From Microgenomates group bacterium (lineage in GTDB: Bacteria; Patescibacteriota; Microgenomatia; Daviesbacterales; UBA10151), in contig JBAZXP010000001.1 of NCBI GenBank assembly GCA_041659805.1, positions 384,589 to 448,588 on the forward strand: a stretch of 64,000 nucleotides of DNA, read 5' to 3'. Below are positions 1 to 64,000 of the stretch, piece after piece. The stretch's first letter is position 1; the number at the start of each line of letters is the position of its first letter. The translations under genes and the position numbers were made by a program. The notes under the pieces are model-generated. The model did no database searches. It worked only from the letters and a program-made list of their open reading frames with translations, and was not told the origin of the DNA.

Positions 1-414
1 TTCATTAATATCATCCTCTCCGGCAAAGGGATCTATGATATTCCCGATCGCATCTAATGCCATTGCATTGATTGTGAAATCACGTCTGGCTAAATCTTCT
101 TCAATCTTATTTGTCCAGCCAACTTTAGTCGGATGACGTGAATCTTTATAAACCCCCTCTTTTCTCATTGTTGTGATCTCGAAGACCTCATTATCTATAG
201 GCAACCCGACTGTTCCGAATTTATTATCGTAAAAAGCGTCAGGGAAAATTTTTAACACATCTTCAGGTTGAGCGTCAGTTGTAAAATCCCAATCATGGAC
301 ATTTTTATTCATTATTAAATCGCGCACTGCGCCTCCAACTATATAGATTTCAAAGCCGGATAATTTAAATTTTTCTAAGACATCATTTACTTCTTTTGGT
401 AACAGATATGTCAT
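1..414 (-). CDS. cca: CCA-adding tRNA nucleotidyltransferase / poly(A) polymerase family, N-terminal head domain (3' part of gene lies outside window)
   Basis: Minus-strand translation from ATG at 414: MTYLLPKEVNDVLEKFKLSGFEIYIVGGAVRDLIM...RRDFTINAMALD. GGxVRD and RRDFTINA are hallmark motifs of the Pol-beta-type head domain of CCA/PAP enzymes. ORF runs off the window edge. Confidence 0.75.
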   Translation of the reverse strand, partial: MTYLLPKEVNDVLEKFKLSGFEIYIVGGAVRDLIMNKNVHDWDFTTDAQPEDVLKIFPDAFYDNKFGTVGLPIDNEVFEITTMRKEGVYKDSRHPTKVGWTNKIEEDLARRDFTINAMALDAIGNIIDPFAGEDDINE

Positions 415-520
415 TGACTTATTATAATCTATACCCAAAATACTGCAATTTGCAATTAATAATCAAAATTTTGGGTTCAAAATACTTAACGAGAGTTGTT
501 AACTCGAGTTAAATTAGTTT

Positions 521-2131
521 ATGATACAATCTTTTGATATGAAAACATGGAAAATATTCCCTCAAAAATTTGATGATCCGGTAAAACAATTGCTTTATAA
601 CCGTGGGCTAAAAACAGAAAAAGAAATTGAAGAATTTTTTCATCCAAAATTAGAAGATTTTGAAAAAGAATTAAATATTCCAGGGTTAGAGAAGGCAAAA
701 AAAAGAATTTTGCAGGCAATTAAAAATGAAGAGATAATTGTTGTTTTTGGTGATTACGATGCCGATGGAGTGTGTTCCTTAGCTGTAATGTATTATTCAA
801 TTTCAGAGTTAGGAGGAAAATTTTTGCCCTATATCCCCCATCGTGATAAAGAAGGGTATGGCTTATCAAAAGTAGGGTTGGACTATGCAAAGGAACAGGG
901 AGCGGGACTTGTAATCACTGTTGATAATGGGATTGTGGCGATAGATCAGTCAAAATATGCAAAAGAAATCGGTTTGGATTTAATTATTACTGATCATCAT
1001 TTACCGCTTGATATATTACCTGAAGCACATGCGATAGTCCATTCAACCAAACTTTGTGGAGCAGGTGTAGCTTGGAGTTTAGCAAGGGCTTTGGTTAACA
1101 CAAAAATAAGCAATGATTTATTGGATATAGTGGCGATCGCTACAGTATGCGACATGATGCCCCTAATTGGTGTGAATAGAGCTTTAGTAAGTGAGGGTCT
1201 TAAAAAATTAAATCATACAACTAAGGTTGGGTTAATTGCATTGATGGTTGAAGCTCGTTTAATAAAGGGAGAAATTACTACTTACCACATTGGTCATATC
1301 ATAGGTCCCAGAATTAACGCATTAGGGAGAATAGAGCATGCCATGGATTCCCTTCGCCTGCTTTGTACGAAAGATATTAAAAAAGCCAGAACAATTTCTA
1401 AGCATTTGTCTGATGTTAACGCACAAAAAAAACAGTTAACAGTTGACGCGATATTTGAAGCAAAAGAAATTATCAATCAAATCGAAATAAAGAAAAAAAT
1501 TATTATTGTTCGTTCAGATAAATGGATCCCCGGAATTATGGGACTCGTTGCAGGACGTTTAGTTGAAGAATATGGAATGCCGGCAATTGCTATATCTTGT
1601 GAGAATGGTTTTGCTAAGGGTTCTGCCAGATCAACTAATGAAGTAAATATCGTGGAGGTAATTAGAAAGTGCAGTGATTTATTAATTGGCGTCGGAGGAC
1701 ATCCGAAGGCTGCAGGTTTTTCTCTTGATGTAGAAAAAATTGAGCAGTTCAGGCAAAAAATGGAAAAGTTAATGGAAAGCGCTGAGGTTTTTGAGGGAGA
1801 AACTATTAATATAGAAACAACAATCAAAACAAAACAAATTACCAAAAAACTTGTGGAAGAGCTAGAGAATTTCGAACCAACTGGAGTGGAAAATCCTAAG
1901 CCTATTTTAGCTTCTATGCAAACACCTATTTTTGATATTCGAACAGTGGGAGAAGGGAAACACTTAAAGCTTAAAGTAGATGGATTAGATGCAATAGCTT
2001 TTGGCATGGGGGAGTTGGCAGAACAACTTAAAAATGGGCAGGATGTTAATTTAGCATATAATTTGGAGTTAAATACTTTCAATGGCGCGGAAAAAATTCA
2101 GCTGAAAATTGTAGATATTATTTCGTCTTAA
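521..2131 (+). CDS. recJ: single-stranded-DNA-specific exonuclease RecJ (DHH/DHHA1)
   Basis: 536 aa; VVFGDYDADGVCS, ITDHH (DHH motif), GGHPKAAG (DHHA1) in RecJ order. Confidence 0.8.
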   Translation: MIQSFDMKTWKIFPQKFDDPVKQLLYNRGLKTEKEIEEFFHPKLEDFEKELNIPGLEKAKKRILQAIKNEEIIVVFGDYDADGVCSLAVMYYSISELGGKFLPYIPHRDKEGYGLSKVGLDYAKEQGAGLVITVDNGIVAIDQSKYAKEIGLDLIITDHHLPLDILPEAHAIVHSTKLCGAGVAWSLARALVNTKISNDLLDIVAIATVCDMMPLIGVNRALVSEGLKKLNHTTKVGLIALMVEARLIKGEITTYHIGHIIGPRINALGRIEHAMDSLRLLCTKDIKKARTISKHLSDVNAQKKQLTVDAIFEAKEIINQIEIKKKIIIVRSDKWIPGIMGLVAGRLVEEYGMPAIAISCENGFAKGSARSTNEVNIVEVIRKCSDLLIGVGGHPKAAGFSLDVEKIEQFRQKMEKLMESAEVFEGETINIETTIKTKQITKKLVEELENFEPTGVENPKPILASMQTPIFDIRTVGEGKHLKLKVDGLDAIAFGMGELAEQLKNGQDVNLAYNLELNTFNGAEKIQLKIVDIISS

Positions 2132-2342
2132 AATAACCAATCCCCTCCCAGCCATTTATATCAAATCCAGTTACTCTAAATGTTCTTCCTTCAGGAACTG
2201 ATGCTTGTCCATTACCCATATAACAACCTTCCGGACTAACAGGTACTTTCATTACACCAACTTTATATCCTAATTTTTCTACTTCTTCCCGCGTGCTGAA
2301 TAATTCAGGTGCTGGTTTTGTTCTTTCTTTCACTTTTATCAC
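2118..2342 (-). CDS. small hypothetical protein (71-74 aa), GTG start
   Basis: ORF with AAGGAGGTG Shine-Dalgarno immediately upstream; likely start is the second GTG at 2333 (8 nt spacing). Lies downstream of leader repeat copy 1. No recognisable domain. Confidence 0.4.
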   Translation of the reverse strand: MIKVKERTKPAPELFSTREEVEKLGYKVGVMKVPVSPEGCYMGNGQASVPEGRTFRVTGFDINGWEGIGYFKTK

Positions 2343-2366
2343 CTCCTTTTAGGTAATTTTTTGAAT

Positions 2367-2468
2367 AAAAAAACCTCTCATTTCTGAGAGGCCTCCTTCT
2401 TCCTTAAGCTAATTTTTTTGCTTAAGTAAGACCTCCCATAGGTACTCCAATGAGTACCAAGAGAAGGC
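2367..2468 (-). repeat. ~100 bp structured leader repeat, copy 1 (three hairpins; AUG of a 10-codon uORF MRGFFIQKIT sequestered in hairpin CCUCUCAGAAAUGAGAGG)
   Basis: Near-identical to 3712-3814. Contains inverted repeats ggtactc/gagtacc, cttaagc/gcttaag and cctctca/tgagagg; GGAGG SD precedes the hairpin ATG. uORF stop TAA overlaps the SD of the downstream gene. Confidence 0.7.
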
Positions 2469-2597
2469 TGACGAGAATAATATTTAAAACTGAGATAGAT
2501 TTAATTTCCATTTGAGATATTTTATATCTAAATACTTATGTTTGTCAAAGACAGAATAAATTTGAAAAGCAAATAATTTTAATATATACTACAGGGT

Positions 2598-3014
2598 ATG
2601 CAAGAGACAGCCATAAGTTGTCCTTTTTGTAATATTCTTGAAGGAAAAATTCCAGGTTTTATAGTTGCGGAAAATAACCTTGCTACTTGTATACTTTCCC
2701 TGGAGGGGCATCCTTTAGTAATTCCTAAAAGGCACATCACTGATTATTTAGATCCCAGTTTGGATTCAAAAACGATTCAAGAACTAGCATTACTGGAGGC
2801 TAAGATAGTGCTATTAACTAGTAGGATATATGGTGTCAAAGATATAGCAATGCTTTCACTGAATGGAACCGGTGCCGGTCAGGAAGTGAGTCATTTGCAT
2901 AAACATATTATTCCGGTAATTAGCGGTCCAAGGATTATCAGCATTAGACGTACACCTAATCTGGATAATTCTAAGTTATCTGAAATAGCTGCTAAATTTA
3001 AAGAGATGGTGTAG
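2598..3014 (+). CDS. HIT-family (histidine triad) nucleotide hydrolase
   Basis: 138 aa; N-terminal CPFC zinc motif and HLHKHIIP histidine-triad (HxHxHxx) motif. Confidence 0.75.
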   Translation: MQETAISCPFCNILEGKIPGFIVAENNLATCILSLEGHPLVIPKRHITDYLDPSLDSKTIQELALLEAKIVLLTSRIYGVKDIAMLSLNGTGAGQEVSHLHKHIIPVISGPRIISIRRTPNLDNSKLSEIAAKFKEMV

Positions 3015-3726
3015 CACTTAAATGTTGATGTCGTCTGATTGCTGAACAAGCCCTTCGTGCTGCTGTCTGCAAAAACTTTTGTCTTGAGTATTCAATAGCA
3101 TCATGCTCGATTTTTTGCCAAATCCCGGAAGGATCGTGAAGAGGTCTGGCAAGCGATCCGATGTATGTTAATGCTTCGTTATAATTATTTCTGGTTAATT
3201 TTTCCAGATTTTGAATGTGAACTCCTATATTATTATGTATTCGTTCTCCTCCCTGAGCTCGGTAAGGTCTGATATAATCAAAAAGTTCGTTTCGGGTGTT
3301 TTCTGTAAAATCACCGATTACTGTCAGATCGACGTTGCTGGGATCGTCATGATATTTGTCCCGTGTTAATCCTTTGGCAACTGATCCAAAAAGCAGGACA
3401 GCAAAGTTGTTTAAGTCCAGTCTTTTTGCTTCGTCAACAATATGAGATGTCATTTTCTGTGCTTCTGCATATAAATATTGCCTCCAGTTTAAATCTACAG
3501 AATACATATATTGTCTGCCTGAATTAGGTGTAGGAAAACGTTTTTTCATATGGGGATCATCAACCAGAATCTTCAGTCTCTGACATTCCTCTTCCGGAAG
3601 AGAATTATTTTTTAAAATAGCCGAGGAAATAGCTTTTGTTGATTCACTGGGAAGCAGGACAATAAGTCCTAAAGTATGTGCCCAAAACATTTGTTCGCCT
3701 TTTTCTTTCATAAAAAAACCTCTCAT
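2998..3726 (-). CDS. Pol-beta superfamily nucleotidyltransferase-domain protein (paralog A)
   Basis: 242 aa; LLFGSVAKGLTRDKYHDDPSNVDLTVIGDF matches hG[GS]...D.D NTase motif. Start ATG (MRGFF...) sits inside the leader hairpin, with GGAGG SD 10 nt upstream. Tail-to-tail overlap with the HIT gene. Confidence 0.6.
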   Translation of the reverse strand: MRGFFMKEKGEQMFWAHTLGLIVLLPSESTKAISSAILKNNSLPEEECQRLKILVDDPHMKKRFPTPNSGRQYMYSVDLNWRQYLYAEAQKMTSHIVDEAKRLDLNNFAVLLFGSVAKGLTRDKYHDDPSNVDLTVIGDFTENTRNELFDYIRPYRAQGGERIHNNIGVHIQNLEKLTRNNYNEALTYIGSLARPLHDPSGIWQKIEHDAIEYSRQKFLQTAARRACSAIRRHQHLSATPSL

Positions 3727-3814
3727 TTCTGAGAGGCCTCCTTCTTCCTTAAGCTAATTTTTTTGCTTAAGTAAGACCTCTCATAGGTACTCTAATGAGG
3801 ACCAAAGAGTGGCC
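3712..3814 (-). repeat. ~100 bp structured leader repeat, copy 2 (includes SD and MRGFF start of NTase paralog A)
   Basis: Aligns with 2367-2468 at >90% identity over ~85 bp, then decays. Confidence 0.7.
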
Positions 3815-3970
3815 AATAAATTTAATATTTGTGATAGTTGTATTTAAATAATTCATACCAAAGAGTATTTTAGATCTTTAAGTTTACTCTTGTCAACAAC
3901 AAAAGTGTTTGTTAAAATATTTTTTATGTTCAACAAGCATAGCAACTTTAGATTTTTCTTTACCTTCGCT

Positions 3971-4040
3971 AATTCGCGGAGGTAATTTTGCAACCTTAAG
4001 AAAGCAGCAAAAGAAGCCTCCGGTAAGCGGAGGTTTTTTT
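3971..4040 (+). promoter_or_regulatory. attenuator-like leader: intrinsic terminator hairpin (GCCUCCG-guaag-CGGAGG + U7) with upstream competing CGCGGAGG segment, just 5' of NTase paralog B
   Basis: Stem 4017-4022/4028-4033 followed by ttttttt at 4034-4040, ending 12 nt before the ATG at 4052. cgcggagg at 3975-3982 could pair with cctccg instead. Confidence 0.4.
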
Positions 4041-4051
4041 GTGGAGAAAAT

Positions 4052-4843
4052 ATGAAAACAGAAATAAACAAATACATTATTCATGAACGGTCAGGATTGC
4101 CGATAAGAATTCCGCCGTATCTAAGAAAAGAACTTGCGCACGGCACGGAAATTGGAGAGATACAAAAAGAAATGATTAGAAAAAGTCCGGTTATTGGATG
4201 CAGAGGTGAACAGGATTGTCTGCCGGGTAATTTACTTGAAAATATCCGTTTAAGGAAGATAGCCAAATTGGTATCAAATAGATTGGTGGAAATTGCAGAA
4301 GACAGGCAGATCAGTCGGTATTGTACTGTTGTGCATGGATCACTTGCCAGAGGATTGGTTCGTTGTCCGGAAAGTTCGGATCCCAGCGACATAGACATTG
4401 ATTTAGTAATTGGAGGTAAGAAAGACTGCAGTGATTTGAGGAAACAAGTCCGCGAACAAATGCATGGCTTAAAAGATTCTCTTGGAGCTCGGATTGATAC
4501 TTATGTTTGGAATATTGAAGAAATGAGAAGGAATAAAGGTGACTATGCCAGGTTAAGTTTAAGTGCCGGTGCTTACGTACTTGTGAGTAAAGGAAGCTTA
4601 TGGGAAGAGATTTTCGAGGTAGGCATAGAGAGCCAAAAATTTATTAATTTAGAGAGAAATATCAAAGATCAATTAGCTAAACGCCTTGATCATATTTTAA
4701 TAAAAAATAATATCACTGAAGCATTAACAGATTTTAAAAGCGATAGAATGCAATTAGTCGTGGGTTCTTATTTTAACGGAACATCAGAACCTTGGGAAAT
4801 AAGATTAAAAGCACAAGCTTTAAAAAGACTGATTATGTCTTAA
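4052..4843 (+). CDS. Pol-beta superfamily nucleotidyltransferase-domain protein (paralog B)
   Basis: 263 aa; VVHGSLARGLVRCPESSDPSDIDIDLVIGG (GS...DxD). Same architecture as paralog A: ~100 aa N-extension, NTase core, ~130 aa C-region. Confidence 0.6.
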   Translation: MKTEINKYIIHERSGLPIRIPPYLRKELAHGTEIGEIQKEMIRKSPVIGCRGEQDCLPGNLLENIRLRKIAKLVSNRLVEIAEDRQISRYCTVVHGSLARGLVRCPESSDPSDIDIDLVIGGKKDCSDLRKQVREQMHGLKDSLGARIDTYVWNIEEMRRNKGDYARLSLSAGAYVLVSKGSLWEEIFEVGIESQKFINLERNIKDQLAKRLDHILIKNNITEALTDFKSDRMQLVVGSYFNGTSEPWEIRLKAQALKRLIMS

Positions 4844-5052
4844 ATCAAAAAAACAAAAGGAGGTGATAATTACAGCAGCAGCGTGTAATAAGCTAATTGA
4901 AGCGAAAAAGATGGGTGCCGGCGATAATATTATTAATTCGGCACTGGAAAACTTAGTAAATGTGGTTGCAAACACTAAAGGTAGTGCAGAAGCTCTTAGA
5001 CAACTCCAACCTGATTGATATTGTTAATCTAGCCTCAAACTGATATGATCTA

Positions 5053-6384
5053 TTGGTTATGCAAAGAACATTAATTATTGATTGTAATAAAAACATTGGA
5101 GAAACAGTGGAAATTTGTGGTTGGGTACAAACCAGGCGTGACCATGGGAAAATTGTGTTTTTAGATGTTTTGGATAGATCTGGAGTTATTCAGGTTGTGG
5201 TAATGGGAGATAAAGCAGGTGATTTAAGACCCCAGGATGTAGTTTGTATAGAAGGTAATGTGGCAAAACGCCCAGAACACATGATAAATAAAAATTTATC
5301 AACAGGTGAAATTGAACTTCAGGCAGAAAAAGTTGAAATATTGTCTAAAGCAGAAGAATTACCTTTTGATATGGGAGGTAAAGATTTAGATCTGCAGCTA
5401 CCTACTCTTTTAGATTTTAGAGGTTTAACTTTAAGACATCCAAAAGTTAAAGCAATTTTTAAAGTACAAGAAGCTGTGATAAATGCTTTTAGAGAAGGAC
5501 TTAAAAAACATAATTTTACAGAATTCCAGGCTCCTGTAATTATTCCTCAAACAGCAGAAGGTGGAGCAGAAGTTTTTGAAGTAAATTATTTTGGGAATAA
5601 AGCATTCTTAGCCCAGAGCCCACAATTTTATAAACAAATTTTAGTAGGAGTTTATGAAAGAGTTTTTACTGTAAATAAAACTTTAAGAGCAGAACCATCT
5701 GTTACTACCAGACATTTAGCAGAAGCAACAACGCTTGATGCAGAAATGGGTTTTATAAATAGCTGGGAAGATTTGATGGATGAAATAGAATATTTGATTA
5801 AATATATTTTTAAAAGTGTTGAGCAAGAATGTGCAGATGAATTAAAACTTTATGATGTTTCAGTTCCTCAAATTGAAAATAAAATTCCCCGAATAAAAAT
5901 GAGAGAAGCTCAGGAAATAATTTATAAAAGGACAGGAGTGGATCACAGAAATGAACCAGACCTGGCCCCAGAAGATGAAAGGGAGATTGGAAAATGGGCG
6001 ATTGAAGAGCATAAATCAGAAGTAATTTTTATAACCCATTACCCTACTTCCAAAAGACCTTTTTATACAATGCCAGACAAAGATGATCCAGAACATACTT
6101 TGAGTTTTGATTTAATTGGCAGGGGAGTGGAATGGTTAACTGGTGGACAAAGAATTAATAATTTAGAAACTCTGATAGAAAAAGCCAAAGCAAAAGGGGT
6201 AGATTTACACAAAAGTGAACTTTATATTCAGGCTTTTAAATATGGTATGCCTCCAGAAGGTGGTTGGTCTTTTGGTTCAGAAAGAATTACTCAGGGAATT
6301 CTAGGACTCTCAAATATTCGTGAGGCATCTTTATTTCCAAGAGATATGGAGAGGGTTGATGTCCGATTATCCACTATAAAATGA
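5053..6384 (+). CDS. aspS: aspartyl-tRNA synthetase, archaeal/eukaryotic-type class IIb (AsnRS not fully excluded)
   Basis: 443 aa; N-terminal OB fold, QSPQFYKQ, RAEPSVTTRHLAEATTLDAEMGF motif 2-like, C-terminal GxGxERxxxxxxGxxNIRExxLFPRD. Confidence 0.7.
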   Translation: MVMQRTLIIDCNKNIGETVEICGWVQTRRDHGKIVFLDVLDRSGVIQVVVMGDKAGDLRPQDVVCIEGNVAKRPEHMINKNLSTGEIELQAEKVEILSKAEELPFDMGGKDLDLQLPTLLDFRGLTLRHPKVKAIFKVQEAVINAFREGLKKHNFTEFQAPVIIPQTAEGGAEVFEVNYFGNKAFLAQSPQFYKQILVGVYERVFTVNKTLRAEPSVTTRHLAEATTLDAEMGFINSWEDLMDEIEYLIKYIFKSVEQECADELKLYDVSVPQIENKIPRIKMREAQEIIYKRTGVDHRNEPDLAPEDEREIGKWAIEEHKSEVIFITHYPTSKRPFYTMPDKDDPEHTLSFDLIGRGVEWLTGGQRINNLETLIEKAKAKGVDLHKSELYIQAFKYGMPPEGGWSFGSERITQGILGLSNIREASLFPRDMERVDVRLSTIK

Positions 6385-7307
6385 GGCCCTTTTTATATGG
6401 TTTGGTTATAATCCTAGTTTCTATAAGTGTGCTTTTGAGTTTGCCTAAAGCAGTTAATTTAACCGCAAGTTTAGTGGAAGCCAAAAATATTCCGACCAAC
6501 AAAGTTTTGGAAAATACTGAAAAGGTTGCCGGAGTAAGTATTGTAATTCCAAAATTAAAATCCGATTTTACAAATGTTCCTTTTGTCAGTGCAACTGCAG
6601 TTATAATAAAAGACTTGTCTTCGGGGACTCTTTTATATGTTAAAGATCCTGATAAAAGGGTGCCGATTGCATCGACGACTAAAATTATGACTGCTTTAGT
6701 TGCCAGTGAATATTTTAGACCGGCAGATGTTTTAAAGGTTTATGAAACATCCTTAGTTAGTGGATCATCGATGGGATTAAAACTTGGAGAAGAGATGACT
6801 TTTAGGAGTTTGTTATACGGAATGCTTCTTAATTCCGGCAATGATGCGGCTTTTACTATTGCTGATAATTATCCAGGAGGTAAAGATGCTTTTGTTAAAG
6901 CCATGAATGTAAAAGCCCAAAATTTAGGACTGATTAATACCCATTTTGAAAATCCGGCCGGCTTTGATGATATTAACCATTATTCCTCAGCCAATGATTT
7001 GGCGAAAATTGCAGAAGCTGCTATTTCAAATTCTCAATTTGCCAGAATAGTTTCCACAAAAGACACGGTTGTTTTTTCTATTGATAAACAATCAGAACAT
7101 CAGCTAAAAAATTTAAATAAATTATTGAATTTACCCGGAGTATTGGGGATTAAAACCGGAACCACCCCGATTGCAAAAGAGAATTTAGTTGCTTTAGTAG
7201 ATCGTAATAATGAAAAAATATTAATTGTAGTGCTTGGAAGTGATGACCGTTTTGCGGAAACAGAAAAAATGCTTGATTGGGCATACGCAAATTTTACTTG
7301 GGAATAA
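6381..7307 (+). CDS. D-alanyl-D-alanine carboxypeptidase (peptidase S11, PBP5/DacA-like)
   Basis: SxxK (ASTTKIMT), SGND (LNSGNDAAF), KTG (GIKTGTT) motifs; N-terminal signal/TM. Confidence 0.8.
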   Translation: MRPFLYGLVIILVSISVLLSLPKAVNLTASLVEAKNIPTNKVLENTEKVAGVSIVIPKLKSDFTNVPFVSATAVIIKDLSSGTLLYVKDPDKRVPIASTTKIMTALVASEYFRPADVLKVYETSLVSGSSMGLKLGEEMTFRSLLYGMLLNSGNDAAFTIADNYPGGKDAFVKAMNVKAQNLGLINTHFENPAGFDDINHYSSANDLAKIAEAAISNSQFARIVSTKDTVVFSIDKQSEHQLKNLNKLLNLPGVLGIKTGTTPIAKENLVALVDRNNEKILIVVLGSDDRFAETEKMLDWAYANFTWE

Positions 7308-7308
7308 T

Positions 7309-8307
7309 TTATTCTGATTTTATTGCGGAGACTAAAGCTGTAAATTGAGGCCCTTCAAAAACATACACAGGTTGTAAATAAGGTGAATATTCTTCCGGCT
7401 CAAAGTAAGCCAAATATACATTAGAAATGGATACTTTGGCTTGTGATGGAATTTGTGAAATATAGCCCTGCCCTGATTGTAACTGTGCATAAGCATTCTC
7501 AATCGATTGTAACGGGTAGCTGGCGGAAGTTGTCTTATCGATTTGCCAATAAATATAATTTAATTTTGGGAAACGGTCAGTTTCATTAACGGAATTAATG
7601 GCTGTTGCTGATACTAACCCACTTGACGCAGAAGAAGTGACTATTTTTAATCCATCTAAATCAGAAGGCCATAAAGATATTAAGGCTGAAGTTGAGGTAG
7701 TGGGTGTACTCTTATTATATATAACTGCACTTTTGCCGTTTGATAAATCTTCGTTTAATAAACCGGTGCCTTGTAACAATCCTTTAAACGAAGCGAGAAG
7801 CTGATCCTGGTTTATAAAGGCAGTATCTAATTTGGCTGAAACTGAAGCTTGTTTTTGATAATTAAAGTTTCCGGTGATTAAGTCTACGGTAAAAAAGTTG
7901 TTGGAATTATCAGAATACCTATATGTTGTGGGATTTAAGACTTCTCTGGCGCCAAGAAACCCGAATTTTGCAGCCAGTTTCTGAGATTCATCTGGAGCTA
8001 AAAGAGAAACGATATTTGCTCTTGGTATAAAATAAACTTTTATAATTTTCGGTAATTGGGGCAGGTTTCCTGTTTCTGTTGCAATTGAATAGGAATAATT
8101 TGATGAAGAAACAGTCGCTTTCGGGAAAACAATTTTAGGTAAAATCCCGAATTTCATATCAGGCTTTTCAATAATTGGAGGAAGTGTAGATTGATAATAG
8201 TTATACCAGACTCGATAGCCGATTGCAGAAATCGTGCCCAGAATTAATAGGGCAACAAAAGCAATTACTCCTCTTCTTGTAATGGTCGCAACTTGAGTTA
8301 ATGTCAT
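7309..8307 (-). CDS. hypothetical membrane-anchored secreted protein
   Basis: 332 aa; single N-terminal TM (VIAFVALLILGTISAIGY), Ser/Thr-rich extracytoplasmic region; no motif recognised. Confidence 0.4.
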   Translation of the reverse strand: MTLTQVATITRRGVIAFVALLILGTISAIGYRVWYNYYQSTLPPIIEKPDMKFGILPKIVFPKATVSSSNYSYSIATETGNLPQLPKIIKVYFIPRANIVSLLAPDESQKLAAKFGFLGAREVLNPTTYRYSDNSNNFFTVDLITGNFNYQKQASVSAKLDTAFINQDQLLASFKGLLQGTGLLNEDLSNGKSAVIYNKSTPTTSTSALISLWPSDLDGLKIVTSSASSGLVSATAINSVNETDRFPKLNYIYWQIDKTTSASYPLQSIENAYAQLQSGQGYISQIPSQAKVSISNVYLAYFEPEEYSPYLQPVYVFEGPQFTALVSAIKSE

Positions 8308-8344
8308 GGCAGATTAGTATTATTATAACTTAAGTTGGTATAAT

Positions 8345-9637
8345 ATGAAGGCTATGAACATAAAAACAAGATTTGCTCCGTCTCCGACTGGAATAATGCA
8401 CATTGGTTCTGTCAGAACCGCGCTGTATGCATATCTCGTTGCCAGACATAATAAAGGAACGTTTACCCTAAGGATTGAAGATACAGATCAAAACAGATTA
8501 GTTGAAGGGTCAGTTAATGATATTATAGACTCATTAAAATGGCTAGGATTGCAGTTTGATGAAGGCCCGATTTATCAATCGGAACGAAAGGAAGTCTATG
8601 AAAAATACGCACGTGAATTGGTGAGTAGCGGGGCAGCTTATGAAAAAGATGGTGCGATTTGGTTTAAACTTCCGGAGGATGGAAAAGTAATTTTTACAGA
8701 TATAATTGGTTCAAGAAAAATTGAGTTTGAAAATAGCAGCCAAAAAGATTTTGTGCTTTTAAAATCCGATGGATTTCCAACTTATCATTTAGCTCATGTT
8801 GTTGACGATCATCTAATGGAGACAAATCCTGTGATAAGAGCAGAAGAATGGTTGCCTTCTACCCCAAAACATATTTTGCTATTTAAGGCTTTTGGTTGGG
8901 AAGCGCCTGATTACGCACACATACCTTTAATTCTTGGTACAGACCGTTCCAAACTTTCAAAAAGACATGGAGCAAAAGGGGCAACAGAGTTTCGAAAAGA
9001 CGGTTTTTTAGCAGAAGCGATTTTAAATTATATGGCACTTTTAGGATGGACTCCACCATCGGGCAAAGAAATACTAAGTTTAGATGAGATGATTGAAGAA
9101 TTTGATTTAAAAAATGTTCACATTGCTCCAGCAGTTTTTGATCTCACAAAGCTTGAATGGATGAACGGGGAATATATCAGGAAAATGAGTGATATGGAAT
9201 TAACCAAAAGACTTCAGGAATTCTTGGTAGATCATCCCGCTCCGGAAAAAATTGGGCCTTTGGTACCTTTGATAAAAGAAAGAATAAAAACATTAGCAGA
9301 TTTCGTTCTTTTAACAAACTTTATTACCGAAGAACCTGAATACGACTTGTCAGTTTTTGAGAAGATTAAGATTGTAAACCAAAAGCAGGTATTGGAAAAG
9401 ATCAATGAAGAAATGCAAAAGCTGGGGAAAGATTGGAAGTCAGATGTTTTTGAAAAAACATTTAAAGATTTGGCGACTGAATTAGATATTAAAGTAGGGG
9501 ATATGTTTCAATTAATTAGAATTGCTGTCTCAGGACAATCAGTTACTCCTCCGCTTTTTGAAAGTATTCAGATTTTAGGAGAAGACGAAGCATTAAAAAG
9601 AGTTATGAATGTCGCTAAAAAATTCCCTAATTTTTGA
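8345..9637 (+). CDS. gltX: glutamyl-tRNA synthetase
   Basis: RFAPSPTGIMHIGSVRTALY (HIGH region), KLSKRHG (KMSKS); 430 aa. Confidence 0.8.
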   Translation: MKAMNIKTRFAPSPTGIMHIGSVRTALYAYLVARHNKGTFTLRIEDTDQNRLVEGSVNDIIDSLKWLGLQFDEGPIYQSERKEVYEKYARELVSSGAAYEKDGAIWFKLPEDGKVIFTDIIGSRKIEFENSSQKDFVLLKSDGFPTYHLAHVVDDHLMETNPVIRAEEWLPSTPKHILLFKAFGWEAPDYAHIPLILGTDRSKLSKRHGAKGATEFRKDGFLAEAILNYMALLGWTPPSGKEILSLDEMIEEFDLKNVHIAPAVFDLTKLEWMNGEYIRKMSDMELTKRLQEFLVDHPAPEKIGPLVPLIKERIKTLADFVLLTNFITEEPEYDLSVFEKIKIVNQKQVLEKINEEMQKLGKDWKSDVFEKTFKDLATELDIKVGDMFQLIRIAVSGQSVTPPLFESIQILGEDEALKRVMNVAKKFPNF

Positions 9638-9668
9638 TAAGTTGTGCGTAAATTGATATAATTAACAA

Positions 9669-10928
9669 ATGGCACAATATATTATAGAAGGCGGTAATAA
9701 ACTTAGGGGTAAAGTTAAAATTTCCGGAAATAAAAACGAGGTTTTGCCTTGTTTGGCAGCGTGTCTTTTAACAGAGGAAGAAGTAACTTTAAAAAATGTT
9801 CCTCATACTGCTGATGTGGAGACGTCTCTGGCTATTTTCCGCGATCTTGGTGTTGAGATCTCAAGGGAAGACGGAATTGTTAAAGTAACCTGTAAAAATA
9901 TTAATAGAACAATCTTAAAAGAAGATTTGGCAAATAAATTAAGAGCGTCTGTTTTATTTGTCGGTCCGCTACTTGCCAGATTCGGAAAAGTGGAGTTTCC
10001 ACACCCAGGAGGTTGTGTAATTGGCAGAAGAAGTATTGATACACATCTTGATGGATTTAAACGTTTGGGTTTTAAATTTAGTATTCAGGGAAATAATAAC
10101 AAAGGCACACGAAGCAATGTTGATTTCAAAGACACTGAGATATTTCTAGAAGAACCTTCAGTTACAGCAACAGAAAATATTGTTTTGTCAGCTACCCTTA
10201 TTCCAGCCATAACTACTGTAAAAAATTGTGCTGTTGAACCACATGTGGTAGGACTTTGTAAGATGCTTAAAAAAATGGGAGCCGAGATCGAAGGAATCGG
10301 AACACAAACTCTTAAAATTGACGGTGGCAGTAAACTTCATGGAACAGACTATACGATCGGATCGGACAATGTTGAATTTGGTACTTATGCTGTGGCGGCT
10401 GCAGTTACGAATGGAGAAATTGAAATCGAAGGAGAAGATCTTGACGGACTTGAACCTATAACTAAACCTTTCGAAAAGATGGGTGTTAAATTCGAAAAAA
10501 CAGATTCCGGTATTAAAGTTTCTGTAGGAGCACTGAAGGCAACTCCCCAGCTTCGTGTGAATGTTTGGCCGGGTTTTCCGACAGATATGATGAGTGCAGC
10601 AATTGTTTTGGCAACTCAAGCTAGAGGAGTTACACTTTGTCATGACTGGATGTATGAATCAAGAATGTTTTTCGTTGATAAGTTGATTACAATGGGAGCA
10701 AACATTACTTTGGCAGATCCTCACCGGGCATTAGTTTCAGGACCAACAAAATTAAGGGGTAAAAATTTAGATACACCAGACCTTCGGGCGGGTATGGCTT
10801 TGGTAATCGCTGCTTTGAGTGCAAAAGGCACCAGTGTTATAAATAGGGCAGAGCTAATCGAACGGGGTTATGAAGATGTAGTTATGAAACTCACAAATCT
10901 GGGCGCATCAATTAAAAGAGTAGAATAA
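9669..10928 (+). CDS. murA: UDP-N-acetylglucosamine 1-carboxyvinyltransferase
   Basis: 419 aa EPSP-synthase fold; KISGNKNEVLP, catalytic Cys region GGCVIGRRSIDTH. Confidence 0.85.
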   Translation: MAQYIIEGGNKLRGKVKISGNKNEVLPCLAACLLTEEEVTLKNVPHTADVETSLAIFRDLGVEISREDGIVKVTCKNINRTILKEDLANKLRASVLFVGPLLARFGKVEFPHPGGCVIGRRSIDTHLDGFKRLGFKFSIQGNNNKGTRSNVDFKDTEIFLEEPSVTATENIVLSATLIPAITTVKNCAVEPHVVGLCKMLKKMGAEIEGIGTQTLKIDGGSKLHGTDYTIGSDNVEFGTYAVAAAVTNGEIEIEGEDLDGLEPITKPFEKMGVKFEKTDSGIKVSVGALKATPQLRVNVWPGFPTDMMSAAIVLATQARGVTLCHDWMYESRMFFVDKLITMGANITLADPHRALVSGPTKLRGKNLDTPDLRAGMALVIAALSAKGTSVINRAELIERGYEDVVMKLTNLGASIKRVE

Positions 10929-10929
10929 T

Positions 10930-11268
10930 TTAGCCTAATTTATTAATAAACCAATTCAATAGAGATAATACCATTCCGAAAATAACTGCCCACCAAAAAC
11001 TATCAACCCTGAATCCCGGTACAAAAACTGTAGCCAGCATTATTAAAGCAGCATTGATGATTAAAGTAAAAAGACCTAAGGATAAAACATTAATAGGTAG
11101 GGTGAGAAGCAGCAAGATAGGTTTTAAGATAGCATTAATAATTCCTAAAACAACAGCGAGTACCAAGGCAGTTAAGAAATTATCAACATGAACTCCTTTG
11201 TCTTGAAAAAGATAGGCAGCCAGAAAAATAACTAATCCACTTATAAACCAGTTAATTAAAATCTTCAT
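10930..11268 (-). CDS. DUF360 / phage-holin-4-like small membrane protein
   Basis: 112 aa, four predicted TM helices, typical YvlD/DUF360 layout. Confidence 0.5.
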   Translation of the reverse strand: MKILINWFISGLVIFLAAYLFQDKGVHVDNFLTALVLAVVLGIINAILKPILLLLTLPINVLSLGLFTLIINAALIMLATVFVPGFRVDSFWWAVIFGMVLSLLNWFINKLG

Positions 11269-11322
11269 AGATTAATCATATACATTAAAAATTTGAAAAT
11301 CAAGGAATCCTTGAAAAAGAAA

Positions 11323-11589
11323 TTATTTTGAGGCTAAAGCAATTAGTTTGTCTTCAGCAGTTTTTTCGAGTCTCTTTTGTCTGGCCATTTCCTGTTCGTT
11401 TTTAAGCTCAATGCGCTTAGAAGTTCTTTTATCAATTTCATCCTGGCAGGCTTTATTGGAACATCGGTAGGTATTTTGAGTCATTGGGGCAAAGCTTCGT
11501 TCTGATTTTAAAGTTGTAGTTTTTTGCAAGACTAAATCTTCCCCACACTGATTACATTTACGCTTAGTTTCTGAAGATGTATTATTCAC
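11323..11589 (-). CDS. small zinc-ribbon protein (hypothetical)
   Basis: 88 aa; CNQCGED...CSNKAC paired CxxC-like motifs, basic C-terminal tail. Confidence 0.4.
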   Translation of the reverse strand: MNNTSSETKRKCNQCGEDLVLQKTTTLKSERSFAPMTQNTYRCSNKACQDEIDKRTSKRIELKNEQEMARQKRLEKTAEDKLIALASK

Positions 11590-11619
11590 GTTTGTGTATT
11601 ATAACACATTCAAGCTACT

Positions 11620-11811
11620 TTAGTCAGAGGAAAGTTTGTACCCAACAATAATACCGATAATTGCTCCGATACTGCTGGTGATGACTGAAGTATAGGAAAT
11701 TGCATCTACTCCGAATAATGTTGGCAAATAACCTCCGATAATTGATCCTACGGTCATTCCCACAAAAATTAAGAATTTTGAAGGCATAATGAGATAAAAA
11801 TATTGTATCAC
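11620..11811 (-). CDS. small hydrophobic membrane protein (hypothetical)
   Basis: 63 aa, glycine-rich TM segment; start may be the internal MPSKF. Confidence 0.3.
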   Translation of the reverse strand: MIQYFYLIMPSKFLIFVGMTVGSIIGGYLPTLFGVDAISYTSVITSSIGAIIGIIVGYKLSSD

Positions 11812-12026
11812 AAAGGGTCTTTAGCGATGCTCTTACTGATACTGGATTTCTATTACCTAATCTGTTTAGATTTATATATTGTAATATTTTTGTTATTTAA
11901 AGGAGGTGAGGATAATGAGCTTTGATCCAGAGCCAACAGAAGAATAAATATAGATATCTCTAAATCTTCATTCAAGATTTACTCCATTGATAAATTTTTA
12001 TCCTTGGAGATAAATTTTTAATTGAC

Positions 12027-12482
12027 TTATTGTTTTCTAAGACCCAAAGATTCAGGGGAAATAGCTCTATTACTTTCGATCAATGTTTTAATTTGATCGC
12101 TGTATTTATTTAAATATTCCTTAAAATAATTAGAAAGGTTTAAGGATACTGTCTCATCTATACTAAAAAAATCCAACTTTTGTCCTTCTCTGCCTAGTTT
12201 TATATGTTTATGTTCTTCTTCAGTTATTTTTGCCAAATATCTTTCGACAACGCTTCCATCGTTGTAGGTTTGCGTGCCTAAATAAATTAGATTCTTAGGG
12301 ATAATATTTATTTCCTCTCGTAGTTCTCTTTTCGCCGCATTTTCAGTTGTCTCGTTTTCTTCTATGCCACCACCTGGTAGATTCCATGTATTTGGTGAAG
12401 GAATTTCAGAATCGTTGTCTCGTAAGATTAAAAGAATTTTTTTATCAAAAACCACAAATATTTTCACTCCAGGTTTTTTCAT
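12027..12482 (-). CDS. NUDIX hydrolase
   Basis: Nudix box GGGIEENETTENAAKRELREEINI. Confidence 0.75.
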   Translation of the reverse strand: MKKPGVKIFVVFDKKILLILRDNDSEIPSPNTWNLPGGGIEENETTENAAKRELREEINIIPKNLIYLGTQTYNDGSVVERYLAKITEEEHKHIKLGREGQKLDFFSIDETVSLNLSNYFKEYLNKYSDQIKTLIESNRAISPESLGLRKQ

Positions 12483-12486
12483 ATTT

Positions 12487-12996
12487 TTAAAAATGGATTT
12501 TTGAGATGCTAACTGATTTGATTTTTTCGTCTTTATTTAGTTTTGCAGTCATAAAGAAAAGATTTTTTTCTTCGATTACATCTTTAAAACAGTAATTTAA
12601 ATCATCCACGAGTTCAAAATTACTATCTAAAACTTTATTTTTATTAATCCAAACTAATTTTCCATCTTCCGTATTTTCTCCAAGGGGGATTTTTTTGGAA
12701 GATACTTTAATTTTGAAAAAACACATAACCCAATCTTCACTATAACCGCCTTCTAGTTTTACGATTCCGGAGAGTTTTATATCTTCCGGAGAAACTTTGT
12801 AGCCGGTTTCTTCCTCTGTTTCTCTAATTGCCGCGTCTAGATAATTTTCTCCAGGTTCAACTCTGCCTCCCACTCCATTAAGCCTATTAGGGTCCAGTCT
12901 TTTGTGTTTTCCTCTGTGCAAGAAAAGATAATCGTCATCACAATAAAGAAAATTTGTTACTGAACATTGTACTTTTCTAATATATTTTTCTTCCAT
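12487..12996 (-). CDS. NUDIX hydrolase
   Basis: Nudix box GVGGRVEPGENYLDAAIRETEEETGY; in tandem with the preceding NUDIX gene. Confidence 0.75.
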   Translation of the reverse strand: MEEKYIRKVQCSVTNFLYCDDDYLFLHRGKHKRLDPNRLNGVGGRVEPGENYLDAAIRETEEETGYKVSPEDIKLSGIVKLEGGYSEDWVMCFFKIKVSSKKIPLGENTEDGKLVWINKNKVLDSNFELVDDLNYCFKDVIEEKNLFFMTAKLNKDEKIKSVSISKIHF

Positions 12997-13030
12997 ACAC
13001 GAAGTATATCAAAAGTGCTAGGATAATTTA

Positions 13031-14482
13031 GTGAAGATTGTTAAAAAACATTATATTTTCTTAATCATTTTTTTTGTAACTGCTTTTTTGCGTCTTTACC
13101 GTCTGGATTATTTAACTACGTTTGGTCGGGATCAGGGAATAGACTTTTTAACAATCAGAGATATAATTGTTAATCATAAACTGACTTTAATAGGGATAAA
13201 GGTTTCTTTGGCTGATTTTTTTCAGGGTCCGGTTTATCTATATTTGTTAACTCCTCTATTTTATTCTTTCAAATTGAATCCTCTTGCAGGAGCAATAACT
13301 GCTGTCATCATTTCTTTACTAACGATAACAACTCTTTATTATATTGTTTTAAAAATATTTAACATGAGAGCAGCTAATTTAGCTGCCATTTTTTTTGCGG
13401 TTTCACCTCAGTTGGTTATGTTCGGTAACACACCTCTTTACCAAAATTTCACCCCTTTATTTATTTTGTTGGGAATTTGGTTTTTGTACAAAGCGTTGAT
13501 TGGAAAAATAAAAACTTCTAAGCAATATTTTTATATGTTTTTGACAGGATTTTTTATCGGAATAGGATTAGAACTTCACTTTTTGGTTATTTCGCTTGCA
13601 TTGGCATTAATTATTTATTTGATTCTTTTTACAAAAAATTTTTTAAAACTTTTAATTTTTTATTTTTTTGGATTAATAATTGCTGCAAGCCCCACAATTA
13701 TTTTTGAATTAAAGCATAATTTTTTAAATATTCATCTTCTGATAAACTATTTAAGCGGTAGGGAACAAAATCATTTATCATTCTTGTCTATTTGGTTAGA
13801 AAGATTAAATTTCTTTACTTTTAATGATTATAATTTTTTAATTATAGTTCCTTTACTATTCGGTATTTATCTCCTTTTAACAAAAGTTAAAAATCTATCT
13901 AATAATTTTTTATTTTTTAAAAAAATATCTTTAATTACTATGATAATTATTTTTATTTTTGCGATTAAATTAAGTGCTTTCGGAACTCATTATTTCTTAC
14001 CTCTTTTAATGTTGTTGCTAATTATTATTCCTGCAGTATTATCACTTATTAAATCGGAAAGATTCACAAATTTAATTTGTATTTTTTTTCTGGGAGCAAA
14101 TTTTGTAATCACTATTTTCCAGCTGAATAATAATCATGGATATTTTATGCCGGATGGATGGAGTCTGAATAAGATAGAACAAACCTCAAAGATTATTAGT
14201 GTAAGTGTGGGATCCCACCCTAACTTTAATGTGGCTTCGTTACTTGATGGAGATACCAGAACATATCCTGTAAGATACATGCTGACTGTTGCCGGAAGTC
14301 CGTCGGAGGATTTTACAACATATCCAAGTAATAATTATTTGTATGTTACAGGAAGAGATAAAAAACAAATTATTAATTCTGACGTATGGGAAATTTCATC
14401 CCTTCGCCCTTTTAAAGTAGAACAAGAATGGGATATGGGAGACGGAATTATCCTTTTTCTTTTAGCAAGGATCAGATCTTAA
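13031..14482 (+). CDS. glycosyltransferase family 39 / ArnT-PMT-like polyprenyl-phosphate-sugar transferase (multi-pass membrane)
   Basis: 483 aa, >10 TM helices, N-terminal YRLDYLTTFGRDQG motif region typical of ArnT/PMT_2 family; GTG start. Confidence 0.6.
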   Translation: MKIVKKHYIFLIIFFVTAFLRLYRLDYLTTFGRDQGIDFLTIRDIIVNHKLTLIGIKVSLADFFQGPVYLYLLTPLFYSFKLNPLAGAITAVIISLLTITTLYYIVLKIFNMRAANLAAIFFAVSPQLVMFGNTPLYQNFTPLFILLGIWFLYKALIGKIKTSKQYFYMFLTGFFIGIGLELHFLVISLALALIIYLILFTKNFLKLLIFYFFGLIIAASPTIIFELKHNFLNIHLLINYLSGREQNHLSFLSIWLERLNFFTFNDYNFLIIVPLLFGIYLLLTKVKNLSNNFLFFKKISLITMIIIFIFAIKLSAFGTHYFLPLLMLLLIIIPAVLSLIKSERFTNLICIFFLGANFVITIFQLNNNHGYFMPDGWSLNKIEQTSKIISVSVGSHPNFNVASLLDGDTRTYPVRYMLTVAGSPSEDFTTYPSNNYLYVTGRDKKQIINSDVWEISSLRPFKVEQEWDMGDGIILFLLARIRS

Positions 14483-14484
14483 CA

Positions 14485-14664
14485 TTACATCCCCAAAAGC
14501 TCTAAGACTTTATATAAAATTACTCCTGGCCAGAAGATTGCTTTTAAAATTCCTAAAACAAAAGCTACAGGAGTAGCAGCATGTTGAATAAAATAAACCA
14601 GAGCTCCCAAAACTCCAATTCCATAAATAGCGCCGCCACCTGCACCACAAATATTGCCTCTCAT
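14485..14664 (-). CDS. unannotated small glycine-zipper membrane protein (59 aa)
   Basis: Not in ORF track (<60 aa). ATG at 14664 preceded by TAAGGAGGTGAGGAA. MRGNICGAGGGAIYGIGVLGALVYF... hydrophobic. Confidence 0.45.
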   Translation of the reverse strand: MRGNICGAGGGAIYGIGVLGALVYFIQHAATPVAFVLGILKAIFWPGVILYKVLELLGM

Positions 14665-14756
14665 TTCCTCACCTCCTTATTTAAGTATTCTATTCTCTTG
14701 TTAACGTGTCAAGTTGGATTTCTTCATAAGATTATCGATTATGTTAAAGTTAAATA

Positions 14757-15332
14757 ATGGAAGCAGAGTTAGAGGTGGTTAGTACCAAATGGAAACATTG
14801 GCATTATAAAAACACTTTTCTTCTTATACTGAGTCTGATTATTTTCTTTTTGTTAGCAGATACCCCTTTTGTCAAAAATATTATCAGTTATATTGGGAAT
14901 TTTGGATATCTGGGGGCTTTTTTCGCAGGAATATTATTTGTATCTGTTTTTACAGTAGCCCCGGCATCAATAGTTTTATTTTATTTAGCAGAATCATTAA
15001 ATCCTCTCGGAATAGCTTTGGCAGCAGGTACAGGAGGAATGATAGGAGATTATTTGATATTTAAATATCTAAAAGATGAAGTCTTCGGTGAACTGAAACC
15101 TATACTTATACATCATGAAGGTAAACTTTTACAAAAAATATTTAGAACTCCTTATTTTGCTTGGATAGTTCCTATTATTGGGGCTGTAATAATTATGTCA
15201 CCTTTTCCTGATGAAGTAGGGATCGGATTAATGGGGGTCTCAAAAATGAAGACCTGGCAGTTGATGGGGCTTTTATATCTTCTGGATGTAGTAGGGATAT
15301 TTTTGATAGTAATAGCAGCCAGATCTTTTTGA
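14757..15332 (+). CDS. hypothetical integral membrane protein
   Basis: 191 aa with 4-5 TM helices. Confidence 0.45.
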   Translation: MEAELEVVSTKWKHWHYKNTFLLILSLIIFFLLADTPFVKNIISYIGNFGYLGAFFAGILFVSVFTVAPASIVLFYLAESLNPLGIALAAGTGGMIGDYLIFKYLKDEVFGELKPILIHHEGKLLQKIFRTPYFAWIVPIIGAVIIMSPFPDEVGIGLMGVSKMKTWQLMGLLYLLDVVGIFLIVIAARSF

Positions 15333-15396
15333 TATAACGTATGCCCACCCTTCTAGCTATGGCTATAGTAAGAGATGACGGACGAAGTTCTTGTAT

Positions 15397-16041
15397 TTAT
15401 TTCAGTATGCCTGCTTTATATAAATCCTCTACCAATTGTTCCTTGTCTTTGTTGAGGAGCAACATTTGCTCTCTTATTTCAGAATCAGTCAGAACTATTT
15501 TTTCACCTGAATTATATTTTTCCCGATGAAGGGCATCATAAACATCCGCTAAAGCCAACATTCTGCCATGTTCAAGTATTAAAGCTTGAGTATCTTGAGG
15601 GTATGAACGTAGATATGGTGGTAATTCTTTTGGGTATCCATTGGGTTGAAAATAATGATGCAAGACTATAATATCAGCAGTAAAACCAAATCTGTTTTTT
15701 ATTAAATTGTATCCATCCATAACATGAGACTGAATAATCTGGGCGTCTTGAGTACTCCAACCATATGTTTTACCCAAAACTTCAAGAGGTACCTGGTATT
15801 TTCCTATATCGTGGACTAGTCCTGCAAAAAGTGATGCTTTCTGGTCCATATGCAAAAATTCTCCAATTTCTCTTGTCTTTAATCCTACTCTGATTGAATG
15901 TTCTCCGTGAAGTTTGGTGATAGGACTTTTTGTCATTAATAAATCCAGATAAGATAAAAGAGTTGTCTGGTCTTCAGGTTTTACTTGGCATGTTTCAAAA
16001 GCATTTTGAAGTTGAATATCCAGCTCGTTTTGTTCAAGCAT
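15397..16041 (-). CDS. HD-domain phosphohydrolase
   Basis: HGEHSIRVG...GLVHDIGK (H..H...HD motif). Confidence 0.7.
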   Translation of the reverse strand: MLEQNELDIQLQNAFETCQVKPEDQTTLLSYLDLLMTKSPITKLHGEHSIRVGLKTREIGEFLHMDQKASLFAGLVHDIGKYQVPLEVLGKTYGWSTQDAQIIQSHVMDGYNLIKNRFGFTADIIVLHHYFQPNGYPKELPPYLRSYPQDTQALILEHGRMLALADVYDALHREKYNSGEKIVLTDSEIREQMLLLNKDKEQLVEDLYKAGILK

Positions 16042-16075
16042 AGCCAGATTATAACACTACCAAAAACATGAGATG

Positions 16076-16091
16076 AGCTGCGGGACTTGGA
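16076..16091. repeat. attL-like direct repeat (displaced tRNA-Gln 3'-end fragment)
   Basis: Identical to 33565-33580. Followed by a ~210 bp GC-richer non-coding stretch with hairpin CAGTCCACC-tttg-GGTGGACTG. Confidence 0.6.
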
Positions 16092-16305
16092 TAATACACC
16101 CAGTCCACCTTTGGTGGACTGTCGAACCCGCTTCACCACTGTGTGGAGCGCGTAATCCTCTGTCCAATAGTCCGTACCAAGTCCAAATGCCCCACAAAAG
16201 TGGGACTTTGTGCCTTTGCTGCCCGACGTATAAACAGTTCGTACTGCAATTAGCCTGGCTCGAACAATTAAGACAAGTATATCACCAAAGCGAGGAGGAA
16301 AAAGA

Positions 16306-16821
16306 ATGATATTTTCCTTCTGGAATTCTAAAGAATCTTCTGATTCATTGGTAAAATCTAAATTATTTGATGAAAACACTTTCTATGAAGCATTTATCAA
16401 AGACTTGAATAGATGCAAAGAAGAAGTAATTATTGAAAGTCCATATATTACTTGTAAACGGATGGATTTATTAGAATCCATATTTCAAAAACTGATGAAA
16501 CATGGAGTAAAAGTGTATATAATTACTCGTGACCCAAGAGAGCATGAGGAAAAGCTAGCAAGGCAAGCTGAGTTAGAGATTAGTATTTTTGAAGAGATGG
16601 GTGTACAAGTTTTACTATGTGCGGGGAATCATCATAGAAAATTAGCAATTCTGGATAGAAAAATATTGTGGGAAGGTAGCCTGAACATCTTGTCACAGAT
16701 GTACAGCCGTGAAATTATGCGAAGAATAGAAAGTGAAGCACTAACAAAGCAGATGTTTAATTTTTTGAATTTGGGTAAACTTACTAAGGAAAATTCTTTT
16801 ATAAAAAGGATGTTTTTATGA
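16306..16821 (+). CDS. phospholipase D-family (single HKD) nuclease, Nuc/BfiI-like
   Basis: 171 aa; HHRKLAILDRKILWEGSLN = HxK(x4)D(x6)GSxN PLD motif; GAGGAGG SD. Confidence 0.7.
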   Translation: MIFSFWNSKESSDSLVKSKLFDENTFYEAFIKDLNRCKEEVIIESPYITCKRMDLLESIFQKLMKHGVKVYIITRDPREHEEKLARQAELEISIFEEMGVQVLLCAGNHHRKLAILDRKILWEGSLNILSQMYSREIMRRIESEALTKQMFNFLNLGKLTKENSFIKRMFL

Positions 16822-17057
16822 GTGAAAGTAAAATACCTGAAGATTGGTTAAAGAAAAATGGCTATAAACTCAAAATAGTTTACAGCTACGCTGTCGTTAA
16901 TAAATTAAACATTAAATCAAAAGAGGAAGTATTAAAGATTCTCCAAGTAACTGATCCTGAAAACGCAAATGAAGAACAAGCTGAAATTTATTCAAAAATG
17001 TTGCAGTTATTTGGAAGTAGATTTAGAAAAACAATAGAAAAGAACTTAGTAGATTAA
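16818..17057 (+). CDS. hypothetical protein, translationally coupled to the PLD nuclease
   Basis: 79 aa; ATGA start/stop overlap with upstream gene. Confidence 0.4.
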   Translation: MSESKIPEDWLKKNGYKLKIVYSYAVVNKLNIKSKEEVLKILQVTDPENANEEQAEIYSKMLQLFGSRFRKTIEKNLVD

Positions 17058-17059
17058 AA

Positions 17060-17281
17060 TTATCCCTTTTTAGCCACGATTTTAAGACCAAGAACTTTAA
17101 GTATTCTTTCAAGGTTAGCAAAAGCTGGGTTAGATTCTCCTCTTTCTGTCATTGCATAAAAAGTTTCAGTGACTTTTGCTTCTTTTGCAACTTGAGCTTG
17201 AGTTAAGCCCTTCTTCTCTCGGGCTTCTTTTATCTGAGCTGCTAGCTTTGGATCTATCTTTTCTTTCTTATCAGTATTCAT
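17060..17281 (-). CDS. XRE-family helix-turn-helix transcriptional regulator
   Basis: 73 aa; KGLTQAQVAKEAKVTETFYAMTERGESNP Cro/C1-type HTH. Confidence 0.75.
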   Translation of the reverse strand: MNTDKKEKIDPKLAAQIKEAREKKGLTQAQVAKEAKVTETFYAMTERGESNPAFANLERILKVLGLKIVAKKG

Positions 17282-17384
17282 AAATATATTTATAGTATAG
17301 CACTTTCAGAACATAAAATAAACTATGGGTCAAACTTGAAAGAAGACTAGACAAAATTCTGCAAATTTTGATATATTATCAATA

Positions 17385-17528
17385 ATGAGTGACTTAAAAG
17401 AAGCAATCAAGCTTAAAGATCCTGAGAAGATAGCAGAAATAATCCTAGCTGGTTTTCAACAGCTTGATGAGGATCTAAAAGAACAAGCAAAGCTTAAGAA
17501 ATCATCAAAGTCAAAAAAGAAAAACTAA
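17385..17528 (+). CDS. small lysine-rich protein (47 aa), divergent from the XRE regulator
   Basis: ATG at 17385, MSDLKEAIKLKDPEK...KSKKKN; below ORF-track cut-off. Confidence 0.3.
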   Translation: MSDLKEAIKLKDPEKIAEIILAGFQQLDEDLKEQAKLKKSSKSKKKN

Positions 17529-19252
17529 AGCTCTATCTCATTCCCAAGAAGATCAGTAATAGTCCTTTTACGTTTTAATTTTCGTGGGTACTTTTCAAAA
17601 AATTCTTTGTTCTCTTCTACTAAATAAATCGTGCAATAACCTGTTCCATCTTCATATTTTAACTCTCTACCTTTCAAAATCCCTTGTCTTTCAAGTTTTC
17701 TAAGTGTGGAAGAATGCAAGCCGCACTCATCAGTTATTTTCCAACCTTGAAGCCAAATATCACTATTCTTTACAGCTTCATAAGGGATATTTCCTTTCTT
17801 TATGTTCATATGGCAATCAAAACAGGTAATCCCATCTAAAGTCCACCATATTTTCTTGCCAGGAGTAGATGATTTACAGATCATACAGGTATATGTTGCA
17901 TCTCCTTCGAGAAGAAATCCCTCTGGTTCATGTTCTAGCCTTTTTTTCCTTGTATTTTCAATTCCTTGCATTTCTCCAGAAAGCCTAACTAACTGAATTA
18001 AATGATAGTTTCCATACTTCATTCTTGCTTCATAGTCTATTTTTGAAGGCTTTTCTTCTTTTTTCTCACCTGTAAGCTCAAAAAAATCTTCCTCTCGTTC
18101 ATATCCTTTCAATCTTCCTGATAAATAACCAAGACGATAGAATACTCCCTCAGTCATCAAACGCCAGTTTGTTCCCTCAAGTCTATCCTTTATAAGTTTT
18201 TGAATCGTGGATACACTAATATTTTCACTGCGTGAAGAATCACTATCTTGAATACTAAAAGGGACAATGACATATTGTCCTATCTCTGGTTTATCAAACG
18301 ACAGCTTAACAAAATGTTCTTTTTCAAGCACCTCATTTAAAAGCTTTTCCAATTCTAAGATAGTAAGTTTTTTCAAACCAGCAACTTTTTGGTAAGCGAA
18401 ACTATCGTATTTTTGTAATTCTTCCTGGTATATTTGCGGGGCAATTTTAAAGGCCTCAATGTACTCAAAACTTTCTTTTCCTTCCTTATCAGAGCAAAAT
18501 TCTTCTCGATATTCCTCCAAAAGCTTTTTATCTTCTTCCTCCTGTTTTTTCCTCTCAGCTCTATGTTTTTCTAAATCATCTTCTGTAGTTTCTGTAAAAC
18601 CACATGATGCACAAGTTGTTTTCCATATAATTTTCTCCTTACTTTCCTTAACAACAGACATATCAATTTCAGCCTTACATTTAGGACATAACTGTGGTTT
18701 TGTTTCATATTCTTTTCCATCTTCATAAATCCATCGTTTCTTTTTACAGTTGGAACAATTAAACAGGAACATCATGTGTAATTGTTTGTCTAATGTATCA
18801 AGGTGTTTAATCGTGACTTTCATTAACTTTTTACAGTCAGGACAGATTATTTCTTGAGGTTCAGGGGTATTATCGTATTTATCTTGTTCTATACTGTCAG
18901 AATCCATCCATTCTTGTATTGCCTCTTCTTTATGACTATATCTTTGGCCTTTTATTTGATAAAGCTCTTGGTTGGTAATCCAACCAAACCATTTTGCCTT
19001 ATCTCCAGCAGAAAACTTTTTAGATTCTTCACTATTCAGGTGTTTTTCATAAGTTTTTGTCCATGACTCAATAGCCTCAAGACATCTTTTAATCGTAAAT
19101 AAGTCATATCGGTCTATATAATGCTGTTTATCTTTAAGGTATTCCATATATCTATCTTTGATTATAATATTCTTCCTCGTTATCTTCATCTGATCCGTCA
19201 AGAAAAGATAAAAATTCATAATCAGAACCGAACTCTTTCCATTTAATTCCAA
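17525..19252 (-). CDS. multi-zinc-ribbon protein with C-terminal MerR/excisionase-like HTH (hypothetical)
   Basis: At least four CxxC...CxxC pairs (CPDC..CSNC, CPKC..CASC, CMIC, CFDC). C-terminal ITDECGLHSSTLRKLERQGILKG HTH. Track start overlaps the upstream XRE gene, so true start is probably MEYLKDK near 19147. Confidence 0.5.
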   Translation of the reverse strand: MELNGKSSVLIMNFYLFLTDQMKITRKNIIIKDRYMEYLKDKQHYIDRYDLFTIKRCLEAIESWTKTYEKHLNSEESKKFSAGDKAKWFGWITNQELYQIKGQRYSHKEEAIQEWMDSDSIEQDKYDNTPEPQEIICPDCKKLMKVTIKHLDTLDKQLHMMFLFNCSNCKKKRWIYEDGKEYETKPQLCPKCKAEIDMSVVKESKEKIIWKTTCASCGFTETTEDDLEKHRAERKKQEEEDKKLLEEYREEFCSDKEGKESFEYIEAFKIAPQIYQEELQKYDSFAYQKVAGLKKLTILELEKLLNEVLEKEHFVKLSFDKPEIGQYVIVPFSIQDSDSSRSENISVSTIQKLIKDRLEGTNWRLMTEGVFYRLGYLSGRLKGYEREEDFFELTGEKKEEKPSKIDYEARMKYGNYHLIQLVRLSGEMQGIENTRKKRLEHEPEGFLLEGDATYTCMICKSSTPGKKIWWTLDGITCFDCHMNIKKGNIPYEAVKNSDIWLQGWKITDECGLHSSTLRKLERQGILKGRELKYEDGTGYCTIYLVEENKEFFEKYPRKLKRKRTITDLLGNEIEL

Positions 19253-19454
19253 GCGACTTTCTAATTTTATCTAATGTACGCATACCAATGCTACCAGTTT
19301 TTCCACGCTCGATTTTACCGTAATAATTGGGATTTAAATCAGCTCCTACAGCAACATCTACCCTTGTTCTCTTCTGTTCTAATCTTATTTGTATTATTCT
19401 TTGGCATAATAATTTTTGCCTTTTGAGTCCCTGTTCAGAAATTCTATGTTTCAT
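19152..19454 (-). CDS. XRE-family HTH transcriptional regulator
   Basis: 100 aa; RIIQIRLEQKRTRVDVAVGADLNPNYYGKIERGKTGSIGMRTLDKIRKSLGI. Confidence 0.65.
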   Translation of the reverse strand: MKHRISEQGLKRQKLLCQRIIQIRLEQKRTRVDVAVGADLNPNYYGKIERGKTGSIGMRTLDKIRKSLGIKWKEFGSDYEFLSFLDGSDEDNEEEYYNQR

Positions 19455-19510
19455 GAAGGGAATTATAAAAGAGTTTTCTAAAAAATGACGTACTTTTATG
19501 AATAGTTACT

Positions 19511-22045
19511 TTGGCTATCTTAAATATAGGAACTTTGCTAGAATTGAACCAGAATATGTCAAAAATACCATTTAGTGTATCAGCTAGAACCGCAAGATTA
19601 ATAGGAAGGGAAAATGTCAGTAATGCAGAAGGTGCAATAATTGAATTAGTTAAGAACGCTTATGATGCTGATGCAAGTACATGTATAGTTTTTTTTAAAA
19701 AGGATTTTAGCGGAATTCCTGAGCAACTATCTATACAAGAATATACTCAAATCTCTACAAAGCAAACTTTTAAGGAAATAAAAGATTGCTACGAAAAAAA
19801 TAATGAGGGATACCAACTTAAAACCCTAATTGGCGATAAAACAGAGGTTTTATCTTCTTTTTTTAATTCGTTGTGTGAAATTTATATCATAGACAATGGG
19901 ACGGGTATGACACGAAATGTGCTTGAAAATCAATGGATGATGATAGGAACAGACAATAAATTGGAGAACTATATATCAAAAAAGAAACGTATACAAACAG
20001 GAGCCAAGGGAATTGGAAGGTTTGCGCTCGATAGGCTTGGATCTTTTTGCGAGGTGCTTACTAAATCTGAAGATTCTTCAGAAGGGTATAAATGGGCTGT
20101 AAATTGGGAGAATTTTGAAAAGAAAAACACAGATATAGGTAAGATTTATGCGGAATTAGAAGTGGTTCAAAAATTTAGTAGCGACTCTTTGTCATTTTTC
20201 AAAAAAACAGAGAATGAAGTAATTATGCCTTTATTGGGAAAATTTGAGCATGGAACCATATTGAGAATTAAATCATTGAGCGATACATGGAATTCTGAAA
20301 GCATCACTAATATTTATCATGTTTTAGAATCATTAACTCCCCCTGGAACATTTCAGGAATTTAAAATGTTTGTTTTTAATTCTGAAGATTTAAATGCTTT
20401 TGGAGAAGTTAAAAACTTTATTAATGATGATTTTGATTACCAAGTTAATGCAACTTTTAATTCTGAAAAACAACTTAATATAAAGATCTCAAGACGTGAG
20501 TTTGATTACAAAAAAATTGATAAAAAGCTTTTCTTACAAAAAGAAATGCAAAAATCTCCTTATACCGAAGAGGATTTTAAAAAAGGCTATTTTTTAATAA
20601 AAATGGATATCCATAAATTATTACCTGGGGGACTAAACGAATATATACTTAATAATTTAGGGCCTTTTGAATTTAATTTCTACTTCATTAAGCGTCAAAC
20701 TACTAACGAAGATAGGGAGGTTTTTTCTTTTAGAGATTTCAACCAAGCGCGAAGAGCAGAATGGTTAGATAGATCAAGTGGAATTAAAATTTTTCGAGAC
20801 AATTTTAGAATTAGGCCCTACGGAGAGCCAAAAGGATCAACATATGATTGGTTGGGATTAGACATGCGGGCTGCTAAAAGCCCTGCTGGATTTGCTCAAA
20901 GAATTGGGCAATGGCATGTTAGATCATACCAAGTGGCCGGTGAAGTTAATATTTCTAGGATAACTAATATCTATTTTGATGATAAATCTAGTAGAGAAGG
21001 TTTACAAGAAAATGCCTACTTTAAAGTATTCAAAAATATTTTAAATGAAATAGTTGCACTTTTTGAAAGAGATCGAGAATACATAGGAATAAACATGAAA
21101 AGTTTTTCCAAGAAAAATAATGAAGAAGAAAAAACCAAAGAGGAAGCTCATGAAATTGCAGAAATGATAACCTCAACGCCCTCATCTCCACAACAGTCAT
21201 TGGATATTGATCCACAAAGTCTAAAGCAACAACTAGAAACTGTTTCTAAAGGATTTAAAATTAAGGAAAAAGAGCAAGAAGAATTATTGACTGAAGCAAA
21301 AATGCTTCGTACGTTAGCTAGTTCAGGTTTATTAGTAGCTACATTTGCTCATGAATTAAGACAGTTAGGAGGAACCTTATCCCGAAGAGTAGATTTACTC
21401 GAGCAATGCCTAGAAGGTGTTATAGATAAGAGTAAATTAGCTTCATTGCCAACCCATTTAGATCCATATAAAAGATTGCAAAGATTAAGAGATGATGACT
21501 TGAAACTTAAGAATTGGATAGACTTATCAGTAAACACATTACAAAGAAATAAAAGGGATCTAATTAAGATAAATCTAACTAAATATTTATCTGAATATAT
21601 CGAATATGTAAATAACATAGTAAAATTCAAAGAAGCACATATAGAATTTAAAAGTACATCTGATGACATAGAAATAAAAGTTTTTCCAATAGATATGGAC
21701 AGTATATTTAATAATTTGCTTGCAAATTCAATTGCAGGATTTCTTCGTAAAGATGCACCTAATGAAAGAAAAATTAGTATAAATATATCGGCTACAACTA
21801 ATAACGTTATCATCGAATATCTCGATAGCGGCCCAGGTTTAGATTCTTCAATTCCTTACCCAGAAAAAATTTATGATTTGTTTTTTACTACTAAAATAAA
21901 TGAGGTAGGAGAAAAAATAGGTACAGGTTTAGGTATGTGGATAGTAAAATCTATTATTGAAGAGTATGAAGGTAGTATAAATATAACAAAAGTACGCCCT
22001 GGATTCGGTATTAAAATGGAAATCCCTAAACATATAAGCAAATAG
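19511..22045 (+). CDS. GHKL-ATPase / sensor histidine kinase fusion protein (N-terminal MORC/HATPase_c_3-like ATPase + C-terminal HisKA H-box and HATPase_c)
   Basis: 844 aa. N-terminal Bergerat motifs ELVKNAYDADAS (N-box), IIDNGTGM (G1), GAKGIGRFALDRLG (G2). C-terminal ATFAHELRQ (H-box), FNNLLANSIAG (N), YLDSGPGLD (G1), GTGLGMWIVKS (G2). TTG start at 19511; alternative ATG at 19556. Confidence 0.7.
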   Translation: MAILNIGTLLELNQNMSKIPFSVSARTARLIGRENVSNAEGAIIELVKNAYDADASTCIVFFKKDFSGIPEQLSIQEYTQISTKQTFKEIKDCYEKNNEGYQLKTLIGDKTEVLSSFFNSLCEIYIIDNGTGMTRNVLENQWMMIGTDNKLENYISKKKRIQTGAKGIGRFALDRLGSFCEVLTKSEDSSEGYKWAVNWENFEKKNTDIGKIYAELEVVQKFSSDSLSFFKKTENEVIMPLLGKFEHGTILRIKSLSDTWNSESITNIYHVLESLTPPGTFQEFKMFVFNSEDLNAFGEVKNFINDDFDYQVNATFNSEKQLNIKISRREFDYKKIDKKLFLQKEMQKSPYTEEDFKKGYFLIKMDIHKLLPGGLNEYILNNLGPFEFNFYFIKRQTTNEDREVFSFRDFNQARRAEWLDRSSGIKIFRDNFRIRPYGEPKGSTYDWLGLDMRAAKSPAGFAQRIGQWHVRSYQVAGEVNISRITNIYFDDKSSREGLQENAYFKVFKNILNEIVALFERDREYIGINMKSFSKKNNEEEKTKEEAHEIAEMITSTPSSPQQSLDIDPQSLKQQLETVSKGFKIKEKEQEELLTEAKMLRTLASSGLLVATFAHELRQLGGTLSRRVDLLEQCLEGVIDKSKLASLPTHLDPYKRLQRLRDDDLKLKNWIDLSVNTLQRNKRDLIKINLTKYLSEYIEYVNNIVKFKEAHIEFKSTSDDIEIKVFPIDMDSIFNNLLANSIAGFLRKDAPNERKISINISATTNNVIIEYLDSGPGLDSSIPYPEKIYDLFFTTKINEVGEKIGTGLGMWIVKSIIEEYEGSINITKVRPGFGIKMEIPKHISK

Positions 22046-22047
22046 AT

Positions 22048-22683
22048 ATGAGTAATTATAATATTGCCTTTATAGATGACGATCAGGGTGTTATAGACGA
22101 TTTCCTTGTTACTGCTGGGAATAAATCGGTAGATGTTCAAACCTTTGAATTATCTCCTGATAAAGAAAGTTTGGTTGATGAAATCGCAAAATCTAATGTT
22201 GATGCGATAGTCATTGATTTTCATCTTGCCGATACTCGACCAAATATCAAATATGATGGCGCAGAGGTAATGAATCAATTGGAAGAGGTGACTTACAATA
22301 TCCCAAAGTTTATTTTTACTGCTTTTTCGTCTGCAGCTGAAGATAAAAGTAATGATATTAATATAGTTTATGAAAAAGAAGGAGATTTTGGGCCATTTAT
22401 TGATAAAGTAATAAAACAAATCGATAAATACAAACATCGATTGGAAGAGTATCAAGAGGAATTGATGAGTTTAATAGAGAAGAGTAAAACTACCAAATTA
22501 AATGTAGAAGAGGAAGAGCGCGCTTTAGAATTAGATAATATTATCGAGAAGTCTTTGAACAAAAGACTTTCCTTACCTGATAGCCTCAAAAAACCTTCAA
22601 CTATTTCAACGCTCGACAAACTTCTTTCAGAGGCAGAACAAATAGTAAAGGAGTTACAAAATCGTAACAATGCAAAATCTTAG
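22048..22683 (+). CDS. stand-alone response-regulator receiver (REC) domain protein with C-terminal coiled-coil
   Basis: 211 aa; acidic pair FIDDDQ, phospho-acceptor-like Asp in AIVIDFHLAD, T in FIFTAFS, conserved K near 109. Start 3 nt after upstream stop. Confidence 0.6.
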   Translation: MSNYNIAFIDDDQGVIDDFLVTAGNKSVDVQTFELSPDKESLVDEIAKSNVDAIVIDFHLADTRPNIKYDGAEVMNQLEEVTYNIPKFIFTAFSSAAEDKSNDINIVYEKEGDFGPFIDKVIKQIDKYKHRLEEYQEELMSLIEKSKTTKLNVEEEERALELDNIIEKSLNKRLSLPDSLKKPSTISTLDKLLSEAEQIVKELQNRNNAKS

Positions 22684-23260
22684 ATCTAAAATACCACAAC
22701 GAACTTGCACGAGAGAATACACAGATTACACTTCCTATAAAAGCTACTTAAAATCTGATTTTGACAGTAGGTGTGGTTATTGTGATGACCATGATCAATA
22801 TTATGGTGGTTCTGACTCATATCATATTGATCATTTCGCACCTAAAAAATTTGCGGATTTAATCTCTAAGTACAGCAATCTTGTATATTCGTGCCCATTT
22901 TGTAACAAGGCTAAGCGCAATAAATGGCCTTCAGATGATCAGAATGTGAATGTTGTAGGTGATGAAGGATTTATTGACCCCTGTAGTGAGAACTATGATA
23001 TTCATTTGAACCGTGATGAAAATGGTAGCATAATCTCTGTTACCCCAATTGGTGGTTATATGCATAAGCATTTAGAATTAAATTTGAATAGACATGCCAT
23101 AATCTGGAAATTAGATAGAATTAATGAAGCAATAACTAAAATTCAAGTACTGAGAGATAGCGATTCAGAACTAGGTGAAGATTTATCAAATAGACTAAAC
23201 CAACTATTGGCAGACTATAGAGAATATGACCAAAGATTAAAAGACACATATAACAAGTAA
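22670..23260 (+). CDS. HNH endonuclease
   Basis: 196 aa; CGYCDD...HIDHFAPKK...NLVYSCPFCNKAK = CxxC-HxxH-N-CxxCN beta-beta-alpha-Me motif. 14 nt overlap with REC gene; C-terminal helical tail. Confidence 0.75.
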   Translation: MQNLRSKIPQRTCTREYTDYTSYKSYLKSDFDSRCGYCDDHDQYYGGSDSYHIDHFAPKKFADLISKYSNLVYSCPFCNKAKRNKWPSDDQNVNVVGDEGFIDPCSENYDIHLNRDENGSIISVTPIGGYMHKHLELNLNRHAIIWKLDRINEAITKIQVLRDSDSELGEDLSNRLNQLLADYREYDQRLKDTYNK

Positions 23261-23383
23261 TATTTTCAAGTAAAAAGACTGCAGACTTTGTAGGAAAATT
23301 ATAGTATGATTAAAAAGTGCTGCCTAGTTTTATATTAAAAACCTGATTAATTAAAAGGGGTAAATGAGACTGCAGAGTTATTA

Positions 23384-24667
23384 ATGAAAAAAAATACTAC
23401 TCTTCTCAAAAAGGGTTGGGATGATAAAGTAGGATACTTTCCTACACCAGCTAATATTGTAGCGCAGTTTACTTGTCTTACTACTGATTTTATAAAACCA
23501 TATTTGCCTTCCCAAATTGATGTGTTAGATTTATTTGCTGGAGATGGAAGATTAGGCATAGAACTATCAAAATCTCTATACAATAATAACTATAAACCTC
23601 ATACAACTTTTGTTGAGATTCAGCAGGAAGAGATAGAGAAAATCAAAGCTAATACTAAAAATACTAAGGTTTTTAAACGCAATATATTTAAATGGTCAAC
23701 AAAAAAGAGGTTTGATTTAGTAATTTCTAATCCCCCATATTTAATACTAAATTCGCCTGATGCAGGAAAGCTTGGATTCAATTGGGAATATGCTAAAAAA
23801 CATGGAAGAAATTTATATACATTAGGAATTATCAAAGCTTTAGCTTTATGTAGAGAAGGAGGAATTGTCGCCGTAATCTCTCCATTTAGTTGGTTAAGAG
23901 GAGAATACAGTAAAGAATTTAGAGAGATAATAAATCAAAATTGTTCAAGAGTATTAATAAAGGCAAACGATCATAGAACAGTATTTAAAGGTGTTAATCA
24001 AGATATTGGTTTCCAATTTTTTATTAAAAGATACAGACATGAGACATCACTAACAAAATGGCAATTTGGGTATAATGGTAATAATCCTGAAGAGATTCTT
24101 TTTGAGAACTTAGAAAGAAAGAATAGCTATTATCAATTAAGCTCTAGAGTAATGGTTGGTACTATCGTATGGAATAGAAATAAAGAATATCTTACTTCAC
24201 AAAAACATAATAGTACCCTAGTAGTTTATGGTGGTAATATAGGCCATGATGGAAAACTTAATTGTAATATTTCAAAATATAAAGATAAACAATATATTCA
24301 AAACAAAGTTTTATCAAAAACAGATGTATTTGAATCTCCTCTAATATTAATACGGAGAATTATGAGAGGAATACCAGGCAACTGGATGATTGATTCCTGC
24401 TTAATCGAAAAACCCTTTAAGTGTGTTGTTGAAAATCATGTGATTGTTATTGAAATACCAAAGGGGAAAGTAGCCTCGTATAGAAGATTTTATGAAAACA
24501 TAATGGATAGAATAAAAGAATATTATTATTTCTCTGGAAGCCCATCAATAAGCGGAAGGGTTGTAAAACAAATAATAATGGATCTAGAGCTTTCTTTGAT
24601 TAAAGAAAAGGATGCGTCAAATTATCTTCCAACCAGTCAAGAAAACATACATCTATTATTTGATTAA
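23384..24667 (+). CDS. N6-adenine DNA methyltransferase (gamma-class, FxGxG...NPPY)
   Basis: 427 aa; GYFPTPANIV (motif X), DLFAGDGRLG (motif I), DLVISNPPY (motif IV); C-terminal ~200 aa putative TRD. Confidence 0.75.
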   Translation: MKKNTTLLKKGWDDKVGYFPTPANIVAQFTCLTTDFIKPYLPSQIDVLDLFAGDGRLGIELSKSLYNNNYKPHTTFVEIQQEEIEKIKANTKNTKVFKRNIFKWSTKKRFDLVISNPPYLILNSPDAGKLGFNWEYAKKHGRNLYTLGIIKALALCREGGIVAVISPFSWLRGEYSKEFREIINQNCSRVLIKANDHRTVFKGVNQDIGFQFFIKRYRHETSLTKWQFGYNGNNPEEILFENLERKNSYYQLSSRVMVGTIVWNRNKEYLTSQKHNSTLVVYGGNIGHDGKLNCNISKYKDKQYIQNKVLSKTDVFESPLILIRRIMRGIPGNWMIDSCLIEKPFKCVVENHVIVIEIPKGKVASYRRFYENIMDRIKEYYYFSGSPSISGRVVKQIIMDLELSLIKEKDASNYLPTSQENIHLLFD

Positions 24668-25240
24668 TAACTCACCCTTCTTCGACAGGTCGCTATTTGC
24701 AAATATTTTTAAATAGTCAAAGTTTTTTAGTTCATTATTCAATTCCTTAAGGGAAATGCTTCTTTCAGTTCCTAACATTTCCCATATCATCATGATTGTT
24801 TGTTCCCAATCATTACCAAGTTGACCAAGAATAAATCGTAGTACAAACTCTGATATTTCTTCAGCTGTACCTTCAAAGCTAATTTTTCTTTCTCCTAATT
24901 GATCAATAAAGTTAGACACAATTCTATCCTCTTCATAAGTAACCCAATCTGGTGTATCTTTACCAATATTTGTAGGAGGATATTTATCATTTAATACCGA
25001 AGTATCGATAGTTGAATTAAGCTTAATTTGTTCTATAGTATCTTCAAGAAGTTTTCTCCAGTCATGAAGTGCTTTTTGAGATCTAATCATAGTAGTTAAA
25101 AATTGATTTCTATCCCCTGATGTTCCAATTATTTTGGGATAATTTTTTGTCTTAGCTATTTCTTTTATTAACGCAAAAGTATCTTTATCCCATTGATCAA
25201 AAAGAGGATATCGATATTTAGGAGGGTTATTTATAGCCAT
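24656..25240 (-). CDS. hypothetical protein (last gene of 4-gene minus-strand operon)
   Basis: 194 aa, no motif recognised. Confidence 0.4.
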   Translation of the reverse strand: MAINNPPKYRYPLFDQWDKDTFALIKEIAKTKNYPKIIGTSGDRNQFLTTMIRSQKALHDWRKLLEDTIEQIKLNSTIDTSVLNDKYPPTNIGKDTPDWVTYEEDRIVSNFIDQLGERKISFEGTAEEISEFVLRFILGQLGNDWEQTIMMIWEMLGTERSISLKELNNELKNFDYLKIFANSDLSKKGELLIK

Positions 25241-25243
25241 AGT

Positions 25244-26011
25244 TTATTTAATAATTAAATCTCTAATAAAATTAACAAACTCAGCTGTTTTAGAGTAGGT
25301 TTCTTTACCGTCAATCTTTTTATTTTCTCTATTTTTATACCATTCTAAAGCTTCTTTAATTAAGGATGACCATTGAGGAAGTTGTTCTATAGTCCACTGA
25401 GCAGCTTGTTTTTTAGACACTTGTTCACCATTTTTGACCGCATAGTATGCTCTACATAGAGTAAGAATCGCATAGCCCTGGGCTCCTTTAGTATGCATAT
25501 CTTTTACCCATTCACTCCAAGAGGAAGTATGTGACTTTACTGCTTCAATAAATTCTTCTTTTGAGATTGGTTCAATTATTATTTTTGGATCAGCACCAAA
25601 TAGCGTTACACCATTTTCTCGAACTATGTACCAATTCATTAACCAATGCTTTCCAACTACTCTTTTATGAAATGGTTCACCTGGACTAATGACAGCAATT
25701 TCACTCTCTTCTGTTTTGAAGGTTTTTAGAGCAGATTTTGGCATATACTGAACTTCGATTCTGTCGTTCCATTCTGTATGTTCATTTGCAAAATCTTGAT
25801 GCATTTTTTCTAAAGCCTTAAATTCTTCATCTGTTAAATCAGATTCCAAAGCAGCTACTAAATCTATATCACTAATATTCTGATCAAAATCACCAGTAAC
25901 AAGAGAACCATATAGGTATAAACCAATTAGCTTTCCTCCTAAAACACTTTGAATTTTAGAAAGAATAATCTGGAGTAAATTATTAATATCCGGATATTGT
26001 GTAGGACTCAT
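25244..26011 (-). CDS. nucleotidyltransferase, AadA/ANT(3'')-like (Pol-beta NTase + C-terminal helical domain)
   Basis: 255 aa; LIGLYLYGSLVTGDFDQNISDIDLVAAL strongly resembles the aminoglycoside adenylyltransferase GS...SDIDL core. Confidence 0.6.
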   Translation of the reverse strand: MSPTQYPDINNLLQIILSKIQSVLGGKLIGLYLYGSLVTGDFDQNISDIDLVAALESDLTDEEFKALEKMHQDFANEHTEWNDRIEVQYMPKSALKTFKTEESEIAVISPGEPFHKRVVGKHWLMNWYIVRENGVTLFGADPKIIIEPISKEEFIEAVKSHTSSWSEWVKDMHTKGAQGYAILTLCRAYYAVKNGEQVSKKQAAQWTIEQLPQWSSLIKEALEWYKNRENKKIDGKETYSKTAEFVNFIRDLIIK

Positions 26012-26595
26012 ACTAACTCCAACACTCTAGTAAGAAGCGTATCCAAGGGCGAAGCTTTGATAGCTGTGTATCCACTTCTTTCTGCCTGTTTCTTAATTTC
26101 CTGTCCATAGGTATAAGTAAATTCTGAATATTTTTTAGCTTTTTCTGGATCAGGAGTGTTACCTCTGTTTCTTTGAATATCTCTTTGGTAAAGTTCCTCT
26201 TTATCATCATATAAAAAGACTGCTTTAATACTTTCTTGAGATCGGGTTGCTAATAACTGTGGAATAATACTATCTCCTTCAAAAATAACTGGCTCGTCAC
26301 AGACTATATGTTTATTTATCAAGTCATCTAACGCTGGCCATAATTCTTTTCCAACATCTAATAACTTTTGGCTCCAATATTCAGGAGTATTTTGTTCTAT
26401 AAAATTAGGATCAGCATCAAGAAAGGTAAAAAGATCAGGATGATCTTCTTTTTTGACCATTTTTTGTAAAGCAATTCGAATATCATCGACCTCTGTTAGA
26501 GGCACTTCAAACTGCTTTGCAAGTTGTCTTGCAAGATGGGATTTTCCAGTAGCACCAGAACCACCAATTAATAATATTTTCCATTCAGTTTTCAT
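26008..26595 (-). CDS. P-loop kinase (AAA_33-like)
   Basis: 195 aa; Walker A ILLIGGSGATGKSHLARQLA; ATGA overlap with downstream NTase. Confidence 0.6.
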   Translation of the reverse strand: MKTEWKILLIGGSGATGKSHLARQLAKQFEVPLTEVDDIRIALQKMVKKEDHPDLFTFLDADPNFIEQNTPEYWSQKLLDVGKELWPALDDLINKHIVCDEPVIFEGDSIIPQLLATRSQESIKAVFLYDDKEELYQRDIQRNRGNTPDPEKAKKYSEFTYTYGQEIKKQAERSGYTAIKASPLDTLLTRVLELV

Positions 26596-26619
26596 ATTTT
26601 TAGTATAGCAGAGGAGACA

Positions 26620-27132
26620 TTATTTCATCTCACTGGCGAGAACGTAATCTTCATTTTCAGTAGGAGGTTCCCAATTCTTTAAGTAATTGTCTAACATTTC
26701 TCTACTAATCTTAAAGGAGTCTTTCCCGAGATTATTGTTTCTTCCCATAACCCTCTCTCGTATCGCTTCGATTGGTGTATCAAGATAGTACATCACCAAT
26801 TTAGCACCAATTGCCTCTGTCCTTCTTCTCATTTCATCTCGTGTTTCTTTTTCCCAAAATCCCTCATCCATGATGACATCAATACCTTTCTCTGCGAGAT
26901 AAAATGCAACATCCCTTGATAAATCAATGATTTTACGATCCCACTGGGCATATCCTTCAATTGTAGGATCGTTTCCAATTAAACGAATTGACCATTCATC
27001 CTTCACGATTCTCACTGCACCAGTTTTTTCTTCTAGCTTCTTTGCAAAAGTAGTTTTACCAGCACCGATAAATCCACAAATTATATAAACGATAGGTTTT
27101 CTTTTCATAAAGGTATTGTACCAAAGATTCAT
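26620..27132 (-). CDS. P-loop kinase (AAA_33 / zeta-toxin-like fold)
   Basis: 170 aa; Walker A ICGFIGAGKTTFAKKL; start may be MKRKP at 27108. Confidence 0.6.
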   Translation of the reverse strand: MNLWYNTFMKRKPIVYIICGFIGAGKTTFAKKLEEKTGAVRIVKDEWSIRLIGNDPTIEGYAQWDRKIIDLSRDVAFYLAEKGIDVIMDEGFWEKETRDEMRRRTEAIGAKLVMYYLDTPIEAIRERVMGRNNNLGKDSFKISREMLDNYLKNWEPPTENEDYVLASEMK

Positions 27133-27364
27133 ATTTATTTTCCTTCTGAAAGTCGCTATTTTTAATATTTTATTCCTCTCTCTGTAAAATTTCTTTTCTC
27201 ATATAAAGGGGTTGCACCCCTCATTTTGCAAGGGTATATAAACGAGGTCGTTGCCTCGCCCTTGCAAAACTCACCCCGCTTAGCTTGCAGCATGTATCGG
27301 TAGCAGGCAGGCTGCTACCAGAAAAAATATTTTCTAGGAAAGGCCAGGAAGGAGGTGAAAATAT

Positions 27365-27772
27365 ATGAGTGCATTTTTAGTAGAGGATATAACAATTAAT
27401 AGAGTTGTTAACTGGATGATTCTGGAATTACCAAATAACTACTATCTTGCAGAAGAGTTAAAAAAGATGGGTTACACTGAAGGAGATCCGGAAAAATTGG
27501 CAAAAGATATGTTTCAGTTAAATATCGCATCTTTGAAGCAAAGATATGGCTCAGCAGAAGGATTTAGGGATTTCGATTTTACCTATAAGCTCACATATCC
27601 AGTGACCAAAATCCAAGTATTAAAATCCTTACAATGTTGGTTATATCAATGCTGCGAGGGTAATGTAGTAAGAAAAAAGTTTTATCGGCTCTTTGATGAA
27701 GTCGTAAAAGTTTGCTTAATGAAGAGCATAATTTATGACCTTCCAGAATACGACGAAGCCCGATGGGGTTAG
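27365..27772 (+). CDS. hypothetical protein
   Basis: 135 aa; GGAGGTGA SD 6 nt upstream. Confidence 0.4.
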   Translation: MSAFLVEDITINRVVNWMILELPNNYYLAEELKKMGYTEGDPEKLAKDMFQLNIASLKQRYGSAEGFRDFDFTYKLTYPVTKIQVLKSLQCWLYQCCEGNVVRKKFYRLFDEVVKVCLMKSIIYDLPEYDEARWG

Positions 27773-27779
27773 TTCAATA

Positions 27780-27817
27780 AACCTACCGTTTGTTGAAAAA
27801 CAGGCGGTAGGTTTTAC
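27780..27817. terminator. bidirectional intrinsic terminator between convergent genes
   Basis: ACCTACCGtttgttgaaaaacaggCGGTAGGTTTT; T-run on plus, A-run (T-run on minus) on the other side. Confidence 0.6.
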
Positions 27818-28620
27818 TCTGCCTCTTCCCAAATATCTGTGGTTACTCCTTGTTTCCTTACTTCATCTTCTAAAGCAAAACTAATATGTATATCTTCTAA
27901 ATCCTCATCGGCTAGTAATCTTTTAGTCATTCTCTTTGTGGAAATAAGTAACTCTTTTGTTTGGCAAATAAAAAGAATCCGTGGAGCTGATTTAAAATGT
28001 TCCATCCATTCATAATTTAATAAAAACGAAATATAATCTTTGACTCTTTTTAGGATCTGATACTTGGGAAGAGTTGTATTAAGTATCTCTAATAAATGAT
28101 AAGTTTTGGTTGTTTTCTTCTGCTTGGTAAATATGAGTTGAGTAGTAAGTTCACAAAGAAAATTATATGGAGAATCTGGACTTATATAGTCACTTGTCGT
28201 TACAAAATCATAGGATACACCATTCTTGCTTTGGTTCTTTAGATTAAGACACATATCGGCCAAGAATTGGCAATCTGCTATAAAAGCTTCTGACCTATTT
28301 TTCTCCTGGTAGATTTTTTGTAGTAGCTTTTTATCAAACCCCTCTTGGGCTTTTAGAAAATTGATACCATTTAGACTTAGGTAATAGATAGCGGGTATAG
28401 TATTTTTTCCAAATGTTTCACCATCGTAAATTCTTTTAAGATAGTCTTTTTGTGTTAGGTCTTTGAGCCAGAGGTTAATTGTTTTTTTGTCTTTATGATT
28501 GAGGAGTTTTTGGATTTGAATTCTATTGATGAATCTAAATTGATAGGTAAGTTTTATTGTTTCTTGTTGTTTGTTAGTTATTTTAGGTAGTGTCATTATT
28601 GTATATATTGCCAACCCCAC
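27814..28620 (-). CDS. replication-relaxation family protein (Replic_Relax, wHTH N-terminus)
   Basis: 268 aa; N-terminal LPKITNKQQETIKLTYQFRFINRIQIQKLL resembles the Replic_Relax wHTH; adjacent to coupling ATPase. Start probably MTLPK at ~28596. Confidence 0.55.
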   Translation of the reverse strand: MGLAIYTIMTLPKITNKQQETIKLTYQFRFINRIQIQKLLNHKDKKTINLWLKDLTQKDYLKRIYDGETFGKNTIPAIYYLSLNGINFLKAQEGFDKKLLQKIYQEKNRSEAFIADCQFLADMCLNLKNQSKNGVSYDFVTTSDYISPDSPYNFLCELTTQLIFTKQKKTTKTYHLLEILNTTLPKYQILKRVKDYISFLLNYEWMEHFKSAPRILFICQTKELLISTKRMTKRLLADEDLEDIHISFALEDEVRKQGVTTDIWEEAE

Positions 28621-28708
28621 CTACTCCGATATTTATAAAGGTAGGAGCAATAATAATTTAGAATTTAGGCTCAAAATGCAATATTTTTTGCCCTCGCTCT
28701 TGAGGGTA

Positions 28709-31588
28709 TTATATACCATGTGATTTAGCAGTTTTCTTAGCTGGCTTTTCTTTAGTTTCTCCTCCAAAAAGCTGCTTTAGCGTTTCTTCCACTTCAGCTT
28801 TTGGAGTACCATACTTTTTCCTCGTATTGGTAATAATTTCCTCTGCTGTTTTCTCACTGCCTTTAACATCTAGAGGTATTGTTTGTCCTGAAAATGCATC
28901 CTCACTATTGTCCGTTGAAACTTTCATATAGAAATGAAATGGTGGCAAGTTAACAATCTCGCCTTTTTCAACTTCTGGCTGCATAAAAGGTAAGATAAAC
29001 TGTTCGTCGTCTGGACTACCCTTTAAAGAAATAATTGTTCCAGCATTTCCAGCAATTATCTGAACCAATTTCAGGTCATCAATTTGAGCAATATTTTGAT
29101 GTGAAGGAATTAAAGAGATATGGAATTTTCTTCCTTCGCTCATAATCTCTGAAAACTGAGGAGTAGCAAAGTTTTGAAATTCATCAATATAGAGAAAGAA
29201 ATCACGTCTTTGTTTTTCTGGTATCTTTGTTCTTTGATAAGCTGCCATCCAAATGAGTGAAGTCACAAGAGTACCAAAGAAAGAACTTTGATCTTCTCCT
29301 AAATCACCTTTTGAAAGATTAATTAATAATATCTTTCCTTCATCCATAATCTGCTGGATACTGATAGTACTTTTTCCTTGTAACAAAATATGCCTGGACA
29401 TTTTGGTGGTAATAAAATGTCCTAACCGATGAGTTAACGGTGCAGTAACAGAAGATAATTGCATAGTTCCTAAAAGAGAAAATTCTTTTTGCCAAAACTG
29501 TTTTAAGACTGGGTCAGAAAGAGTTGAGGCAACTTGTTTCTGATATTTCTTTTCTGTTAATAACCGTTGCAAGGTAAAAAGGCTTGGGTTAGGGGTTTGT
29601 AATGCTGTAAGAATTGCATTTTGTAGAATATGCTCCATTCTTGGGCCCCAATATTCTTTTGCAGTTAATTTAGCAAATATTGCTATAACAGAACTCGTGA
29701 TCCATTCGTCTGCATCCTCTTTACTACTAAATGTAATGCCAGGAGACAAAATATTAAGTCCGAGAGGAAAGTCCCTGTCTGATGGATCAAAGTAAATAAC
29801 ATCTTTCCTTCGCTCTTTAGGTATAACTTGCAGAAGCTCTTTTACCATATCTCCATGTGGGTCAAGCACACAAAGACCTTTACCACTTGCCATATCCTGA
29901 TAGATAGCGTTTGTTAAAAGGGTTGTCTTACCCATACCAGTTTTACCAATAACATACATATGCTTTTGTCTTTGCGCCAAAGTTAAGCCAATCGGGCTTA
30001 CTTCTCCACCATACTCATTTGCACCGAGAATCACATCAAGGTTAGTGGTGCTTTTTTTCATAGATAAAGGAGATGGTAATTCTCGTGTTCTACTTTTTAC
30101 TAATCCTTCTGTCTTGGTAAGATCAGTGTAGGGGAAGTGGTAAATATCCGATATTTCGGACACGGAAAGAATTGGGTTTTGGTTAAATATAAAACTATTA
30201 GATAGTAACCTTCTTTTAAATTGATTTAGTCGTAGGTTCATAGTTAGTGATCTAGGAAGCAAACTACTCTTTGTAGTAATTAATTGATACGTGCTGTTCA
30301 TAGCGCCAAAAGAGGCAATTAGGCCGGATACTCTACTATCAAACTCTTCAGGTTCCTTTGTAATAACAAGCATCCTTATAGATGTTTCAAATAACGGTTG
30401 ATCTATTTTTTCTTTTACGATCTGTAATAACTCTTGTTCATAAGGGTTTAATAATTGCTGGTTAGCGGCTGCATTTTCTATTGCCTTTGAAGTCATTAAA
30501 AAAGGGATCACTTTGCTATTTGGATCCATAAAAGCTAAAAGCATGCTATATACAAACATCCATACAAACTTAACAACCGAAAATATTACTTTAAGGAAAA
30601 ATGTGATAACAAATACACCTGGTAAATCTGCAATCTTTTGCAAGATGTTTCCATTTAAGAGAGGAGTAAGTGGTTGTCTTTGATATATTATTTTTCTTAA
30701 CTCATTCATTTTATTAATTAGAGTTTTGTGAGTACCATTTAGAACTGGCGTAGTTATGATTTGAAATGAGATTAATTCATGATCGTTGAGTTTGGTCATA
30801 TTGCCAGTTAAATAAGAGATTGGATCATGTTCATCAAGCGTTTTTTGCCTAGAAAGTGGTAATGCAAAAGGTGCAGCAAGTTTAAACTCTACAACACCTT
30901 GGAACATTTCTCCTTCTGAATCTTCATTTAAATAATCATCTATTTCTTTAGTCTTTATTCCAGGCAAATAAGACAAAAGATTTCTTCTGATTGTATTAGC
31001 GTTTCTAGAAGAGGTAGAAAGAATATATCTGATGCCTTGGTCTTTAGTGGAAACAATTTCAAGACCAAAGATATTTTTTTGTCCTAATAATCGTTCTTTG
31101 AAATTATTTTGTTTGGCAAGTGTATGTAACAAGGTATAAAGCTGCTGGGTTGCGTAGGCTGATTTACTTGTATCTGAAGGGAAAGTTAATTCAAAAAAGG
31201 TTTTTGGTTGTACTGGTAAAAATCTTGCAAATATTAAAGGGAATATTACTTGTAAGAACGATATCGAAGCCTTTATAAGAAAATACAATAGCAGTAGGCT
31301 TAAAATAAGCCATAAAGGCCAAAACATAACAAAGATACTAGATAATAAGGGATGAGCATTAACAGAGTCACTTAGAGGAGAACTTGAGGCAGTAAGGGCA
31401 TAGTACATATCTAATCTTGATTGAACAGGAAACCATGATTCTGGTAAAGGAAATTTAAGAAGGACTAGCAGAACAATATCATTAAAAATAGGCATTTGGC
31501 CGTTCTGCACTTGATGAAGTAATTGTAACTGCTGAATTTCAGTTGCTGTTTTAGGAATAAATGATGGTATAGGACTACTCGTTTCCAT
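28709..31588 (-). CDS. TraG/TraD/VirD4-family type IV coupling protein-like ATPase (membrane-anchored)
   Basis: 959 aa; N-terminal TM helices; Walker A VIGKTGMGKTTLL followed by CVLDPHGD; Walker B-like LYIDEFQNF. Confidence 0.65.
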   Translation of the reverse strand: METSSPIPSFIPKTATEIQQLQLLHQVQNGQMPIFNDIVLLVLLKFPLPESWFPVQSRLDMYYALTASSSPLSDSVNAHPLLSSIFVMFWPLWLILSLLLLYFLIKASISFLQVIFPLIFARFLPVQPKTFFELTFPSDTSKSAYATQQLYTLLHTLAKQNNFKERLLGQKNIFGLEIVSTKDQGIRYILSTSSRNANTIRRNLLSYLPGIKTKEIDDYLNEDSEGEMFQGVVEFKLAAPFALPLSRQKTLDEHDPISYLTGNMTKLNDHELISFQIITTPVLNGTHKTLINKMNELRKIIYQRQPLTPLLNGNILQKIADLPGVFVITFFLKVIFSVVKFVWMFVYSMLLAFMDPNSKVIPFLMTSKAIENAAANQQLLNPYEQELLQIVKEKIDQPLFETSIRMLVITKEPEEFDSRVSGLIASFGAMNSTYQLITTKSSLLPRSLTMNLRLNQFKRRLLSNSFIFNQNPILSVSEISDIYHFPYTDLTKTEGLVKSRTRELPSPLSMKKSTTNLDVILGANEYGGEVSPIGLTLAQRQKHMYVIGKTGMGKTTLLTNAIYQDMASGKGLCVLDPHGDMVKELLQVIPKERRKDVIYFDPSDRDFPLGLNILSPGITFSSKEDADEWITSSVIAIFAKLTAKEYWGPRMEHILQNAILTALQTPNPSLFTLQRLLTEKKYQKQVASTLSDPVLKQFWQKEFSLLGTMQLSSVTAPLTHRLGHFITTKMSRHILLQGKSTISIQQIMDEGKILLINLSKGDLGEDQSSFFGTLVTSLIWMAAYQRTKIPEKQRRDFFLYIDEFQNFATPQFSEIMSEGRKFHISLIPSHQNIAQIDDLKLVQIIAGNAGTIISLKGSPDDEQFILPFMQPEVEKGEIVNLPPFHFYMKVSTDNSEDAFSGQTIPLDVKGSEKTAEEIITNTRKKYGTPKAEVEETLKQLFGGETKEKPAKKTAKSHGI

Positions 31589-31732
31589 AATATTTAGAGT
31601 ATAACTTTTGAGCAGTCTTCAGGACAAGTATATCATAAAGTTAGGCTCAGAACACCCTTTTTACCTCTTGACAACTGTAAATATATTTATATATACTGTA
31701 AATATAATTACAGTTGAGAATAAAAATTAAGT

Positions 31733-32062
31733 ATGGAAAAGAATGAGATACAAGTATTAAACAGTCCAATTATCTCAAATGAAGATGTGCTTAACTTACC
31801 TAATTTATCCTCCAACTCCCAATTTAATCCTCAAGGAACTTATGATCAAATAAATCAAATATTCATTGACCAAGACCAAAGAGAAAAGGCAATTTTAGAA
31901 GCAAGAGAAATTCTGGGAGATTCGGCCAAGGACTTAACAGATGAACAGGTTTTTGACTTAGTTAACGAAATGCAATATTTAGTAGACAGTTGGTTAGAAG
32001 AGTACGAGAGAAAAGTCTTTGACGGTAAAACATTAAATGAATTATTAAATCTTGAACCATGA
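31733..32062 (+). CDS. small acidic hypothetical protein immediately upstream of, and overlapping, the serine recombinase (candidate directionality/accessory factor)
   Basis: 109 aa; 4 nt overlap with recombinase start. Confidence 0.35.
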   Translation: MEKNEIQVLNSPIISNEDVLNLPNLSSNSQFNPQGTYDQINQIFIDQDQREKAILEAREILGDSAKDLTDEQVFDLVNEMQYLVDSWLEEYERKVFDGKTLNELLNLEP

Positions 32063-33675
32063 ACATACAAGATATTAAAATCAATCCACTTTTTAATACT
32101 ACTTTAGCATTACCTAAAAAAGCAGTTATTTATATAAGAGTGTCTTCAGAAGAACAAGTAGAAAATTTCTCATTAAAAACTCAGGAAGAAATTTGCAGGA
32201 GAGATGCAAAGTATAAAGGATATGAAGTAGCACAAGTTTTTAGAGAAGAGGGTAAATCTGCAAAAAATATTATAGGTAGACCAGAACTACTTAAGATGAT
32301 TGAATTTTGCAGAAAGAATAAAAAAGAGGTTAGAGGAGTATTTGTATATAGATTAGATAGAATATCAAGACAAACCTCGGATTATTTAGCTCTTAGAAAA
32401 AGATTCTATGACATGGGCATAGCCTTAATTTCAGCATCAGAACCTACAGGAAATTCACCTACGGAAAAGCTATTAGAGACAGTTTTAGCAAGTTTTGCTC
32501 AACATGATAACGATGTAAGGTCAGAAAGAACTAAAAATGGCATGCGGGCAAGATTTTTAATGGGTCTTGTGACAAACCATGTACCTTTGGGCTATATAAA
32601 TCAGTCAGGGCATGCAACGAAAGATCCTAAAACCTTTGACTTATATAAAAAAGCTTGGGATTTAATGACTACTGGAAATAAAAGTTTAAAAGAGATGCAA
32701 GTACTTATGCAAGAATGGGGTCTTCCTGTTGCTGGTCCGCAAACAGTTCACCATATGTTTAGAAACAAATTCTATATGGGCATATTAACCTCAAAAAGTT
32801 ATCCAGAAGAAGTAAGAGGCCAGCATACTCCAATGGTCACAAAAGAACAGTTCTACAAAGTACAAGCAATTTTGGACGGAAGAAACCTCAACCCCAATAA
32901 AATGCCTAAATATACTAGAGATAATCCAGATTTTCCTCTCAGAAGAATCATTTGTTGTGGTAAGTGTGGTACTCCCTTTACAGGGGGATGGAGCAAGTAT
33001 CATCAATTTGCCTATTACTTTTGTAGAAGGAGATGCATATACAAATCTATACCAGTTGGAGAACTACATAACGAATTATCAAAACTGCTAACAAAAGTCA
33101 GTCCTTCAGAACAAGGGATAGAGATGTACTGTAAATTGCTTCTAAAAACATACGGTCAGCAGTTTAAAAAGTTAAACAAGACAAAAAAAGCATCTGACGA
33201 GGAAATTAAAAAGCTACAAGCTTTAAGACAAACTTTAGTTGAGAAGAATCTGGCAGGAACCTATTCTGATGATATCTTCAAGGAACAAAACGCCATTATA
33301 GAGGAGAAACTAACAGCAGCTTTTGAGGCACAAAGTAACGAGTTAATTGATAAATATAATATTGATGCAATTACTAGCTTTATAGAAGATAAGCTCTCAA
33401 ATTTAGCACAAACATACTCAACATCAAGCCTAACTCAGCTTCGCTTCCTTCTCAGTACGATATTTCTGCCAGGATTCTCTTGGGGCTATCCAGGCATTTC
33501 GTACCAAGGGTTTAGCCCCGTATATCAAGCTATTCATGATGCTGGCGAACCAGACATCAAAGTCGGCTGCGGGACTTGGATTCGGACCAAGATAGACAAC
33601 TTCAGAGGCTGTCGTCCTACCATTAGACGATCCCGCATTACATTTACGGAATCCCGTAATGTTAACGTATTTTAG
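32059..33675 (+). CDS. large serine recombinase (resolvase catalytic domain + recombinase domain + zinc ribbon)
   Basis: AVIYIRVSSEEQ (catalytic Ser region), YRLDRISR, zinc ribbon CCGKCGTPFTG...CRRRC. ORF has no in-frame stop until 33675 and reads through the att repeat and tRNA-Gln, so its C-terminal ~35 codons are probably not genuine. Confidence 0.8.
   Translation: MNIQDIKINPLFNTTLALPKKAVIYIRVSSEEQVENFSLKTQEEICRRDAKYKGYEVAQVFREEGKSAKNIIGRPELLKMIEFCRKNKKEVRGVFVYRLDRISRQTSDYLALRKRFYDMGIALISASEPTGNSPTEKLLETVLASFAQHDNDVRSERTKNGMRARFLMGLVTNHVPLGYINQSGHATKDPKTFDLYKKAWDLMTTGNKSLKEMQVLMQEWGLPVAGPQTVHHMFRNKFYMGILTSKSYPEEVRGQHTPMVTKEQFYKVQAILDGRNLNPNKMPKYTRDNPDFPLRRIICCGKCGTPFTGGWSKYHQFAYYFCRRRCIYKSIPVGELHNELSKLLTKVSPSEQGIEMYCKLLLKTYGQQFKKLNKTKKASDEEIKKLQALRQTLVEKNLAGTYSDDIFKEQNAIIEEKLTAAFEAQSNELIDKYNIDAITSFIEDKLSNLAQTYSTSSLTQLRFLLSTIFLPGFSWGYPGISYQGFSPVYQAIHDAGEPDIKVGCGTWIRTKIDNFRGCRPTIRRSRITFTESRNVNVF
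33565..33580. repeat. attR-like direct repeat = 3' end of tRNA-Gln
   Basis: GCTGCGGGACTTGGAT identical to 16076-16091. Confidence 0.6.
33567..33637 (-). tRNA. tRNA-Gln (anticodon CUG)
   Basis: Manual fold of the minus strand: acceptor UGCGGGA/UCCCGCA, D-arm GUCU-AAUGGUA-GGAC, anticodon arm ACAGC-CUCUGAA-GUUGU, variable CUAU, T-arm CUUGG-UCCGAAU-CCAAG, discriminator G; CCA not encoded. Confidence 0.7.
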
Positions 33676-33701
33676 CATTTTAAGGTTGGAGATTAAAGTT
33701 T

Positions 33702-33965
33702 CTAATAAAGACTTCGTGGATATTTGGTTAAAAAATTGTTAGGATTTACTTCCCTTTCTTTGAAAGGCTCTGTTGATCTGGTTTTTCTTATTATCTCTTT
33801 TGGGCTATCTGGTCTGATTTTGTAGGATTTAGGATCCAAATAATCTGAGCTGCTAGTGGTTGGAGATGCTTCAATTTCTTTTTGAGTAAAGCCCGCGATA
33901 ATACCGAGGGAAATAACGATAAAACCAATTGTGCCAAGGCTTGCGAGTTTCTCACCCTCTTTCAT
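33702..33965 (-). CDS. small membrane-anchored hypothetical protein
   Basis: 87 aa, one TM helix. Confidence 0.35.
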   Translation of the reverse strand: MKEGEKLASLGTIGFIVISLGIIAGFTQKEIEASPTTSSSDYLDPKSYKIRPDSPKEIIRKTRSTEPFKEREVNPNNFLTKYPRSLY

Positions 33966-34009
33966 AACGTGATTATATGCTTAATATAAAATAGAGTAAA
34001 ATAGTAAAA

Positions 34010-34624
34010 ATGAAGATTAATACTTTGGTGGTGGGGAGTTTGAAGACAAATTGCTATTTGGTTACATCGGGTGGAGAGGTGGGGATTATTGATCCTGGGG
34101 ATGACGCTGATTATATAATTCGTGAAATCCAGAAAGAGAATTTCACTCCTGTCTGGATAGCCTTAACTCACGGACATTTTGATCATGTTTTAGCTGTTTC
34201 AGAGCTTTGTTTAGCTTTTAGTATTCCTTTTTATATGCACCCGGAAGATGAGTTTTTGCTGGATCGAGCTAAAGAAACTGCAGAACATTTTACAGGAGTT
34301 TATGCAGATCCTGTTTTAGTTAAATTTAAAGATTTAAAAGAAGGAATGAAATTAAAAGTAGGGAAAGAGGAATTGGTAGTAATTGAAACACCGGGGCATA
34401 CCCCGGGTGGAATCTGCCTTTATTCCAAATCTGAAAAAGCTCTATTTTGTGGTGATTTAATTTTTGACAGGGGTACAGTTGGCAGAACTGATTTTAAATA
34501 TGCGTCAGAGGAAAGTTTAGAAAAATCAATTAAAAAGGTAATGAAACTACCTAATGAAACAGTTGTTTACCCAGGACATAGCGATAAAACAACGGTTTTT
34601 TCCCACAAAAAAACCCGCACGTAG
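34010..34624 (+). CDS. MBL-fold metallo-hydrolase (glyoxalase II-like)
   Basis: THGHFDH (HxHxDH) motif, 204 aa. Confidence 0.75.
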   Translation: MKINTLVVGSLKTNCYLVTSGGEVGIIDPGDDADYIIREIQKENFTPVWIALTHGHFDHVLAVSELCLAFSIPFYMHPEDEFLLDRAKETAEHFTGVYADPVLVKFKDLKEGMKLKVGKEELVVIETPGHTPGGICLYSKSEKALFCGDLIFDRGTVGRTDFKYASEESLEKSIKKVMKLPNETVVYPGHSDKTTVFSHKKTRT

Positions 34625-34634
34625 CGGGTTTTCT
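34608..34634 (+). terminator. rho-independent terminator
   Basis: AAACCCGC-acgta-GCGGGTTTTCTT overlapping the stop of the MBL gene. Confidence 0.6.
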
Positions 34635-34715
34635 TGAAAAACCTATTAGTTAAAACAGGTAGAAAAAATATATCATCACTTGTGTAAATGGTCAACTGTG
34701 TCATAATATATCACT

Positions 34716-35279
34716 ATGAATATTAAACAAGATAAAAACCCATCTGAGATGCGGGACCGCCCATTAATCTTCCTGGATATTGAATCCACAGGCTTGGATA
34801 TTCAAAATCATGAGATTATTCAAATCGGGGCAATTAAAACAAGTAGCCAAAAACCTTTTAAAATGGTGGCTGAAATAAATTTAAAGGTAAAGCCTGAAAG
34901 AATTGAGGACGCGGATAAAGATGCTTTAAAACTAGTAGGCTACACTGAAGCTGGTTGGAAAGATGCAATAAGTTTGCAAGAAGCACTCACCATTTTGGAT
35001 GATTTTGCCAAAGGAGGAGTATTGGTTGGCTACAATGTTAATTTTGACTGGGCAATTTTATATAAAGCCTATCATGGTTTAGGCAGGATTGATCCTTTTT
35101 ACTATCATCGGGTGGATGTAATGTCGATGGCATATCTTACATTTTTTCCCAAAGAAGAAATAAAGCGTTTTTCTTTAGGGGAAATTTGCACTCATCTTAA
35201 AATAAACCGTGATGCAGCACATGACGCTTTGGATGACGCTAAAGTTACTTATCTTGTGTTCAAAAAATTAATGAAGTAA
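34716..35279 (+). CDS. DnaQ-like 3'-5' exonuclease (DEDDh family)
   Basis: IFLDIESTGLD exo I motif, later YNVNFDW and HDALDDA exo II/III; 187 aa. Confidence 0.7.
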   Translation: MNIKQDKNPSEMRDRPLIFLDIESTGLDIQNHEIIQIGAIKTSSQKPFKMVAEINLKVKPERIEDADKDALKLVGYTEAGWKDAISLQEALTILDDFAKGGVLVGYNVNFDWAILYKAYHGLGRIDPFYYHRVDVMSMAYLTFFPKEEIKRFSLGEICTHLKINRDAAHDALDDAKVTYLVFKKLMK

Positions 35280-35291
35280 GATATTTAAGTT

Positions 35292-35738
35292 ATGATTTAC
35301 TTAGCCTCTGATCATGGTGGATTCGAACTCAAAGAACAAATTAAAGATTGGTTAAAGGATAATAATTATCAATATGAAGATTTAGGGGCAAAAACTTTAG
35401 ATCCGGGTGATGATTATCCTGATTTTGTAATTCCACTTGCTCAAAAAATTTCAGCAGAGCCAGATAATTTCGGCATTATTCTTGGAAGATCAGGAAACGG
35501 GGAAGCGATTGTTGCCAATAAAGTAAAAGGTGTTAGAGCAGCACTTGCATTTAATGAAAAGATGGCTCAAATGGCAAGAGAACACAATGATGCAAATGTT
35601 TTATCAATTGGTGCAGATTACTTATCAGTAGAAGAGGTTGAAAAAATAGTAAAAACTTTTTTAGAGACTCCTTTTTCGGAAGTAGAACGCCATGTTAGAC
35701 GGTTAAAAAAAATTGAAGAATTAGAAAATGCAAACTAA
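35292..35738 (+). CDS. rpiB: ribose-5-phosphate isomerase B
   Basis: MIYLASDHGGFELK...GIILGRSGNGEAIVANK RpiB/LacAB signature. Confidence 0.8.
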   Translation: MIYLASDHGGFELKEQIKDWLKDNNYQYEDLGAKTLDPGDDYPDFVIPLAQKISAEPDNFGIILGRSGNGEAIVANKVKGVRAALAFNEKMAQMAREHNDANVLSIGADYLSVEEVEKIVKTFLETPFSEVERHVRRLKKIEELENAN

Positions 35739-36384
35739 CATCCAGATTATTCCTGCTATCTTAGCTTTTAACGAGGAAGATTATAAGAAAAAAGTGGATA
35801 TTATTAATAAGACAGCAGAATTTTCTTCCGGGTTTGTTCAAATAGATATTACAGATGGGGAATTTGTGACAAGTAAAAGCGTCGGCTTGGATATTATTGC
35901 CAAGTATCCTATTAAAGCAAAAATAGAAGCGCACTTAATGGTTAAAAATCCTCTTATTTGGATTGATAGTTTAAATAAATTGGGTGTAAAAAGAATTATT
36001 GTATCAGCTGAATCAGATACTGCTGAAAAATCATTTGACAAAATCCATGAACTTGGTTTAGAAGCCGGATTTGGTTTAAACCCTGAAACTTCTTTAGGTT
36101 CGGTTGCACCGCTTATGGATAAAGTTGATGTCCTACTCCTTTTATCTGTTCATCCGGGGCTTGGTGGTCAAAAATTTATTGAAGAAAGTATTGATAAAAT
36201 AAAGCAGGCAAGCGGGATGAGAAATCATTATATTTTCAAGATAGAGGCGGATGGGGGAATAAATTCTGAAAATATAGAGGCTGTTGTAGAAGCTGGAGCA
36301 GATGGTATAGTAATAGGAGAGCATTTAATTTATGGGAATATTCAAGAAAATCTGGAAAAGCTTAAACAAAGAATTCACTCCTGA
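35728..36384 (+). CDS. rpe: ribulose-phosphate 3-epimerase
   Basis: 218 aa TIM-barrel; IIPAILAF..., HLMV, VDVLLLLSVHPGLGGQKF. Confidence 0.8.
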   Translation: MQTNIQIIPAILAFNEEDYKKKVDIINKTAEFSSGFVQIDITDGEFVTSKSVGLDIIAKYPIKAKIEAHLMVKNPLIWIDSLNKLGVKRIIVSAESDTAEKSFDKIHELGLEAGFGLNPETSLGSVAPLMDKVDVLLLLSVHPGLGGQKFIEESIDKIKQASGMRNHYIFKIEADGGINSENIEAVVEAGADGIVIGEHLIYGNIQENLEKLKQRIHS

Positions 36385-37003
36385 AAAAGCACGGACTATT
36401 CAAAATGTAGCTATTTTTGGTTTTGCTGACGCTGAACCTGAGAGTAGATTATTCAAAGATACTTTTAAAGTTTGTAAAGCCTTGGCTGAGGCAGGATATA
36501 CTATTGTTGACGGAGGTGGACCGGGAGTAATGTTGGCTGCCAGCAAGGGAGCAAAAGCTGGTAACGGAAAAGTAATTGGGGTAACTCTATATCCGAGTGA
36601 TACATCTAATTTTGAGGGTAGATCTCCTGATAATATTGTTGACGAAGAAATAAAAACCACCACTTATGTAGAAAGAACACTGACTTTAATGCAGCAGGGT
36701 CAGGTTTATGTAATTTTTAATGGGGGAACAGGTACGATTTCAGAACTTGGAATGGCCTGGGGGCTTGCCCGGATGTATTTTGGCCATCATAAGCCGCTTA
36801 TTCTTTACGGAAATTTTTGGAAAAAAATCATGAAAGTTTTGGGTGATAATTTGATGTTAAGGCCGGAAGAAAAAGAAGTTTATAAGATCGTTGATAGCCC
36901 CAGAGAAGTACTAAAAGCAATTAAGGATTTTGAATTTGAAATTGAATCAGACAGAATTAAAGATTTAAAAATTAGCGGGGAAAAAGGCTATAGTTTTACC
37001 TAA
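36332..37003 (+). CDS. LOG-family protein (TIGR00730 Rossmann-fold nucleotide-binding / cytokinin riboside 5'-monophosphate phosphoribohydrolase-like)
   Basis: VAIFGFAD, DGGGPGVMLAASKGA, NGGTGTISEL; 5' end overlaps rpe by ~50 nt (start uncertain). Confidence 0.65.
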   Translation: MGIFKKIWKSLNKEFTPEKARTIQNVAIFGFADAEPESRLFKDTFKVCKALAEAGYTIVDGGGPGVMLAASKGAKAGNGKVIGVTLYPSDTSNFEGRSPDNIVDEEIKTTTYVERTLTLMQQGQVYVIFNGGTGTISELGMAWGLARMYFGHHKPLILYGNFWKKIMKVLGDNLMLRPEEKEVYKIVDSPREVLKAIKDFEFEIESDRIKDLKISGEKGYSFT

Positions 37004-37004
37004 T

Positions 37005-37829
37005 ATGTTATTTGCTACTGAATTTGCCGAACTTGAACAAAAAGCACTTCAAATAAGGCAGGATATTATTAAAATGCTGGTTAGCGCCGGTTCAGGCCAC
37101 AGCGCAGGACCGCTTGGTTTGTCAGATATTTTTGCTGCACTTTATTTTAAAATTCTGAAAGTTGATTCTAAAAAACCCGATTGGATAGATCGGGATAGAT
37201 TGGTTTTATCCTGTGGCCATTATTGTCCTGTTCTTTATGCAACCTTGGCGCGTGCGGGGTATTTCCCAGAATCTGAATTATTAACTTTGCGAAAATTTGG
37301 ATCAGGTCTTCAGGGTCATCCTCACAGAGAATCACTACCAGGTTTAGAAACTACATCCGGGCCTTTAGGTTCAGGGTTATCAGAAAGTTGTGGGATGGCG
37401 CTCGCCGGAAGGATGGATCATAAAGATTGGCGGGTAATTTGCATAATGTCTGATGGGGAACAAGATGAGGGGAATACCTGGGAGGGAGTTATGTTTGCCG
37501 CAAAATATAAACTGGATAATCTGGTAGCCTTAATTGACAGAAATCATATTCAAATTGATGGGATTACAGAAGACATAATGCCGATAGATCCTTTGACAGA
37601 AAAATATAAAAGTTTTGGATGGGAAGTAATTGAAATTGATGGACATGATTTTAATCAGATTATAGATGCTTTTGAGAAAGCTAAAACAATAAAAAATAAA
37701 CCTACTGTTATTATTGCCAAAACAATTCCCGGTAAAGGTGTTTCTTTTATGGAGGGTAAATTTGAGTGGCATGGTAAGGCACCAACAAAAGAGGAAGGAG
37801 AGAAAGCATTGCATGAACTTAAATCCTAA
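37005..37829 (+). CDS. transketolase, N-terminal (TPP-binding) subunit of split enzyme
   Basis: 274 aa; GHSAGPLG, GHPH, DGEQDEGNTWE. Confidence 0.8.
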   Translation: MLFATEFAELEQKALQIRQDIIKMLVSAGSGHSAGPLGLSDIFAALYFKILKVDSKKPDWIDRDRLVLSCGHYCPVLYATLARAGYFPESELLTLRKFGSGLQGHPHRESLPGLETTSGPLGSGLSESCGMALAGRMDHKDWRVICIMSDGEQDEGNTWEGVMFAAKYKLDNLVALIDRNHIQIDGITEDIMPIDPLTEKYKSFGWEVIEIDGHDFNQIIDAFEKAKTIKNKPTVIIAKTIPGKGVSFMEGKFEWHGKAPTKEEGEKALHELKS

Positions 37830-38781
37830 ATTATTTGATCTGAGTGTTGAAAAAGTTTCCTCCCGCGATGGATTTGGGGAAGGATTAATTTTAGCTGGAG
37901 AGAAGGATGAAAATGTAGTGGCTTTATCAGCAGACTTGGAAGAATCAACTAGGGTAGACGGATTTTTCAAAAAATACCCTGAAAGATCTTTTGAAGTTGG
38001 GGTAGCAGAACAATGTTTAGTGACAGTTGCGTCTGGCTTAGCCCATGAGGGGAAAATTCCATTTGCTACATCATACGCAGTTTTTTCACCAGGGAGAAAT
38101 TGGGAACAGATAAGGACAACTATCTGTTATAACAATGTTCCTGTTAAAATTATCGGTTCTCATACTGGAATAAGTGTTGGTGCAGATGGAGCTACGCATC
38201 AGGCTTTAGAAGATATTGCTATAATGCGAGTCTTACCAAATATGGTGGTAATTTCTCCTTGTGACGCGATTGAGGCAAAAAAAGCCACTCTGGCAATGGC
38301 TAAATTAAATAAACCATGTTACCTGAGACTTACCAGAAATAAAACCCCAATAATTACAACAGAGGAAACATCTTTTGAAATAGGAAAAGCAGAAATTTTC
38401 CGGGAAGGAAATCATGCAACAATTATTGCAACAGGTGAGATGGTATATTTTGCACTTTTGGCTGCAAAGAAATTAGAAGAGAGTCTGATTAGTACTCGAG
38501 TAATAAATGTGCACACAATAAAACCATTGGATACAAAAAGTGTTCTTTTGGCTGCAGAAGCAACAGGTGCAATAGTAACTGTTGAAGATCATCAAATTGC
38601 AGGAGGACTAGGATCTGCAGTTGCAGAAATAATTTCCCAACACTTCCCTGTTCCATTAAAAATAATTGGGATAGATGATAAATTTGGAGAATCAGGAGAG
38701 CCGGAGGAACTAATGAAGAAATATGGTTTAACAGTTGAAGAAATAGTAAAAGCAGTTGCTACTGTTATCAGAATGAAATAG
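37813..38781 (+). CDS. transketolase, C-terminal (pyrimidine-binding) subunit of split enzyme
   Basis: Start at internal MNLNPK (track ORF begins earlier at 37714 and overlaps); EQCLVTVASGLA, C-terminal domain present. Confidence 0.8.
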   Translation: MNLNPKLFDLSVEKVSSRDGFGEGLILAGEKDENVVALSADLEESTRVDGFFKKYPERSFEVGVAEQCLVTVASGLAHEGKIPFATSYAVFSPGRNWEQIRTTICYNNVPVKIIGSHTGISVGADGATHQALEDIAIMRVLPNMVVISPCDAIEAKKATLAMAKLNKPCYLRLTRNKTPIITTEETSFEIGKAEIFREGNHATIIATGEMVYFALLAAKKLEESLISTRVINVHTIKPLDTKSVLLAAEATGAIVTVEDHQIAGGLGSAVAEIISQHFPVPLKIIGIDDKFGESGEPEELMKKYGLTVEEIVKAVATVIRMK

Positions 38782-38822
38782 ATTTAGAATTTTGGGTATG
38801 AAAGTAATATAATTCCCAGAAT

Positions 38823-39401
38823 ATGAAAGAGTTTGTGTTTCTTTATCCTATACAGGAATATTTGGATGGGTGTGTTGGTAGCGAAGCTATTAGGAGAAGA
38901 GAAGGATGGGAGGTTTGTCAGAGGTTTAATGAGATAGTTGAAGCAAGATATAGACAAAGAGGTTTTGGTGTAAGTTGGGTTATGTTTAGTGATCCAAATG
39001 AACACCAACTACCAGATTTTTCAATAAAAGCAAAAGAAATAGAGATAAAGCCTGAGGATCATATTTTAGTGGCAGGTGTGTCGTTTTTGGTACATAAGAC
39101 CTTGAAGGAATATCCGGATCCATTAGGTATTTTATCGCAATTACCATCAAATCTTGAGCGACTGGTGATAGGAGGATTCCATCAAAATGACTGTGTTGAT
39201 AAATTGGGACAAGCTGTATATGAGAAAGGTATATCTACTGTTGTTGATGAGGACACGACAGATGTGTTTTTTATAAGTATGCGCTATAGTTTGACAATCC
39301 CATTGATACGAGATGAATTTCCTATAGAAGAGGAAGTTCCTCCGACAATGTTATATTTGCTTAAAGAAAGACTTTCTAAGCCTTGGTTTACCCAGTTTTA
39401 A
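38823..39401 (+). CDS. isochorismatase-family cysteine hydrolase-like protein
   Basis: LVIGGFHQNDCVDKLGQAVYEKGISTVVDEDTT resembles the isochorismatase catalytic Cys region. Confidence 0.45.
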   Translation: MKEFVFLYPIQEYLDGCVGSEAIRRREGWEVCQRFNEIVEARYRQRGFGVSWVMFSDPNEHQLPDFSIKAKEIEIKPEDHILVAGVSFLVHKTLKEYPDPLGILSQLPSNLERLVIGGFHQNDCVDKLGQAVYEKGISTVVDEDTTDVFFISMRYSLTIPLIRDEFPIEEEVPPTMLYLLKERLSKPWFTQF

Positions 39402-39449
39402 AAAACCTAGCTTTTCCCTACTAGACAAATGGTTTTTGTTTGCTGTATT

Positions 39450-39470
39450 ATATCCCCCATAGGGGGATTA
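39450..39470. promoter_or_regulatory. candidate CsoR operator (C5/G5 palindrome ATCCCCCATAGGGGGAT)
   Basis: Perfect 8-1-8 inverted repeat 8 nt upstream of the csoR start; CsoR operators are GC-tract pseudo-palindromes. Confidence 0.55.
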
Positions 39471-39477
39471 GAAAGAT

Positions 39478-39750
39478 ATGACATTTAGACCAAAAAATAC
39501 AGAAGAAAGAACTTTGCACCGGCTAAAAATTGCCCAGGGACATTTGAAAAAAGTTATTCAGATGGCGGAATCACATGAATATTGTATTGATATTATTCAC
39601 CAGTCTCAGGCTGTGCAAAAAGCTTTGAAAGAAGTGGACAATTTAATTTTAGAAAATCATTTGAAAACCTGTGTTGCAGATTCCATTAAAAAAGGTCGTG
39701 AAGAAGAAGCTATTGCCGAAGTAATGAATATTTTTAAGAAAAACGAATAA
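39478..39750 (+). CDS. csoR: CsoR/RcnR-family metal-sensing transcriptional repressor
   Basis: 90 aa; LHRLKIAQGHLKKVIQMAESHEYCIDIIHQSQAV (DUF156 with C-H-C metal ligands). Confidence 0.75.
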   Translation: MTFRPKNTEERTLHRLKIAQGHLKKVIQMAESHEYCIDIIHQSQAVQKALKEVDNLILENHLKTCVADSIKKGREEEAIAEVMNIFKKNE

Positions 39751-39752
39751 AT

Positions 39753-40262
39753 ATGAGTGGTGAAAAAAAGTTATTATTTGGAATTATTTTATCAACAGTT
39801 ATTATATTGGTTGGAGCAATTTTCTTTTTAACTAAATCAACACCTGCTAAAATTGTTTTAGAAAAAACTACCGGTGCAAAAAGCGAAAGTCTAGAAACTA
39901 ATTATGATTTTAAGAATATTGCTTTTTCAGGTGGTGACGCCATCCATGAATTTAAGATTAAAAATATTGGGGACAAAGACCTTCAGATTGCTAACTTAGC
40001 AACATCTTGTCATTGCACTAAGGTTTACTTTAAGTCAGCAAAAGAAGTGAGCCCTAGATTTGGAATGAAGGGTTCATCTTCTGCTTCAGATTGGGTAGGA
40101 ATATTATCTCCAGGAGAGGAGGGTCAGGTTGTTGCAGATTTTGATCCAACATATCATGGTCCACAAGGAGTGGGACCAATTTCCAGAATAGTAAGTATTG
40201 AAACAAATGATCCGGATAAACCATATATGGAATTTAATTTTTCCGGAAATGTTGTGAAATAA
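39753..40262 (+). CDS. DUF1573 domain membrane-anchored protein
   Basis: 169 aa, N-terminal TM, ATSCHCT motif region. Confidence 0.5.
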   Translation: MSGEKKLLFGIILSTVIILVGAIFFLTKSTPAKIVLEKTTGAKSESLETNYDFKNIAFSGGDAIHEFKIKNIGDKDLQIANLATSCHCTKVYFKSAKEVSPRFGMKGSSSASDWVGILSPGEEGQVVADFDPTYHGPQGVGPISRIVSIETNDPDKPYMEFNFSGNVVK

Positions 40263-40263
40263 A

Positions 40264-41166
40264 ATGACAAAAAATCAACTAACATTATTATGTGTTGCAC
40301 TTGTGGTGATATCTTTTGCGATCGGTAATCTTTCCCAGCCAATAATCAAAATTAAAAGTACAAGCAAAATAAAACCCTCTCCCACAGTACCAGCAGGGCC
40401 TGATTTGGCAAAATTGCAGGAAGAAGTAATCCCTCAAAAAGGATTTGTTTTTAATTTTAAATGGGGGGATATGGGCAAAAAATTGATTGATGATGGCGTA
40501 ATCGACGAAACTAAATTAGCTAAAGCCTTAACTGGTACAGAAAATATGCCACCGGAATTCAAAAAATATTTGGATGGTTCTGTTCAACAGATAGAACTTA
40601 ATTCTTCGAATTCTCAATTTTGGGTTGATGTTTTATGGGGATTAGGTCTTGCCAATAAAAATGAACTTTTGGAAAAAGGTCCAATGGTGGAAGAAGGACG
40701 AATAGCTAATTTTGCTTCTACAGGAGGTTTTACCATCGGCCCTAAAAATCCTATGAATGTTTATAGTAAGTTCTCTTATATAAAATTAACTCCTGATCAA
40801 CAGGCAAGAGTAGTTAAAGTTGCGGGAGGAATTTACCGTCCTTGTTGCGGTAACTCAACTGCATTTCCTGATTGCAATCACGGTATGGCAGCATTGGCTT
40901 TAGTTGAACTTATGGTTTCCCAAAACTTTTCTGATGAGGAAATTTATAAAACCGTTTTAAGGTTTAATTCTTTTTGGTTTCCTCAAACATATTTGGATGT
41001 TTCTTATCATTTTGCTAAAAATAACAGGGATTTTAAAGCAGTTCCTGCTTCAGAAATCTTATCAAAAACTTTTTCATCCTCCCAGGGTTATCAGGCAATT
41101 GCAAGTAAAATCGGAGTTGTGGATTGGCCAATCCTAAAAAACCGCGGAGGGAGTTGCGGAGCATAA
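40264..41166 (+). CDS. hypothetical secreted protein with CCGN/CNHG cysteine motifs
   Basis: 300 aa, N-terminal TM/signal. Confidence 0.4.
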   Translation: MTKNQLTLLCVALVVISFAIGNLSQPIIKIKSTSKIKPSPTVPAGPDLAKLQEEVIPQKGFVFNFKWGDMGKKLIDDGVIDETKLAKALTGTENMPPEFKKYLDGSVQQIELNSSNSQFWVDVLWGLGLANKNELLEKGPMVEEGRIANFASTGGFTIGPKNPMNVYSKFSYIKLTPDQQARVVKVAGGIYRPCCGNSTAFPDCNHGMAALALVELMVSQNFSDEEIYKTVLRFNSFWFPQTYLDVSYHFAKNNRDFKAVPASEILSKTFSSSQGYQAIASKIGVVDWPILKNRGGSCGA

Positions 41167-41167
41167 T

Positions 41168-42001
41168 ATGGAAACAATTTTATTTCAAACATCTCTTGTT
41201 GCTGCTTTTGTAGCTGGAATGGTGGCTTTGTTTGCCCCCTGTTGCATCACTTTTTTATTACCTGCATATTTAGGTAGCGTTTTTAAAGAAAAAGAAAAAG
41301 TGCTATTTATGACTTTGGTTTTTGGTTTGGGGATTTTTGTGGTACTTTTGCCAGCAGTATTAGGAGTAGCTTTTGTCTCCAAAGCTTTATTTCGTTATCA
41401 TGATACAATTTATTTTTTTGGAGGTATAGCTATGTTGCTAATCTCTGCAATTACTTTTTTAGGAATAAAGCTTCCGATGCCTCAAATAAGTGGCAATACA
41501 AGCAAAAAAACTGACATACTTTCTATTTTTACCATGGGAATATTTTCAGGTTTAACTTCTGCTTGTTGCGCCCCAGTTTTAATCGGAATTTTAACCTTGA
41601 CGTTTTTATCTCCCAGCTTCTTTGGAGGTATTTTAATCGGGATGATGTATGTTTTGGGAATGGTTACCCCACTTCTTCTTATTTCACTTTTTCTTTCAGG
41701 TAAGATGCCGAATACTTCCGTTTTAAGAAAACCTTTGGCTGATATAAAAATATTTGGAAAAACTTTTTCTTTAATATTAAGCAATATAATTGCCAGTGCA
41801 ATCTTTTTTGCAACGGGCACCTTAACCTTAGTTTTAAATGCTTCGGGAAGGTTATCTATGGCTAAATCAGAAGAGGTGACTAAATTTATTCAGAATGCAG
41901 GAGAATACGTTAATTCCTTGGTGGGAGGAAATATTTTGGTAAATATCTTTTTTTTAGTAGTTGTCGGGGTATTTATTTATATAATTTCAAAAAAGGTATA
42001 A
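41168..42001 (+). CDS. integral membrane protein with paired-Cys TM motifs (CcdA/DsbD- or MerT-like putative metal/thiol transporter)
   Basis: LFAPCCITF and LTSACCAPVL within TM helices. Confidence 0.45.
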   Translation: METILFQTSLVAAFVAGMVALFAPCCITFLLPAYLGSVFKEKEKVLFMTLVFGLGIFVVLLPAVLGVAFVSKALFRYHDTIYFFGGIAMLLISAITFLGIKLPMPQISGNTSKKTDILSIFTMGIFSGLTSACCAPVLIGILTLTFLSPSFFGGILIGMMYVLGMVTPLLLISLFLSGKMPNTSVLRKPLADIKIFGKTFSLILSNIIASAIFFATGTLTLVLNASGRLSMAKSEEVTKFIQNAGEYVNSLVGGNILVNIFFLVVVGVFIYIISKKV

Positions 42002-42010
42002 GATATAAAT

Positions 42011-42370
42011 ATGGATAATATTAAAAGTATCATAACTATTGCAGGATTATCATTTATAGCTTTTACCTATTGGTTTTTTTTGATGAAAAAAAGCAAAGAG
42101 GTGTCTGTTGCCAATTCAGTAGATATTGTAGTTAATGGTGGATATTCTCCTGAAGTAATCTCTATTCCTAAAGGTAAGACCACGGAAATTAATTTTATTA
42201 GGACAGACCCCACTGATTGTTTATCAGAGGTGGTTTTAGGAGATTTTAAAATCCGTAAAGAGCTACCTCTAAATCAAAAAGTGACAGTAAAAATTACTCC
42301 CACAAAAGCTGGGGAGTATGGTTATAGCTGTGCTATGAATATGTATCACGGAAAAATAATTGTTAAATAA
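42011..42370 (+). CDS. cupredoxin-like domain protein
   Basis: 119 aa; N-terminal TM, C-terminal [12 protein letters not shown] copper-site-like motif. Confidence 0.55.
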
Positions 42371-42372
42371 AT

Positions 42373-44607
42373 ATGTCTGAAATTAAGAAAATTTATTCAT
42401 TAAAAGGAATGCATTGCGCCTCTTGTGTGAGGGTAATTGAGCGAGCCTTGAGTGAAGTTGAAGGGGTGCAGGAAGCAAACGTAAATTTAGCTACTGAACA
42501 AGCAACTGTGACCTTTGATCCTGATAAAGTGACTGAAGATAAATTATCTTCCGCTGTATCTCAAGCAGGTTATCAGATTATTACAACTGAGGAAGTAAAA
42601 AGTGAGGAAGAAACCCAAAAAGAAAAACAGGTAGAGGTAAATAATTTAAGGAATAAATCTTTTTTCAGTTTATTTTTAGGATCTTTAATTGTTTGGGGAT
42701 CTTTTCCAGGACTTATGGATTTCTCTCCCCCATTTTTGCAAAACTTTTATGTTCAAATGGTTTTGGCTTTACCTGTTCAATTTTGGGCAGGTCTAGGTTT
42801 TTATAAAGCTACCATCCCTGCTTTGAAACACAGAACTGCCAATATGGATACTTTAATTACTATTGGTACTACTGCTGCTTTTGCCTTTTCAGTAGTGGTA
42901 ACTGTTTTTCCTGAACTTGTTGAAAGTGTTGGGATAGAGGCAATGCCTTATTTTGATGTGGCAGCGATAGTTATTGGCTTAATTTTACTGGGAAGATATT
43001 TTGAAGCTAGAGCTAAAGCAGGAACATCTGAGGCAATTAAGAAACTAATTGGGCTACAAGCAAAAACAGCCAGAGTTGTTAAGAATGGAAAAGATTTGGA
43101 TATCCCAATTGAACAAGTTGTTATTGGAAATATTATCAGGGTTAGGCCCGGTGAAAAAATTCCTGTTGACGGAGAAATTATAGAAGGCGACTCATCTGTT
43201 GATGAATCCATGATTTCCGGTGAAAGCATTCCTGTTGATAAGCAAAAGGGTAGTGTGGTAATTGGTGGAACTATTAATAAAGCAGGCAGCTTTTTATACA
43301 AGGCAACTAAAGTAGGTTCTGACACCATGTTATCCCAAATCATTAAATTGGTGGCAGAAGCACAAGGCAGTAAAGCCCCTATTCAAAGAATTGCGGATAT
43401 GATTTCTTCTTATTTTGTGCCGATTGTGATTATGCTGGCTTTAGCCACTTTTGTAGTTTGGTTTGATTTTGGTCCCCAACCCGCTTTTCTTTTTGCACTT
43501 CTCAATACTGTGGCAGTTTTAATTATTGCCTGTCCTTGTGCCATGGGATTGGCAACACCAACTGCCATTATGGTGGGAGTTGGCAAGGGAGCTGAGAATG
43601 GAATATTAATTAAAGACGCAGAAAGCTTGGAAACTGCCCATAAAATCCAAACCATTATTTTTGATAAAACAGGAACTCTCACAGAAGGTAAACCGGTTGT
43701 GACAGATGTAATTGTGAGTAAAGAGCAAAAAATTAATGACGCAGAATTATTGAGATTGGCTGCTTCAATTGAAAAAGGCTCTGAGCATTCTTTGGCAGAT
43801 GCAATTGTGCAAAAGGCTGATGAAGGAAAATTGAAACTGGATAAAGTGACCGGTTTTAAAGCAGTTCCGGGACATGGTGTGGAAGGTATGGTCGGTAAAG
43901 TACAGGTATTTTTAGGAAACCGAAAATTGATGGATCGGGAGAAAATAAATATTAAAGATTTTGAAAGTACTATCAGCAAACTGGAAACTGAGGGTAAAAC
44001 CGTGATGATGGTTGCTTTAGACGGAAAGTTTGCAGGATTTATTGGGGTTGCAGATACCTTGAAAGCAAGCTCTAAGGAAGCAATAGAAAGTTTAAAAAGG
44101 ATGGGAATTGAACCGATCATGATTACTGGTGATAATCAAAGAACAGCTGCTGCTATTGGTAAGCTTGCAGGAATTGAGAGAGTTTTAGCAGAAGTTTTGC
44201 CAGATGGGAAAGAAGCTGAGGTAAGAAAAATACAAAACGAAGGCAAAGTGGTTGCTATGGTGGGGGATGGCATTAATGATGCGCCAGCCTTGGCTGCTGC
44301 TGATGTAGGAATTGCCATGGGAAGTGGCACAGATGTAGCGATAGAAGCCGCAGACATTACCTTAATTAGCAAGGATTTAAAATCAGTGGCATCAGCCATT
44401 AATTTGTCTAAAAAAACCATGAGGACCATAAAGATGAATTTATTTTGGGCTTTTGGTTATAATGTTATCCTGATACCAGTTGCTATGGGTGTGTTATACC
44501 CTATGTGGGGAATATTACTTAACCCTGTTTTTGCATCAGCTGCTATGGCAATGAGTTCAGTTTCAGTTGTCAGTAATTCTTTATTACTTAAGAGGATCAA
44601 GATTTAA
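42373..44607 (+). CDS. copA: copper-translocating P1B-type ATPase
   Basis: N-terminal [14 protein letters not shown] motif [28 protein letters not shown]. Confidence 0.9.
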
Positions 44608-44640
44608 ATAAGCAGAGCTTGAAATTTTGAAGACAAAATT

Positions 44641-45627
44641 ATGGATTTATTTACAGTATTTTTTATTGGTTTAACAGCAGGAGGATTTGGTTGTGTTGCT
44701 TTACAAGGTGGCCTTTTAACATCGGCTATTGCTTCACGTAAGAAAAATGAGGGGTCAGACAAAAGCGATTTTATTCCCACGCTTTCTTTTTTAGTTGCCA
44801 AGTTAATAGCTTATGCTATCTTTGGTCTTATTTTAGGGTTTTTTGGAGCAGAGCTTTCAATTTCAGATTCATTGAGGATTACATTGCAAATCGTAGCTGG
44901 AATTTACATGATAATTATCGGTTTAAACCTTTTAAATGTGCATCCTTTATTGCGGTATTTTGTTCTTCAGCCACCTCGTTTTTTAACAAGACTGGTGAAA
45001 AATCAATCCAAAAGTGCTGATATTTTTGCGCCAGCCATCCTGGGTGCAATGACTATATTTGTGCCTTGTGGAACAACTTTGGCAATGGAGGCTTTAGCTA
45101 TTTCATCAGGTAGTGCAGTTAATGGATCGTTGATTTTAGTAGCTTTTGTATTAGGAACATCCCCAATTTTTTTCGGACTTGGTTTTATTACCTCAAAGCT
45201 TTCAGATTCTTTTAGAAATACATTTTTTAAACTGGCTGCAATTATTATTATCATTATTGGTCTTTCAACTGCTTATAATTCTTGGGCGCTTGCAGGAGGA
45301 CCAATAATAACTTGGGGATCAGAAGAAAACACCGCACAACAGACGATTGACCCAAATGTTAAACAAGATTATCAAATTAAAATTATAAATGGTGGTTATG
45401 AACCTGCTTATATTAAAGTTAAAAAAGGTTTGCCAGTTAAGCTTACTTTAGTTTCTAATAATGTTTATAGCTGTGCATTAGCTTTTAGAATCCCTTCACA
45501 AAATATTTCAATAAATCTTAAGCCGACGGATACTCAAATTATCGAGTTTACACCGACTGAAGTCGGGGCAATTCCCTTTAGCTGCTCGATGGGTATGTAC
45601 CGTGGTACTATCGATGTAGTAGAATAA
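44641..45627 (+). CDS. TauE/DsbD_2-like membrane permease fused to C-terminal cupredoxin-like domain
   Basis: N-terminal multi-TM; C-terminal YSCALAF...FSCSMGMYRGTI paralogous to the 119 aa cupredoxin protein. Confidence 0.5.
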   Translation: MDLFTVFFIGLTAGGFGCVALQGGLLTSAIASRKKNEGSDKSDFIPTLSFLVAKLIAYAIFGLILGFFGAELSISDSLRITLQIVAGIYMIIIGLNLLNVHPLLRYFVLQPPRFLTRLVKNQSKSADIFAPAILGAMTIFVPCGTTLAMEALAISSGSAVNGSLILVAFVLGTSPIFFGLGFITSKLSDSFRNTFFKLAAIIIIIIGLSTAYNSWALAGGPIITWGSEENTAQQTIDPNVKQDYQIKIINGGYEPAYIKVKKGLPVKLTLVSNNVYSCALAFRIPSQNISINLKPTDTQIIEFTPTEVGAIPFSCSMGMYRGTIDVVE

Positions 45628-45635
45628 TTATATAT

Positions 45636-45860
45636 ATGGGAACAATAAAAAAAGTATATAAGATTGATGGCATGCATTGCACTTCTTGTGCCATGACAAT
45701 AGAGATGGATTTGGAAGATTTGGAGGGGGTTATTAATGTTAAAACATCCTATGCTAAAGGGGAAACAGAGGTTGAATTTGATTCCAGTAAAGTTACAGAA
45801 GAAACAATACTCGAAACCATCAAAAAGGATGGATATGCTGCTTCCTCTGTTGTAAGTTAA
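45636..45860 (+). CDS. copZ: heavy-metal-associated copper chaperone
   Basis: 74 aa; GMHCTSCAMTIE MxCxxC motif. Confidence 0.8.
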   Translation: MGTIKKVYKIDGMHCTSCAMTIEMDLEDLEGVINVKTSYAKGETEVEFDSSKVTEETILETIKKDGYAASSVVS

Positions 45861-45886
45861 AGTATTTTAAGTATAAACTAGAGGTA

Positions 45887-46867
45887 ATGTTTGATTTAAT
45901 TTCCATTGGAGACGCTGCTGTTGATCATTTCTTCAAAATTTCTGATGCTCATGTTGAGTTGGATAAGGGGGAGGAGGAGTTGTGTTTGAGTTTAGGAAGT
46001 AAGCTTCCAGTTGAAACATACGAGCAAATTTTAGGTGGAAATAATGCAAATAATGCAGTTGGTGCCACTAGACTGGGTCTAAAAACAGCTATTTATCTTA
46101 ATGTAGGATCAGATCAAGCAGGGCAATTTACTCTATCAAAATTAAAAGAAGAAGGGGTTGATAGCAGATATGTGGTTAAAAACGAGGGAATGGATTCGAA
46201 CGTATCTGCCTTAATAAGTTTTAAAGGAGAAAGAACTATTTTGACTTACCATCAGGATTTTAAGTACCAGCTGCCTGATTTGGACAAAACCCGCTGGGTG
46301 TATCTTAGCTCGATGGGTAAACCTGCACAAACAAGTGAATTTATAGGCCAAGTTGAAAACTATCTTGAGCGAACATCTGCTCAATTATTTTATAATCCCG
46401 GAACTATGGAACTCGCCCGCGGTTTAACCAAATTCCCTAAATTATTATCTCTGGCCAAAGTTTTGATTTTGAATAAAGAAGAAGCAGGACATGTTTTAGG
46501 TATTAACCATGAGGGAAAAACTGACATTAAAAAAATGTTAAGCAGCCTTGTCAACCTGGGCCCCAGGATGGCAATTATTACTGACGCTATAAGAGGATCC
46601 TTTGGTTTTGATGGTGAAAATTTTTGGAAATTGGGAATTTTTTTTGCCAAAGTAGTTGATACAACCGGGGCAGGAGATGCGTATGCTACAGGGGTTTTAG
46701 CAGGCTTATTTCATGGTGAGGATCTACACGAGGCAATGAGGTGGGGGGCTGCTAACGGGGCATCTGTGGTTGAACAAATAGGTCCTCAAAAAGGGTTATT
46801 AACTAAAAAGGAGATGCAGAAAAAAATAGCAGAAAATATTAAAATAATTGCTCAAAAAGTAAGTTAG
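45887..46867 (+). CDS. PfkB-family carbohydrate kinase
   Basis: DTTGAGDAYATG ATP-binding signature, N-terminal GG motif. Confidence 0.7.
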   Translation: MFDLISIGDAAVDHFFKISDAHVELDKGEEELCLSLGSKLPVETYEQILGGNNANNAVGATRLGLKTAIYLNVGSDQAGQFTLSKLKEEGVDSRYVVKNEGMDSNVSALISFKGERTILTYHQDFKYQLPDLDKTRWVYLSSMGKPAQTSEFIGQVENYLERTSAQLFYNPGTMELARGLTKFPKLLSLAKVLILNKEEAGHVLGINHEGKTDIKKMLSSLVNLGPRMAIITDAIRGSFGFDGENFWKLGIFFAKVVDTTGAGDAYATGVLAGLFHGEDLHEAMRWGAANGASVVEQIGPQKGLLTKKEMQKKIAENIKIIAQKVS

Positions 46868-46906
46868 ATATCTTTTATTTTCTATTTAGCAGTAGTATAG
46901 TTCCTG

Positions 46907-48361
46907 TTGATGGATTCTTTTGATTTAGTAATTTTTGGCATTACAGGAAATTTAGCACAAATAAAATTAATTCCCGTTTTATATGACATGGTAGAGAAAA
47001 ACCTTTTACCGGAAAGTACTCAAATTATCGGTACTGCCAGGTCCCCTATGACTCAAGCTGAATTTGAAGACTATTTTAATAATGTATTACATTCAGTAAA
47101 TAGACATCATAAGCATGAAATTAATGATGTCGTTGTAAAAAAACTCTTTAAAAGACTGCATTATCTACCGGGTAATTTAGATGATCCAAAATTTTATCAG
47201 GATATCAAAGATTATTTACAAAAAGTTCACAAAGGAAACGTAGATCAAAATTTGGTTTTCTACTTGGCGACTTATCCTCAGCTTTATAAAAACATTTTTG
47301 ATAGTTTGAAAAAACTAGGATTAAGTGATCAACAAAAAAAATGGGTGAGACTTATTATTGAAAAACCGATCGGTTTGGACCTTCCTTCTGCTAAGAAATT
47401 AAATAAACTCTTGAGTAAATATTTCCATGAAAATCAAATTTTCAGATTAGACCATTATTTAGGTAAAGAAACTCTGCAAAATATTTTAACTTTTAGATTT
47501 GGGAACGGTATTTTCGAACCTTTAATAAATAAAAATTATATTGACCATATTCAGGTGTCTGCCTTAGAGGATTTTGGAATTGGCAAAAGAGGTGGTTATT
47601 ATGATTCGGTGGGTGCCTTAAAAGATGTTGGGCAAAATCATTTATTACAAATGTTAACAATTCCATGTATGGATGCGCCGAAGGAATTTAAACATACTGA
47701 AGTGATAAAACAACGCCAAAAAATAATTAAAAATTTAATTTGTTATCCTAAAAGTCTGGTTTTAGCTCAGTATGAGGGATATTTAAAAGAAGAAAACGTT
47801 GATCCAAGATCGCAAACAGACACTTATTTTGCTTTTAAAACAGAAATAAATAACATCAGGTTTAAGGGTGTTCCTATTTATGTAAGAGGAGGAAAAAAGT
47901 TAAAACAAACAGCTACAGAAATTTCAATAGTATTTAAAAATCCGGTTAACAGATTATTTAAACATTTAAGTGGTGGAGAAGTTCCGAATGTTTTGGTTTA
48001 CCGTATCCAGCCGAATGAGGGAATTATGTTGCAAATCTTAACTAAAAAACCGGATCATGGGACAGAGCTAAACAGCTCAATTATGCAATATTGTTATCCT
48101 CAAAATTATCCACAACATCCATTCCCCGACGCTTATGAAAAATTAATTGTTGATGCAATTCATGGTGACCAAACGTTCTTTAATAATGCTGCAGAGGTAG
48201 AGGCTGAATGGAAATATATTGATCAAATGAATAAAAAACTTCCAAAGTTAAATTCTTATAAGCCTGGATCTTGGGGACCCAAAGAAGCTGATGAATTAAT
48301 AGAGAAAGATGGAAGAAAATGGTTAGAGCCTTCTGACCAACTTTGTGTGATCAACAAATAA
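46907..48361 (+). CDS. zwf: glucose-6-phosphate 1-dehydrogenase
   Basis: IFGITGNLA, RLDHYLGKE active-site motif. Confidence 0.85.
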   Translation: MMDSFDLVIFGITGNLAQIKLIPVLYDMVEKNLLPESTQIIGTARSPMTQAEFEDYFNNVLHSVNRHHKHEINDVVVKKLFKRLHYLPGNLDDPKFYQDIKDYLQKVHKGNVDQNLVFYLATYPQLYKNIFDSLKKLGLSDQQKKWVRLIIEKPIGLDLPSAKKLNKLLSKYFHENQIFRLDHYLGKETLQNILTFRFGNGIFEPLINKNYIDHIQVSALEDFGIGKRGGYYDSVGALKDVGQNHLLQMLTIPCMDAPKEFKHTEVIKQRQKIIKNLICYPKSLVLAQYEGYLKEENVDPRSQTDTYFAFKTEINNIRFKGVPIYVRGGKKLKQTATEISIVFKNPVNRLFKHLSGGEVPNVLVYRIQPNEGIMLQILTKKPDHGTELNSSIMQYCYPQNYPQHPFPDAYEKLIVDAIHGDQTFFNNAAEVEAEWKYIDQMNKKLPKLNSYKPGSWGPKEADELIEKDGRKWLEPSDQLCVINK

Positions 48362-48363
48362 AA

Positions 48364-49350
48364 CTATTTTTTAACGTCGTGTTGACCGAATTGTCCCCTC
48401 ATAGCAGAGATAACTTTATTTCTGAAACCTTCAGGTGATTTTTCCGCGTCTTTGTGTGAATTTTCCCTGACTTTGATAGCTGATTTCATTGCAGGAACAT
48501 CGATTCCCATTTTGCGTGCTACATCAACTGTCCAGTCCGCTTCACCGGGGACTCTTTTGCCACTACCTCCCGAACCAATACTGGAGGAAATATTAGATAA
48601 ATTTGGATCTTCTTTAAAAGCGTCCCAAGCCCAATTAACCAGACGGGATTCAACAACAGAGCGGTGCATATAAATATCCAGAACTTTATTAAAGTCATAT
48701 TTAAAAGGGGAAAATTTTAATATGGAAAGTCCCTCACCAATTGATTCCATCATGCCGTATTCAATGGCATTATGAACCATTTTAGCAAAATGTCCTGATC
48801 CAATTGGTCCTAAGTATTGGTAAGCTGAAGGGGCTGCTGCAGCTTTGGCAAGTTTTTTAATTTTTTCAAAGTCTTCTTTCTCTCCCCCAATCATTAAACA
48901 AGCGCCTGCTCTTGCTCCACCCGGTCCACCAGATGTGCCAATATCCATAAAATGGATACCCTTTTTGGCTAAAACTTTATTTCTTTTTAAAGTATCCTTA
49001 TAAAAAGAATTTCCTCCATCAATTACTAAATCACCGGGGGAAAGTTTTTCTGCCAGAGTATTTACTATTTCATCAACCACCTCACCTGCTGTTACCATGA
49101 CCCAAATTATTCTGGGTGTTTTTAATTTTGAAATTAAATCATCAATACTTTTTGTGGGCACTGCACCTTTCTTTGCAACTTCTGCAACTGGTTCAGGGGA
49201 TCTGTTCCAGGCAACAATGTCTATACCTTGTTCCAAAAGGCGAAAAACCATATTTTTTCCCATCCGTCCAAGTCCGATATAACCAATCTTCATAATGGTT
49301 TTTAGTATAGCTTTTTTATTATTAAAATCAACTAGTTGGAAAATTGACAA
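48364..49350 (-). CDS. gnd: 6-phosphogluconate dehydrogenase (decarboxylating), short YqeC-type
   Basis: MKIGYIGLGRMGKNM Rossmann motif, 328 aa. Confidence 0.8.
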   Translation of the reverse strand: MSIFQLVDFNNKKAILKTIMKIGYIGLGRMGKNMVFRLLEQGIDIVAWNRSPEPVAEVAKKGAVPTKSIDDLISKLKTPRIIWVMVTAGEVVDEIVNTLAEKLSPGDLVIDGGNSFYKDTLKRNKVLAKKGIHFMDIGTSGGPGGARAGACLMIGGEKEDFEKIKKLAKAAAAPSAYQYLGPIGSGHFAKMVHNAIEYGMMESIGEGLSILKFSPFKYDFNKVLDIYMHRSVVESRLVNWAWDAFKEDPNLSNISSSIGSGGSGKRVPGEADWTVDVARKMGIDVPAMKSAIKVRENSHKDAEKSPEGFRNKVISAMRGQFGQHDVKK

Positions 49351-49382
49351 AGAAAGATGAGTGCTCTATCATCTTTGGCATG

Positions 49383-49916
49383 AAAGAGTTCTGTAAGCCA
49401 GAAGATATTTATACCGCATGTCGGAAGTCATTTGGAGATCATGTTAAATTAGCAGAGATTTTAATAGACACGTTCATTTCGAGTAGTGACGAAACAACTT
49501 TTTTAGCAAATAGAGAAGTGCAGAAGGTTGGGAATCACAAGCGCTATTCACATGAAAGAGTATGTGCGACTTTAAAGGAAAGCTTAAATATGGGCTGCTC
49601 AGTAGTATTAAAACATGAAGATAAACATATTGAATTAAGAGTGCAAAGTGGTCTTGCAGGATGGGAAGATCAAGCCCGTCCTTATGCTTTACTTCAAGCA
49701 GGACAATTACCAAATGGATACGGCAAACAAGTGATTACGTTAAAAGGATCAATTGAACCCAGAGATTTATTAAGTCCGGTGGGATATTGGATAGTAAATA
49801 TGATGAGGGAAGTGACAGAAGCAGCACATCAGCATGGAATAATTTCTTTGGAAGCTCCTAAATATGACGCAGACTATTGGAGAAAAGAATTAGGAGGTAA
49901 TAATCTTAAGTCTTAA
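49383..49916 (+). CDS. hypothetical protein
   Basis: Track ORF starts at 49344, overlapping the gnd start; internal MKEFCKP at 49383 is more plausible. Confidence 0.35.
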   Translation, partial: KEFCKPEDIYTACRKSFGDHVKLAEILIDTFISSSDETTFLANREVQKVGNHKRYSHERVCATLKESLNMGCSVVLKHEDKHIELRVQSGLAGWEDQARPYALLQAGQLPNGYGKQVITLKGSIEPRDLLSPVGYWIVNMMREVTEAAHQHGIISLEAPKYDADYWRKELGGNNLKS

Positions 49917-49919
49917 TAA

Positions 49920-50801
49920 TTGTGCTATTATGAGTTTATGACTGCAAGGGAATGGTTAGAAAAAGCAAAAAGAGAAAAATTTGCCATCGGTGCTTTTAAT
50001 GTTGGAAATTTAGAAACTTTTAAAGCAATCGCTCAAGCTGCAGCTGTTAAAAAATCTCCTGTAATTATTGAATCATCACCAGGTGAAACGGAATGGATGG
50101 AAGCTGATAATATTGTAGACTTGGCAAGGAATTATTCAAAAGAATTAGGCATTCCAATTTTAGTAAATTTAGATCACGCAGAAAATTTGGAACAGTGTCA
50201 GATTGGGATAGAAGCTGGCTATGATTTAATTCATTTCGATGGTTCAAAATTACCATATGAGCAAAATTTAGAAATTGCAAAACAGGTTGTAGAATTGGCT
50301 CATCAAAAAAATCTTGTTGTTGAGGGTGAATATGATCATATTCAGGGTTCTTCAGAGGTACATTCTGGCTCTGCCAAATCTGAAATAGAAAAAATCCCAA
50401 TGACTGATCCGGATAAAGCCTTAGATTTTGTTGAGTCGACAGGAGTAGATATTTTGGCAGCATTCTTTGGTAATGTTCATGGAGTTTTTAAGGAAGGTGG
50501 AGAAGATTTGGATCTAGAACGTTTGGATGAAATATCTCAAAAAATGCCTGATAAGTTTTTATCACTTCATGGTGGATCTGGAATAGCAGATGACCAGGTA
50601 AAAGAAGCAATAAAAAGAGGGATTGTAAAAGTAAATATAAATACAGAAATGCGTCAGGCATTCCGTGAGAATATGGAAAAAGTTTTAGATAAAAATCCCG
50701 ATGAAATAGCTATGTATAAAATAGAACAACCTGTTATTGATGAGATTCAAAAGATAGTTGAACAGAAAATAGAAATCTTCGGCTCTTTTAACAAAGTTTA
50801 G
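49920..50801 (+). CDS. fba: class II fructose-bisphosphate aldolase
   Basis: AIGAFNVGNLE, LDHAE, HGGSG; B. subtilis FbaA-like length; start may be MTAREW at 49938. Confidence 0.8.
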   Translation: MCYYEFMTAREWLEKAKREKFAIGAFNVGNLETFKAIAQAAAVKKSPVIIESSPGETEWMEADNIVDLARNYSKELGIPILVNLDHAENLEQCQIGIEAGYDLIHFDGSKLPYEQNLEIAKQVVELAHQKNLVVEGEYDHIQGSSEVHSGSAKSEIEKIPMTDPDKALDFVESTGVDILAAFFGNVHGVFKEGGEDLDLERLDEISQKMPDKFLSLHGGSGIADDQVKEAIKRGIVKVNINTEMRQAFRENMEKVLDKNPDEIAMYKIEQPVIDEIQKIVEQKIEIFGSFNKV

Positions 50802-50865
50802 CTCTTCGACTTTGCTCAGGATCTTTGACTTCAACATCACAAGGAAAACACACCCGTAGAGATAG

Positions 50866-51573
50866 TTAATGGACGACAACTTTGGTTCCCGGATTATCAG
50901 GAGTAGCTCTGACCGCATTAACATTTGAAGGAACAACAGGTCCTGCCCATTCAAAAATCTGGGCAGCTGAAGCAAGTGGCTCGTTAACGCAACCATGACT
51001 CATTGGATGTCCAAAATTATTGTGCCAGTAAGCTCCGTGGAGAGCATATCCCTGATAGAAAAACATATTGTTCGGAACATTGGGTAAATTATAGTAAGTA
51101 CCAAGTTCTTGTGACCCTCCACGCATCCTTTGGTATCTGGTTTTATACCAAATAGAAAATGTTCCTCTGGGAGTAGAATTCCATAGGCCGGATGAGATTA
51201 AATATTCATAAACCAACCTGTTTCCCTCATAGGCTCGGAGTTTTTGTTCTGCTAAAGACACATCAATCCATTTTTCTTCACCACTCGCGTTTGTTGTGCC
51301 CAAAACTTTTGTTTGTTGATCATCAACTGAATTTGTCATTGCCAATGAAGTTTTGGGGTAATCTACGATTTGACTGTTGAAAACCGCGATATTAGCCTCT
51401 TCTTCAAAGTCACCAGTGGATGATAATATATCAGCAACTTTACAGCAGGAAGTTTTAGCGTCATCTGTTAGGTTAAATTTATAAACAAGAAAACTTCTTG
51501 CCGGCGTATAAAAATAAACCACAGCTATGGCAATAATTGCAGTTAGTAGAAGAATGGACAGAATTCTATGCAC
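50866..51573 (-). CDS. L,D-transpeptidase (YkuD domain), membrane-anchored
   Basis: ALHGAYWHNNFGHPMSHGCVN catalytic His/Cys motif. Confidence 0.75.
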   Translation of the reverse strand: MHRILSILLLTAIIAIAVVYFYTPARSFLVYKFNLTDDAKTSCCKVADILSSTGDFEEEANIAVFNSQIVDYPKTSLAMTNSVDDQQTKVLGTTNASGEEKWIDVSLAEQKLRAYEGNRLVYEYLISSGLWNSTPRGTFSIWYKTRYQRMRGGSQELGTYYNLPNVPNNMFFYQGYALHGAYWHNNFGHPMSHGCVNEPLASAAQIFEWAGPVVPSNVNAVRATPDNPGTKVVVH

Positions 51574-51769
51574 TAATCTTATTTTCTACAGGCTGTACCT
51601 GAATGTCAATACTTCGGTTACACTCAGTATTGACCTCCTCGAGTCTGAGCGACCTCGGAGTCGATGACCTGAGCTTGTCGAATGGGTCAATGGGCATTAA
51701 GCATATTCTGAACAAAAAATGATTAAATTGTACATTCGATCATTTTTGGTATAAACTTGTTTTTGGAAA

Positions 51770-52897
51770 TTGATGAATTATCAAAAACTATACAAACACA
51801 GACATTGGTTTATTAACCTCTTTTTATTAGGTGCATTAATAGCATTTCTTTGTCTTTTTATATTTTTTATTATTCCGAGAATTCTTCCTGAGGCAGAATA
51901 CTCAAATACCAGTAGAAACGGCATTATATTCCGCAATGAAACATGGTCCGGTGTTATTACGGTCACAGGAGATATTTGGGCATTTCCAGGGGCAAAAGTT
52001 ACTATAATTCCAGGAACAAAAGTACTTATTTCCAGAAAAGATAGTTTTAATCTGGATTTTGCTCTTTGGGATTTGAGATCAGGCTTGAATATTAATGACG
52101 AAAGTTTTGGGGTAAAAAACGGGGAATTATTTCAGGATGAAGGACACAAAATCCGGCTCTATTTTGGAAAATTATATGCGTTTGGTTCAAAGGAACAACC
52201 GATAATTATTACTTCTATGGGTGACTATGATTTTAGCCCCTATGATTTTAATGGTATTTATATTCATGAAGGGATTCTAAGTTTTGTCAAAATATCAAAT
52301 TACAGAAAAATATCAGTTGGTGATAATGTGATTATCAGGGATAGTGAGCTGACTAATTCAGGTGAGTGTGCAATTTGTATTGAATACTCTAGTCCTACAA
52401 TCGTGAATAATGTTTTCAGCAAAAATCTTAGGAATTATATCTATATTTTAGGAGGTAGCCCCAAAATAAATGATAATTTATTTCAATCATCACAATCACA
52501 AAAAGGTGAAGGGGTTGTATTTGATCCGAAAAAGATTGCAATGCCAATTATTTATCACAACAGTTTTGAAATGCCTAATCAGGTGGCCTTGCATATTTTA
52601 TCAGGTGATGAAGAAGAGGGTGGGGTGGTTGCATTTAATGATTTTGCCGGAGAGAATAAGATTTTACTGCCATGTAATAGTAAAATGAAGTTTATCCAGA
52701 ATTTAATTAGGGGGAGAATTGAGTTTGCAAAAGCCAGTAATTGTGATGGGAGTATGATTATGGGGCCAAATTATTGGTTATCCAGAGATAGGAATGCAAT
52801 TATTAAAGAAAAGTTTATTAATAAAGCCCTAAATTTTCAAATTATTTTACCTTCCGTGTTAACTTCCACTCCCAGTACTATAGGTAGAAGAAAATAA
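51770..52897 (+). CDS. membrane-anchored hypothetical protein with parallel beta-helix-like repeats
   Basis: 375 aa, N-terminal TM, repetitive I/V-x-N/D segments. Confidence 0.35.
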   Translation: MMNYQKLYKHRHWFINLFLLGALIAFLCLFIFFIIPRILPEAEYSNTSRNGIIFRNETWSGVITVTGDIWAFPGAKVTIIPGTKVLISRKDSFNLDFALWDLRSGLNINDESFGVKNGELFQDEGHKIRLYFGKLYAFGSKEQPIIITSMGDYDFSPYDFNGIYIHEGILSFVKISNYRKISVGDNVIIRDSELTNSGECAICIEYSSPTIVNNVFSKNLRNYIYILGGSPKINDNLFQSSQSQKGEGVVFDPKKIAMPIIYHNSFEMPNQVALHILSGDEEEGGVVAFNDFAGENKILLPCNSKMKFIQNLIRGRIEFAKASNCDGSMIMGPNYWLSRDRNAIIKEKFINKALNFQIILPSVLTSTPSTIGRRK

Positions 52898-52948
52898 AAC
52901 TCTTGCATAGGGTGGCGCAAGGTGCTATATAAGATTTAATAATTTCTC

Positions 52949-53656
52949 ATGAAACAAATACATGTTGTGATTGTGTTTATAGTGTTGGTGCTGATTGGTT
53001 TAATTTCTGCCGGAGCAAATGCGTTAAAAGTTAACTTTTCAGGGGATAGTATAACTCCAACTCCCACTGAAGGTGTTTTATTTAATCAGAACGACAATAA
53101 ACTGGATAAAAATGTTTTAAGTTCAGAGAGTACTATAACCCCAACTACCCAGGCACAAATTACGAAGCAACCCTTAAAACAATATCGTCAATTTCCGGGA
53201 AGTTTATCTGAAAGTGAACTGATTAATAAAAAAGCTGTTATTCAAACTGATAAAGGATCAATTTCTTTAGAGATTAATCCTGAGGCAACAAAAGCAGCAT
53301 CTAATTTTATTTTCCTGGCAAAAGATGGTTTTTATGACGGATTAACATTTCATAGAGTAGAACCTGGGTTTGTGGTTCAGGGAGGAGATCCAGTAGGTAA
53401 TGGAACAGGTGGACCGGGGTATACTTTTACAGAAGATAAGGTGGTTGGAAAATATGACAGAGGAATTGTAGCCATGGCAAAAAAAGCTAATGAACTCGCA
53501 GGTACCGGTGGAAGCCAGTTCTTTATCATGTTGGAAGATAAACCGCTACCTCTGGAGTATGTAATCTTCGGAAAAGTTGTTTCTGGAATGGATATTGTAG
53601 ATCAAATTAAGGTGGGAGATGTGATGAGAAAAGTGACCATTGTCTCTTTACAGTAA
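52949..53656 (+). CDS. cyclophilin-type peptidyl-prolyl cis-trans isomerase, secreted/membrane-anchored
   Basis: FHRVEPGFVVQGGDPVGNGTGGPGYTF cyclophilin signature. Confidence 0.8.
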   Translation: MKQIHVVIVFIVLVLIGLISAGANALKVNFSGDSITPTPTEGVLFNQNDNKLDKNVLSSESTITPTTQAQITKQPLKQYRQFPGSLSESELINKKAVIQTDKGSISLEINPEATKAASNFIFLAKDGFYDGLTFHRVEPGFVVQGGDPVGNGTGGPGYTFTEDKVVGKYDRGIVAMAKKANELAGTGGSQFFIMLEDKPLPLEYVIFGKVVSGMDIVDQIKVGDVMRKVTIVSLQ

Positions 53657-53737
53657 AGCCGGAGATTGCTCTATATATTGTATATTGACAGCTCCTATAC
53701 CCGATATGTTAAGTTAGATAAGCAGTCGTTAAATATT

Positions 53738-53758
53738 AGGTTATACAACATATTGTAT
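53738..53758. promoter_or_regulatory. NrdR-box-like palindrome (TATACAACATATTGTATA)
   Basis: Palindrome 9 nt upstream of nrdR; second AT-rich partial box ctATATATTGTATATtg at 53674-53694 about 64 bp upstream. Confidence 0.5.
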
Positions 53759-53766
53759 AAAGAGAG

Positions 53767-54210
53767 ATGAGATGTCCTTTCTGTAGTGATCTTAGTAATC
53801 GGGTGTTAGATAAAAGAACAGTTTCCGGTACTGGGGAAATAAGAAGGCGTAGGGAATGTTTACACTGCCAAGGTCGGTTTACCACATACGAGAGGTTATC
53901 AAATTTGCAGTTTTTGGTTATTAAAAAAGACGGTCGGAAAGAACCATATAACAGGGATAAATTAAGAGGTGGAGTAACTAAGGCTTTAGAAAAACGTCCG
54001 GCATCAGAAATTTTAGATGATTTTATATCTAAAGTTGAACGAAAGATATGGAAAAAAGGAGTTTCAGAGATAAACTCTCAACAGATTGGGAAAGTGGTGC
54101 TATCAGAGTTAAGAAAAATTGATAGTGTGGCATATTTGCGATTTGCCAGTGTTTATCGTCACTTTCAGGATCCGAAAGACTTTGCAAAAGAATTAGAAAG
54201 TATGAATTAA
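53767..54210 (+). CDS. nrdR: transcriptional repressor NrdR
   Basis: MRCPFC...CLHCQGRF zinc ribbon plus ATP-cone. Confidence 0.85.
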   Translation: MRCPFCSDLSNRVLDKRTVSGTGEIRRRRECLHCQGRFTTYERLSNLQFLVIKKDGRKEPYNRDKLRGGVTKALEKRPASEILDDFISKVERKIWKKGVSEINSQQIGKVVLSELRKIDSVAYLRFASVYRHFQDPKDFAKELESMN

Positions 54211-54213
54211 AGA

Positions 54214-56661
54214 ATGAAAAAACATCAAAACACAACATCAGAAATTTTTGCTCAACAAATAAATGTTATTCCCAAAAGTGAAAGACACACATCTATTAAA
54301 TTAGATTTGGCTGATATCCCTGAAAAACCAACTGTGATTGAAGGTTTACAAAATAAAATTTTTTTAGACAGATATGCCTGGAAAGATGAACACGGTAATC
54401 CAATGGAAACTGTACCAGATCAAATGTGGAGACGTGTTTCAAAAGCAATTGCTCATGTTGAAAAAACTCCAAAACTACAAAAAGAATGGGAAGATAAATT
54501 CTTCTATGCTTTATCAGATTTTAAATTTTTACCTGGAGGTAGAATTTTATCAGCAGCTGGAACAGGTTATGAAGTAACTTATTTTAATTGTTTTGTGATT
54601 CCTTCTCCTCCTGATTCCAGGGGTGGAATTATTGATAATTTAAAAGTAATGACAGAAATGCTTTCCCGGGCAGGTGGAGTGGGAATAAATTTGTCCACAC
54701 TTCGTCCAAGTGGAGCAAGGGTACATAAAGTAAATGGTACTTCATCAGGCCCGGTAAATTGGGCAAATCTTTATTCTGTTGCCTGTCATGATGTTATTCA
54801 GCAGGGTGGTTCAAGAAGAGGAGCCTTAATGTTAATGCTGCATGATTGGCATCCTGATATTGAAGAATTTATTGAAGCAAAACAGGATTTAACAAAGCTA
54901 GCAGGAGCAAATTTATCAGTTTGTTTATCTGATGTTTTTATGGAAGCTGTGGAAAATGATGCAGATTGGATCTTGCGTTTTCCAGACCACAAGCATCCCC
55001 AATATGATTTAGAATGGGATGGAGACTTAGTTGGCTGGATTGAGAAAGGTTATCCAGTTGTTGATTATAAAACTGTTAAAGCTAAAGATATTTGGAATAA
55101 AATCTGTCAGTTGGCTTGGGCTTCAGCAGAACCTGGATTACATTTTTTAGAAAGAAGCAATAAACAATCAAACACCTGGTATTTTGAAAAATTGGTTTGT
55201 ACAAATCCTTGTGGGGAACAACCATTGGGTCCTTGGGCAGTTTGTAATTTAGGATCATTAAATTTATCTTCTTTTGTTAAAAATGGGGAAATGGATTACA
55301 AAAACTTAGCAGAACACGTGGCTATAGCAGTTAGATTTTTAGACAATGTGATTGATGATAATTATTATTTTTATCCTGAAAATGAAAATATTCAAAAAAG
55401 TGTTCGCCGTATAGGGCTTGGTACGATGGGACTTGGAGACTCTTTGATTAAAATGAAAGTTAGATATGGTTCGCCTGAGTCTTTGGAGATTATTGAAAAA
55501 ATCTATAAAACAGTCAGAGATAGCGCATATCAGGCGTCCTCTGATATAGCCGCAGAAAAAGGTGCCTTTCCTAAATTTAATAAAGAAAAATATTTGCAAG
55601 GGTTTTTTATTAAACAACTTCCGGAAAATATTCGTGAAAGTATTGCCAAAAAAGGAATCAGGAATGCAGTTTTACTTACTCAAGCTCCAACCGGTACTAC
55701 CAGTTTATTGGCTGGTGTGAGTTCCGGGATTGAACCTGTCTTTGATTTTGCCATGAAGAGAAGGGACAGGACCGGAGAAAGTATTATTTACCATCCTTTA
55801 TTTAAAGCCTGGAAAGATGAAAGTGATGAAAATGAAATTCCGCCTGAATATTTTGCAGGAGCTAATGATTTAACACCTGATGATCATATTTTGGTTCAGG
55901 CAACAGTTCAAAGATACACAGATGCTTCGATATCCAAAACAGTGAACGCTCATAAAGATCACACAGTAGAAGATGTCCAAAAACTTTATATGGATGCTTA
56001 TAAATTAGGCTGTAAGGGTATTACATATATGAGGGATGGTTCCAGAGAAGGAGTGTTAACTCATATTGAAGATAATCAAAAAGAAGAAGCTGTTTCTCAA
56101 TCTGTTGCTCACCGCCCGATGATCTTACCGGGTAATACTTATGAAATTTTAACTCCGGTTGGTAAAGCTTTCATTACTATCAATCATGATGAAAACGGTA
56201 TTCCGATGGAGATTTTTATTACAGTTGGTAAAACCGGTATGCATATTGGAGCAGACGCAGAAGCTCTGGGGAGACTTATTTCAATTGCCTTGAGAGTTGA
56301 GGCCAATAAAAGACAGGAGATTGCGGAAAAGATAGTAAATCAACTACGGGGAATCGGTGGGTCTTCCCACATCGGGTTTGGTAAAGAAAGAGTTATGAGT
56401 TTGGCTGATGCCGTTGCAAAAGTTATGGCAGAAGATTTATCCCGCCAAGCTTTGAATAAAACTGTTGCAACAATGCCTTTAGACCTGGGTACAAATGAAC
56501 AATCTAAAACTAATGGAGTAGATCATTCACAAATGTCTGCGCTTCCTTTTGAAGATCACGCACCAAAAAGCGGAGATCTTTGTCCTGAATGCGGACAAGC
56601 CACATTTGTTTTTGAAGAAGGTTGCAAGAAATGTCACAACTGCGGACATAGTATGTGCTGA
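54214..56661 (+). CDS. nrdJ: adenosylcobalamin-dependent (class II) ribonucleotide reductase
   Basis: 815 aa; NCFVIPSPPDSRGGIIDNL, catalytic NPCGEQPL, C-terminal CPECG...CKKCHNCGHSMC. Confidence 0.85.
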   Translation: MKKHQNTTSEIFAQQINVIPKSERHTSIKLDLADIPEKPTVIEGLQNKIFLDRYAWKDEHGNPMETVPDQMWRRVSKAIAHVEKTPKLQKEWEDKFFYALSDFKFLPGGRILSAAGTGYEVTYFNCFVIPSPPDSRGGIIDNLKVMTEMLSRAGGVGINLSTLRPSGARVHKVNGTSSGPVNWANLYSVACHDVIQQGGSRRGALMLMLHDWHPDIEEFIEAKQDLTKLAGANLSVCLSDVFMEAVENDADWILRFPDHKHPQYDLEWDGDLVGWIEKGYPVVDYKTVKAKDIWNKICQLAWASAEPGLHFLERSNKQSNTWYFEKLVCTNPCGEQPLGPWAVCNLGSLNLSSFVKNGEMDYKNLAEHVAIAVRFLDNVIDDNYYFYPENENIQKSVRRIGLGTMGLGDSLIKMKVRYGSPESLEIIEKIYKTVRDSAYQASSDIAAEKGAFPKFNKEKYLQGFFIKQLPENIRESIAKKGIRNAVLLTQAPTGTTSLLAGVSSGIEPVFDFAMKRRDRTGESIIYHPLFKAWKDESDENEIPPEYFAGANDLTPDDHILVQATVQRYTDASISKTVNAHKDHTVEDVQKLYMDAYKLGCKGITYMRDGSREGVLTHIEDNQKEEAVSQSVAHRPMILPGNTYEILTPVGKAFITINHDENGIPMEIFITVGKTGMHIGADAEALGRLISIALRVEANKRQEIAEKIVNQLRGIGGSSHIGFGKERVMSLADAVAKVMAEDLSRQALNKTVATMPLDLGTNEQSKTNGVDHSQMSALPFEDHAPKSGDLCPECGQATFVFEEGCKKCHNCGHSMC

Positions 56662-57194
56662 TGAAACCTCAAGATGGTTTGGTGATTATTTATACAGGTG
56701 AGGGAAAAGGAAAGACTACTGCAGCGATGGGTTTGGTTTTAAGATCCCTGGGTCATGGTAAAAAAGTTTTAATTATCCAATTTGGAAAAGCTACTTTTAG
56801 TGGTGAGATAAAAGCTTTAGAAAGATTTGGTGATTCTGTTAAATTAATTCAGGGGGGGGTTGGGTTTGTTGGAATCTTAGGGGATAAAAAACCTTTATCA
56901 GTTCACAAAGCAGCAGCAGAGGATATATATACTATATTAAATAATGAAGTAAAGTCTAACAAATGGGATTTAATTGTTGCAGATGAGATTATCGGGGCTG
57001 TTTCTGGTAAACTGTTAGATATCAAGGTGATTTTAGATTTAATTGAGACTAAACCAGAGACTCTGGATTTGATTTTAACCGGCCGGGGAGCATTCCCTGA
57101 AATGATAGAAAAAGCTGATTTGGTTTCTGAAATAAAATCTATTAAACATCCATATGATAAAGGAGCTAAGATCAAAAAGGGTATAGATTATTAA
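56655..57194 (+). CDS. cobO: cob(I)yrinic acid a,c-diamide (corrinoid) adenosyltransferase
   Basis: IIYTGEGKGKTTAAMG P-loop; overlaps nrdJ stop. Confidence 0.75.
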   Translation: MLMKPQDGLVIIYTGEGKGKTTAAMGLVLRSLGHGKKVLIIQFGKATFSGEIKALERFGDSVKLIQGGVGFVGILGDKKPLSVHKAAAEDIYTILNNEVKSNKWDLIVADEIIGAVSGKLLDIKVILDLIETKPETLDLILTGRGAFPEMIEKADLVSEIKSIKHPYDKGAKIKKGIDY

Positions 57195-57217
57195 AAAATT
57201 TACCCCCTTGCCAAGTT

Positions 57218-57244
57218 TTAGCACTCATGCTAGACTACTGCTAA
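57218..57244. promoter_or_regulatory. degenerate CIRCE-like inverted repeat (TTAGCACTC-N9-TACTGCTAA) in lon promoter region
   Basis: Left half-site perfect, right half 7/9 to GAGTGCTAA; overlaps putative -35 TTGCCA/-10 TAGACT. Confidence 0.45.
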
Positions 57245-57268
57245 TTCTAATTTAATTAGATAAAAATT

Positions 57269-59689
57269 ATGATTACTGATTATTCATCTTCACCACTAAA
57301 ACTGCCTGAAAGACTACCTGTCGGACCTCTAAGGGACACTGTTATGTTTCCTGAAACAACACTTCCTATTGTTTCCGGAAGGTCAAAATCAAAAGCTGCT
57401 TTGGATCAAGCCTGGTCAACAGATAGATTAGTTGTGTTTGTGACTCAGAAAAACAGCAAAATAGAAGATCCTGAAAGTAAAGACCTGTTTCAGGTGGGTA
57501 CTGTTTGTTTGCTTAAAAGGATGATCAAAAATCCTGAAGGGGATTATACAGTCTCTGCAGAAGGGTTAACCAGGGTTTTTCTTAAAAATATTTCTCAACA
57601 TGGTGATTATTTGGAAGCTGAAGTTGAAGAAATTCCTCAGCTTTTTGAAAAAAACGAGGAAACAGAAGCTTTAATTAGAACAGTCCGTGAACAATTTAAA
57701 AAATATATTGAACTTGGCGGTAACCCAATGTTTGATCCTTCAGCAATACCTACTTGGACTGCTAATTGGGCAGTAATTATTCAAAATGATGACCCTAATT
57801 TATTAGTAAACTCCATTGCTCAGGCAATTGATTTTAAAGTAATTGATAAGCAACAACTTTTGGAAATGGTTTCTGCAACAGATAGATTGCAAAGACTCTC
57901 AGAACTTTTGGCCAAAGAAGTTAAGATTTTAGAAATTTCTCAGAATATTTCATCTAAAACTCAGGAAAGAGTTTCCAAAATGACCAGGGAAGCAATTTTA
58001 CGGGAACAAATGAAAAGTATTGAGGAAGAGTTGGGTTCAAATGATGAAAATCAGGAAATCAGAGAATTTGAAATAAAGATTAAAAAATCAGGTATGCCGA
58101 AAGAGGTTAGGGAAAAGGCAATTAAAGAACTTTCAGGGTTGGCCAAAATGTCATCTTTAAATCCTGAAGCTTCCTATAAAAGAAATTATCTGGAATGGTT
58201 AACAGAACTTCCCTGGAAAGCGGTTGACGGTAAAAAAGTAGATATGAAAAAAGCGGAAGCCGTTTTGGAGGATGATCATTATGGATTAAATAAGGTTAAA
58301 GAAAGAATTCTGGAATTTTTAGCTGTTCACAAATTATCAGGAAAAGTTAAAGGTCCGATTCTTTGTTTTGCAGGTCCTCCTGGAACAGGTAAAACTTCAA
58401 TCGGTAAATCAATTGCCAAAGCCTTAGGCCGCAAATTTGTCAAAATTTCTCTCGGAGGAATCAGAGATGAGGCAGAAATCAGAGGGCACAGAAGAACCTA
58501 TGTCGGATCAATGCCGGGAAGGATTATTCAGGGAATTAAACAGGCAGGTACAACCAACCCGGTATTTATGTTGGATGAAATTGATAAAATCGGAGCAGAC
58601 TATAGAGGAGATCCGTCAGCTGCTTTGCTTGAAGCTTTAGATCCTGAACAAAATGATGCTTTTTCAGATCACTATTTAGAAGTGCCGTTTGATCTTTCTA
58701 ATGTCATGTTTATTACAACTGCAAATATGTTGGATACAATTCCACCAGCTCTTCGCGACAGACTAGAGATTATCAGATATCCGGGTTATACCACCGCAGA
58801 AAAATTTCATATTGCGACTAAATTTTTGATTCCAAAACAAATTGAAAATCATGGTTTAAAAAATAAACAAATCGTGTTTGATGATGAAGCTATTAATTCA
58901 ATTATTGAACAATATACCAGAGAAGCCGGAGTTAGAAGTTTGGAAAGGGAGATAGCGGCAGTAATCAGAAAGGTTACCCGCAGAATTGCAGAAGGAAGCA
59001 AAGAGAAAAAATTTATCATAACTGCGGAGGAAGTTAAAAAATTACTGGGTCCTGCTAAATTTACACCACAGCTCGCTGAGGTAGAAGACTCAATTGGTAC
59101 AAGTACGGGTATGGCATGGACAGAAGCAGGAGGAGACATATTATTTAATGAAGTTACCATAATGCCTGGAAAAGGACAGCTGATTTTAACAGGACAATTG
59201 GGAGATGTGATGAAGGAATCAGCTCAGGCTGCTATGTCATATGTTAGAACTCACTGGAAAGAATTAGGACTTTCAGATAAGTTTTATCAAAAGATAGATA
59301 TTCATGTTCATGTGCCAGAAGGAGCTGTTCCAAAAGATGGACCATCTGCAGGCATTGCTTTAACAACAGCAATTATTTCAGCATTAACCAAAATCCCAGT
59401 TCATAAGGATGTATCTATGACAGGTGAAGTAACACTAAGAGGTAGAGTCTTAGAAATTGGAGGATTGAAAGAAAAAGTATTAGCAGCACACAGAGCAGGA
59501 GTTAAGACTATTATTGCTCCTGAAAATAATAAAAAGGATTTGGAAGATATTCCTGAAAATGTTCAAAAAGATTTAAAATTTGTGTTTGTTAAAAATATTA
59601 ATGAAGTGTTGGAGATTGCTTTAACCAGAATGCCAACACCAGTTTCTTTTAAAATTACTCCACAACCAGTCTATCCAGCAGTAGCATAA
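57269..59689 (+). CDS. lon: ATP-dependent Lon protease
   Basis: GPPGTGKTS Walker A, catalytic DGPSAGIA...K dyad. Confidence 0.9.
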   Translation: MITDYSSSPLKLPERLPVGPLRDTVMFPETTLPIVSGRSKSKAALDQAWSTDRLVVFVTQKNSKIEDPESKDLFQVGTVCLLKRMIKNPEGDYTVSAEGLTRVFLKNISQHGDYLEAEVEEIPQLFEKNEETEALIRTVREQFKKYIELGGNPMFDPSAIPTWTANWAVIIQNDDPNLLVNSIAQAIDFKVIDKQQLLEMVSATDRLQRLSELLAKEVKILEISQNISSKTQERVSKMTREAILREQMKSIEEELGSNDENQEIREFEIKIKKSGMPKEVREKAIKELSGLAKMSSLNPEASYKRNYLEWLTELPWKAVDGKKVDMKKAEAVLEDDHYGLNKVKERILEFLAVHKLSGKVKGPILCFAGPPGTGKTSIGKSIAKALGRKFVKISLGGIRDEAEIRGHRRTYVGSMPGRIIQGIKQAGTTNPVFMLDEIDKIGADYRGDPSAALLEALDPEQNDAFSDHYLEVPFDLSNVMFITTANMLDTIPPALRDRLEIIRYPGYTTAEKFHIATKFLIPKQIENHGLKNKQIVFDDEAINSIIEQYTREAGVRSLEREIAAVIRKVTRRIAEGSKEKKFIITAEEVKKLLGPAKFTPQLAEVEDSIGTSTGMAWTEAGGDILFNEVTIMPGKGQLILTGQLGDVMKESAQAAMSYVRTHWKELGLSDKFYQKIDIHVHVPEGAVPKDGPSAGIALTTAIISALTKIPVHKDVSMTGEVTLRGRVLEIGGLKEKVLAAHRAGVKTIIAPENNKKDLEDIPENVQKDLKFVFVKNINEVLEIALTRMPTPVSFKITPQPVYPAVA

Positions 59690-59751
59690 TTTTTTCACAA
59701 ATTTAATTTCCTCCTTGACTAATTAGCCTCACCCATAGTAAATTAAGGGCT

Positions 59752-61755
59752 ATGGATCTGATTTTAAACAATATAAATTTACTTATTTGGGGCTCTGCTG
59801 GTGCAGCTTTGCTTTATGGAATGGTTTTAAGCTTCTGGATTTTGATGCTTCCATCTGGTGATGAAAAGATGAAAGAAATCGCTTCAGCCATTCAAGAAGG
59901 TGCTGCAGCATATTTAATGAAACAATACACCACTGTTTCTATGGTGGCTGTTGTTATTACCATAGCAATTTATATCTTTTTAGGAATGTCTTCCGCAGTA
60001 GGTTTTCTTATTGGGGCAGCATTTTCAGCACTCGCAGGATATATTGGAATGAATGTAGCAGTTAGGGCAAATATCAGATGTGCAGAGGCTGCAAAATCCG
60101 GTTTATCCCAAGCTTTTGATGTAGCTTATAAAGGTGGAGCAGTGACTGGATTTTTGGTAGTTGGGCTTGCTTTGGCTGCAGTCTATGGTTTTTATCAAAA
60201 CACTGGAGACTTAAAAGCTTTGATTTCACTCGGTTTTGGAGGATCTCTTATTTCTGTTTTTGCTAGACTCGGTGGAGGAATTTTTACCAAAGGGGCAGAT
60301 GTTGGAACAGACATGGTTGGTAAAATTGAGGCAGGAATTCCAGAAGATGATCCCAGAAATCCAGGTGTGATTGCTGATTTGGTGGGTGATAATGTTGGAG
60401 ATGATGCTGGAATGGCAGCAGATATTTTTGAAACATATGTTGTGACAGCTATTGCTGCTTTGCTTTTGGGTGATTTATTAATTCCAGGATTTAAAAATGC
60501 TATCTATTTCCCCCTAGCTATTTTATCTGTTGCTATCTTAACCTCAATTATAGGTAGTTTATTTGTAAGACTTCAGGGTAAAAGAATTATGGGAGCTTTG
60601 TATCAGGGTTTGATTGTGACAACTGTTCTTTCTGTTGTTGTATTTTATCCAATTACCACAGGTTTAATGGCAAACAATGGTTTATTTCCAACCTTAAATC
60701 TATATCTTGCTTCTTTGGTTGGAATTTTAGTTACAGCTGGGATGTTTGTAATTGTTGAATATTACACAGGAACTAAATATAGTCCTGTTAAACTTTTGGC
60801 AGCAGCTTCAGAAACTGGTCATGGCACCAATGTAATTGCTGGTTTAGCTTTATCTATGAAATCTACTTTTGCTCCAATATTATTAATTTCTGTCGCAATC
60901 TTCTTAAGTTATGGTTTGGCAGGTCTTTATGGAATTGCTTTGGCAGCAGTTGCCATGCTTTCTATGGCAGGGATTGTGGTAGCAATCGATGCTTTTGGTC
61001 CAATTACTGATAATGCTGGTGGAATTGCTGAGATGGCAGGTCTTCCTGAAAAAGTCAGAAATAATACAGATCCGCTGGACGCTGTTGGAAATACCACTAA
61101 AGCCGTAACTAAAGGTTATGCAATTGCCTCTGCAGGATTGGCAGCATTGGTTTTGTTTGCTTCATATGCACAGGAATTTGCCAATCTTGGAACAAGCTTA
61201 GTATTTGCTCTGGATGATCCTAGAGTTGTAATAGGATTATTTATTGGTGGAGCAATGCCTTATTTGTTTGGTTCACTCGCCATGGAAGCTGTTGGCGTTG
61301 CTGGTGGAGCAGTGGTTACAGAAGTTAGACGTCAATTTAAAACCATCAAAGGAATTATGGAAGGTAAAGCAAAACCAGATTATGCAGCTTGTGTCTCAAT
61401 TGTAACTGCCACAGCTCAAAGACAAATGATTATTCCAGCTTTAATTCCTGTTTTAGCACCATTTATAGTTGGAAAATTACTTGGGCCAGTAGCACTTGGA
61501 GGATTTTTGATGGGTACAATTATTACTGGTTTATTTGTGGCTCTTTCTATGACTACAGGAGGCGCAGCTTGGGATAATGCTAAAAAGTATATAGAATCAG
61601 GTGCTTTGGGTGGTAAAGGCTCTCCTGCTCATCAGGCAGCTGTTACAGGGGATACTGTGGGGGATCCATACAAAGATACAGCAGGACCTGCTATTAATCC
61701 TATGATTAAAGTTGCAAATATTGTAGCCCTGCTCCTCGTGCCCTTCTTAATGTAA
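59752..61755 (+). CDS. hppA: membrane-bound H+/Na+-translocating pyrophosphatase
   Basis: 667 aa multi-TM; [26 protein letters not shown] motifs. Confidence 0.85.
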
Positions 61756-61768
61756 ATTTTCCGATTTT

Positions 61769-62155
61769 TTAGGAAGCTTGGGGTTTACGTGAGAGAATAT
61801 TTTTAACTTCCTGTGCAATTTGATCAGGAGTATAGGAAGCCTTGATAAAATAGCCTTGTGCTCCTAATGTGAATGCTTCCTTGATGACTTCGTCTTGTCC
61901 TAAATTAGTAAGTAGAATAACCGGCACATCTTTAGTTGATGCATTTTGTTTAATTTGTTTGAGTATTTCAAGCCCGTTTAAGTCAGGCAACATGATATCA
62001 AGCAAGATAATATCGTATTTTGTTTGTTTAATTGACTGTAAGCCTTCTTTGCCGTTTCCGAATCCATCAACAGTAATACCATTTTTTTCCAACTGTCTTT
62101 TATATATGTCCCGGATGAATTGCTCATCCTCAATAATTAGTACTTTAGGCTGCAT
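61769..62155 (-). CDS. single-domain response regulator (CheY-like REC)
   Basis: VLIIEDEQ...DIILLDIMLPDLNG...LLTNL...K. Confidence 0.75.
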   Translation of the reverse strand: MQPKVLIIEDEQFIRDIYKRQLEKNGITVDGFGNGKEGLQSIKQTKYDIILLDIMLPDLNGLEILKQIKQNASTKDVPVILLTNLGQDEVIKEAFTLGAQGYFIKASYTPDQIAQEVKNILSRKPQAS

Positions 62156-62157
62156 AA

Positions 62158-62568
62158 TTAATCTAAGTCTAACTCTTTTAAGCTCATTTGAAAAGACGGA
62201 TTTTGTAAGAAAGGTTTAATTTTATCAGTCAGTTCATATGGAGTCACATTCATCTTTAATAAATAACCTTGAGCACCTATTTCAAAGGCAGATTTGACCA
62301 CACTTTCTTGACCTAGATTAGTAAGAAGCACAACAGGGACTCTTCTAGTTTCCGGATTTTCTTTGAGCTTTTTTAAAACGTTAATACCATCCATTCTGGG
62401 AAGCATTATATCCAACAAGATTAAATCAAAAGATTGATCAGCCACTTTGACTCCTTCCAGGCCATCTGTTGCCAAAATCATTTCAAATCCTGCTTGTTTG
62501 AGTACTCTCATATAGAGTTGATTAATGAAATGGTCATCTTCAACTAATAAAATTTTTTTAGGTTTCAT
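62158..62568 (-). CDS. single-domain response regulator (REC)
   Basis: MKPKKILLVEDD...DLILLDIMLPRMDG; track start (62781) overlaps upstream HK, so MKPKK chosen. Confidence 0.65.
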   Translation of the reverse strand: MKPKKILLVEDDHFINQLYMRVLKQAGFEMILATDGLEGVKVADQSFDLILLDIMLPRMDGINVLKKLKENPETRRVPVVLLTNLGQESVVKSAFEIGAQGYLLKMNVTPYELTDKIKPFLQNPSFQMSLKELDLD

Positions 62569-62572
62569 TATT

Positions 62573-63772
62573 TTAGTTTGATTTAATTGGGAGTGAAAAG
62601 CTGAATGTTGAACCTTTTCCAACTTCAGATTCAACCCAAATTTTACCATGATGCATTTCTGTAATCTCTCTTGAGATATATAAACCGAGTCCTGTTCCTT
62701 TTGAGCCCATTTCAAGTTTCCCTGAAACCCGGAAAAACTTTGTAAAAAGATGTGGTTGTGCTTCTTTAGGAATACCTTCACCTGTATCTGTAACGCTGGT
62801 TACAACGGAGTTTTTATCAGGTGATAATTTTATATTAATCTTGATCTTCCCTCCAGGAGCTGTGTAGTTAATGGCGTTAGAAAGCAGATTCGAGATAACT
62901 TCAACGATTCTTAACTTATCAACCATAAGTTTTGGTATTTTTTCTGTGGGTTTGGTGAATGTGTATTCAAGATTTTTTTCTTTGGCTCTTTCTGCGAACT
63001 GATCTACTGTTTGAGCAACTAATTCAACCCAATCAGCAGAAACAGTATTAACATTAAATATTCCTCTTTCGATTTTAGACACATTCAATAGATTCTCAAC
63101 AAGCGCCAAAAGTTGTTCGGTTGAAATACTGATTCGAGTTAGAAATGTATTTTGATCATCCGTAAACTTGCCTTTACTTTCACTCATAAAGACCGACAGG
63201 TAGCCTTTAATAGAGGTTAAAGGAGTGCGGAGCTCGTGTGCTGCCATAGAAACAAAATCTAATTTCATAGCTTCGAAACTTTTTGCTTCAGTTACATCAT
63301 GCATTGTCAAAATACACCCCAAGTCTGCCGTATCCCCTCCCTTAATTTGACTTGCGGTAAAGTTAACTACAGCCTGTTTATTTTTAAAAGAAATCAGTTT
63401 AAGTTCTTCTTTTTGGAAAAGAGCATTCGGTTGATTAATTCCGCAATATTGAGCCGGAGTCAGCTCTGTATTGCTTTGATAAATTTTTATGATTTGCGAT
63501 ATGGGTTTATTTTGTACTTCAGAAAAAGTAGCTCCTGTTAGTTTTTCAGCGGCCGGATTAAATAAAACAATATTACCTTTTGGATCTAAGGCAATGACGG
63601 CATCCTGGATGGCGGATAAGATCAATGCCAGCTTATTGCTGGTATCCCCCAAGTCTGTTGCATTAGATGTATTTGTGGAAGCTATAGCAACAGTAGTCTC
63701 CTTTTTGGCTGGTTCCTTTTTTTCAGCCCCAACAGTTGGTTTATTGAATAATATTTTGGCAAAATTAAACAT
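62573..63772 (-). CDS. PAS-domain sensor histidine kinase
   Basis: MAAHELRTPLTSIKGY H-box, GTGLGLYISREI G2 box, N-terminal PAS (AIQDAVIALDPKGNIV). Confidence 0.8.
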   Translation of the reverse strand: MFNFAKILFNKPTVGAEKKEPAKKETTVAIASTNTSNATDLGDTSNKLALILSAIQDAVIALDPKGNIVLFNPAAEKLTGATFSEVQNKPISQIIKIYQSNTELTPAQYCGINQPNALFQKEELKLISFKNKQAVVNFTASQIKGGDTADLGCILTMHDVTEAKSFEAMKLDFVSMAAHELRTPLTSIKGYLSVFMSESKGKFTDDQNTFLTRISISTEQLLALVENLLNVSKIERGIFNVNTVSADWVELVAQTVDQFAERAKEKNLEYTFTKPTEKIPKLMVDKLRIVEVISNLLSNAINYTAPGGKIKINIKLSPDKNSVVTSVTDTGEGIPKEAQPHLFTKFFRVSGKLEMGSKGTGLGLYISREITEMHHGKIWVESEVGKGSTFSFSLPIKSN

Positions 63773-63808
63773 AATTATAATTGTATTTATCTTAGCACAG
63801 AAGCGCTA

Positions 63809-64000
63809 TTTGTTAATATAGAGAGCTGCTTTTACACAATCCGCAACCTGTTCCGGTGTGTGAATTGCATGAATCAGATAACCTCTGACATTTAGATTAT
63901 ACGATTCCTGAATCAAATTATCCTCAGCATTTTCTGTAAGAATTACAAGCGGAGTGTTAAAACCAGGATTATTTTTATGTAAATTTTTAATTAAATTTAG
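63809..64000 (-). CDS. response regulator receiver, C-terminal part (5' end outside window)
   Basis: ...NTPLVILTENAEDNLIQESYNLNVRGYLIHAIHTPEQV matches REC alpha4-beta5-alpha5 region; stop at 63806-63808. Confidence 0.5.

Follow-up and report, generated by a model that had tools for sequence, protein, structure and literature searches.

Organisation of the recJ–aspS interval

The window, a 64,000-nucleotide stretch of a Microgenomates contig, contains between recJ and aspS a small island holding three cassettes. Three units, those of two nucleotidyltransferase-like proteins (NTase A and NTase B) and of a 74-aa ORF, each comprise a promoter, a short leader ORF, alternative 1:2, 2:3 and 3:4 hairpins and a U-run next to the start codon. 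The features are as follows.

2118–2342, minus strand: 74-aa ORF, third gene under the shared leader type, with a GTG start and a strong Shine-Dalgarno (SD) sequence, AAGGAGGTGA
2367–2393, minus strand: terminator (3:4) of leader copy 1, GGCCUCUCA-GAAA-UGAGAGG followed by U7
2422–2511, minus strand: leader ORF 1, 29 codons, MEIKSISVLNIILVSLLLVLIGVPMGGLT and a stop codon; region 1 at about 2461–2468, region 2 at about 2429–2439
2519–2548, minus strand: sigma-70-like promoter of leader 1, TTGACA-18-TAAAAT, 11/12 matches
2562–2590, plus strand: promoter-like site of the HIT gene, TTGAAA-17-TATACT, 10/12 matches
2598–3014, plus strand: HIT-family protein of 138 aa bearing the motifs CPFC and HLHKHII
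2998–3711, minus strand: NTase A (A-type), 237 aa, FGS...DDPSNVDLTVIGD ... NIGVHIQ, with Asn126 and Gly163 at two canonical carboxylate positions
3712–3738, minus strand: terminator (3:4) of leader copy 2, its U7 abutting the NTase A start codon
3767–3856, minus strand: leader ORF 2, 29 codons, MNYLNTTITNIKFIGHSLVLIRVPMRGLT and a stop codon; region 1 at about 3806–3814, region 2 at about 3774–3784
3867–3896, minus strand: promoter of the NTase A leader, TTGACA-18-TAAAAT
3890–3918, plus strand: promoter of the NTase B leader, TTGTCA-17-(TG)TAAAAT
3926–3985, plus strand: Phe leader ORF, 19 codons of which 6 Phe, MFNKHSNFRFFFTFANSRR and a stop codon; region 1 at 3962–3969 (ACCUUCGC), region 2 at 3975–3982 (CGCGGAGG)
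4017–4040, plus strand: terminator (3:4) of NTase B, CCUCCG-GUAAG-CGGAGG followed by U7
4052–4843, plus strand: NTase B (B-type), 263 aa, HGS...DPSDIDIDLVIG ... RIDTYVW, retaining all three carboxylates
4863–5018, plus strand: possible 51-aa ORF of uncertain status, preceded by a strong SD (AAAAGGAGGTGATAA) and lying in the gap from NTase B to aspS

The best-scoring promoter matches of the region are precisely the three leader promoters. The -35 boxes of the NTase A and NTase B promoters overlap back to back (TTGTCAACAA), a palindrome also found in the related loci L001 and L040, and the terminator of NTase B ends 11 nt before its ATG. On its minus strand, a 104-nt direct repeat (2357–2460 and 3702–3805, 94% identical) forms the equivalent attenuators preceding the 74-aa ORF and NTase A. 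This repeat had escaped the original prediction, as had the Phe-rich leader ORF and the difference between the active sites of the two NTases. The NTase A gene itself had been correctly recognised at 2998–3726, with its start placed too far upstream. The first five codons of that frame (MRGFF) belong to the terminator, as its 3' arm and U-run. The start is the ATG at 3711, 15 nt inside, which is also the start in the NCBI model and in all homologs. The GAGAGG of the terminator 3' arm can serve as SD for NTase A.

The HIT gene (Pfam HIT, E=6e-10, 40 bits for a cut-off of 21.5) converges on NTase A as had been described, their 3' ends overlapping by 17 nt tail-to-tail. Its ATG lies 8 nt downstream of the -10 box, so that its mRNA is probably leaderless; the ATG of leader 1 is likewise found about 8 nt downstream of its -10 box. 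For the 74-aa ORF, three homologs only were recovered (100, 80 and 47% identity), with no match in Pfam, NCBIfam or PADLOC, and in L040 the homolog comes after a methyltransferase gene behind the same leader type. Leader ORF 1 is kept in L001, L018 and L040, with indels that are multiples of 3. Cassette content of the island varies between relatives, the 51-aa ORF being absent from the syntenic L001, and the aminoacyl-tRNA synthetase (aaRS) encoded downstream in both the window and L001 is AspRS, not PheRS.

Conservation of the attenuator design

A terminator hairpin ahead of NTase B, able to pair alternatively with an upstream segment at 3975–3982, had been proposed, and both elements held. 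The CCTCCG-GTAAG-CGGAGG hairpin with its T7 run (4017–4040) is very probably part of a real attenuator, and the 2:3 pairing with CGCGGAGG outperformed 300 dinucleotide shuffles (z=-4.95, p=0.003). The stop codon of the Phe leader ORF falls directly after region 2. For leader 2, the 2:3 duplex reached -15.3 kcal/mol (z -3.47 relative to dinucleotide shuffles). Constrained folding indicated a switch between 2:3 and 3:4 that matches the attenuation model.

This layout is found ahead of almost all members of the NTase family, and in nearly all of them a hairpin with a U-run directly adjoins the start codon. Of 15 independent leaders, 11 had a 2:3 pairing better than dinucleotide shuffles at p<0.05 and one more stood at exactly p=0.05 (median z -2.95), and the leader stop codon is located -8 to +19 nt from the start of region 2 in 14 of the 15 (+39 in L019). 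The stems covary across loci (CCUCCG, CCUCCC, CUCGCC, CCCGCC, CCUCUC), region 2 always copying region 4. RNAalifold analysis of five 29-codon-type leaders recovered P1, P2 and the terminator, with 5 compensated pairs, and indels inside the ORF were multiples of 3 throughout this five-leader alignment. A covariance model (R1) scored L040 at 131 bits and L018 at 115 bits, both being training sequences that match by construction, and independent matches at 48 bits or less. On this comparative evidence, we consider it very likely that the NTase leaders act as leader-peptide attenuators across the family.

Phe makes up 25% of the B-type leaders for a background of 4.9% (p=7e-15). The window Phe leader shows nucleotide-level homology to the leader preceding a PDT+ACT prephenate dehydratase gene (L013; Pfam, 5e-36), and to that of L005, with an unknown gene and an aminotransferase downstream. 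Three contigs (L042, L043 and L044, encoding two distinct proteins) have the order rplT–Phe leader–NTase–(90 aa)–pheS with a B-type NTase. The aaRS neighbourhood of the family is to be read as a plain count, and CPR genomes are rich in translation genes. The rplT–pheS interval, where the homologous leader occurs in L042 and L044, is the position of E. coli pheM, and the core of the window peptide, FFFTF(A), matches the C-terminus of E. coli pheL, FFFTFP.

Leaders of these types also precede methyltransferase and HAD phosphatase genes, in addition to pheA and pheS. By the search criteria published for pheL (PMC3082878), the window Phe leader qualifies: like the enterobacterial pheL–pheA and pheM–pheST leaders (RF01859), it has five or more Phe codons, some of them in direct succession (6 of its 19 codons, with FFF), a 1:2 pause hairpin, a 2:3 antiterminator and a 3:4 terminator with a U-run. 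Unlike them, it controls an NTase gene rather than pheA or pheS and is hosted by a CPR bacterium, whereas pheL has been reported almost only in Gammaproteobacteria; its ORF starts within about 8 nt of the -10 box and is probably translated leaderless, and the SD region of the gene that follows coincides with the 3' arm of the terminator. The Rfam Phe_leader model matched all three window leaders below threshold (30.3 bits for the Phe leader, gathering score 55). The NTase B leader appears to be a Phe sensor of the pheL/pheM type, common to pheA and pheST contexts, and it is likely to be Phe-specific. In some B-type leaders Trp or Tyr replaces Phe (FYFWFTS, FWFFYF), so that a nascent-chain or aromatic signal fits these as well as strict Phe sensing.

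The 29-codon leaders upstream of NTase A and the 74-aa ORF are rich in Leu, Ile and Val. Among A-type leaders the enrichment is modest (Leu 18% vs 9.7%), and several, including MKFVCRNFADLINA and MSRKFAYIRTLSSF, have no obvious codon run; part of the Leu/Ile/Val enrichment may follow from the pyrimidine-rich sequence of region 1.

Two paralogous NTase clades and a HIT partner

NTase A and NTase B are paralogous, as had been suspected (BLASTP, 25% identity over 134 aa, E=2e-10), and one profile recovers both clades and little else, with 88 cluster representatives out of 1.84 billion. The resulting family, of about 90 clusters, is CPR-dominated. The proposed GS..DPS Pol-beta core was borne out, GS...DPS[ND]IDL being invariant at G, S, D, S and D, but the C-terminal region, put at ~130 aa in both proteins, measures ~70 aa in A and ~110 aa in B. 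AF2 models had a pLDDT of 92 for NTase A and NTase B alike. The clades differ in their active sites: in most A-type members Asn replaces the first catalytic Asp and Gly the third, whereas B-type proteins keep all three catalytic carboxylates.

Foldseek returned nothing at E<1e-3 for the NTases, and none of the structural or sequence matches pointed to a substrate. The closest structural neighbours were the MNT antitoxin MntA (7bxo and 7aer, probability 1.0, TM on target 0.56–0.60), then HalB, AAD(9) and ANT(4'). Weak Pfam matches to Polbeta and NTP_transf_2 were obtained in 16/24 and 12/24 family members, respectively; Pfam and NCBIfam gave no ANT/Lnu family match, and no PADLOC model matched the NTases above noise. 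With MNT/MntA, AadA/ANT(3'')(9) and ANT(4') the family shares GS-x(n)-SD[IV]D[IL], the third Asp being on the next strand in B-type proteins. In contrast to these enzymes, it has an extra conserved N-terminal region of ~60–100 aa (a beta-hairpin, GLPIRIPP, plus helices), an unrelated C-terminal helical region, a 4–5 residue insertion bearing the invariant DPS, and, in the A-type clade, Asn and Gly at two metal ligands; the HEPN partner is absent, and neither HEPN nor any other toxin partner was seen in the gene neighbourhoods examined. The two proteins are best described as paralogous Pol-beta-type NTases of an unclassified family, in agreement with the original prediction that motifs would not assign them, and no housekeeping family with unrelated contexts emerged.

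In other genomes, A-type genes lie tail-to-tail with a HIT gene at 17 of 20 distinct loci (gap -48 to +16 nt; the three without HIT are L025, L028 and L029), and B-type genes have a HIT neighbour in none of 7 distinct contexts, so that the anticipated NTase–HIT pairing holds for the A-type only. HIT proteins of the window and partner loci carry HxHxHxx in 18/18 cases and CxxC in 16/18 by script (CxxC is also visible in L008). HxHxHxx and an N-terminal CxxC are shared with the Hint branch (AMP-phosphoramidase/acyl-adenylate hydrolase) and, more distantly, with Ap4A phosphorylase, the closest solved relatives of the window protein being generic HIT/Hint proteins (E=1.9e-12); what distinguishes the present HIT proteins is their conserved tail-to-tail pairing with a specific NTase-like gene. 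No description of such a conserved, often overlapping pair was found in the literature searched, and we know of no earlier one. The suggestion of a writer/eraser pair agrees with this non-random association, but the A-type is a doubtful writer, because of the Asn and Gly at its first and third catalytic positions in most members, and the B-type has no HIT partner. A make-or-bind/break coupling of the A-type with HIT is put forward tentatively, as a doubtful possibility.

A proposed aminoacyl-tRNA switch and its alternatives

In the proposed model, each cassette would be switched by a ribosome-dependent (leader-peptide) transcription attenuator, transcription beginning a few bases upstream of the short leader ORF. 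A ribosome reading to the leader stop codon would cover region 2, and the 3:4 hairpin and U-run would terminate transcription, the hairpin also hiding the downstream SD. A stall on "hungry" codons about 5–9 codons earlier would cover region 1, and the 2:3 antiterminator, which encloses the middle hairpin, would form and allow readthrough and gene expression. The codons sensed by the NTase B leader would be those of Phe (FRFFFTF), reporting Phe-tRNA(Phe) supply, while the NTase A and 74-aa ORF leaders would, less certainly, probably sense branched-chain aminoacyl-tRNA supply. The B-type probably works as an active NMP-transferase, expressed alongside pheST or other aaRS genes or from their slot. 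The A-type is probably a binder of a nucleotide or nucleotide conjugate, or a non-canonical enzyme; it may work with the HIT hydrolase, which would be expressed constitutively, and convergent overlapping transcription would make their expression reciprocal.

The NTase family appears to be part of an amino-acid-starvation response, since its genes stand behind leader attenuators, one of which is the Phe switch of Phe genes in relatives. On balance, we favour the view that attenuators responding to hungry codons turn on a family of MNT-like NTases connected with aminoacyl-tRNA supply, and a link of these NTases to aminoacyl-tRNA/starvation physiology seems reasonably probable. In this tiny-genome CPR/Microgenomates bacterium, a putative Phe switch, seen in relatives at genes of Phe biosynthesis and Phe-tRNA synthetase, precedes an uncharacterised NTase gene.

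Attenuators of the erm/vga/cat type respond instead to ribosomes that an antibiotic has stalled within the leader ORF, and thereby turn on resistance enzymes; NTase B would then be an ANT/Lnu-like drug nucleotidyltransferase, a methyltransferase being induced elsewhere. The ermC design has 1:2/2:3/3:4 pairings and carries the SD in segment 4, and our leaders share with ermC and ermK this four-segment logic, the short leader ORF and the placement of the target gene's SD within segment 4, transcriptional and translational components both being possible. NTase B also gave Foldseek matches to AAD(9) (6xxq, E=0.017) and ANT(4')-IIb (E=0.06), a Methyltransf_11 gene lies behind the 29-codon-type leader in L040, and a nascent-chain effect could account for the aromatic, not strictly Phe, conservation seen in certain B leaders. 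However, drug sensing is unlikely: the Phe leader also precedes pheA-like and pheS genes in relatives, ANT/Lnu matches are absent in Pfam and NCBIfam, TM-scores to ANT structures are ~0.25, the A-type lacks two catalytic residues, and drug modification offers no role for a HIT partner. Given the Phe run and the leader common to pheA and pheS, the stall signal in the window is most simply codon hunger, drug-dependent nascent-chain arrest being unsupported.

A minimal toxin–antitoxin or defence pair, also raised in the original prediction, is quite unlikely. The NTase would nucleotidylate tRNA, protein or DNA as toxin, and HIT, as the antidote, would take the modification off again, a logic resembling MenT, HEPN–MNT and DarT–DarG. 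Although the conserved NTase A–HIT pairing, the MNT-like core, the variable cassettes of the island and the match of the PADLOC ThsC HIT model to the HIT protein (E=7e-12, a generic HIT match) fit this account, the genes are convergent, have separate promoters and do not make up an autoregulated operon, the active site is degraded in the very clade that is linked to HIT, PADLOC is silent on the NTases, toxin partners are missing, synteny with housekeeping genes is conserved, and expression is controlled by amino-acid attenuators, with B-type genes within the rplT–pheST operon.

The order of short ORF, hairpin terminator and nucleotidyl-transfer enzyme resembles that of mccA–mccB, and HIT phosphoramidases are able to detoxify aminoacyl-adenylate analogues. 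A microcin C-like pathway, in which the short ORF would be a precursor nucleotidylated by the NTase, the terminator would tune the peptide-to-enzyme ratio and HIT would be an MccH-like immunity phosphoramidase, recalls this layout, and the AspRS gene adjoins. It is nevertheless very improbable: the last residue of the leader peptides is T, I, R, A, S or W and a conserved terminal Asn does not occur, such leaders are also found ahead of pheA, pheS, methyltransferase and HAD phosphatase genes, export, peptidase and MccB-like genes are absent nearby, and attenuation, not a precursor function, explains the conserved 2:3 pairing. Finally, ordinary terminators or chance hairpins with spurious short ORFs beside unregulated NTases are hardly credible, already contradicted by the comparative data: short ORFs and U-runs are plentiful in AT-rich genomes, and whole-region promoter and terminator scans are modestly above shuffles (16 vs 10.9 and 4 vs 2.3), but the hairpins are located between divergent genes, where there is no upstream gene for them to terminate, the frame and length of the leader ORF are kept across 28–71% identical loci with 3n indels, and covariation of region 2 with region 4 is seen in 15 or more independent leaders.

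Layout and leaders of the recJ-aspS interval

The window belongs to a MAG of the Microgenomates group (CPR). The two nucleotidyltransferases (NTase A and NTase B) are deposited at NCBI as the hypothetical proteins WCV81_01075 and WCV81_01080 on a contig of 1.13 Mb, and their genes lie between recJ and aspS in the following arrangement.

521-2131, plus strand: recJ
2118-2342, minus strand: ORF of 74 aa
2598-3014, plus strand: HIT gene, assigned by Pfam and motifs
2998-3711, minus strand: NTase A, with the start of the database protein and of all homologs
4052-4843, plus strand: NTase B
4863-5018, plus strand: possible ORF of 51 aa
5053-6384, plus strand: aspS

The NTase A gene of the original prediction was retained, but its start at 3726 had been placed 15 nt too far upstream, since the additional codons belong to a terminator (its 3' arm and U-run) and since the database protein and the homologs begin at 3711. 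The HIT and NTase A genes overlap tail-to-tail by 17 nt. Pfam gave no match for the small ORFs of 74, 51, 70, 76, 83, 90, 72 and 125 aa, and only three homologs of the 74-aa ORF were found.

Three leaders were recognized in the interval, two of a 29-codon type, located before the 74-aa ORF and before NTase A, and a Phe-rich one of 19 codons before NTase B. Each of them has a promoter which is among the best sigma-70 matches of the region, a short ORF starting no more than about 8 nt from the -10 box, a 1:2 (pause) hairpin, a middle hairpin, and a GC-rich 3:4 (terminator) hairpin followed by U7 and abutting the start codon, region 2 being almost identical to region 4. The two 29-codon leaders, both on the minus strand, have 3' parts which form a direct repeat of 104 nt (2357-2460 and 3702-3805, 94% identical). 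The terminator/antiterminator layout originally proposed before NTase B was recovered, with a hairpin and U7 at 4017-4040 and a 2:3 (antiterminator) duplex of -12.6 kcal/mol (z=-4.95). When region 1 was masked and the transcript ended in the terminator loop, constrained folding generated a 2:3 helix around the middle hairpin, with energies of -18.0 kcal/mol for NTase B and -21.8 kcal/mol for NTase A, while 3:4 formed without ribosome or with the ribosome placed at the stop codon.

The same design was found ahead of almost every family member examined, the terminators of three comparison loci (L013, L022 and L018) being assigned by reading the sequence. Stems vary freely among loci (CCUCCG, CCUCCC, CUCGCC, CCCGCC, CCUCUC, CCGCCU), and regions 2 and 4 always change together. 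Against 300 dinucleotide shuffles, p was below 0.05 for the 2:3 duplex of 11 leaders among 15 independent ones and exactly 0.05 for that of a twelfth, with a median z of -2.95. Counted from the first nucleotide of region 2, the leader stop codon lies between -8 and +19 nt in 14/15 leaders, the exception being L019 (+39). Five leaders of the 29-codon type share consensus upstream hairpins P1 and P2 and the terminator, with five compensated pairs, and the indels in their ORFs are multiples of three. A riboswitch was set aside because the stems covary freely, no ligand-pocket sequence is conserved and a conserved ORF is present. The possibility that the 29-aa peptide is a small membrane protein or a SecM/MifM-type sensor was set aside too, the peptide being too short to emerge from the ribosome and evidence in favor having been found nowhere. 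Searching Rfam over the whole 64 kb at gathering thresholds led to the recovery of one tRNA only; in E-value mode, only sub-threshold matches to Phe_leader and BTnc231 appeared, of which BTnc231 was not retained, its match to three hairpins and a terminator being generic.

The promoters of the NTase A and NTase B leaders have overlapping back-to-back -35 hexamers within the palindrome TTGTCAACAA (3890-3896), which could allow promoter competition or the action of a common regulator. The palindrome is also present in two comparison loci, L001 (about 5838-5848) and L040 (about 503-512). The start codons of HIT (2598) and of the leader ORFs (2511, 3856 and 3926) lack a Shine-Dalgarno sequence and are located about 8 nt after the predicted -10 boxes, which suggests that HIT and all three leader peptides may be translated leaderless. 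Unlike them, the regulated genes use strong Shine-Dalgarno sequences or the 3' arm of the terminator.

In L001, a syntenic Daviesbacteria locus, the recJ-aspS interval has the same divergent promoter pair, the 29-codon leader drives ORFs of 70 and 76 aa, and both HIT and NTase A are absent; the 76-aa ORF has no similarity to the 51-aa ORF of the window. This leader type is found in L040 ahead of a Methyltransf_11 gene and a homolog of the 74-aa ORF, and a Phe leader there drives an 85-aa ORF. Because the same leaders precede other genes in these two loci, the window arrangement looks like the insertion of a cassette made of HIT and NTase A, with the 3' part of the leader duplicated, and the leaders appear to behave as portable switches in front of different genes. 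The interval itself is a variable cassette island (window 2357-2460 and 3702-3805, to be compared with L001:5190-6010 and L040:1-700). Since the leader duplication flanks the HIT-NTase A insert, the leaders may also act as recombination handles.

Amino acids probably read by the leaders

The leaders of B-type genes, the clade of NTase B, contain 25% Phe against 4.9% in the window proteins (p=7e-15). The pheL attenuator, which has been found almost only in Gammaproteobacteria, was searched for as an ORF in which 5 or more Phe codons, no fewer than 2 of them adjacent, occur within 60 nt (PMC3082878). The window Phe leader (3926-3985) falls within this definition, as 6 of its 19 codons are for Phe and three of these follow one another (FFF). 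It scores 30.3 bits with the Rfam model Phe_leader (RF01859), whose gathering score is 55, and thus stands outside the curated model although it is predicted to work alike. While pheL and pheM control pheA or pheST, the window leader is found instead before NTase B, then aspS.

The predicted link of the B-type leaders to Phe was strengthened by two other contexts (L042/L043 and L044), in which the gene order is thrS-infC-rpmI-rplT-[leader]-NTase B-type-(90 aa)-pheS-pheT and the leader reads MKQYSNIAIFKFFFTFA-stop or MLRPTKTFRFFGYFTFA-stop. In E. coli, this rplT-pheS position is occupied by the pheM attenuator. Other B-type genes are located upstream of class I synthetase genes of the Trp/Tyr type (L003 and L036) or of aspS (window and L001).

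Additional leaders were detected in the comparison loci with a covariance model built on the 29-codon type, and two of them proved to be close relatives of the NTase B leader of the window. In L013, a Phe-rich leader (MKQCGNLFFSFFFTFA-stop; 7348-7499, plus strand) precedes a gene at 7502-8632 encoding prephenate dehydratase with an ACT domain (Pfam PDT, 5e-36), and in L005 a leader MKQYNNLVIFGFFFTFA-stop precedes an uncharacterized gene and an aminotransferase. These two leaders and the NTase B leader of the window have in common the nucleotide core GGATTTTTCTTTACCTTCGC...CGCGGAGG...GCCTCCG...CGGAGGT7GTGGAGAAAATATG. Two additional leaders were noticed: MKRYYIMSQTPITS in L006 (2582-2715), before a SerB-like HAD phosphatase gene (2736-3377), and an Ile-run leader (MRLQRILTNSIIITSPLGGVIA) in L013 (5863-5991), before an uncharacterized protein of 100 aa. 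From the presence of leaders before PDT+ACT, HAD phosphatase and 100-aa protein genes in L013 and L006, Microgenomates may have a broader set of attenuators than has been described.

In A-type leaders (those of the clade of NTase A) and 29-codon leaders, Leu amounts to 18% against 9.7% (p=2e-5) and Leu, Ile and Val together to 37% against 24.5%, a signal which is weaker than that of Phe, is absent from some leaders and could result in part from region 1 being rich in pyrimidines. For these reasons, we only infer that branched-chain amino acids might be sensed by this group.

The NTase family and its HIT partner

The paralogy of NTase A and NTase B is supported by BLASTP (E=2e-10, 25% identity over 134 aa), and positions G, S, D, S, D and W are invariant in common between the two proteins. 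A word-indexed search recovered 9 and 15 relatives of the two NTases, and 88 family representatives were retrieved when 1.84 billion cluster representatives were searched exhaustively with a profile. Where source names were informative, they were Microgenomates, Daviesbacteria, Levybacteria and Patescibacteria. Three loci with CPR-type NTase-HIT modules and attenuators (L014, L015 and L019, one of them a contig of 0.94 Mb) have been deposited as 'uncultured Gammaproteobacteria bacterium' MAGs, a label which looks doubtful.

Neither NTase matched a family above threshold in Pfam, NCBIfam or PADLOC. Weak Pfam matches, mostly below the gathering score, were obtained with Polbeta (16/24 members) and NTP_transf_2 (12/24), and the minimal NTase 2rff (E=1.1) was the single match of a PDB profile search. 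AF2 models of the two proteins were confident (pLDDT 92.5 and 92.1, pTM 0.86 and 0.85). Foldseek against the PDB retrieved nothing at E<1e-3 with either model, the best hits being NTases at E=4.6e-3 (B) and 0.08 (A). The neighbors of NTase B were the MntA antitoxin 7bxo/7aer (probability 1.0, TM on target 0.56-0.60), Hailong HalB, Tam41, AAD(9) and ANT(4'), and the best ones of NTase A were 2rff, Cid1 and CdnE. On the basis of these neighbors, the core is predicted to adopt an MNT-like Pol-beta fold, to which N- and C-terminal parts specific to the family are added. No domain fusion was found among the ten longest members. Two outgroup MNT-like genes (L038 and L039) were left out of the counts, and homology to RelA/SpoT-type synthetases was set aside for want of a profile signal.

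Active sites were compared by aligning about 100 members to the family profile. In the hG[GS] motif closing strand 1, G and S are invariant in 24/24 aligned members of both clades (G109/S110 in NTase A, G96/S97 in NTase B). B-type proteins, with the motifs HGS...DPSD[IV]DIDL and R[IV]D[ST]Y[VA]W, keep three of the three canonical carboxylates, the [DE]h[DE]h pair of strand 2 being present as SDIDIDL. A-type proteins, which form the majority of the family and include NTase A, have the motifs FGS...DPSN[IV]DLAVIGD and GN[AV]GV[HF][IV]Q. Their strand 2 reads SN[IV]DL, in NTase A as well, the first Asp being replaced by Asn in most of them, and a Gly occupies the position of the third carboxylate, on the neighboring strand (G163 of NTase A, in a predicted strand spanning 162-168). 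Because of these two substitutions, A-type proteins are unlikely to be canonical two-metal NTases.

The HIT protein scored 40 bits with PF01230 (cut-off 21.5) and carries the motifs CPFC and HLHKHII (HxHxHxx). Its subtype is generically Hint-like only, matches to Ap4A phosphorylase being weak. Contexts of the NTases were collected from exact-protein look-ups and from scans of species genomes and metagenomes, and annotated with phmmer and hmmsearch. A convergent HIT gene follows the A-type gene in 17 distinct loci (window, L005, L006, L008, L009, L012-L016, L018-L020, L026, L027, L031 and L033), with stop-to-stop distances of -48 to +16 nt and HxHxHxx kept in all partners; it is lacking after the A-type gene in three loci (L025, L028 and L029). 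Two tandem A-type genes stand ahead of HIT in L014 and L015. None of the seven distinct B-type contexts (window, L001, L003, L035, L036, L042/43 and L044) has a HIT neighbor. In the loci examined, the NTase-HIT pair recurs in other genomes as a tail-to-tail arrangement found with A-type genes only, and the writer/eraser pair originally proposed is weakened on its writer side, exactly for the HIT-linked clade, by the altered active site. A terminator-like hairpin followed by CTTTTTGT was also noticed at 2606-2622 (plus strand), inside the first HIT codons (ETAISCPFC), and is possibly due to chance or regulatory.

A candidate starvation response

The account best supported by these data is that hungry-codon attenuators control a CPR-dominated NTase family tied to the supply of aminoacyl-tRNA. 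NTase B is likely to be an active enzyme of a putative Phe-limitation regulon, and NTase A is best regarded as a putative non-canonical or binding-only paralog coupled to the HIT hydrolase. HIT, which has its own predicted promoter without leader, would be constitutively expressed, and the convergent overlap would lead to reciprocal expression of HIT and NTase A. The NTases might nucleotidylate tRNA or aminoacyl-tRNA synthetases, or make or bind an adenylylated small molecule cleaved by HIT.

Other explanations fit the data less well. Drug-sensing attenuators coupled with resistance enzymes would agree with AAD(9) and ANT(4') being structural neighbors, but this resemblance is of low TM only and no curated NCBIfam or Pfam model of antibiotic NTases (ANT, Lnu) matched the window NTases. 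A defense or toxin-antitoxin module, the latter having been considered originally in a minimal form, would recall MntA; however, HEPN-MNT (type VII) and other such systems are co-directional two-gene operons with a toxin, whereas the window NTases have as neighbors a HIT gene in convergent orientation and small ORFs under attenuator control, and no HEPN match was found in Pfam or PADLOC. With regard to CD-NTase/CBASS and other catalogued defense NTases, the window NTases match candidate PADLOC models only (best E-values 0.002-0.02). A microcin-C-like pathway and chance also account less well for the data.

A more ambitious reading, which we consider rather unlikely, is that the family represents the output arm of a CPR starvation response wired at the level of transcription, in which amino-acid-specific attenuators would switch on the paralogs, the NTases would either modify the cognate synthetase or tRNA by nucleotidylation or produce a signaling nucleotide (an Ap4A-like compound or a different alarmone), and HIT would degrade or proofread the product for the A-type. 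If so, attenuators, an MNT-like enzyme and a HIT hydrolase would together act as a functional counterpart of the stringent response, in place of RelA/SpoT. The paralogs, the HIT overlap and the attenuator originally described were confirmed and extended, and their interpretation was supported in part, the writer role of the HIT-linked clade being weakened.

CPR bacteria (Patescibacteria) account for a large share of bacterial diversity and have minimal genomes; to our knowledge, almost nothing is known of their gene regulation and starvation response. Attenuators, NTase fold and HIT fold are each of known kinds. Their combination, in which amino-acid attenuators drive unclassified CPR NTases, an active-site-altered clade lies tail-to-tail with HIT and the B clade occupies the pheST slot, is new to the curated libraries and the literature searched, where no description of the NTase-HIT pair or of attenuators in CPR was found. 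The locus points to classical leader-peptide attenuation, including a pheL/pheM-like Phe sensor, as a modular device in Microgenomates. As the genes under this control are largely uncharacterized (they encode several small proteins, the HIT partner and an NTase family outside Pfam and NCBIfam), they offer a testable entry point to the amino acid behind each switch and to the action of the NTases on tRNA, aminoacyl-tRNA synthetases or nucleotides, and the leaders provide a ready set of cis-regulatory elements for defining starvation regulons of uncultured bacteria from sequence alone.

Outside the interval, a separate NTase-like ORF at 25244-26011 (minus strand; N-terminus ...LIGLYLYGSLVTGDFDQN), ANT/AadA-like by eye and unrelated to NTase A and NTase B, adjoins two P-loop kinase-like ORFs (26008-26595 and 26620-27132, both on the minus strand). 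Large ORFs with no annotation (of 959, 844 and 575 aa, among others) form a block which extends over about 17500-33700 and ends at a serine-recombinase-like ORF (32059-33675), which abuts or overlaps the only tRNA gene found (33567-33637, minus strand); this block may be an integrated element or a defense island.

Follow-up and report, generated by a model that had tools for sequence, protein, structure and literature searches.

Duplicated leaders of the probable transcription-attenuator type upstream of a divergent nucleotidyltransferase gene and a small ORFan gene in a Microgenomates bacterium

The window, the whole 64,000-nucleotide (64 kb) stretch of contig JBAZXP010000001.1 that was analysed, contains a direct repeat upstream of two different genes. 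As the preliminary description had stated, the sense strand of the repeat is the minus strand and the two copies are more than 90% identical: positions 2357-2460 and 3702-3805 share 94% identity over 104 nt. The 3' 98 nt are 97% identical, with only three mismatches between 2461/3806 and 2364/3709. The 27-nt and 32-nt repeat cores occur exactly twice each in the 64 kb, where shuffled sequences give an expectation of 0; the suggested genome search for further copies was run on this window. The whole element measures about 150 bases per copy and extends beyond the repeat as first delimited, reaching promoters at 2548-2519 and 3896-3867. Copy 2 precedes the gene for a nucleotidyltransferase (NTase A). 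Copy 1 precedes a gene for a 71-aa protein, for which a Pfam search gave no match and whose relatives, both also 71 aa, are 99% (P0025) and 79% (P0026) identical to it. In each copy the mutually exclusive pairings 1:2 (P1), 2:3 (antiterminator) and 3:4 (terminator) were found, and the parts are named after these regions.

Copy 1:
2519-2548, minus strand: promoter TTGACA-18 nt-TAAAAT, with 11/12 consensus matches, aligning with the copy 2 promoter
2422-2511, minus strand: leader ORF MEIKSISVLNIILVSLLLVLIGVPMGGLT, 29 codons plus stop, from reading of the sequence
2462-2468, minus strand: region 1, the 5' arm of P1, CCUUCUC, with Leu codons (folding; covariation helix 1)
2441-2458, minus strand: inner hairpin GGUACUC-AUUG-GAGUACC, covering codons L-V-L-I (folding; covariation helix 2)
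2428-2438, minus strand: region 2, UGGGAGGUCUU, which pairs with region 1 (P1) or region 3 (antiterminator)
2403-2426, minus strand: middle hairpin CUUAAGC-A7UUA-GCUUAAG (folding; covariation helix 3)
2367-2393, minus strand: intrinsic terminator GGCCUCUCA-GAAA-UGAGAGG with U7, formed by regions 3 and 4 and holding the AUG earlier read as the start of "MRGFF"
2118-2333, minus strand: putatively controlled gene of the 71-aa protein, with a GVG-type start (GTG 2333) and its own Shine-Dalgarno (SD) sequence AAGGAGG

Copy 2:
3867-3896, minus strand: promoter TTGACA-18 nt-TAAAAT, with 11/12 consensus matches
3767-3856, minus strand: leader ORF MNYLNTTITNIKFIGHSLVLIRVPMRGLT, 29 codons plus stop, from reading of the sequence
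3807-3813, minus strand: region 1, CCACUCU (folding; covariation)
3786-3803, minus strand: inner hairpin GGUCCUC-AUUA-GAGUACC, with one mismatch in the stem (folding)
3773-3783, minus strand: region 2, UGAGAGGUCUU, which matches the 3' arm of the terminator, UGAGAGGU, exactly (pairing; mask folding; covariation)
3748-3771, minus strand: middle hairpin with the leader stop codon (repeat core; folding)
3712-3738, minus strand: intrinsic terminator plus U7, whose 3' arm GAGAGG is the sole SD-like sequence for AUG 3711
2998-3711, minus strand: NTase A, 237 aa, a divergent Pol-beta-fold nucleotidyltransferase starting at AUG 3711

The promoters lie about 150 nt upstream of the two copies, and the -35 box of copy 2 overlaps that of a divergent plus-strand promoter. 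In both copies the AUG of the leader ORF is found 7-10 nt past the -10 box (7 nt in copy 1) and neither leader ORF is preceded by an SD, which is the leaderless type of arrangement. Promoter geometry of this type is present at about 10 of 60 window genes. An ORF 7-13 nt past the -10 box recurs in about 25 leaders belonging to three classes. The N-terminal halves of the leader peptides differ even between copies 1 and 2, and the C-terminal half of the copy 1 peptide (...LLLVLIGVPMGGL(T/I)) is shared with a 29-codon ORF at a related locus, L036.

All three hairpins belong to the minimum-free-energy fold, with folding z-scores of -4.7 to -6.7. They had been proposed as GGUACUC/GAGUACC, CUUAAGC/GCUUAAG and CCUCUCA-GAAA-UGAGAGG and fold as claimed, with one mismatch in the copy 2 form of the first (GGUCCUC/GAGUACC). 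The third hairpin is an intrinsic terminator, because U7 comes after its stem; the earlier verdict that it was "not a simple terminator" is thus contradicted by the U tract following CCUCUCA-GAAA-UGAGAGG. The terminator is identical in both copies (7-bp G+C-rich stem, GAAA loop, U7), and transcription presumably does end there. Only five strict terminator sites exist in the 64 kb. Three of the five belong to the leaders described here, whereas nothing resembling a leader surrounds the other two (minus strand, 34630 and 37194). In copy 1, region 2 nearly duplicates the terminator 3' arm, the leader stop UAA lies in the 5' arm of the middle hairpin, and this hairpin is enclosed by the antiterminator.

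Several features reported earlier are by-products of this terminator. The supposedly conserved peptide start MRGFF is the terminator 3' arm plus U tract read as codons (AUG AGA GGU UUU UUU), and the 10-codon uORF of copy 1 results from the duplication of the terminator; the conserved ORF is the 29-codon leader ORF further upstream. The GGAGG taken for an SD forms the foot of the terminator stem, where pairing is weak. Nor is the hairpin AUG the start of NTase A: nine family members align from MKE(K/R)(A/G)EQMFW and the NCBI annotation gives the 237-aa form. The start was therefore corrected to AUG 3711.

The most likely explanation of each copy is transcription attenuation mediated by a ribosome on a leader peptide, as in the trp/leu/phe type. 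The mechanism is a textbook one; what is new is the host organism and the uncharacterised genes that are controlled. Transcription would start at the sigma-70-type promoter. The 29-codon leader ORF, predicted from its conservation to be translated, would begin with the first AUG, which would lie no more than a few nucleotides from the 5' end. With smooth translation the leading ribosome would reach the stop in the middle hairpin and mask region 2, and with no ribosome loaded region 1 would pair with region 2. Since region 2 is masked or paired with region 1 in these states, region 3 would be left free for region 4, the terminator would form and transcription would stop before the gene. A ribosome stalled on the Leu/Val/Ile codons at about positions 14-21 (CUU CUC UUG GUA CUC AUU, with the conserved core Leu-CUY Ile-AUU) would mask region 1 and expose region 2 (UG(G/A)GAGGUC, which repeats the 3' arm of the terminator). 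Regions 2 and 3 could then form an 11-bp antiterminator, and RNA polymerase would go on to transcribe the gene behind the leader, NTase A in copy 2 and the 71-aa gene in copy 1. The probable signal is a shortage of charged tRNA-Leu/Ile. In copy 2 the released 3' arm GAGAGG would also act as the SD for AUG 3711.

Two earlier proposals survive in part. Shared post-transcriptional control is consistent with a duplicated promoter and 5' leader, which would impose common post-initiation control, but the sensing would proceed through the upstream leader ORF. A translational-gate component is indicated for copy 2, because the terminator hairpin there also sequesters the SD-like GAGAGG 7 nt before AUG 3711; the hairpin is mainly a terminator. 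Neither a small cis-regulatory RNA nor a protein-binding site has to be invoked as an alternative.

Ribosome positions were simulated by mask folding of the nascent transcript ending before region 4. Without a ribosome P1 forms. A ribosome with its A site on codons 14-21 (…LLLVLI / …SLVLI) is the sole condition that yields the antiterminator (-21 kcal/mol). With the A site at codon 24 or beyond neither P1 nor the antiterminator forms, so the terminator is free to do so. Equilibrium mask folding of the full-length leader always returned the terminator. For several orthologues the truncated transcript at equilibrium favours the antiterminator already without a ribosome, and the switch must therefore be kinetic there.

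The stall windows are rich in the expected codons. In 12 leaders 53/72 of these codons encode L, I or V against a background of 24.6% (p = 3e-18); F codons are not enriched in the same windows. The key position is taken by CUC, the least frequent of the Leu codons (4%). The copy 2 stall window holds four branched-chain codons only. No gene making or charging the sensed amino acid follows the aliphatic leaders: the genes behind them (NTase A, the 71-aa gene, 70- and 76-aa ORFans, a methyltransferase) have no recognisable link to Leu, Ile or Val.

Related loci retain the architecture. Among the distinct loci of the NTase A family that were examined, about 13 of 17 have a promoter, a short SD-less ORF, hairpins and a terminator immediately ahead of the gene. 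At L036 and L040 this leader architecture stands in front of other genes. Leader ORFs of 13-35 codons were found in about 16 related leaders. The orthologous leaders encode Leu/Ile-rich peptides and have terminators at the matching place, and their stem sequences are wholly different (CCCGCC/GGCGGG vs CCUCUCA/UGAGAGG). Although the distance from AUG to region 2 varies by +/-15 nt, region 2 is always read in the same frame (GGA GGU) and the stop codon stays within the middle hairpin. Several orthologous leaders with mis-assigned terminators were left out of the comparison.

Covariation was assessed on a set of five related sequences, the long-class leaders, and short-class leaders were folded singly. 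In the five long-class leaders the 35 pairs of the terminator state are 90.8% paired (slid controls: 42-62%) and 6 pairs are double-changed, a result seen in 3/500 shuffles. In the same leaders the antiterminator state is likewise 90.8% paired overall, its 2:3 helix is 94% paired, and one position covaries three ways, in regions 2, 3 and 4. The middle hairpin (helix 3) has double changes at three pairs, and region 1 shows a compensatory C-G to U-A change in copy 2 relative to copy 1. The covariation check suggested in the preliminary description thus finds the hairpins conserved as structures in relatives, with compensatory changes.

A third attenuator, unrelated in sequence to the repeat, is located upstream of a second nucleotidyltransferase gene, NTase B (4052-4843), on the plus strand:

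3890-4040, plus strand: the whole third attenuator, for which orthologous leaders are known
3890-3918, plus strand: promoter (promoter search)
3926-3985, plus strand: leaderless-type, Phe-rich ORF MFNKHSNFRFFFTFANSRR ending in a stop (reading of the sequence)
3960-3985, plus strand: 1:2 hairpin (folding)
4015-4040, plus strand: terminator (terminator search; folding)

In mask folding of this leader the antiterminator formed only for A-site codons 10-14 (FFFTF). Phe-rich leaders (..FFFTFA followed by a stop) are found ahead of NTase B-pheS (downstream of rplT), of NTase B-pheA and of an aminotransferase operon. Another leader contains three AAG Lys codons and opens a run of same-strand genes with an NTase paralogue and a class I LysRS gene about 1.6 kb downstream. 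Cognate genes accompany the sister leaders only: the Phe type stands before pheS, pheA and the aminotransferase, and the Lys-type run includes class I LysRS. Amino-acid sensing is supported because orthologues of the third leader are placed before pheS or pheA.

The same architecture could serve another signal. Under antibiotic or general translation stress the conserved ..V-L-(L)-I.. nascent peptide might arrest the ribosome, as in leaders of the erm, cat, vga and toiL type, and the arrest would induce the NTase as a resistance enzyme or toxin. Both the arrest and this role for the NTase are judged unlikely, though the leader peptides do share residues (..IKF.., ..VLLI..) beyond plain codon runs, a nucleotidyltransferase has the fold of the Lnu/ANT resistance enzymes and toxins, and no Leu/Ile metabolic gene is found downstream. 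However, NTases A and B fall outside all resistance, toxin and defence families searched, and the N-terminal halves of the peptides are unconserved even between the two copies. Rare codons take the regulatory positions, as in classical attenuators, and the sister leaders, which precede pheS and pheA and in one case a run with class I LysRS, are clean in amino-acid composition.

It is less probable still that a ligand, tRNA or protein controls the attenuator, with an aptamer or binding site of P1 and the inner hairpin stabilising an anti-antiterminator and an incidental, untranslated ORF. Riboswitches use the same terminator/antiterminator/anti-antiterminator logic, an SD is absent from the leader ORF, and the two copies agree at 97-100% of positions in the structured 3' half, with L036 close behind. 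Against this, what the orthologues keep is the ORF with its frame, the position of its stop and its Leu-Ile codons; an unpaired core is not conserved among them, and stems, loops and hairpin number vary. The repeated placement of an ORF just past the -10 box across the three leader classes also argues against an incidental ORF, and no Rfam family reaches its gathering score.

The element is very unlikely to be an independent small gene, either for a trans-acting sRNA of about 145 nt or for a hydrophobic 29-aa membrane peptide resembling type I toxins. In favour are a promoter and terminator of its own, the strong hydrophobicity of the copy 1 peptide, and the precedent of rnTrpL/peTrpL for sRNAs derived from attenuators and for leader peptides with a function. 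However, the first half of the copy 2 peptide is not hydrophobic, orthologous peptides have 13-16 aa, and the element always abuts a same-orientation gene whose AUG is often directly past the U tract. A role in trans would add to attenuation and not replace it. The original proposal, in which the hairpin traps the NTase A AUG (MRGFF...; 3726) and the copy 1 uORF and gates translation only, is similarly improbable: a GGAGG is found 10 nt upstream of the MRGFF AUG and the gene caller of the ENA record chose that start, but orthologue N-termini open at MKE(K/R)xEQMFW, mostly without an in-frame upstream AUG, NCBI gives 237 aa, U7 is directly 3' of the hairpin, and the "MGGFF" string of locus L015 arises only because L015 has the same type of terminator.

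NTases A and B gave only sub-threshold Pfam matches to NTP_transf_2/Polbeta, no NCBIfam ANT/Lnu match, no PDB sequence match, and no defence-family membership in a PADLOC search. The best Foldseek match of the NTase against the PDB was weak (DrrA, E = 3e-3), followed by minimal NTases, TdT, Cid1 and TENT5. A tentative wider reading, on balance doubtful, is that the element is one arm of an undescribed Microgenomates starvation-response regulon of divergent Pol-beta-fold NTase paralogues under attenuator control. NTase A, NTase B and others would each stand behind a leaderless attenuator tuned to Leu/Ile, Phe or Lys, and the paralogues would often adjoin an aminoacyl-tRNA synthetase gene (cognate in the Phe case) and a conserved HIT hydrolase. 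Shortage of one charged tRNA would induce each NTase, which might then target the corresponding tRNA, the synthetase or an adenylylated intermediate.

Ribosome-coupled transcription attenuation is best known from Proteobacteria and Actinobacteria. The preferred reading, attenuation by a translating ribosome, indicates the classical mechanism in CPR/Patescibacteria too and, if true, implies that these bacteria couple transcription tightly to translation and use leaderless initiation. To our knowledge, transcription-translation coupling is unstudied in CPR bacteria, and a full-text literature search found no paper joining leader peptide, attenuation and CPR. The preferred reading also offers a way towards the function of two protein families that resemble ORFans, whose expression is apparently wired to specific amino-acid supply.

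Among known RNA families, Rfam detected only tRNA in the window at gathering thresholds; the scan that had been recommended gave no leader or riboswitch family at gathering score. E-value scans returned sub-threshold matches to BTnc231 and Phe_leader, taken as architectural resemblance only. Phe_leader (RF01859) is the best leader-type Rfam match for all three window leaders, at 27.4 bits (copy 1), 25.6 (copy 2) and 30.3 (third leader), and reaches at most 38.7 bits in orthologues, all below the gathering score of 55; unlike Phe_leader, the duplicated element is Leu/Ile-rich and not Phe-rich. Leu_leader (RF00512) gave no match at E <= 10. A T-box or metabolite riboswitch was rejected, as no such family appeared in the E-value scans and the orthologues share architecture and codons and no unpaired core. 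Membership of the erm/cat/vga type was also rejected, the downstream gene not being a recognisable resistance determinant.

The E. coli leu and ilv leaders are similar in design. The leuL peptide (MTHIVRFIGLLLLNASSLRGRRVSGIQH, 28 aa) is nearly equal in length to the 29-aa window leader; there too a cluster of Leu or branched-chain codons, including rare ones, is found in the middle of an ORF that continues through region 2, and the 1:2 / 2:3 / 3:4 pairings finish in an intrinsic terminator. Unlike the E. coli leu leader, to which it has no sequence or covariance-model similarity, the window leader has an SD-less ORF that starts at the 5' end or close to it, P1 and the antiterminator each enclose an additional hairpin, and the leader would control NTase and ORFan genes, not leu/ilv, in a CPR bacterium. 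The E. coli pheST (pheM) and pheA (pheL) attenuators represent the same mechanism class (pheST attenuation is described in PMC4082710, citing Fayat 1983 and Springer 1985). The third leader (..FRFFFTFA..) resembles the pheM and pheL peptides, and its orthologues between rplT and pheS occupy the same place as E. coli pheM, except that leader and pheS are separated by an NTase gene and a small gene. In Actinobacteria a leader peptide and terminator precede aminoacyl-tRNA synthetase genes (leuS/trpS) and ilvB, with I/V/L runs (PMC1262725). The mycobacterial polycysteine sORFs offer a parallel in which a leaderless small ORF, as first cistron, is an amino-acid-responsive attenuator (bioRxiv 10.1101/834739). 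The mycobacterial Cys leaders are without obvious intrinsic terminators (PMC1262725), whereas the window element, in another phylum and another regulon, has a canonical terminator and antiterminator.

The duplicated leader, found on the minus strand upstream of a 71-aa gene (copy 1) and of the nucleotidyltransferase gene NTase A (copy 2), is most likely a leader-peptide transcription attenuator. The duplication, already noticed in the preliminary description, was recovered as a direct repeat of 2357-2460 and 3702-3805 (minus strand, 94% identity across 104 nt), and from 2461/3806 to 2364/3709 the copies differ by just three mismatches. Upstream of the 2461/3806 boundary they align without indels at ~45% identity; downstream of it identity abruptly becomes 97%. 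Cores of 27 nt and 32 nt occur exactly twice each in the 64 kb, with none expected from shuffles. The three hairpins described earlier fold in both copies (GGUACUC/GAGUACC inner, CUUAAGC/GCUUAAG second, CCUCUCA-GAAA-UGAGAGG third), and folding z-scores of the leader copies are -4.7 to -6.7. The observation is real and was partly misread: it left unweighed the U7 directly after the third hairpin and the outer helix P1 (CCUUCUC with GGGAGG), which surrounds the first.

A near-consensus promoter (TTGACA-18-TAAAAT, 11 of 12 matches in both copies) is located ~150 nt upstream of each terminator. The leader AUG, which lacks an SD, lies 7 nt (copy 1) or 10 nt (copy 2) past the -10 box and opens a short ORF:

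2511-2422, minus strand, copy 1 leader ORF, 29 codons, MEIKSISVLNIILVSLLLVLIGVPMGGLT and stop
3856-3767, minus strand, copy 2 leader ORF, 29 codons, MNYLNTTITNIKFIGHSLVLIRVPMRGLT and stop

Both ORFs end at the same UAA, within the 5' arm of the second hairpin. Region 2, UG(G/A)GAGGUC, nearly duplicates region 4 (terminator 3' arm UGAGAGGUU) and is able to pair with region 3 (terminator 5' arm GGCCUCUCA) as well as with region 1 (CCUUCUC/CCACUCU). This 1:2 (P1), 2:3 (antiterminator) and 3:4 (terminator) layout is that of a classical attenuator. Strict intrinsic terminators are scarce, with five in 64 kb, three of them in leaders. The other two hairpin+U5 sites (34612-34630 and 37176-37194, both minus strand) are one intergenic and one within a gene, and leader architecture is absent from both.

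Start codons placed 6-11 nt past a promoter-like -10 box without an SD were seen in ~10 of 60 putative genes of the window, which suggests, from motif content, that leaderless mRNAs may be frequent in this genome. Examples with a promoter-like motif and no SD are:

2598, HIT-family hydrolase gene
5059, AspRS gene
9669, 11268 and 59752, further starts

Ribosome position was modelled by truncating the nascent transcript before region 4, forcing the bases under the ribosome to be single-stranded and folding the rest. Without a ribosome P1 is predicted to form and region 3 stays free for the terminator. With the A site at codons 14-21 (VSLLLVLI in copy 1, IGHSLVLI in copy 2), an 11-bp 2:3 antiterminator of ~-21 kcal/mol is predicted, enclosing the second hairpin. 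From codon 24 through the stop region 2 is covered, leaving the terminator as the sole possible structure in the predicted fold. Stalling at codons 14-21 would thereby let region 2 pair with region 3 as antiterminator, and smooth translation through to the stop would keep the ribosome over region 2 and let the terminator form.

The peptide start 'MRGFF', earlier assigned to NTase A, proved to be an artefact. The motif (AUG AGA GGU UUU UUU) is the loop, 3' arm and U tract of the terminator. NCBI annotates a 237-aa protein beginning MKEKGEQ (from a Microgenomates-group MAG), and nine NTase A-family members align from MKE(K/R)(A/G)EQMFW. A Daviesbacteria orthologue shows 'MGGFF' because a terminator of the same kind is present there. 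In copy 2 the gene AUG (3711) is immediately 3' of the U tract, so GAGAGG, the 3' arm of the terminator, is the sole SD-like sequence, and formation of the terminator is predicted to conceal this SD as well. The 71-aa gene of copy 1 starts with the GTG at 2333 and has an SD of its own (AAGGAGG).

The comparison of relatives covered 17 distinct loci of the NTase A family, drawn from metagenomes and GTDB genomes. Immediately upstream of the gene, about 13 of the 17 carry a promoter and an SD-less short ORF that begins 7-13 nt past the -10 box, together with a terminator and two hairpins, the 1:2 and the middle one. Stem sequences there bear no relation to the window's (e.g. CCCGCC-AAAUA-GGCGGG), and the leader peptides include MNSETLSIKFVLLITR, MNYKNLSNKLVLLLTR, MKSLFIVRFLINA and MKFNLFTCVLLINP, each followed by a stop. 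The refuting outcome named in the preliminary description, sequence kept in relatives and hairpins lost, was not seen: structure is conserved beyond sequence. Pairing across five long-class leaders is 90.8% for the terminator-state structure (slid controls: 42-62%), with double changes at six pairs, a result matched in 3 of 500 shuffles. The antiterminator state is also 90.8% paired overall (2:3 helix alone: 94%), and one position covaries across regions 2, 3 and 4. Despite +/-15 nt variation in the distance from AUG to region 2, the leaders keep both the reading frame across region 2 (GGA GGU) and the stop inside the middle hairpin.

In 12 leaders, 53 of the 72 codons in the stall window, which spans the last antitermination-competent position and the five codons before it, are Leu, Ile or Val (24.6% in window genes, p = 3e-18; Leu alone, p = 9e-12). 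No Phe enrichment was found in the stall windows of these 12 aliphatic leaders. Their near-invariant core is Leu(CUY)-Ile(AUU), and CUC is the rarest Leu codon in the window (4%). By analogy with the Phe and Lys leaders described below, the duplicated element more likely than not reports Leu/Ile (branched-chain) tRNA charging, a signal less certain than the attenuator itself; we infer this step, since the genes downstream of the element include none for Leu/Ile.

Amino-acid sensing is supported independently by another attenuator, the third, which lies back-to-back with copy 2, shares its layout and is unrelated in sequence:

3890-4040, plus strand, leaderless-type promoter, ORF, 1:2 hairpin and terminator, upstream of NTase B (4052-4843, plus strand)

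Its peptide is MFNKHSNFRFFFTFANSRR and stop, with a predicted antiterminator window at codons 10-14 (FFFTF). Orthologous peptides end in ..FKFFFTFA, ..FRFFGYFTFA and ..VFWFFYFTR. In Phe-type stall windows 39 of 66 codons are Phe and none L/I/V. Some orthologues sit after rplT and before NTase B-small gene-pheS, and others precede NTase B-pheA (prephenate dehydratase) and an aminotransferase operon; together they have the look of a Phe regulon akin to pheM/pheL of E. coli. The -35 boxes of copy 2 and the Phe-type leader overlap (TTGTCAA, 3890-3896), and this twin-attenuator cassette is kept in three genomes with differing downstream genes (window; related loci L036, ~3838-3846, and L040, ~505-512). 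Additional NTase paralogues in other related loci lie downstream of a Lys class of leader, in which rare AAG Lys codons sit immediately 5' of region 1:

L028, 1555-1680, peptide ..SKMAKKDL..
L025, 1186-1300, peptide ..LKSKNN..
L011, 1565-1680, peptide ..SMKKLP..

The L028 leader heads a same-strand run of an NTase paralogue (2456-3214) and, ~1.6 kb downstream, class I LysRS (3245-4843); no terminator was noticed between leader and LysRS.

The attenuator-controlled NTase family is a more interesting lead than the duplicated leader itself. Structure prediction gives the NTase fold at high confidence (pLDDT 90.7). NTase A (2998-3711, minus strand) and the HIT hydrolase gene (2598-3014, plus strand) converge with 3' ends overlapping at 2998-3014. 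Inspected gene calls show this pair again in four orthologue loci (L002-L005), and most others have a convergent downstream ORF; this gene order suggests that the two may be a functional couple. In the NTase B neighbourhoods (window 4863-6384; L038 4789-7587; L041 2339-3667), a 50-90-aa ORFan comes next after NTase B, and close by are genes for aminoacyl-tRNA synthetases (AspRS, PheS, a TyrRS/TrpRS-family gene) and a YbaK-type tRNA-editing gene.

The Daviesbacteria genome L036 shares synteny with the window and has one aliphatic, window-type leader at the syntenic site (peptide MNSLNIFNTNIILLGLLLVLIGVPMGGLI and stop; terminator the same as the window's, middle hairpin different), before two small ORFan genes rather than NTase A, and the NTase A-HIT pair is absent. 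At L040 a window-type leader is upstream of a methyltransferase and the 71-aa gene orthologue. In the window the NTase A-HIT pair is flanked exactly by the two leader copies, whose near-identity is limited to the structured 3' ~100 nt. This would fit a leader-NTase A-HIT unit inserted by a recombination event inside the leader; gene conversion at a later time would also fit.

The duplicated leader belongs to no curated Rfam family: the best leader-type match, Phe_leader, scores 25.6-30.3 bits in the window and <=38.7 in relatives (gathering score 55). Only a tRNA gene (33567-33637, minus strand) reaches its Rfam gathering threshold in the window. Published cases include ilvB leaders rich in I/V/L and attenuators that precede aaRS genes, both from Actinobacteria (PMC1262725), attenuators with a leaderless sORF from mycobacteria (bioRxiv 10.1101/834739), and attenuation of pheST from E. 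coli (PMC4082710). No paper that brings leader peptide and attenuation together with the Candidate Phyla Radiation was found by full-text search. Leader-peptide attenuation is an already known mechanism, which we propose the duplicated element has in common with leu, ilv, phe and trp leaders. E. coli leuL (28 aa, LLLL mid-ORF) is closest in design; the Phe-type orthologues between rplT and pheS match the position of pheM, and their peptides resemble those of pheM and pheL. Compared with known attenuators, the leader ORF is of the leaderless type, the terminator arm serves as SD and the regulon is different.

What the first reader, a model, noticed from the sequence alone, without database searches (positions are those of the whole stretch)
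16076..33580. ~17.5 kb integrative element inserted in tRNA-Gln(CUG) with exact 16 bp direct repeats
The 16-mer GCTGCGGGACTTGGAT occurs at 16076-16091 and 33565-33580. The second copy is the acceptor/T-arm 3' end of a hand-folded minus-strand tRNA-Gln (33567-33637). That is the classic signature of site-specific integration into a tRNA 3' end.

Everything between the repeats looks like mobile-element content: a large serine recombinase right at the tRNA-proximal end, a TraG/VirD4-like coupling ATPase plus Replic_Relax protein (mobilisation module without a T4SS, so IME-like), XRE switches, and a cargo of nuclease, methyltransferase and NTase genes. Flanks on both sides are housekeeping.

Such tRNA-targeted IMEs are poorly catalogued in small-genome CPR-like bacteria.
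Basis: seen in the sequence. Interest (0 to 1): 0.8.

Follow-up and report, generated by a model that had tools for sequence, protein, structure and literature searches.

The report
Serine-integrase element splitting its own gene

Summary
The 16-mer repeat and the tRNA-Gln(CUG) gene are real; the repeat coordinates are off by one base. The interior is mobile-element DNA: a large serine recombinase (LSR), a VirD4-like coupling protein, a Replic_Relax protein, XRE regulators and defence-like cargo. The 16-mer is not the junction. A related metagenome contig without the element (L003) aligns to the window up to 16222 and again from 33566, overlapping only in GCTGC. The insert is therefore 16223-33570 (17,348 bp). 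The left 16-mer lies in a ~140 bp relic that L003 also carries.

The LSR reading frame crosses attR and runs antisense into the tRNA. Rejoining the two ends (attP) continues it in frame into a 27-residue tail encoded at the left end. That tail is conserved at the left ends of related elements and in two unintegrated homologues. It is in frame in 9 of 9 reconstructed pairs, and its third codon positions vary most.

In 66 of 79 related genome loci the LSR gene ends inside an antisense tRNA gene of at least 13 isotypes. A TTCGAAC-like motif, the antisense T-loop, lies 5 bp further from the core in attP than in attB, as in known LSR sites.

Verdict: a real tRNA-site integrative element and a new variant of a known kind. 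What the tail swap does is untested.

The parts
16077..16092 (+). Left copy of the 16-mer: a displaced copy of the tRNA-Gln 3' end. It lies outside the LSR-defined element and is part of an older relic.
   Evidence: Exact match to 33566-33581. L003 has the same arrangement of core copy, about 150 bp, then the tRNA, without the 17 kb element.
16093..16217 (-). Relic, now the 3' trailer of the tRNA. Its right-hand ~100 bp is conserved with L003 and forms the B arm of attB. It is GC-rich with hairpins.
   Evidence: BLASTN aligns window 16124-16222 to L003 465-562 at 88%. The fold z-score is -2.84. Rfam finds nothing, and no other fetched locus matches.
16218..16222 (+). attL core GCTGC, the crossover region.
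   Evidence: The two window-L003 alignments overlap only in these 5 bases. The identical core is at 33566-33570.
16223..16309 (+). P' arm of attP, which is also the detached 3' end of the LSR gene. It encodes PTYKQFVLQLAWLEQLRQVYHQSEEEKE followed by a stop. The TTCGTAC motif is at 16238-16244. The stop codon overlaps the start of the PLD gene.
   Evidence: In-frame continuation in the reconstructed attP. A tail profile finds homologous fragments at the left ends of other elements and in full-length P0043 and P0101. Codon-position pattern.
16306..16821 (+). PLD-family nuclease, the first gene of the element.
   Evidence: Pfam PLDc_2, E = 7.9e-13. The same pairing of tail fragment and PLD gene is seen in L083-L086.
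17060..17281 (-). XRE-type helix-turn-helix regulator.
   Evidence: Pfam HTH_3, E = 1.1e-13.
17525..19252 (-). 575-residue ORF with no family assignment; the real start may be further downstream.
   Evidence: No hit above threshold in Pfam, PADLOC or PHROGs.
19152..19454 (-). Second XRE-type regulator.
   Evidence: Pfam HTH_3, E = 3.2e-07.
19511..24667 (+). Cargo cluster: an 844-residue GHKL ATPase, a receiver-like protein, a PtuB-like HNH nuclease and an Eco57I/type II-like methyltransferase. Possibly a defence system.
   Evidence: Pfam. PADLOC: PtuB 4.9e-18 and MTase_II 3.2e-24.
24656..27132 (-). Cargo: an unknown 194-residue ORF, an AadA-like nucleotidyltransferase, a P-loop protein and an AAA_33/zeta-like kinase.
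   Evidence: Pfam AadA_C 8.6e-23 and AAA_33 3.9e-23.
27814..28620 (-). Replic_Relax protein, a candidate relaxase or replication initiator. It is part of the conserved right-end backbone of the family.
   Evidence: Pfam PF13814. The same gene lies next to the LSR in L083, L092, L176 and L113.
28709..31588 (-). VirD4/TraG-like coupling ATPase.
   Evidence: Pfam TrwB_AAD_bind and TraG-D_C. phrog_5156, E = 4.8e-66.
31733..32062 (+). Conserved 109-residue ORF overlapping the LSR start. A candidate accessory or directionality factor.
   Evidence: Its C-terminal ~60 residues are conserved in 7 loci, always immediately upstream of the LSR gene. No Pfam or PHROGs hit.
32059..33675 (+). Large serine recombinase gene in its integrated form (538 residues). 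Bases 32059-33570 belong to the element. The last 35 codons (33571-33675) are the antisense of tRNA-Gln and its upstream flank.
   Evidence: Pfam. Sequence matches to the solved A118, SPbeta SprA and TP901-1 integrases for homologue P0043. 1245 homologues.
33566..33570 (+). attR core GCTGC. It corresponds to the antisense of tRNA positions 70-73 plus one trailer base.
   Evidence: The same register holds in 9 attL/attR pairs.
33567..33637 (-). Intact tRNA-Gln(CUG), forming the B' arm of attB. Its antisense T-loop TTCGGAC is at 33581-33587.
   Evidence: ARAGORN, Rfam, motif position.

Best explanation
Window 16223-33570 is a 17,348 bp integrative, probably mobilizable element. A large serine recombinase (LSR) inserted it at the extreme 3' end of tRNA-Gln(CUG).

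Shown: the insertion breakpoints share only a 5 bp core, GCTGC. On the tRNA this is positions 70-73 plus one trailer base. The tRNA therefore stays intact and only its 3' trailer changes.

Shown: attP lies inside the 3' end of the LSR gene. In the circular form the gene encodes 532 residues and ends in a conserved helix-like tail (F/I-E-x-x-L-x-W-L-x-x-L-M/R-x-x-Y). In the integrated form the last 27 residues are replaced by 33 residues read from the antisense of the tRNA. The catalytic and DNA-binding domains are untouched.

Shown: this arrangement is the rule for a large LSR family in Patescibacteria, whose members target at least 13 tRNA isotypes.

Inferred: the enzyme reads the antisense T-loop (TTCGAAC-like) as the motif for its zinc-ribbon domain. 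The motif lies 16 nt from the core register in attB and 21 nt in attP. That matches the 5 bp offset which, from my own knowledge of the A118-type LSR model, distinguishes attP from attB. The acceptor stem would then set which tRNA is used.

Inferred: because the tail exists only in the excised state, the element makes state-specific integrase isoforms. In the circle, transcription can also continue from the LSR gene into the PLD gene. This could bias integration against excision or couple gene expression to excision.

Inferred: the coupling ATPase and the Replic_Relax protein let the circle be mobilized by a conjugative relative. One such relative, with type IV secretion genes, is seen in L083.

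The 16-mer at 16077 is a scar of an older event at the same tRNA.
For: Unoccupied site. L003 465-562 aligns to window 16124-16222 (88%) and L003 558-1706 aligns to window 33566-34694 (84%). The two alignments overlap only in GCTGC (sequence).

LSR identity.

The frame crosses attR, and in the reconstructed attP it continues as ...VGC-PTYKQFVLQLAWLEQLRQVYHQSEEEKE-stop.

Homologous tails occur in full-length homologues that have no adjacent tRNA (P0043/L102 and P0101/L101). They also occur as detached same-strand fragments 5-11 kb upstream of integrated LSR genes in L092-L097, L113, L124, L149 (twice), L159, L161 and L176, and at the left end of a second element in L083-L086.

The reconstructed attP is in frame in 9 of 9 pairs (with frames for the window, L092 and L124 read by hand from the printed sequences). 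By my arithmetic the chance of this is about (1/3)^9 = 5e-5.

Across 12 tails, outside the DNA motif, identity at codon positions 1/2/3 is 0.52/0.65/0.42, and one Trp is invariant.

In 66 of 79 genome loci an antisense tRNA overlaps the LSR 3' end.

Motif spacing is +21 in P' against +16 in B' in the pairs scored automatically, and the same by hand for the window, L092, L124 and L083b.

No tyrosine integrase and no phage structural genes were found in the interior.
Against: No circular junction or unoccupied site was found for this exact strain. The predicted 532-residue attP-form protein is not in the 15-billion-protein collection. The attP 22-mer is absent from the viral contigs.

L003 is a different species-level lineage (84% nucleotide identity) and is not syntenic to the left of the relic.

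The P and P' arms show little overall inverted symmetry. The crossover dinucleotide cannot be fixed: the only register that is non-palindromic in all pairs (antisense of positions 73-72) carries a mismatch in L092 attL.

AlphaFold places the tail as a low-confidence helix (pLDDT about 57) with no docking site, so nothing supports a particular role for it.

No recombination, excision or transfer has been tested.
Confidence: 0.8

Rival explanations
1. The element runs from one 16-mer to the other (16077-33581) and was inserted by recombination within a 16 bp identity segment at the tRNA 3' end, the classic duplicated-tRNA-end mechanism.
For: The 16-mer is exact, present only twice, and 0.04 copies are expected by chance. 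The right copy is the true tRNA 3' end.
Against: L003 carries a copy of the 16-mer, a ~150 bp segment and the intact tRNA with no element between them. The window diverges from L003 exactly at GCTGC. There is no tyrosine integrase in the interior. Nine related attL/attR pairs share only 5-10 bp cores, and loci L092-L097 have no copy of 10 bp or more of the tRNA end upstream. The conserved in-frame tail starts at 16223, not at 16093.
Confidence: 0.07
2. The tail is not a protein segment. The open frame across attP is incidental, and the conservation at the left end reflects only the recombinase-binding P' half-site or the ribosome-binding site of the next gene.
For: The first two tail codons are the DNA motif TTCGAA, conserved at all three codon positions. 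The terminal Glu codons overlap the GGAGG ribosome-binding site of the PLD gene. The AlphaFold confidence for the tail is low.
Against: Conservation extends about 40-65 nt from the core, beyond the reach of a usual LSR half-site of about 25 bp (my own knowledge). Third codon positions are the most variable and second positions the least (0.42 against 0.65), with synonymous Leu codons. The frame is preserved in 9 of 9 pairs. Uninterrupted genes with this tail exist (P0043, P0101).
Confidence: 0.1
3. The element is a fixed, no longer mobile island. The LSR and both att sites are intact by sequence, but excision no longer occurs.
For: No circular form was found. The three public assemblies that carry the left flank all show the occupied or ambiguous state. 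The P' motif is TTCGTAC, one base off the tRNA's TTCGGAC.
Against: The LSR frame, the tail frame, the small upstream ORF and both cores are all intact. Contig L002 from another sample stops at window 16213, five bases before the core, as expected at an assembly branch point. This last point is only suggestive.
Confidence: 0.3
4. The region is a prophage or a phage satellite rather than a conjugation-related element.
For: Large serine recombinases are common in temperate phages (my own knowledge). The coupling ATPase has a weak match to a terminase profile (phrog_2666, 4.6e-08).
Against: No capsid, portal, tail or lysis families were found in Pfam or PHROGs. The terminase match covers only the P-loop (residues 538-580). 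No relative was found in IMG/VR. Family members carry type IV secretion genes.
Confidence: 0.03

Closest known systems
Large serine recombinases / serine integrases (A118 Int, SPbeta SprA, TP901-1, Bxb1, phiC31)
   Same: The domain order is the same: resolvase catalytic domain, recombinase domain, then a zinc ribbon with a long coiled coil. The att sites are short with minimal shared cores. The outer motif lies 5 bp further out in attP than in attB.
   Different: The target is a tRNA gene rather than a protein-coding gene. Mageeney et al. 2020 (PMC7192596) state that serine-integrase use of t(m)RNA genes had not been reported before their 14 unverified cases, and the Durrant et al. 2022 LSR survey (PMC10083194) never mentions tRNA. 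Here attP also lies inside the integrase gene itself.
SSV1-type 'suicidal' integrases of archaeal viruses and plasmids
   Same: attP lies within the integrase gene, so integration partitions the gene, and the target is a tRNA gene (review PMC8371274).
   Different: Those are tyrosine recombinases. Their gene is split so that the enzyme is broken, and the review says such recombinases are found exclusively in archaea. Here the enzyme is a bacterial serine recombinase. Only a 27-residue C-terminal tail is exchanged, and all recognised domains remain on one ORF.
Integration-dependent immunity of mycobacteriophages such as BPs (Broussard et al. 2013; recalled from my own knowledge, not checked here)
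   Same: attP lies inside a coding region next to the integrase, so integration changes the C-terminus of a phage protein and the integrated and free states make different isoforms.
   Different: There the split gene is the repressor and the recombinase is a tyrosine integrase. The C-terminal change removes a degradation tag. No such tag is evident in this tail.
tRNA-site genomic islands and IMEs with tyrosine integrases (Islander-type islands; streptococcal IMEs)
   Same: Site-specific insertion at a tRNA 3' end that leaves the tRNA functional. The integrase gene is at the tRNA-proximal end. The mobilization genes come without a mating pore.
   Different: The recombinase family differs. There is no long duplicated tRNA fragment at the true junction (5 bp against 15-50 bp). 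The crossover is at the last acceptor bases rather than in the T or anticodon loop.
Tycheposons of Prochlorococcus (bioRxiv 10.1101/2020.12.28.424599)
   Same: Small tRNA-adjacent cargo elements in streamlined genomes. A minority (27 of 937) carry a large serine recombinase instead of a tyrosine recombinase.
   Different: The host phylum differs. Homology between the recombinases was not examined. No report there of attP inside the recombinase gene.

Membership tests
Large serine recombinase (serine integrase) | N-terminal resolvase-type catalytic domain with the conserved Ser/Arg motif | tested here: met
   PF00239, E = 5.2e-31, residues 22-169. R27, S29, R74 and R98 are among the invariant columns in 27 homologues. 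Homologue P0043 matches the TP901-1 and 3guv catalytic domains.
Large serine recombinase (serine integrase) | C-terminal recombinase domain plus a zinc ribbon with four Cys and an inserted coiled coil | tested here: met
   PF07508 and PF13408. C300, C303, C322 and C326 are invariant. The AlphaFold model of homologue P0043 has long helices at 345-392 and 398-418 after the ribbon strands. P0043 matches A118 Int 4kis and SprA 9dxh.
Large serine recombinase (serine integrase) | Short att sites sharing only a small core, with the outer motif 5 bp further out in attP than in attB | tested here: met
   Cores of 5-10 bp in 9 pairs. The TCGAAC-like motif is at +21 in P' and +16 in B'.
Large serine recombinase (serine integrase) | Catalyses attP x attB recombination with a 2 bp staggered cut | not testable with these tools
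   The central dinucleotide could not be fixed from sequence.
Classical tRNA-site island with a tyrosine integrase | Encodes a tyrosine (phage-type) integrase | tested here: not met
   No Phage_integrase hit in any of the 19 interior ORFs of 60 residues or more.
Classical tRNA-site island with a tyrosine integrase | The element is bounded by the tRNA gene and a displaced tRNA 3' fragment of about 15 bp or more | tested here: not met
   The 16-mer exists, but the element boundary defined against L003 is 126 bp inside it, and the junctions share only GCTGC.
Integrative mobilizable element (IME) | Own integration/excision module | tested here: met
   Intact LSR, attL and attR.
Integrative mobilizable element (IME) | Relaxase and/or coupling protein present, but no mating-pore (type IV secretion) genes | tested here: inconclusive
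   A coupling ATPase and Replic_Relax are present and no VirB4, pilin or PrgI-type hits were found. Four ORFs (575, 194, 135 and 79 residues) have no assignment, and Replic_Relax is not a proven relaxase.
Integrative mobilizable element (IME) | Excises and is transferred with a helper element | not testable with these tools
   A relative with type IV secretion genes exists in other genomes (L083). No helper was looked for in this genome.
SSV-type self-splitting ('suicidal') integrase | attP inside the integrase coding sequence | tested here: met
   The frame crosses attR. The in-frame conserved tail lies at attL. Uninterrupted homologues exist.
SSV-type self-splitting ('suicidal') integrase | Tyrosine recombinase of the SSV1 type | tested here: not met
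   The enzyme is a serine recombinase.
SSV-type self-splitting ('suicidal') integrase | Integration separates essential parts of the enzyme | tested here: not met
   Residues 1-505, which hold all the Pfam domains, stay on one ORF. Only the last 27 residues are exchanged.

The most novel reading that the evidence does not exclude
A large, previously undescribed clade of bacterial serine integrases is specialised for tRNA gene 3' ends and uses the universal T-loop as its zinc-domain motif. These integrases have placed attP inside their own gene, so that the free and integrated states make different isoforms. The conserved C-terminal helix, present only in the free state, would act as a built-in state sensor. 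It could favour integration or block re-excision while present, and leave the tail-less integrated isoform, together with the conserved small upstream protein, competent for excision. This would be the first self-splitting recombinase gene outside archaea and outside the tyrosine family. It would also offer a natural scaffold for retargeting integrases to tRNA genes of any organism.
Probability: 0.3. Interest if true: 0.85.

Novelty: new variant of a known kind. Interest (0 to 1): 0.7.

Why it matters
tRNA genes are regarded as the territory of tyrosine integrases. A 2020 survey called serine-integrase use of tRNA genes unreported and in need of proof (PMC7192596). A 2021 review states that recombinases which split their own gene occur only in archaea (PMC8371274).

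This locus and about 70 related loci show a whole serine-integrase family in Patescibacteria that does both. The att-site logic is readable: T-loop as the outer motif, acceptor stem as the specificity region, crossover at the last tRNA bases.

That gives a testable rule for how one integrase scaffold spread over at least 13 tRNA isotypes. It also gives a candidate mechanism for state-dependent control without a classical directionality factor, and a practical warning. Island finders that rely on long tRNA-fragment repeats will misplace or miss these elements, and gene callers will report integrase genes with spurious tRNA-encoded tails.

These elements also appear to be a main vehicle of cargo in the small genomes of these bacteria: defence genes, metal and redox genes, and surface proteins.

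Tried and rejected
Searching for the HD-domain flank protein in GTDB genomes found no relative.

Searching IMG/VR for LSR relatives and for the attP 22-mer found nothing.

An exact look-up of the MBL-fold flank protein gave no record. Contigs carrying the RpiB flank protein from the two other samples break inside the MBL-fold gene, so they say nothing about the site.

The exact attP-form protein of this element is not in the protein collection.

Rfam on the relic and left junction gave only chance-level hits. I considered a tmRNA-like, tRNA-like or intron RNA for the GC-rich 16093-16217 segment and dropped these ideas. ARAGORN and Rfam find nothing, and the T-arm pairing is absent.

The automatic longest-common-substring search for cores often locked onto the shared TCGAAC motif, or onto GGGACTT in the window, instead of the true core. 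The cores for the window, L092 and L124 were set by hand.

The inverted-repeat symmetry of the att arms is near random expectation.

I tried three registers for the crossover dinucleotide. None is both non-palindromic in all pairs and free of an attL/attR mismatch.

The AlphaFold model gave no confident placement of the tail, so I did not run a fold search.

I also considered that the relic is an older attL of the same LSR family. I rejected this because the expected motif is absent at +21 and at +16 in the window's copy. L003's copy looks like a decayed tRNA fragment (21 of 25 bases, by eye).

Full report
OBSERVATION

There are no other copies even with two mismatches, and shuffles give 0.04 expected. 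ARAGORN finds a single tRNA in the 64 kb window, tRNA-Gln(CTG), on the minus strand at 33565-33637. Rfam confirms it at 33567-33637 with 56.3 bits. The right 16-mer covers one trailer base, the discriminator, the 3' acceptor strand and part of the T arm (sequence).

- PLD nuclease, 16306-16821
- two XRE regulators
- an 844-residue GHKL ATPase
- an HNH nuclease
- an Eco57I-like methyltransferase
- an AadA-like nucleotidyltransferase
- an AAA_33/zeta-like kinase
- Replic_Relax, 27814-28620
- a 959-residue TrwB/TraG-D-type ATPase, 28709-31588
- a 538-residue large serine recombinase (LSR) at 32059-33675 with Resolvase, Recombinase and Zn_ribbon_recom domains

The flanks are housekeeping genes: NUDIX, glycosyltransferase and HD hydrolase on the left; MBL-fold hydrolase, RNase T, RpiB and Rpe on the right. 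GC content hardly differs: 0.330 inside against 0.346 and 0.361 outside.

WHERE THE ELEMENT REALLY ENDS

A search for relatives of the right-flank MBL-fold protein in metagenomes returned L003. Its MBL protein is 83% identical to the window's. L003 has the same small ORF and the same tRNA-Gln(CTG), but no LSR.

L003 also carries a second copy of the 16-mer, 150 bp downstream of the tRNA. BLASTN gives two alignments:
- L003 465-562 to window 16124-16222, 88% identity
- L003 558-1706 to window 33566-34694, 84% identity

These overlap in L003 only at 558-562, which is GCTGC. Relative to this unoccupied site the insertion is therefore window 16223-33570, 17,348 bp, flanked by a 5 bp repeat (16218-16222 and 33566-33570).

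It sits in a segment that exists in L003 without the element.

The three sites read:
- attL: ...gtgcctttGCTGCccgacgtataaacagTTCGTACtgc
- attR: ...catcaaagtcgGCTGCgggacttggaTTCGGACcaag
- L003 attB: ...gtgccttGCTGCgggacttggaTTCGGACcaag

THE RECOMBINASE GENE CROSSES THE JUNCTION

The LSR frame does not stop inside the element. It runs through attR and 105 nt into the antisense of the tRNA and beyond. Joining 33570 to 16223 gives the circular junction. The frame then continues as ...DIKVGC-PTYKQFVLQLAWLEQLRQVYHQSEEEKE-stop, a 532-residue protein. The stop codon overlaps the ATG of the PLD gene, and the GGAGG ribosome-binding site lies in the Glu codons.

IS THE TAIL REAL?

(a) Of the 120 closest homologues, nearly all diverge right after a conserved ...SPxYQxIxD...G. 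They continue with peptides such as xxxIRT, LLYR or LYQLSY, which are translations of antisense tRNA T arms and D arms. A few instead end with tails like the window's. P0043 ends ...NASYFELTLEWLMELMQLYQSEEIKA. P0101 ends ...SALYIEPALTWFTSLMEFYQNVDISMN. Their contigs have no tRNA next to the gene.

(b) A profile built from four tails finds same-strand fragments upstream of integrated LSR genes in L092-L097, L113, L115, L124, L149 (two), L159, L161 and L176. It also finds one directly in front of a PLD gene at the left end of a second element in L083-L086.

(c) In the window, L092, L113, L124, L149a, L149b, L159, L161 and L176, joining attR to attL at the shared core keeps the tail in the LSR frame. 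That is 9 of 9 pairs (frames for the window, L092 and L124 were read by hand from the printed sequences). By my arithmetic the chance is about 5e-5.

(d) Across 12 tails, the 13 codons beyond the DNA motif have identities of 0.52/0.65/0.42 at codon positions 1/2/3. Leu codons vary synonymously and one Trp is invariant. The first two codons, TTC GAA, are conserved at all three positions, as expected for a DNA site.

(e) AlphaFold2 on P0043 with 68 homologues gives a confident LSR body (mean pLDDT 84). The tail is a helix at 501-524 behind a disordered linker, at pLDDT of only about 57.

I conclude that attP lies inside the LSR gene. Integration exchanges a conserved 27-residue tail for tRNA-encoded residues, and all recognised domains remain intact.

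THE FAMILY

A scan of GTDB species genomes with an LSR alignment gave 80 loci. They come from Daviesbacteria, Levybacteria, Roizmanbacteria, Gottesmanbacteria, Woykebacteria, Berkelbacteria, Nomurabacteria and unnamed Patescibacteria.

In 66 of the 79 loci with a C-terminal match, ARAGORN finds a tRNA gene on the opposite strand overlapping the 3' end of the LSR ORF. The isotypes are Glu, Gln, Leu, Phe, Pro, Lys, Gly, Ser, Arg, Tyr, Asp, Asn and His. Of the 13 loci without a tRNA, five run off the contig end and two stop within 15 nt of it.

The closest relatives (P0004, P0006) sit at tRNA-Gln(TTG).

The conserved backbone is Replic_Relax, then a small ORF, then the LSR at the tRNA-proximal end. 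The small ORF (109 residues in the window) is conserved in its C-terminal 60 residues and always overlaps the LSR start. It has no family assignment.

Cargo varies from element to element:
- defence-like genes in the window (PtuB-like HNH and a type II methyltransferase)
- a P-type ATPase in L083
- thioredoxin, DsbD and disulfide-reductase genes in L113
- surface proteins in L176

One relative carries VirB4-like, TraC-like, PrgI and pilin genes (L083). The window's element has none. The family therefore includes conjugative members, and the window's copy is IME-like. No phage structural genes are present.

SITE LOGIC

The shared cores are 5-10 bp and always lie in the same register: one trailer base plus tRNA positions 73-70 in antisense.

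A TCGAAC-like motif starts 16 nt from the register start in the tRNA arm, where it is the antisense T-loop. It starts 21 nt from the register start in the P' arm. This holds in the pairs scored automatically (L149a, L149b, L161, L113, L159). By hand it also holds in the window, L092, L124 and the L083 attL. In L176 the P' motif is degenerate (CTTGAAC).

A 5 bp outward shift of the zinc-domain motif in attP relative to attB is the feature that distinguishes the two sites in the A118-type model of LSR site recognition. That statement rests on my own knowledge of Rutherford and Van Duyne's work, not on a check made here. I therefore infer that the T-loop is the zinc-domain motif and that the acceptor stem gives specificity.

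The crossover dinucleotide is not settled. The antisense of positions 73-72 is the only register that is non-palindromic in all pairs, and it makes CGAAC-N16-CT-N16-GTTCG symmetric in the window's attP. However, L092 attL has a mismatch at position 73. Overall arm symmetry is weak.

THE 16-MER

The left copy is best read as a displaced tRNA 3' fragment left by an earlier, different integration at the same tRNA. L003's copy extends to 21 of 25 matches with the tRNA (by eye), like a decayed tRNA fragment. Such long fragments are typical of tyrosine integrases.

The ~100 bp next to the tRNA is conserved between the window and L003. It folds into hairpins (z = -2.84), with two compensatory changes in one stem. 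It now serves as the B arm. Its origin remains unexplained, and nothing else fetched matches it.

LITERATURE

- Mageeney et al. 2020 found 14 of 297 serine-integrase islands at t(m)RNA genes. They wrote that such use "has not been reported previously" and needs proof (PMC7192596).
- Durrant et al. 2022 catalogued 6,207 LSRs by protein target genes and never mention tRNA (PMC10083194).
- Hackl et al. note that 27 of 937 tRNA-site elements in Prochlorococcus carry an LSR.
- Badel et al. 2021 state that recombinases which disrupt their own gene are exclusively archaeal (PMC8371274).
- Five further full-text searches found no description of this family. Subscription journals are not covered, so absence is not proof.

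LIMITS

No circle or unoccupied site was found for this strain. The one hint is that contig L002 from another sample ends five bases before the core. The unoccupied site comes from another species. No function of the tail has been tested.

VERDICT

The finding is a real integrative element at a tRNA gene. It exemplifies an undescribed, widespread design: a tRNA-targeting serine integrase whose own gene spans attP. I rate it a new variant of a known kind, interest 0.7.

Noticed in passing
window 16077-16217; L003 391-556: About 140 bp lies between a displaced 16 bp copy of the tRNA-Gln 3' end and the true junction. The right ~100 bp is 88% conserved with L003, GC-rich (48%) and hairpin-forming, with two compensatory changes. 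The left part and the chromosomal flank are unrelated between the two genomes. Its origin is unknown: it may be the scar of an older element, possibly of tyrosine-integrase type.
   Followed up: partly
window 16290-16312; L083 10310-10335: The stop codon of the detached LSR tail overlaps the ATG of the PLD nuclease gene (ATGA), and the GGAGG ribosome-binding site lies in the tail's Glu codons. In the circular form the LSR and PLD genes would be one translationally coupled unit, which integration breaks.
   Followed up: partly
L149 1650-1800 and 6470-6620: Two attL-like sites lie upstream of one LSR. Each sits at the 3' end of an OmpR-type response-regulator-like ORF, within a 148 bp duplication of 90% identity. 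One core is 10 bp and the other 5 bp. This suggests accretion or replacement of elements at one tRNA-Pro site.
   Followed up: partly
L115 1343-1504: An isolated fragment encodes the last ~20 residues of the LSR body joined to an intact tail, that is, an attP-type junction. It lies 8.5 kb upstream of the integrated LSR gene and may be the remnant of a tandem copy.
   Followed up: no
L083 10128-17366 (also L084-L086): A second family member starts about 3 kb from the first, next to tRNA-Gly(GCC). It has a tail fragment, a PLD gene and an XRE gene at its left end, then an SduA_C protein and type IV secretion genes (VirB4-like, TraC-like, PrgI, pilin, M23 peptidase). This is a likely conjugative relative or helper.
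   Followed up: partly
L004 1040-2586: A much more distant LSR (23% identity) also converges on the 3' end of a tRNA-Gln(CTG) gene. tRNA targeting may therefore extend beyond this clade.
   Followed up: no
L114 182-2587 (protein P0048, 658 residues and longer): The LSR frame reads through tRNA-Glu and fuses in frame with a downstream glycosyltransferase gene. This gives a chimeric 'protein' in databases, an annotation artefact that this architecture produces.
   Followed up: no
window 19511-24667: The cluster of GHKL ATPase (two HATPase regions), receiver-like protein, PtuB-like HNH nuclease and type II-like methyltransferase resembles a defence system, but it matches no complete PADLOC system.
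   Followed up: partly
window 25244-27132: An AadA-like (aminoglycoside-type) nucleotidyltransferase sits next to two P-loop kinase-like genes, one of them zeta-toxin-like. This may be a resistance or toxin module in a Patescibacteria element.
   Followed up: no
L002 position 1 (= window 16213): A contig from an independent sample (SRR6484324), identical over the left flank, ends five bases before the attL core. This is where an assembly graph would branch if occupied and unoccupied sites co-exist.
   Followed up: partly
window 12000-15000: GC falls to 0.29 over the region with the PMT_2 glycosyltransferase gene and neighbouring small ORFs. This is lower than inside the mobile element.
   Followed up: no
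L105-L183 record titles: Many contigs that carry this Patescibacteria-type LSR and have tRNA neighbourhoods like the named Patescibacteria loci are titled 'uncultured Gammaproteobacteria' or 'Pseudomonadales' in their public records. These look like placeholder or wrong taxonomic labels.
   Followed up: no
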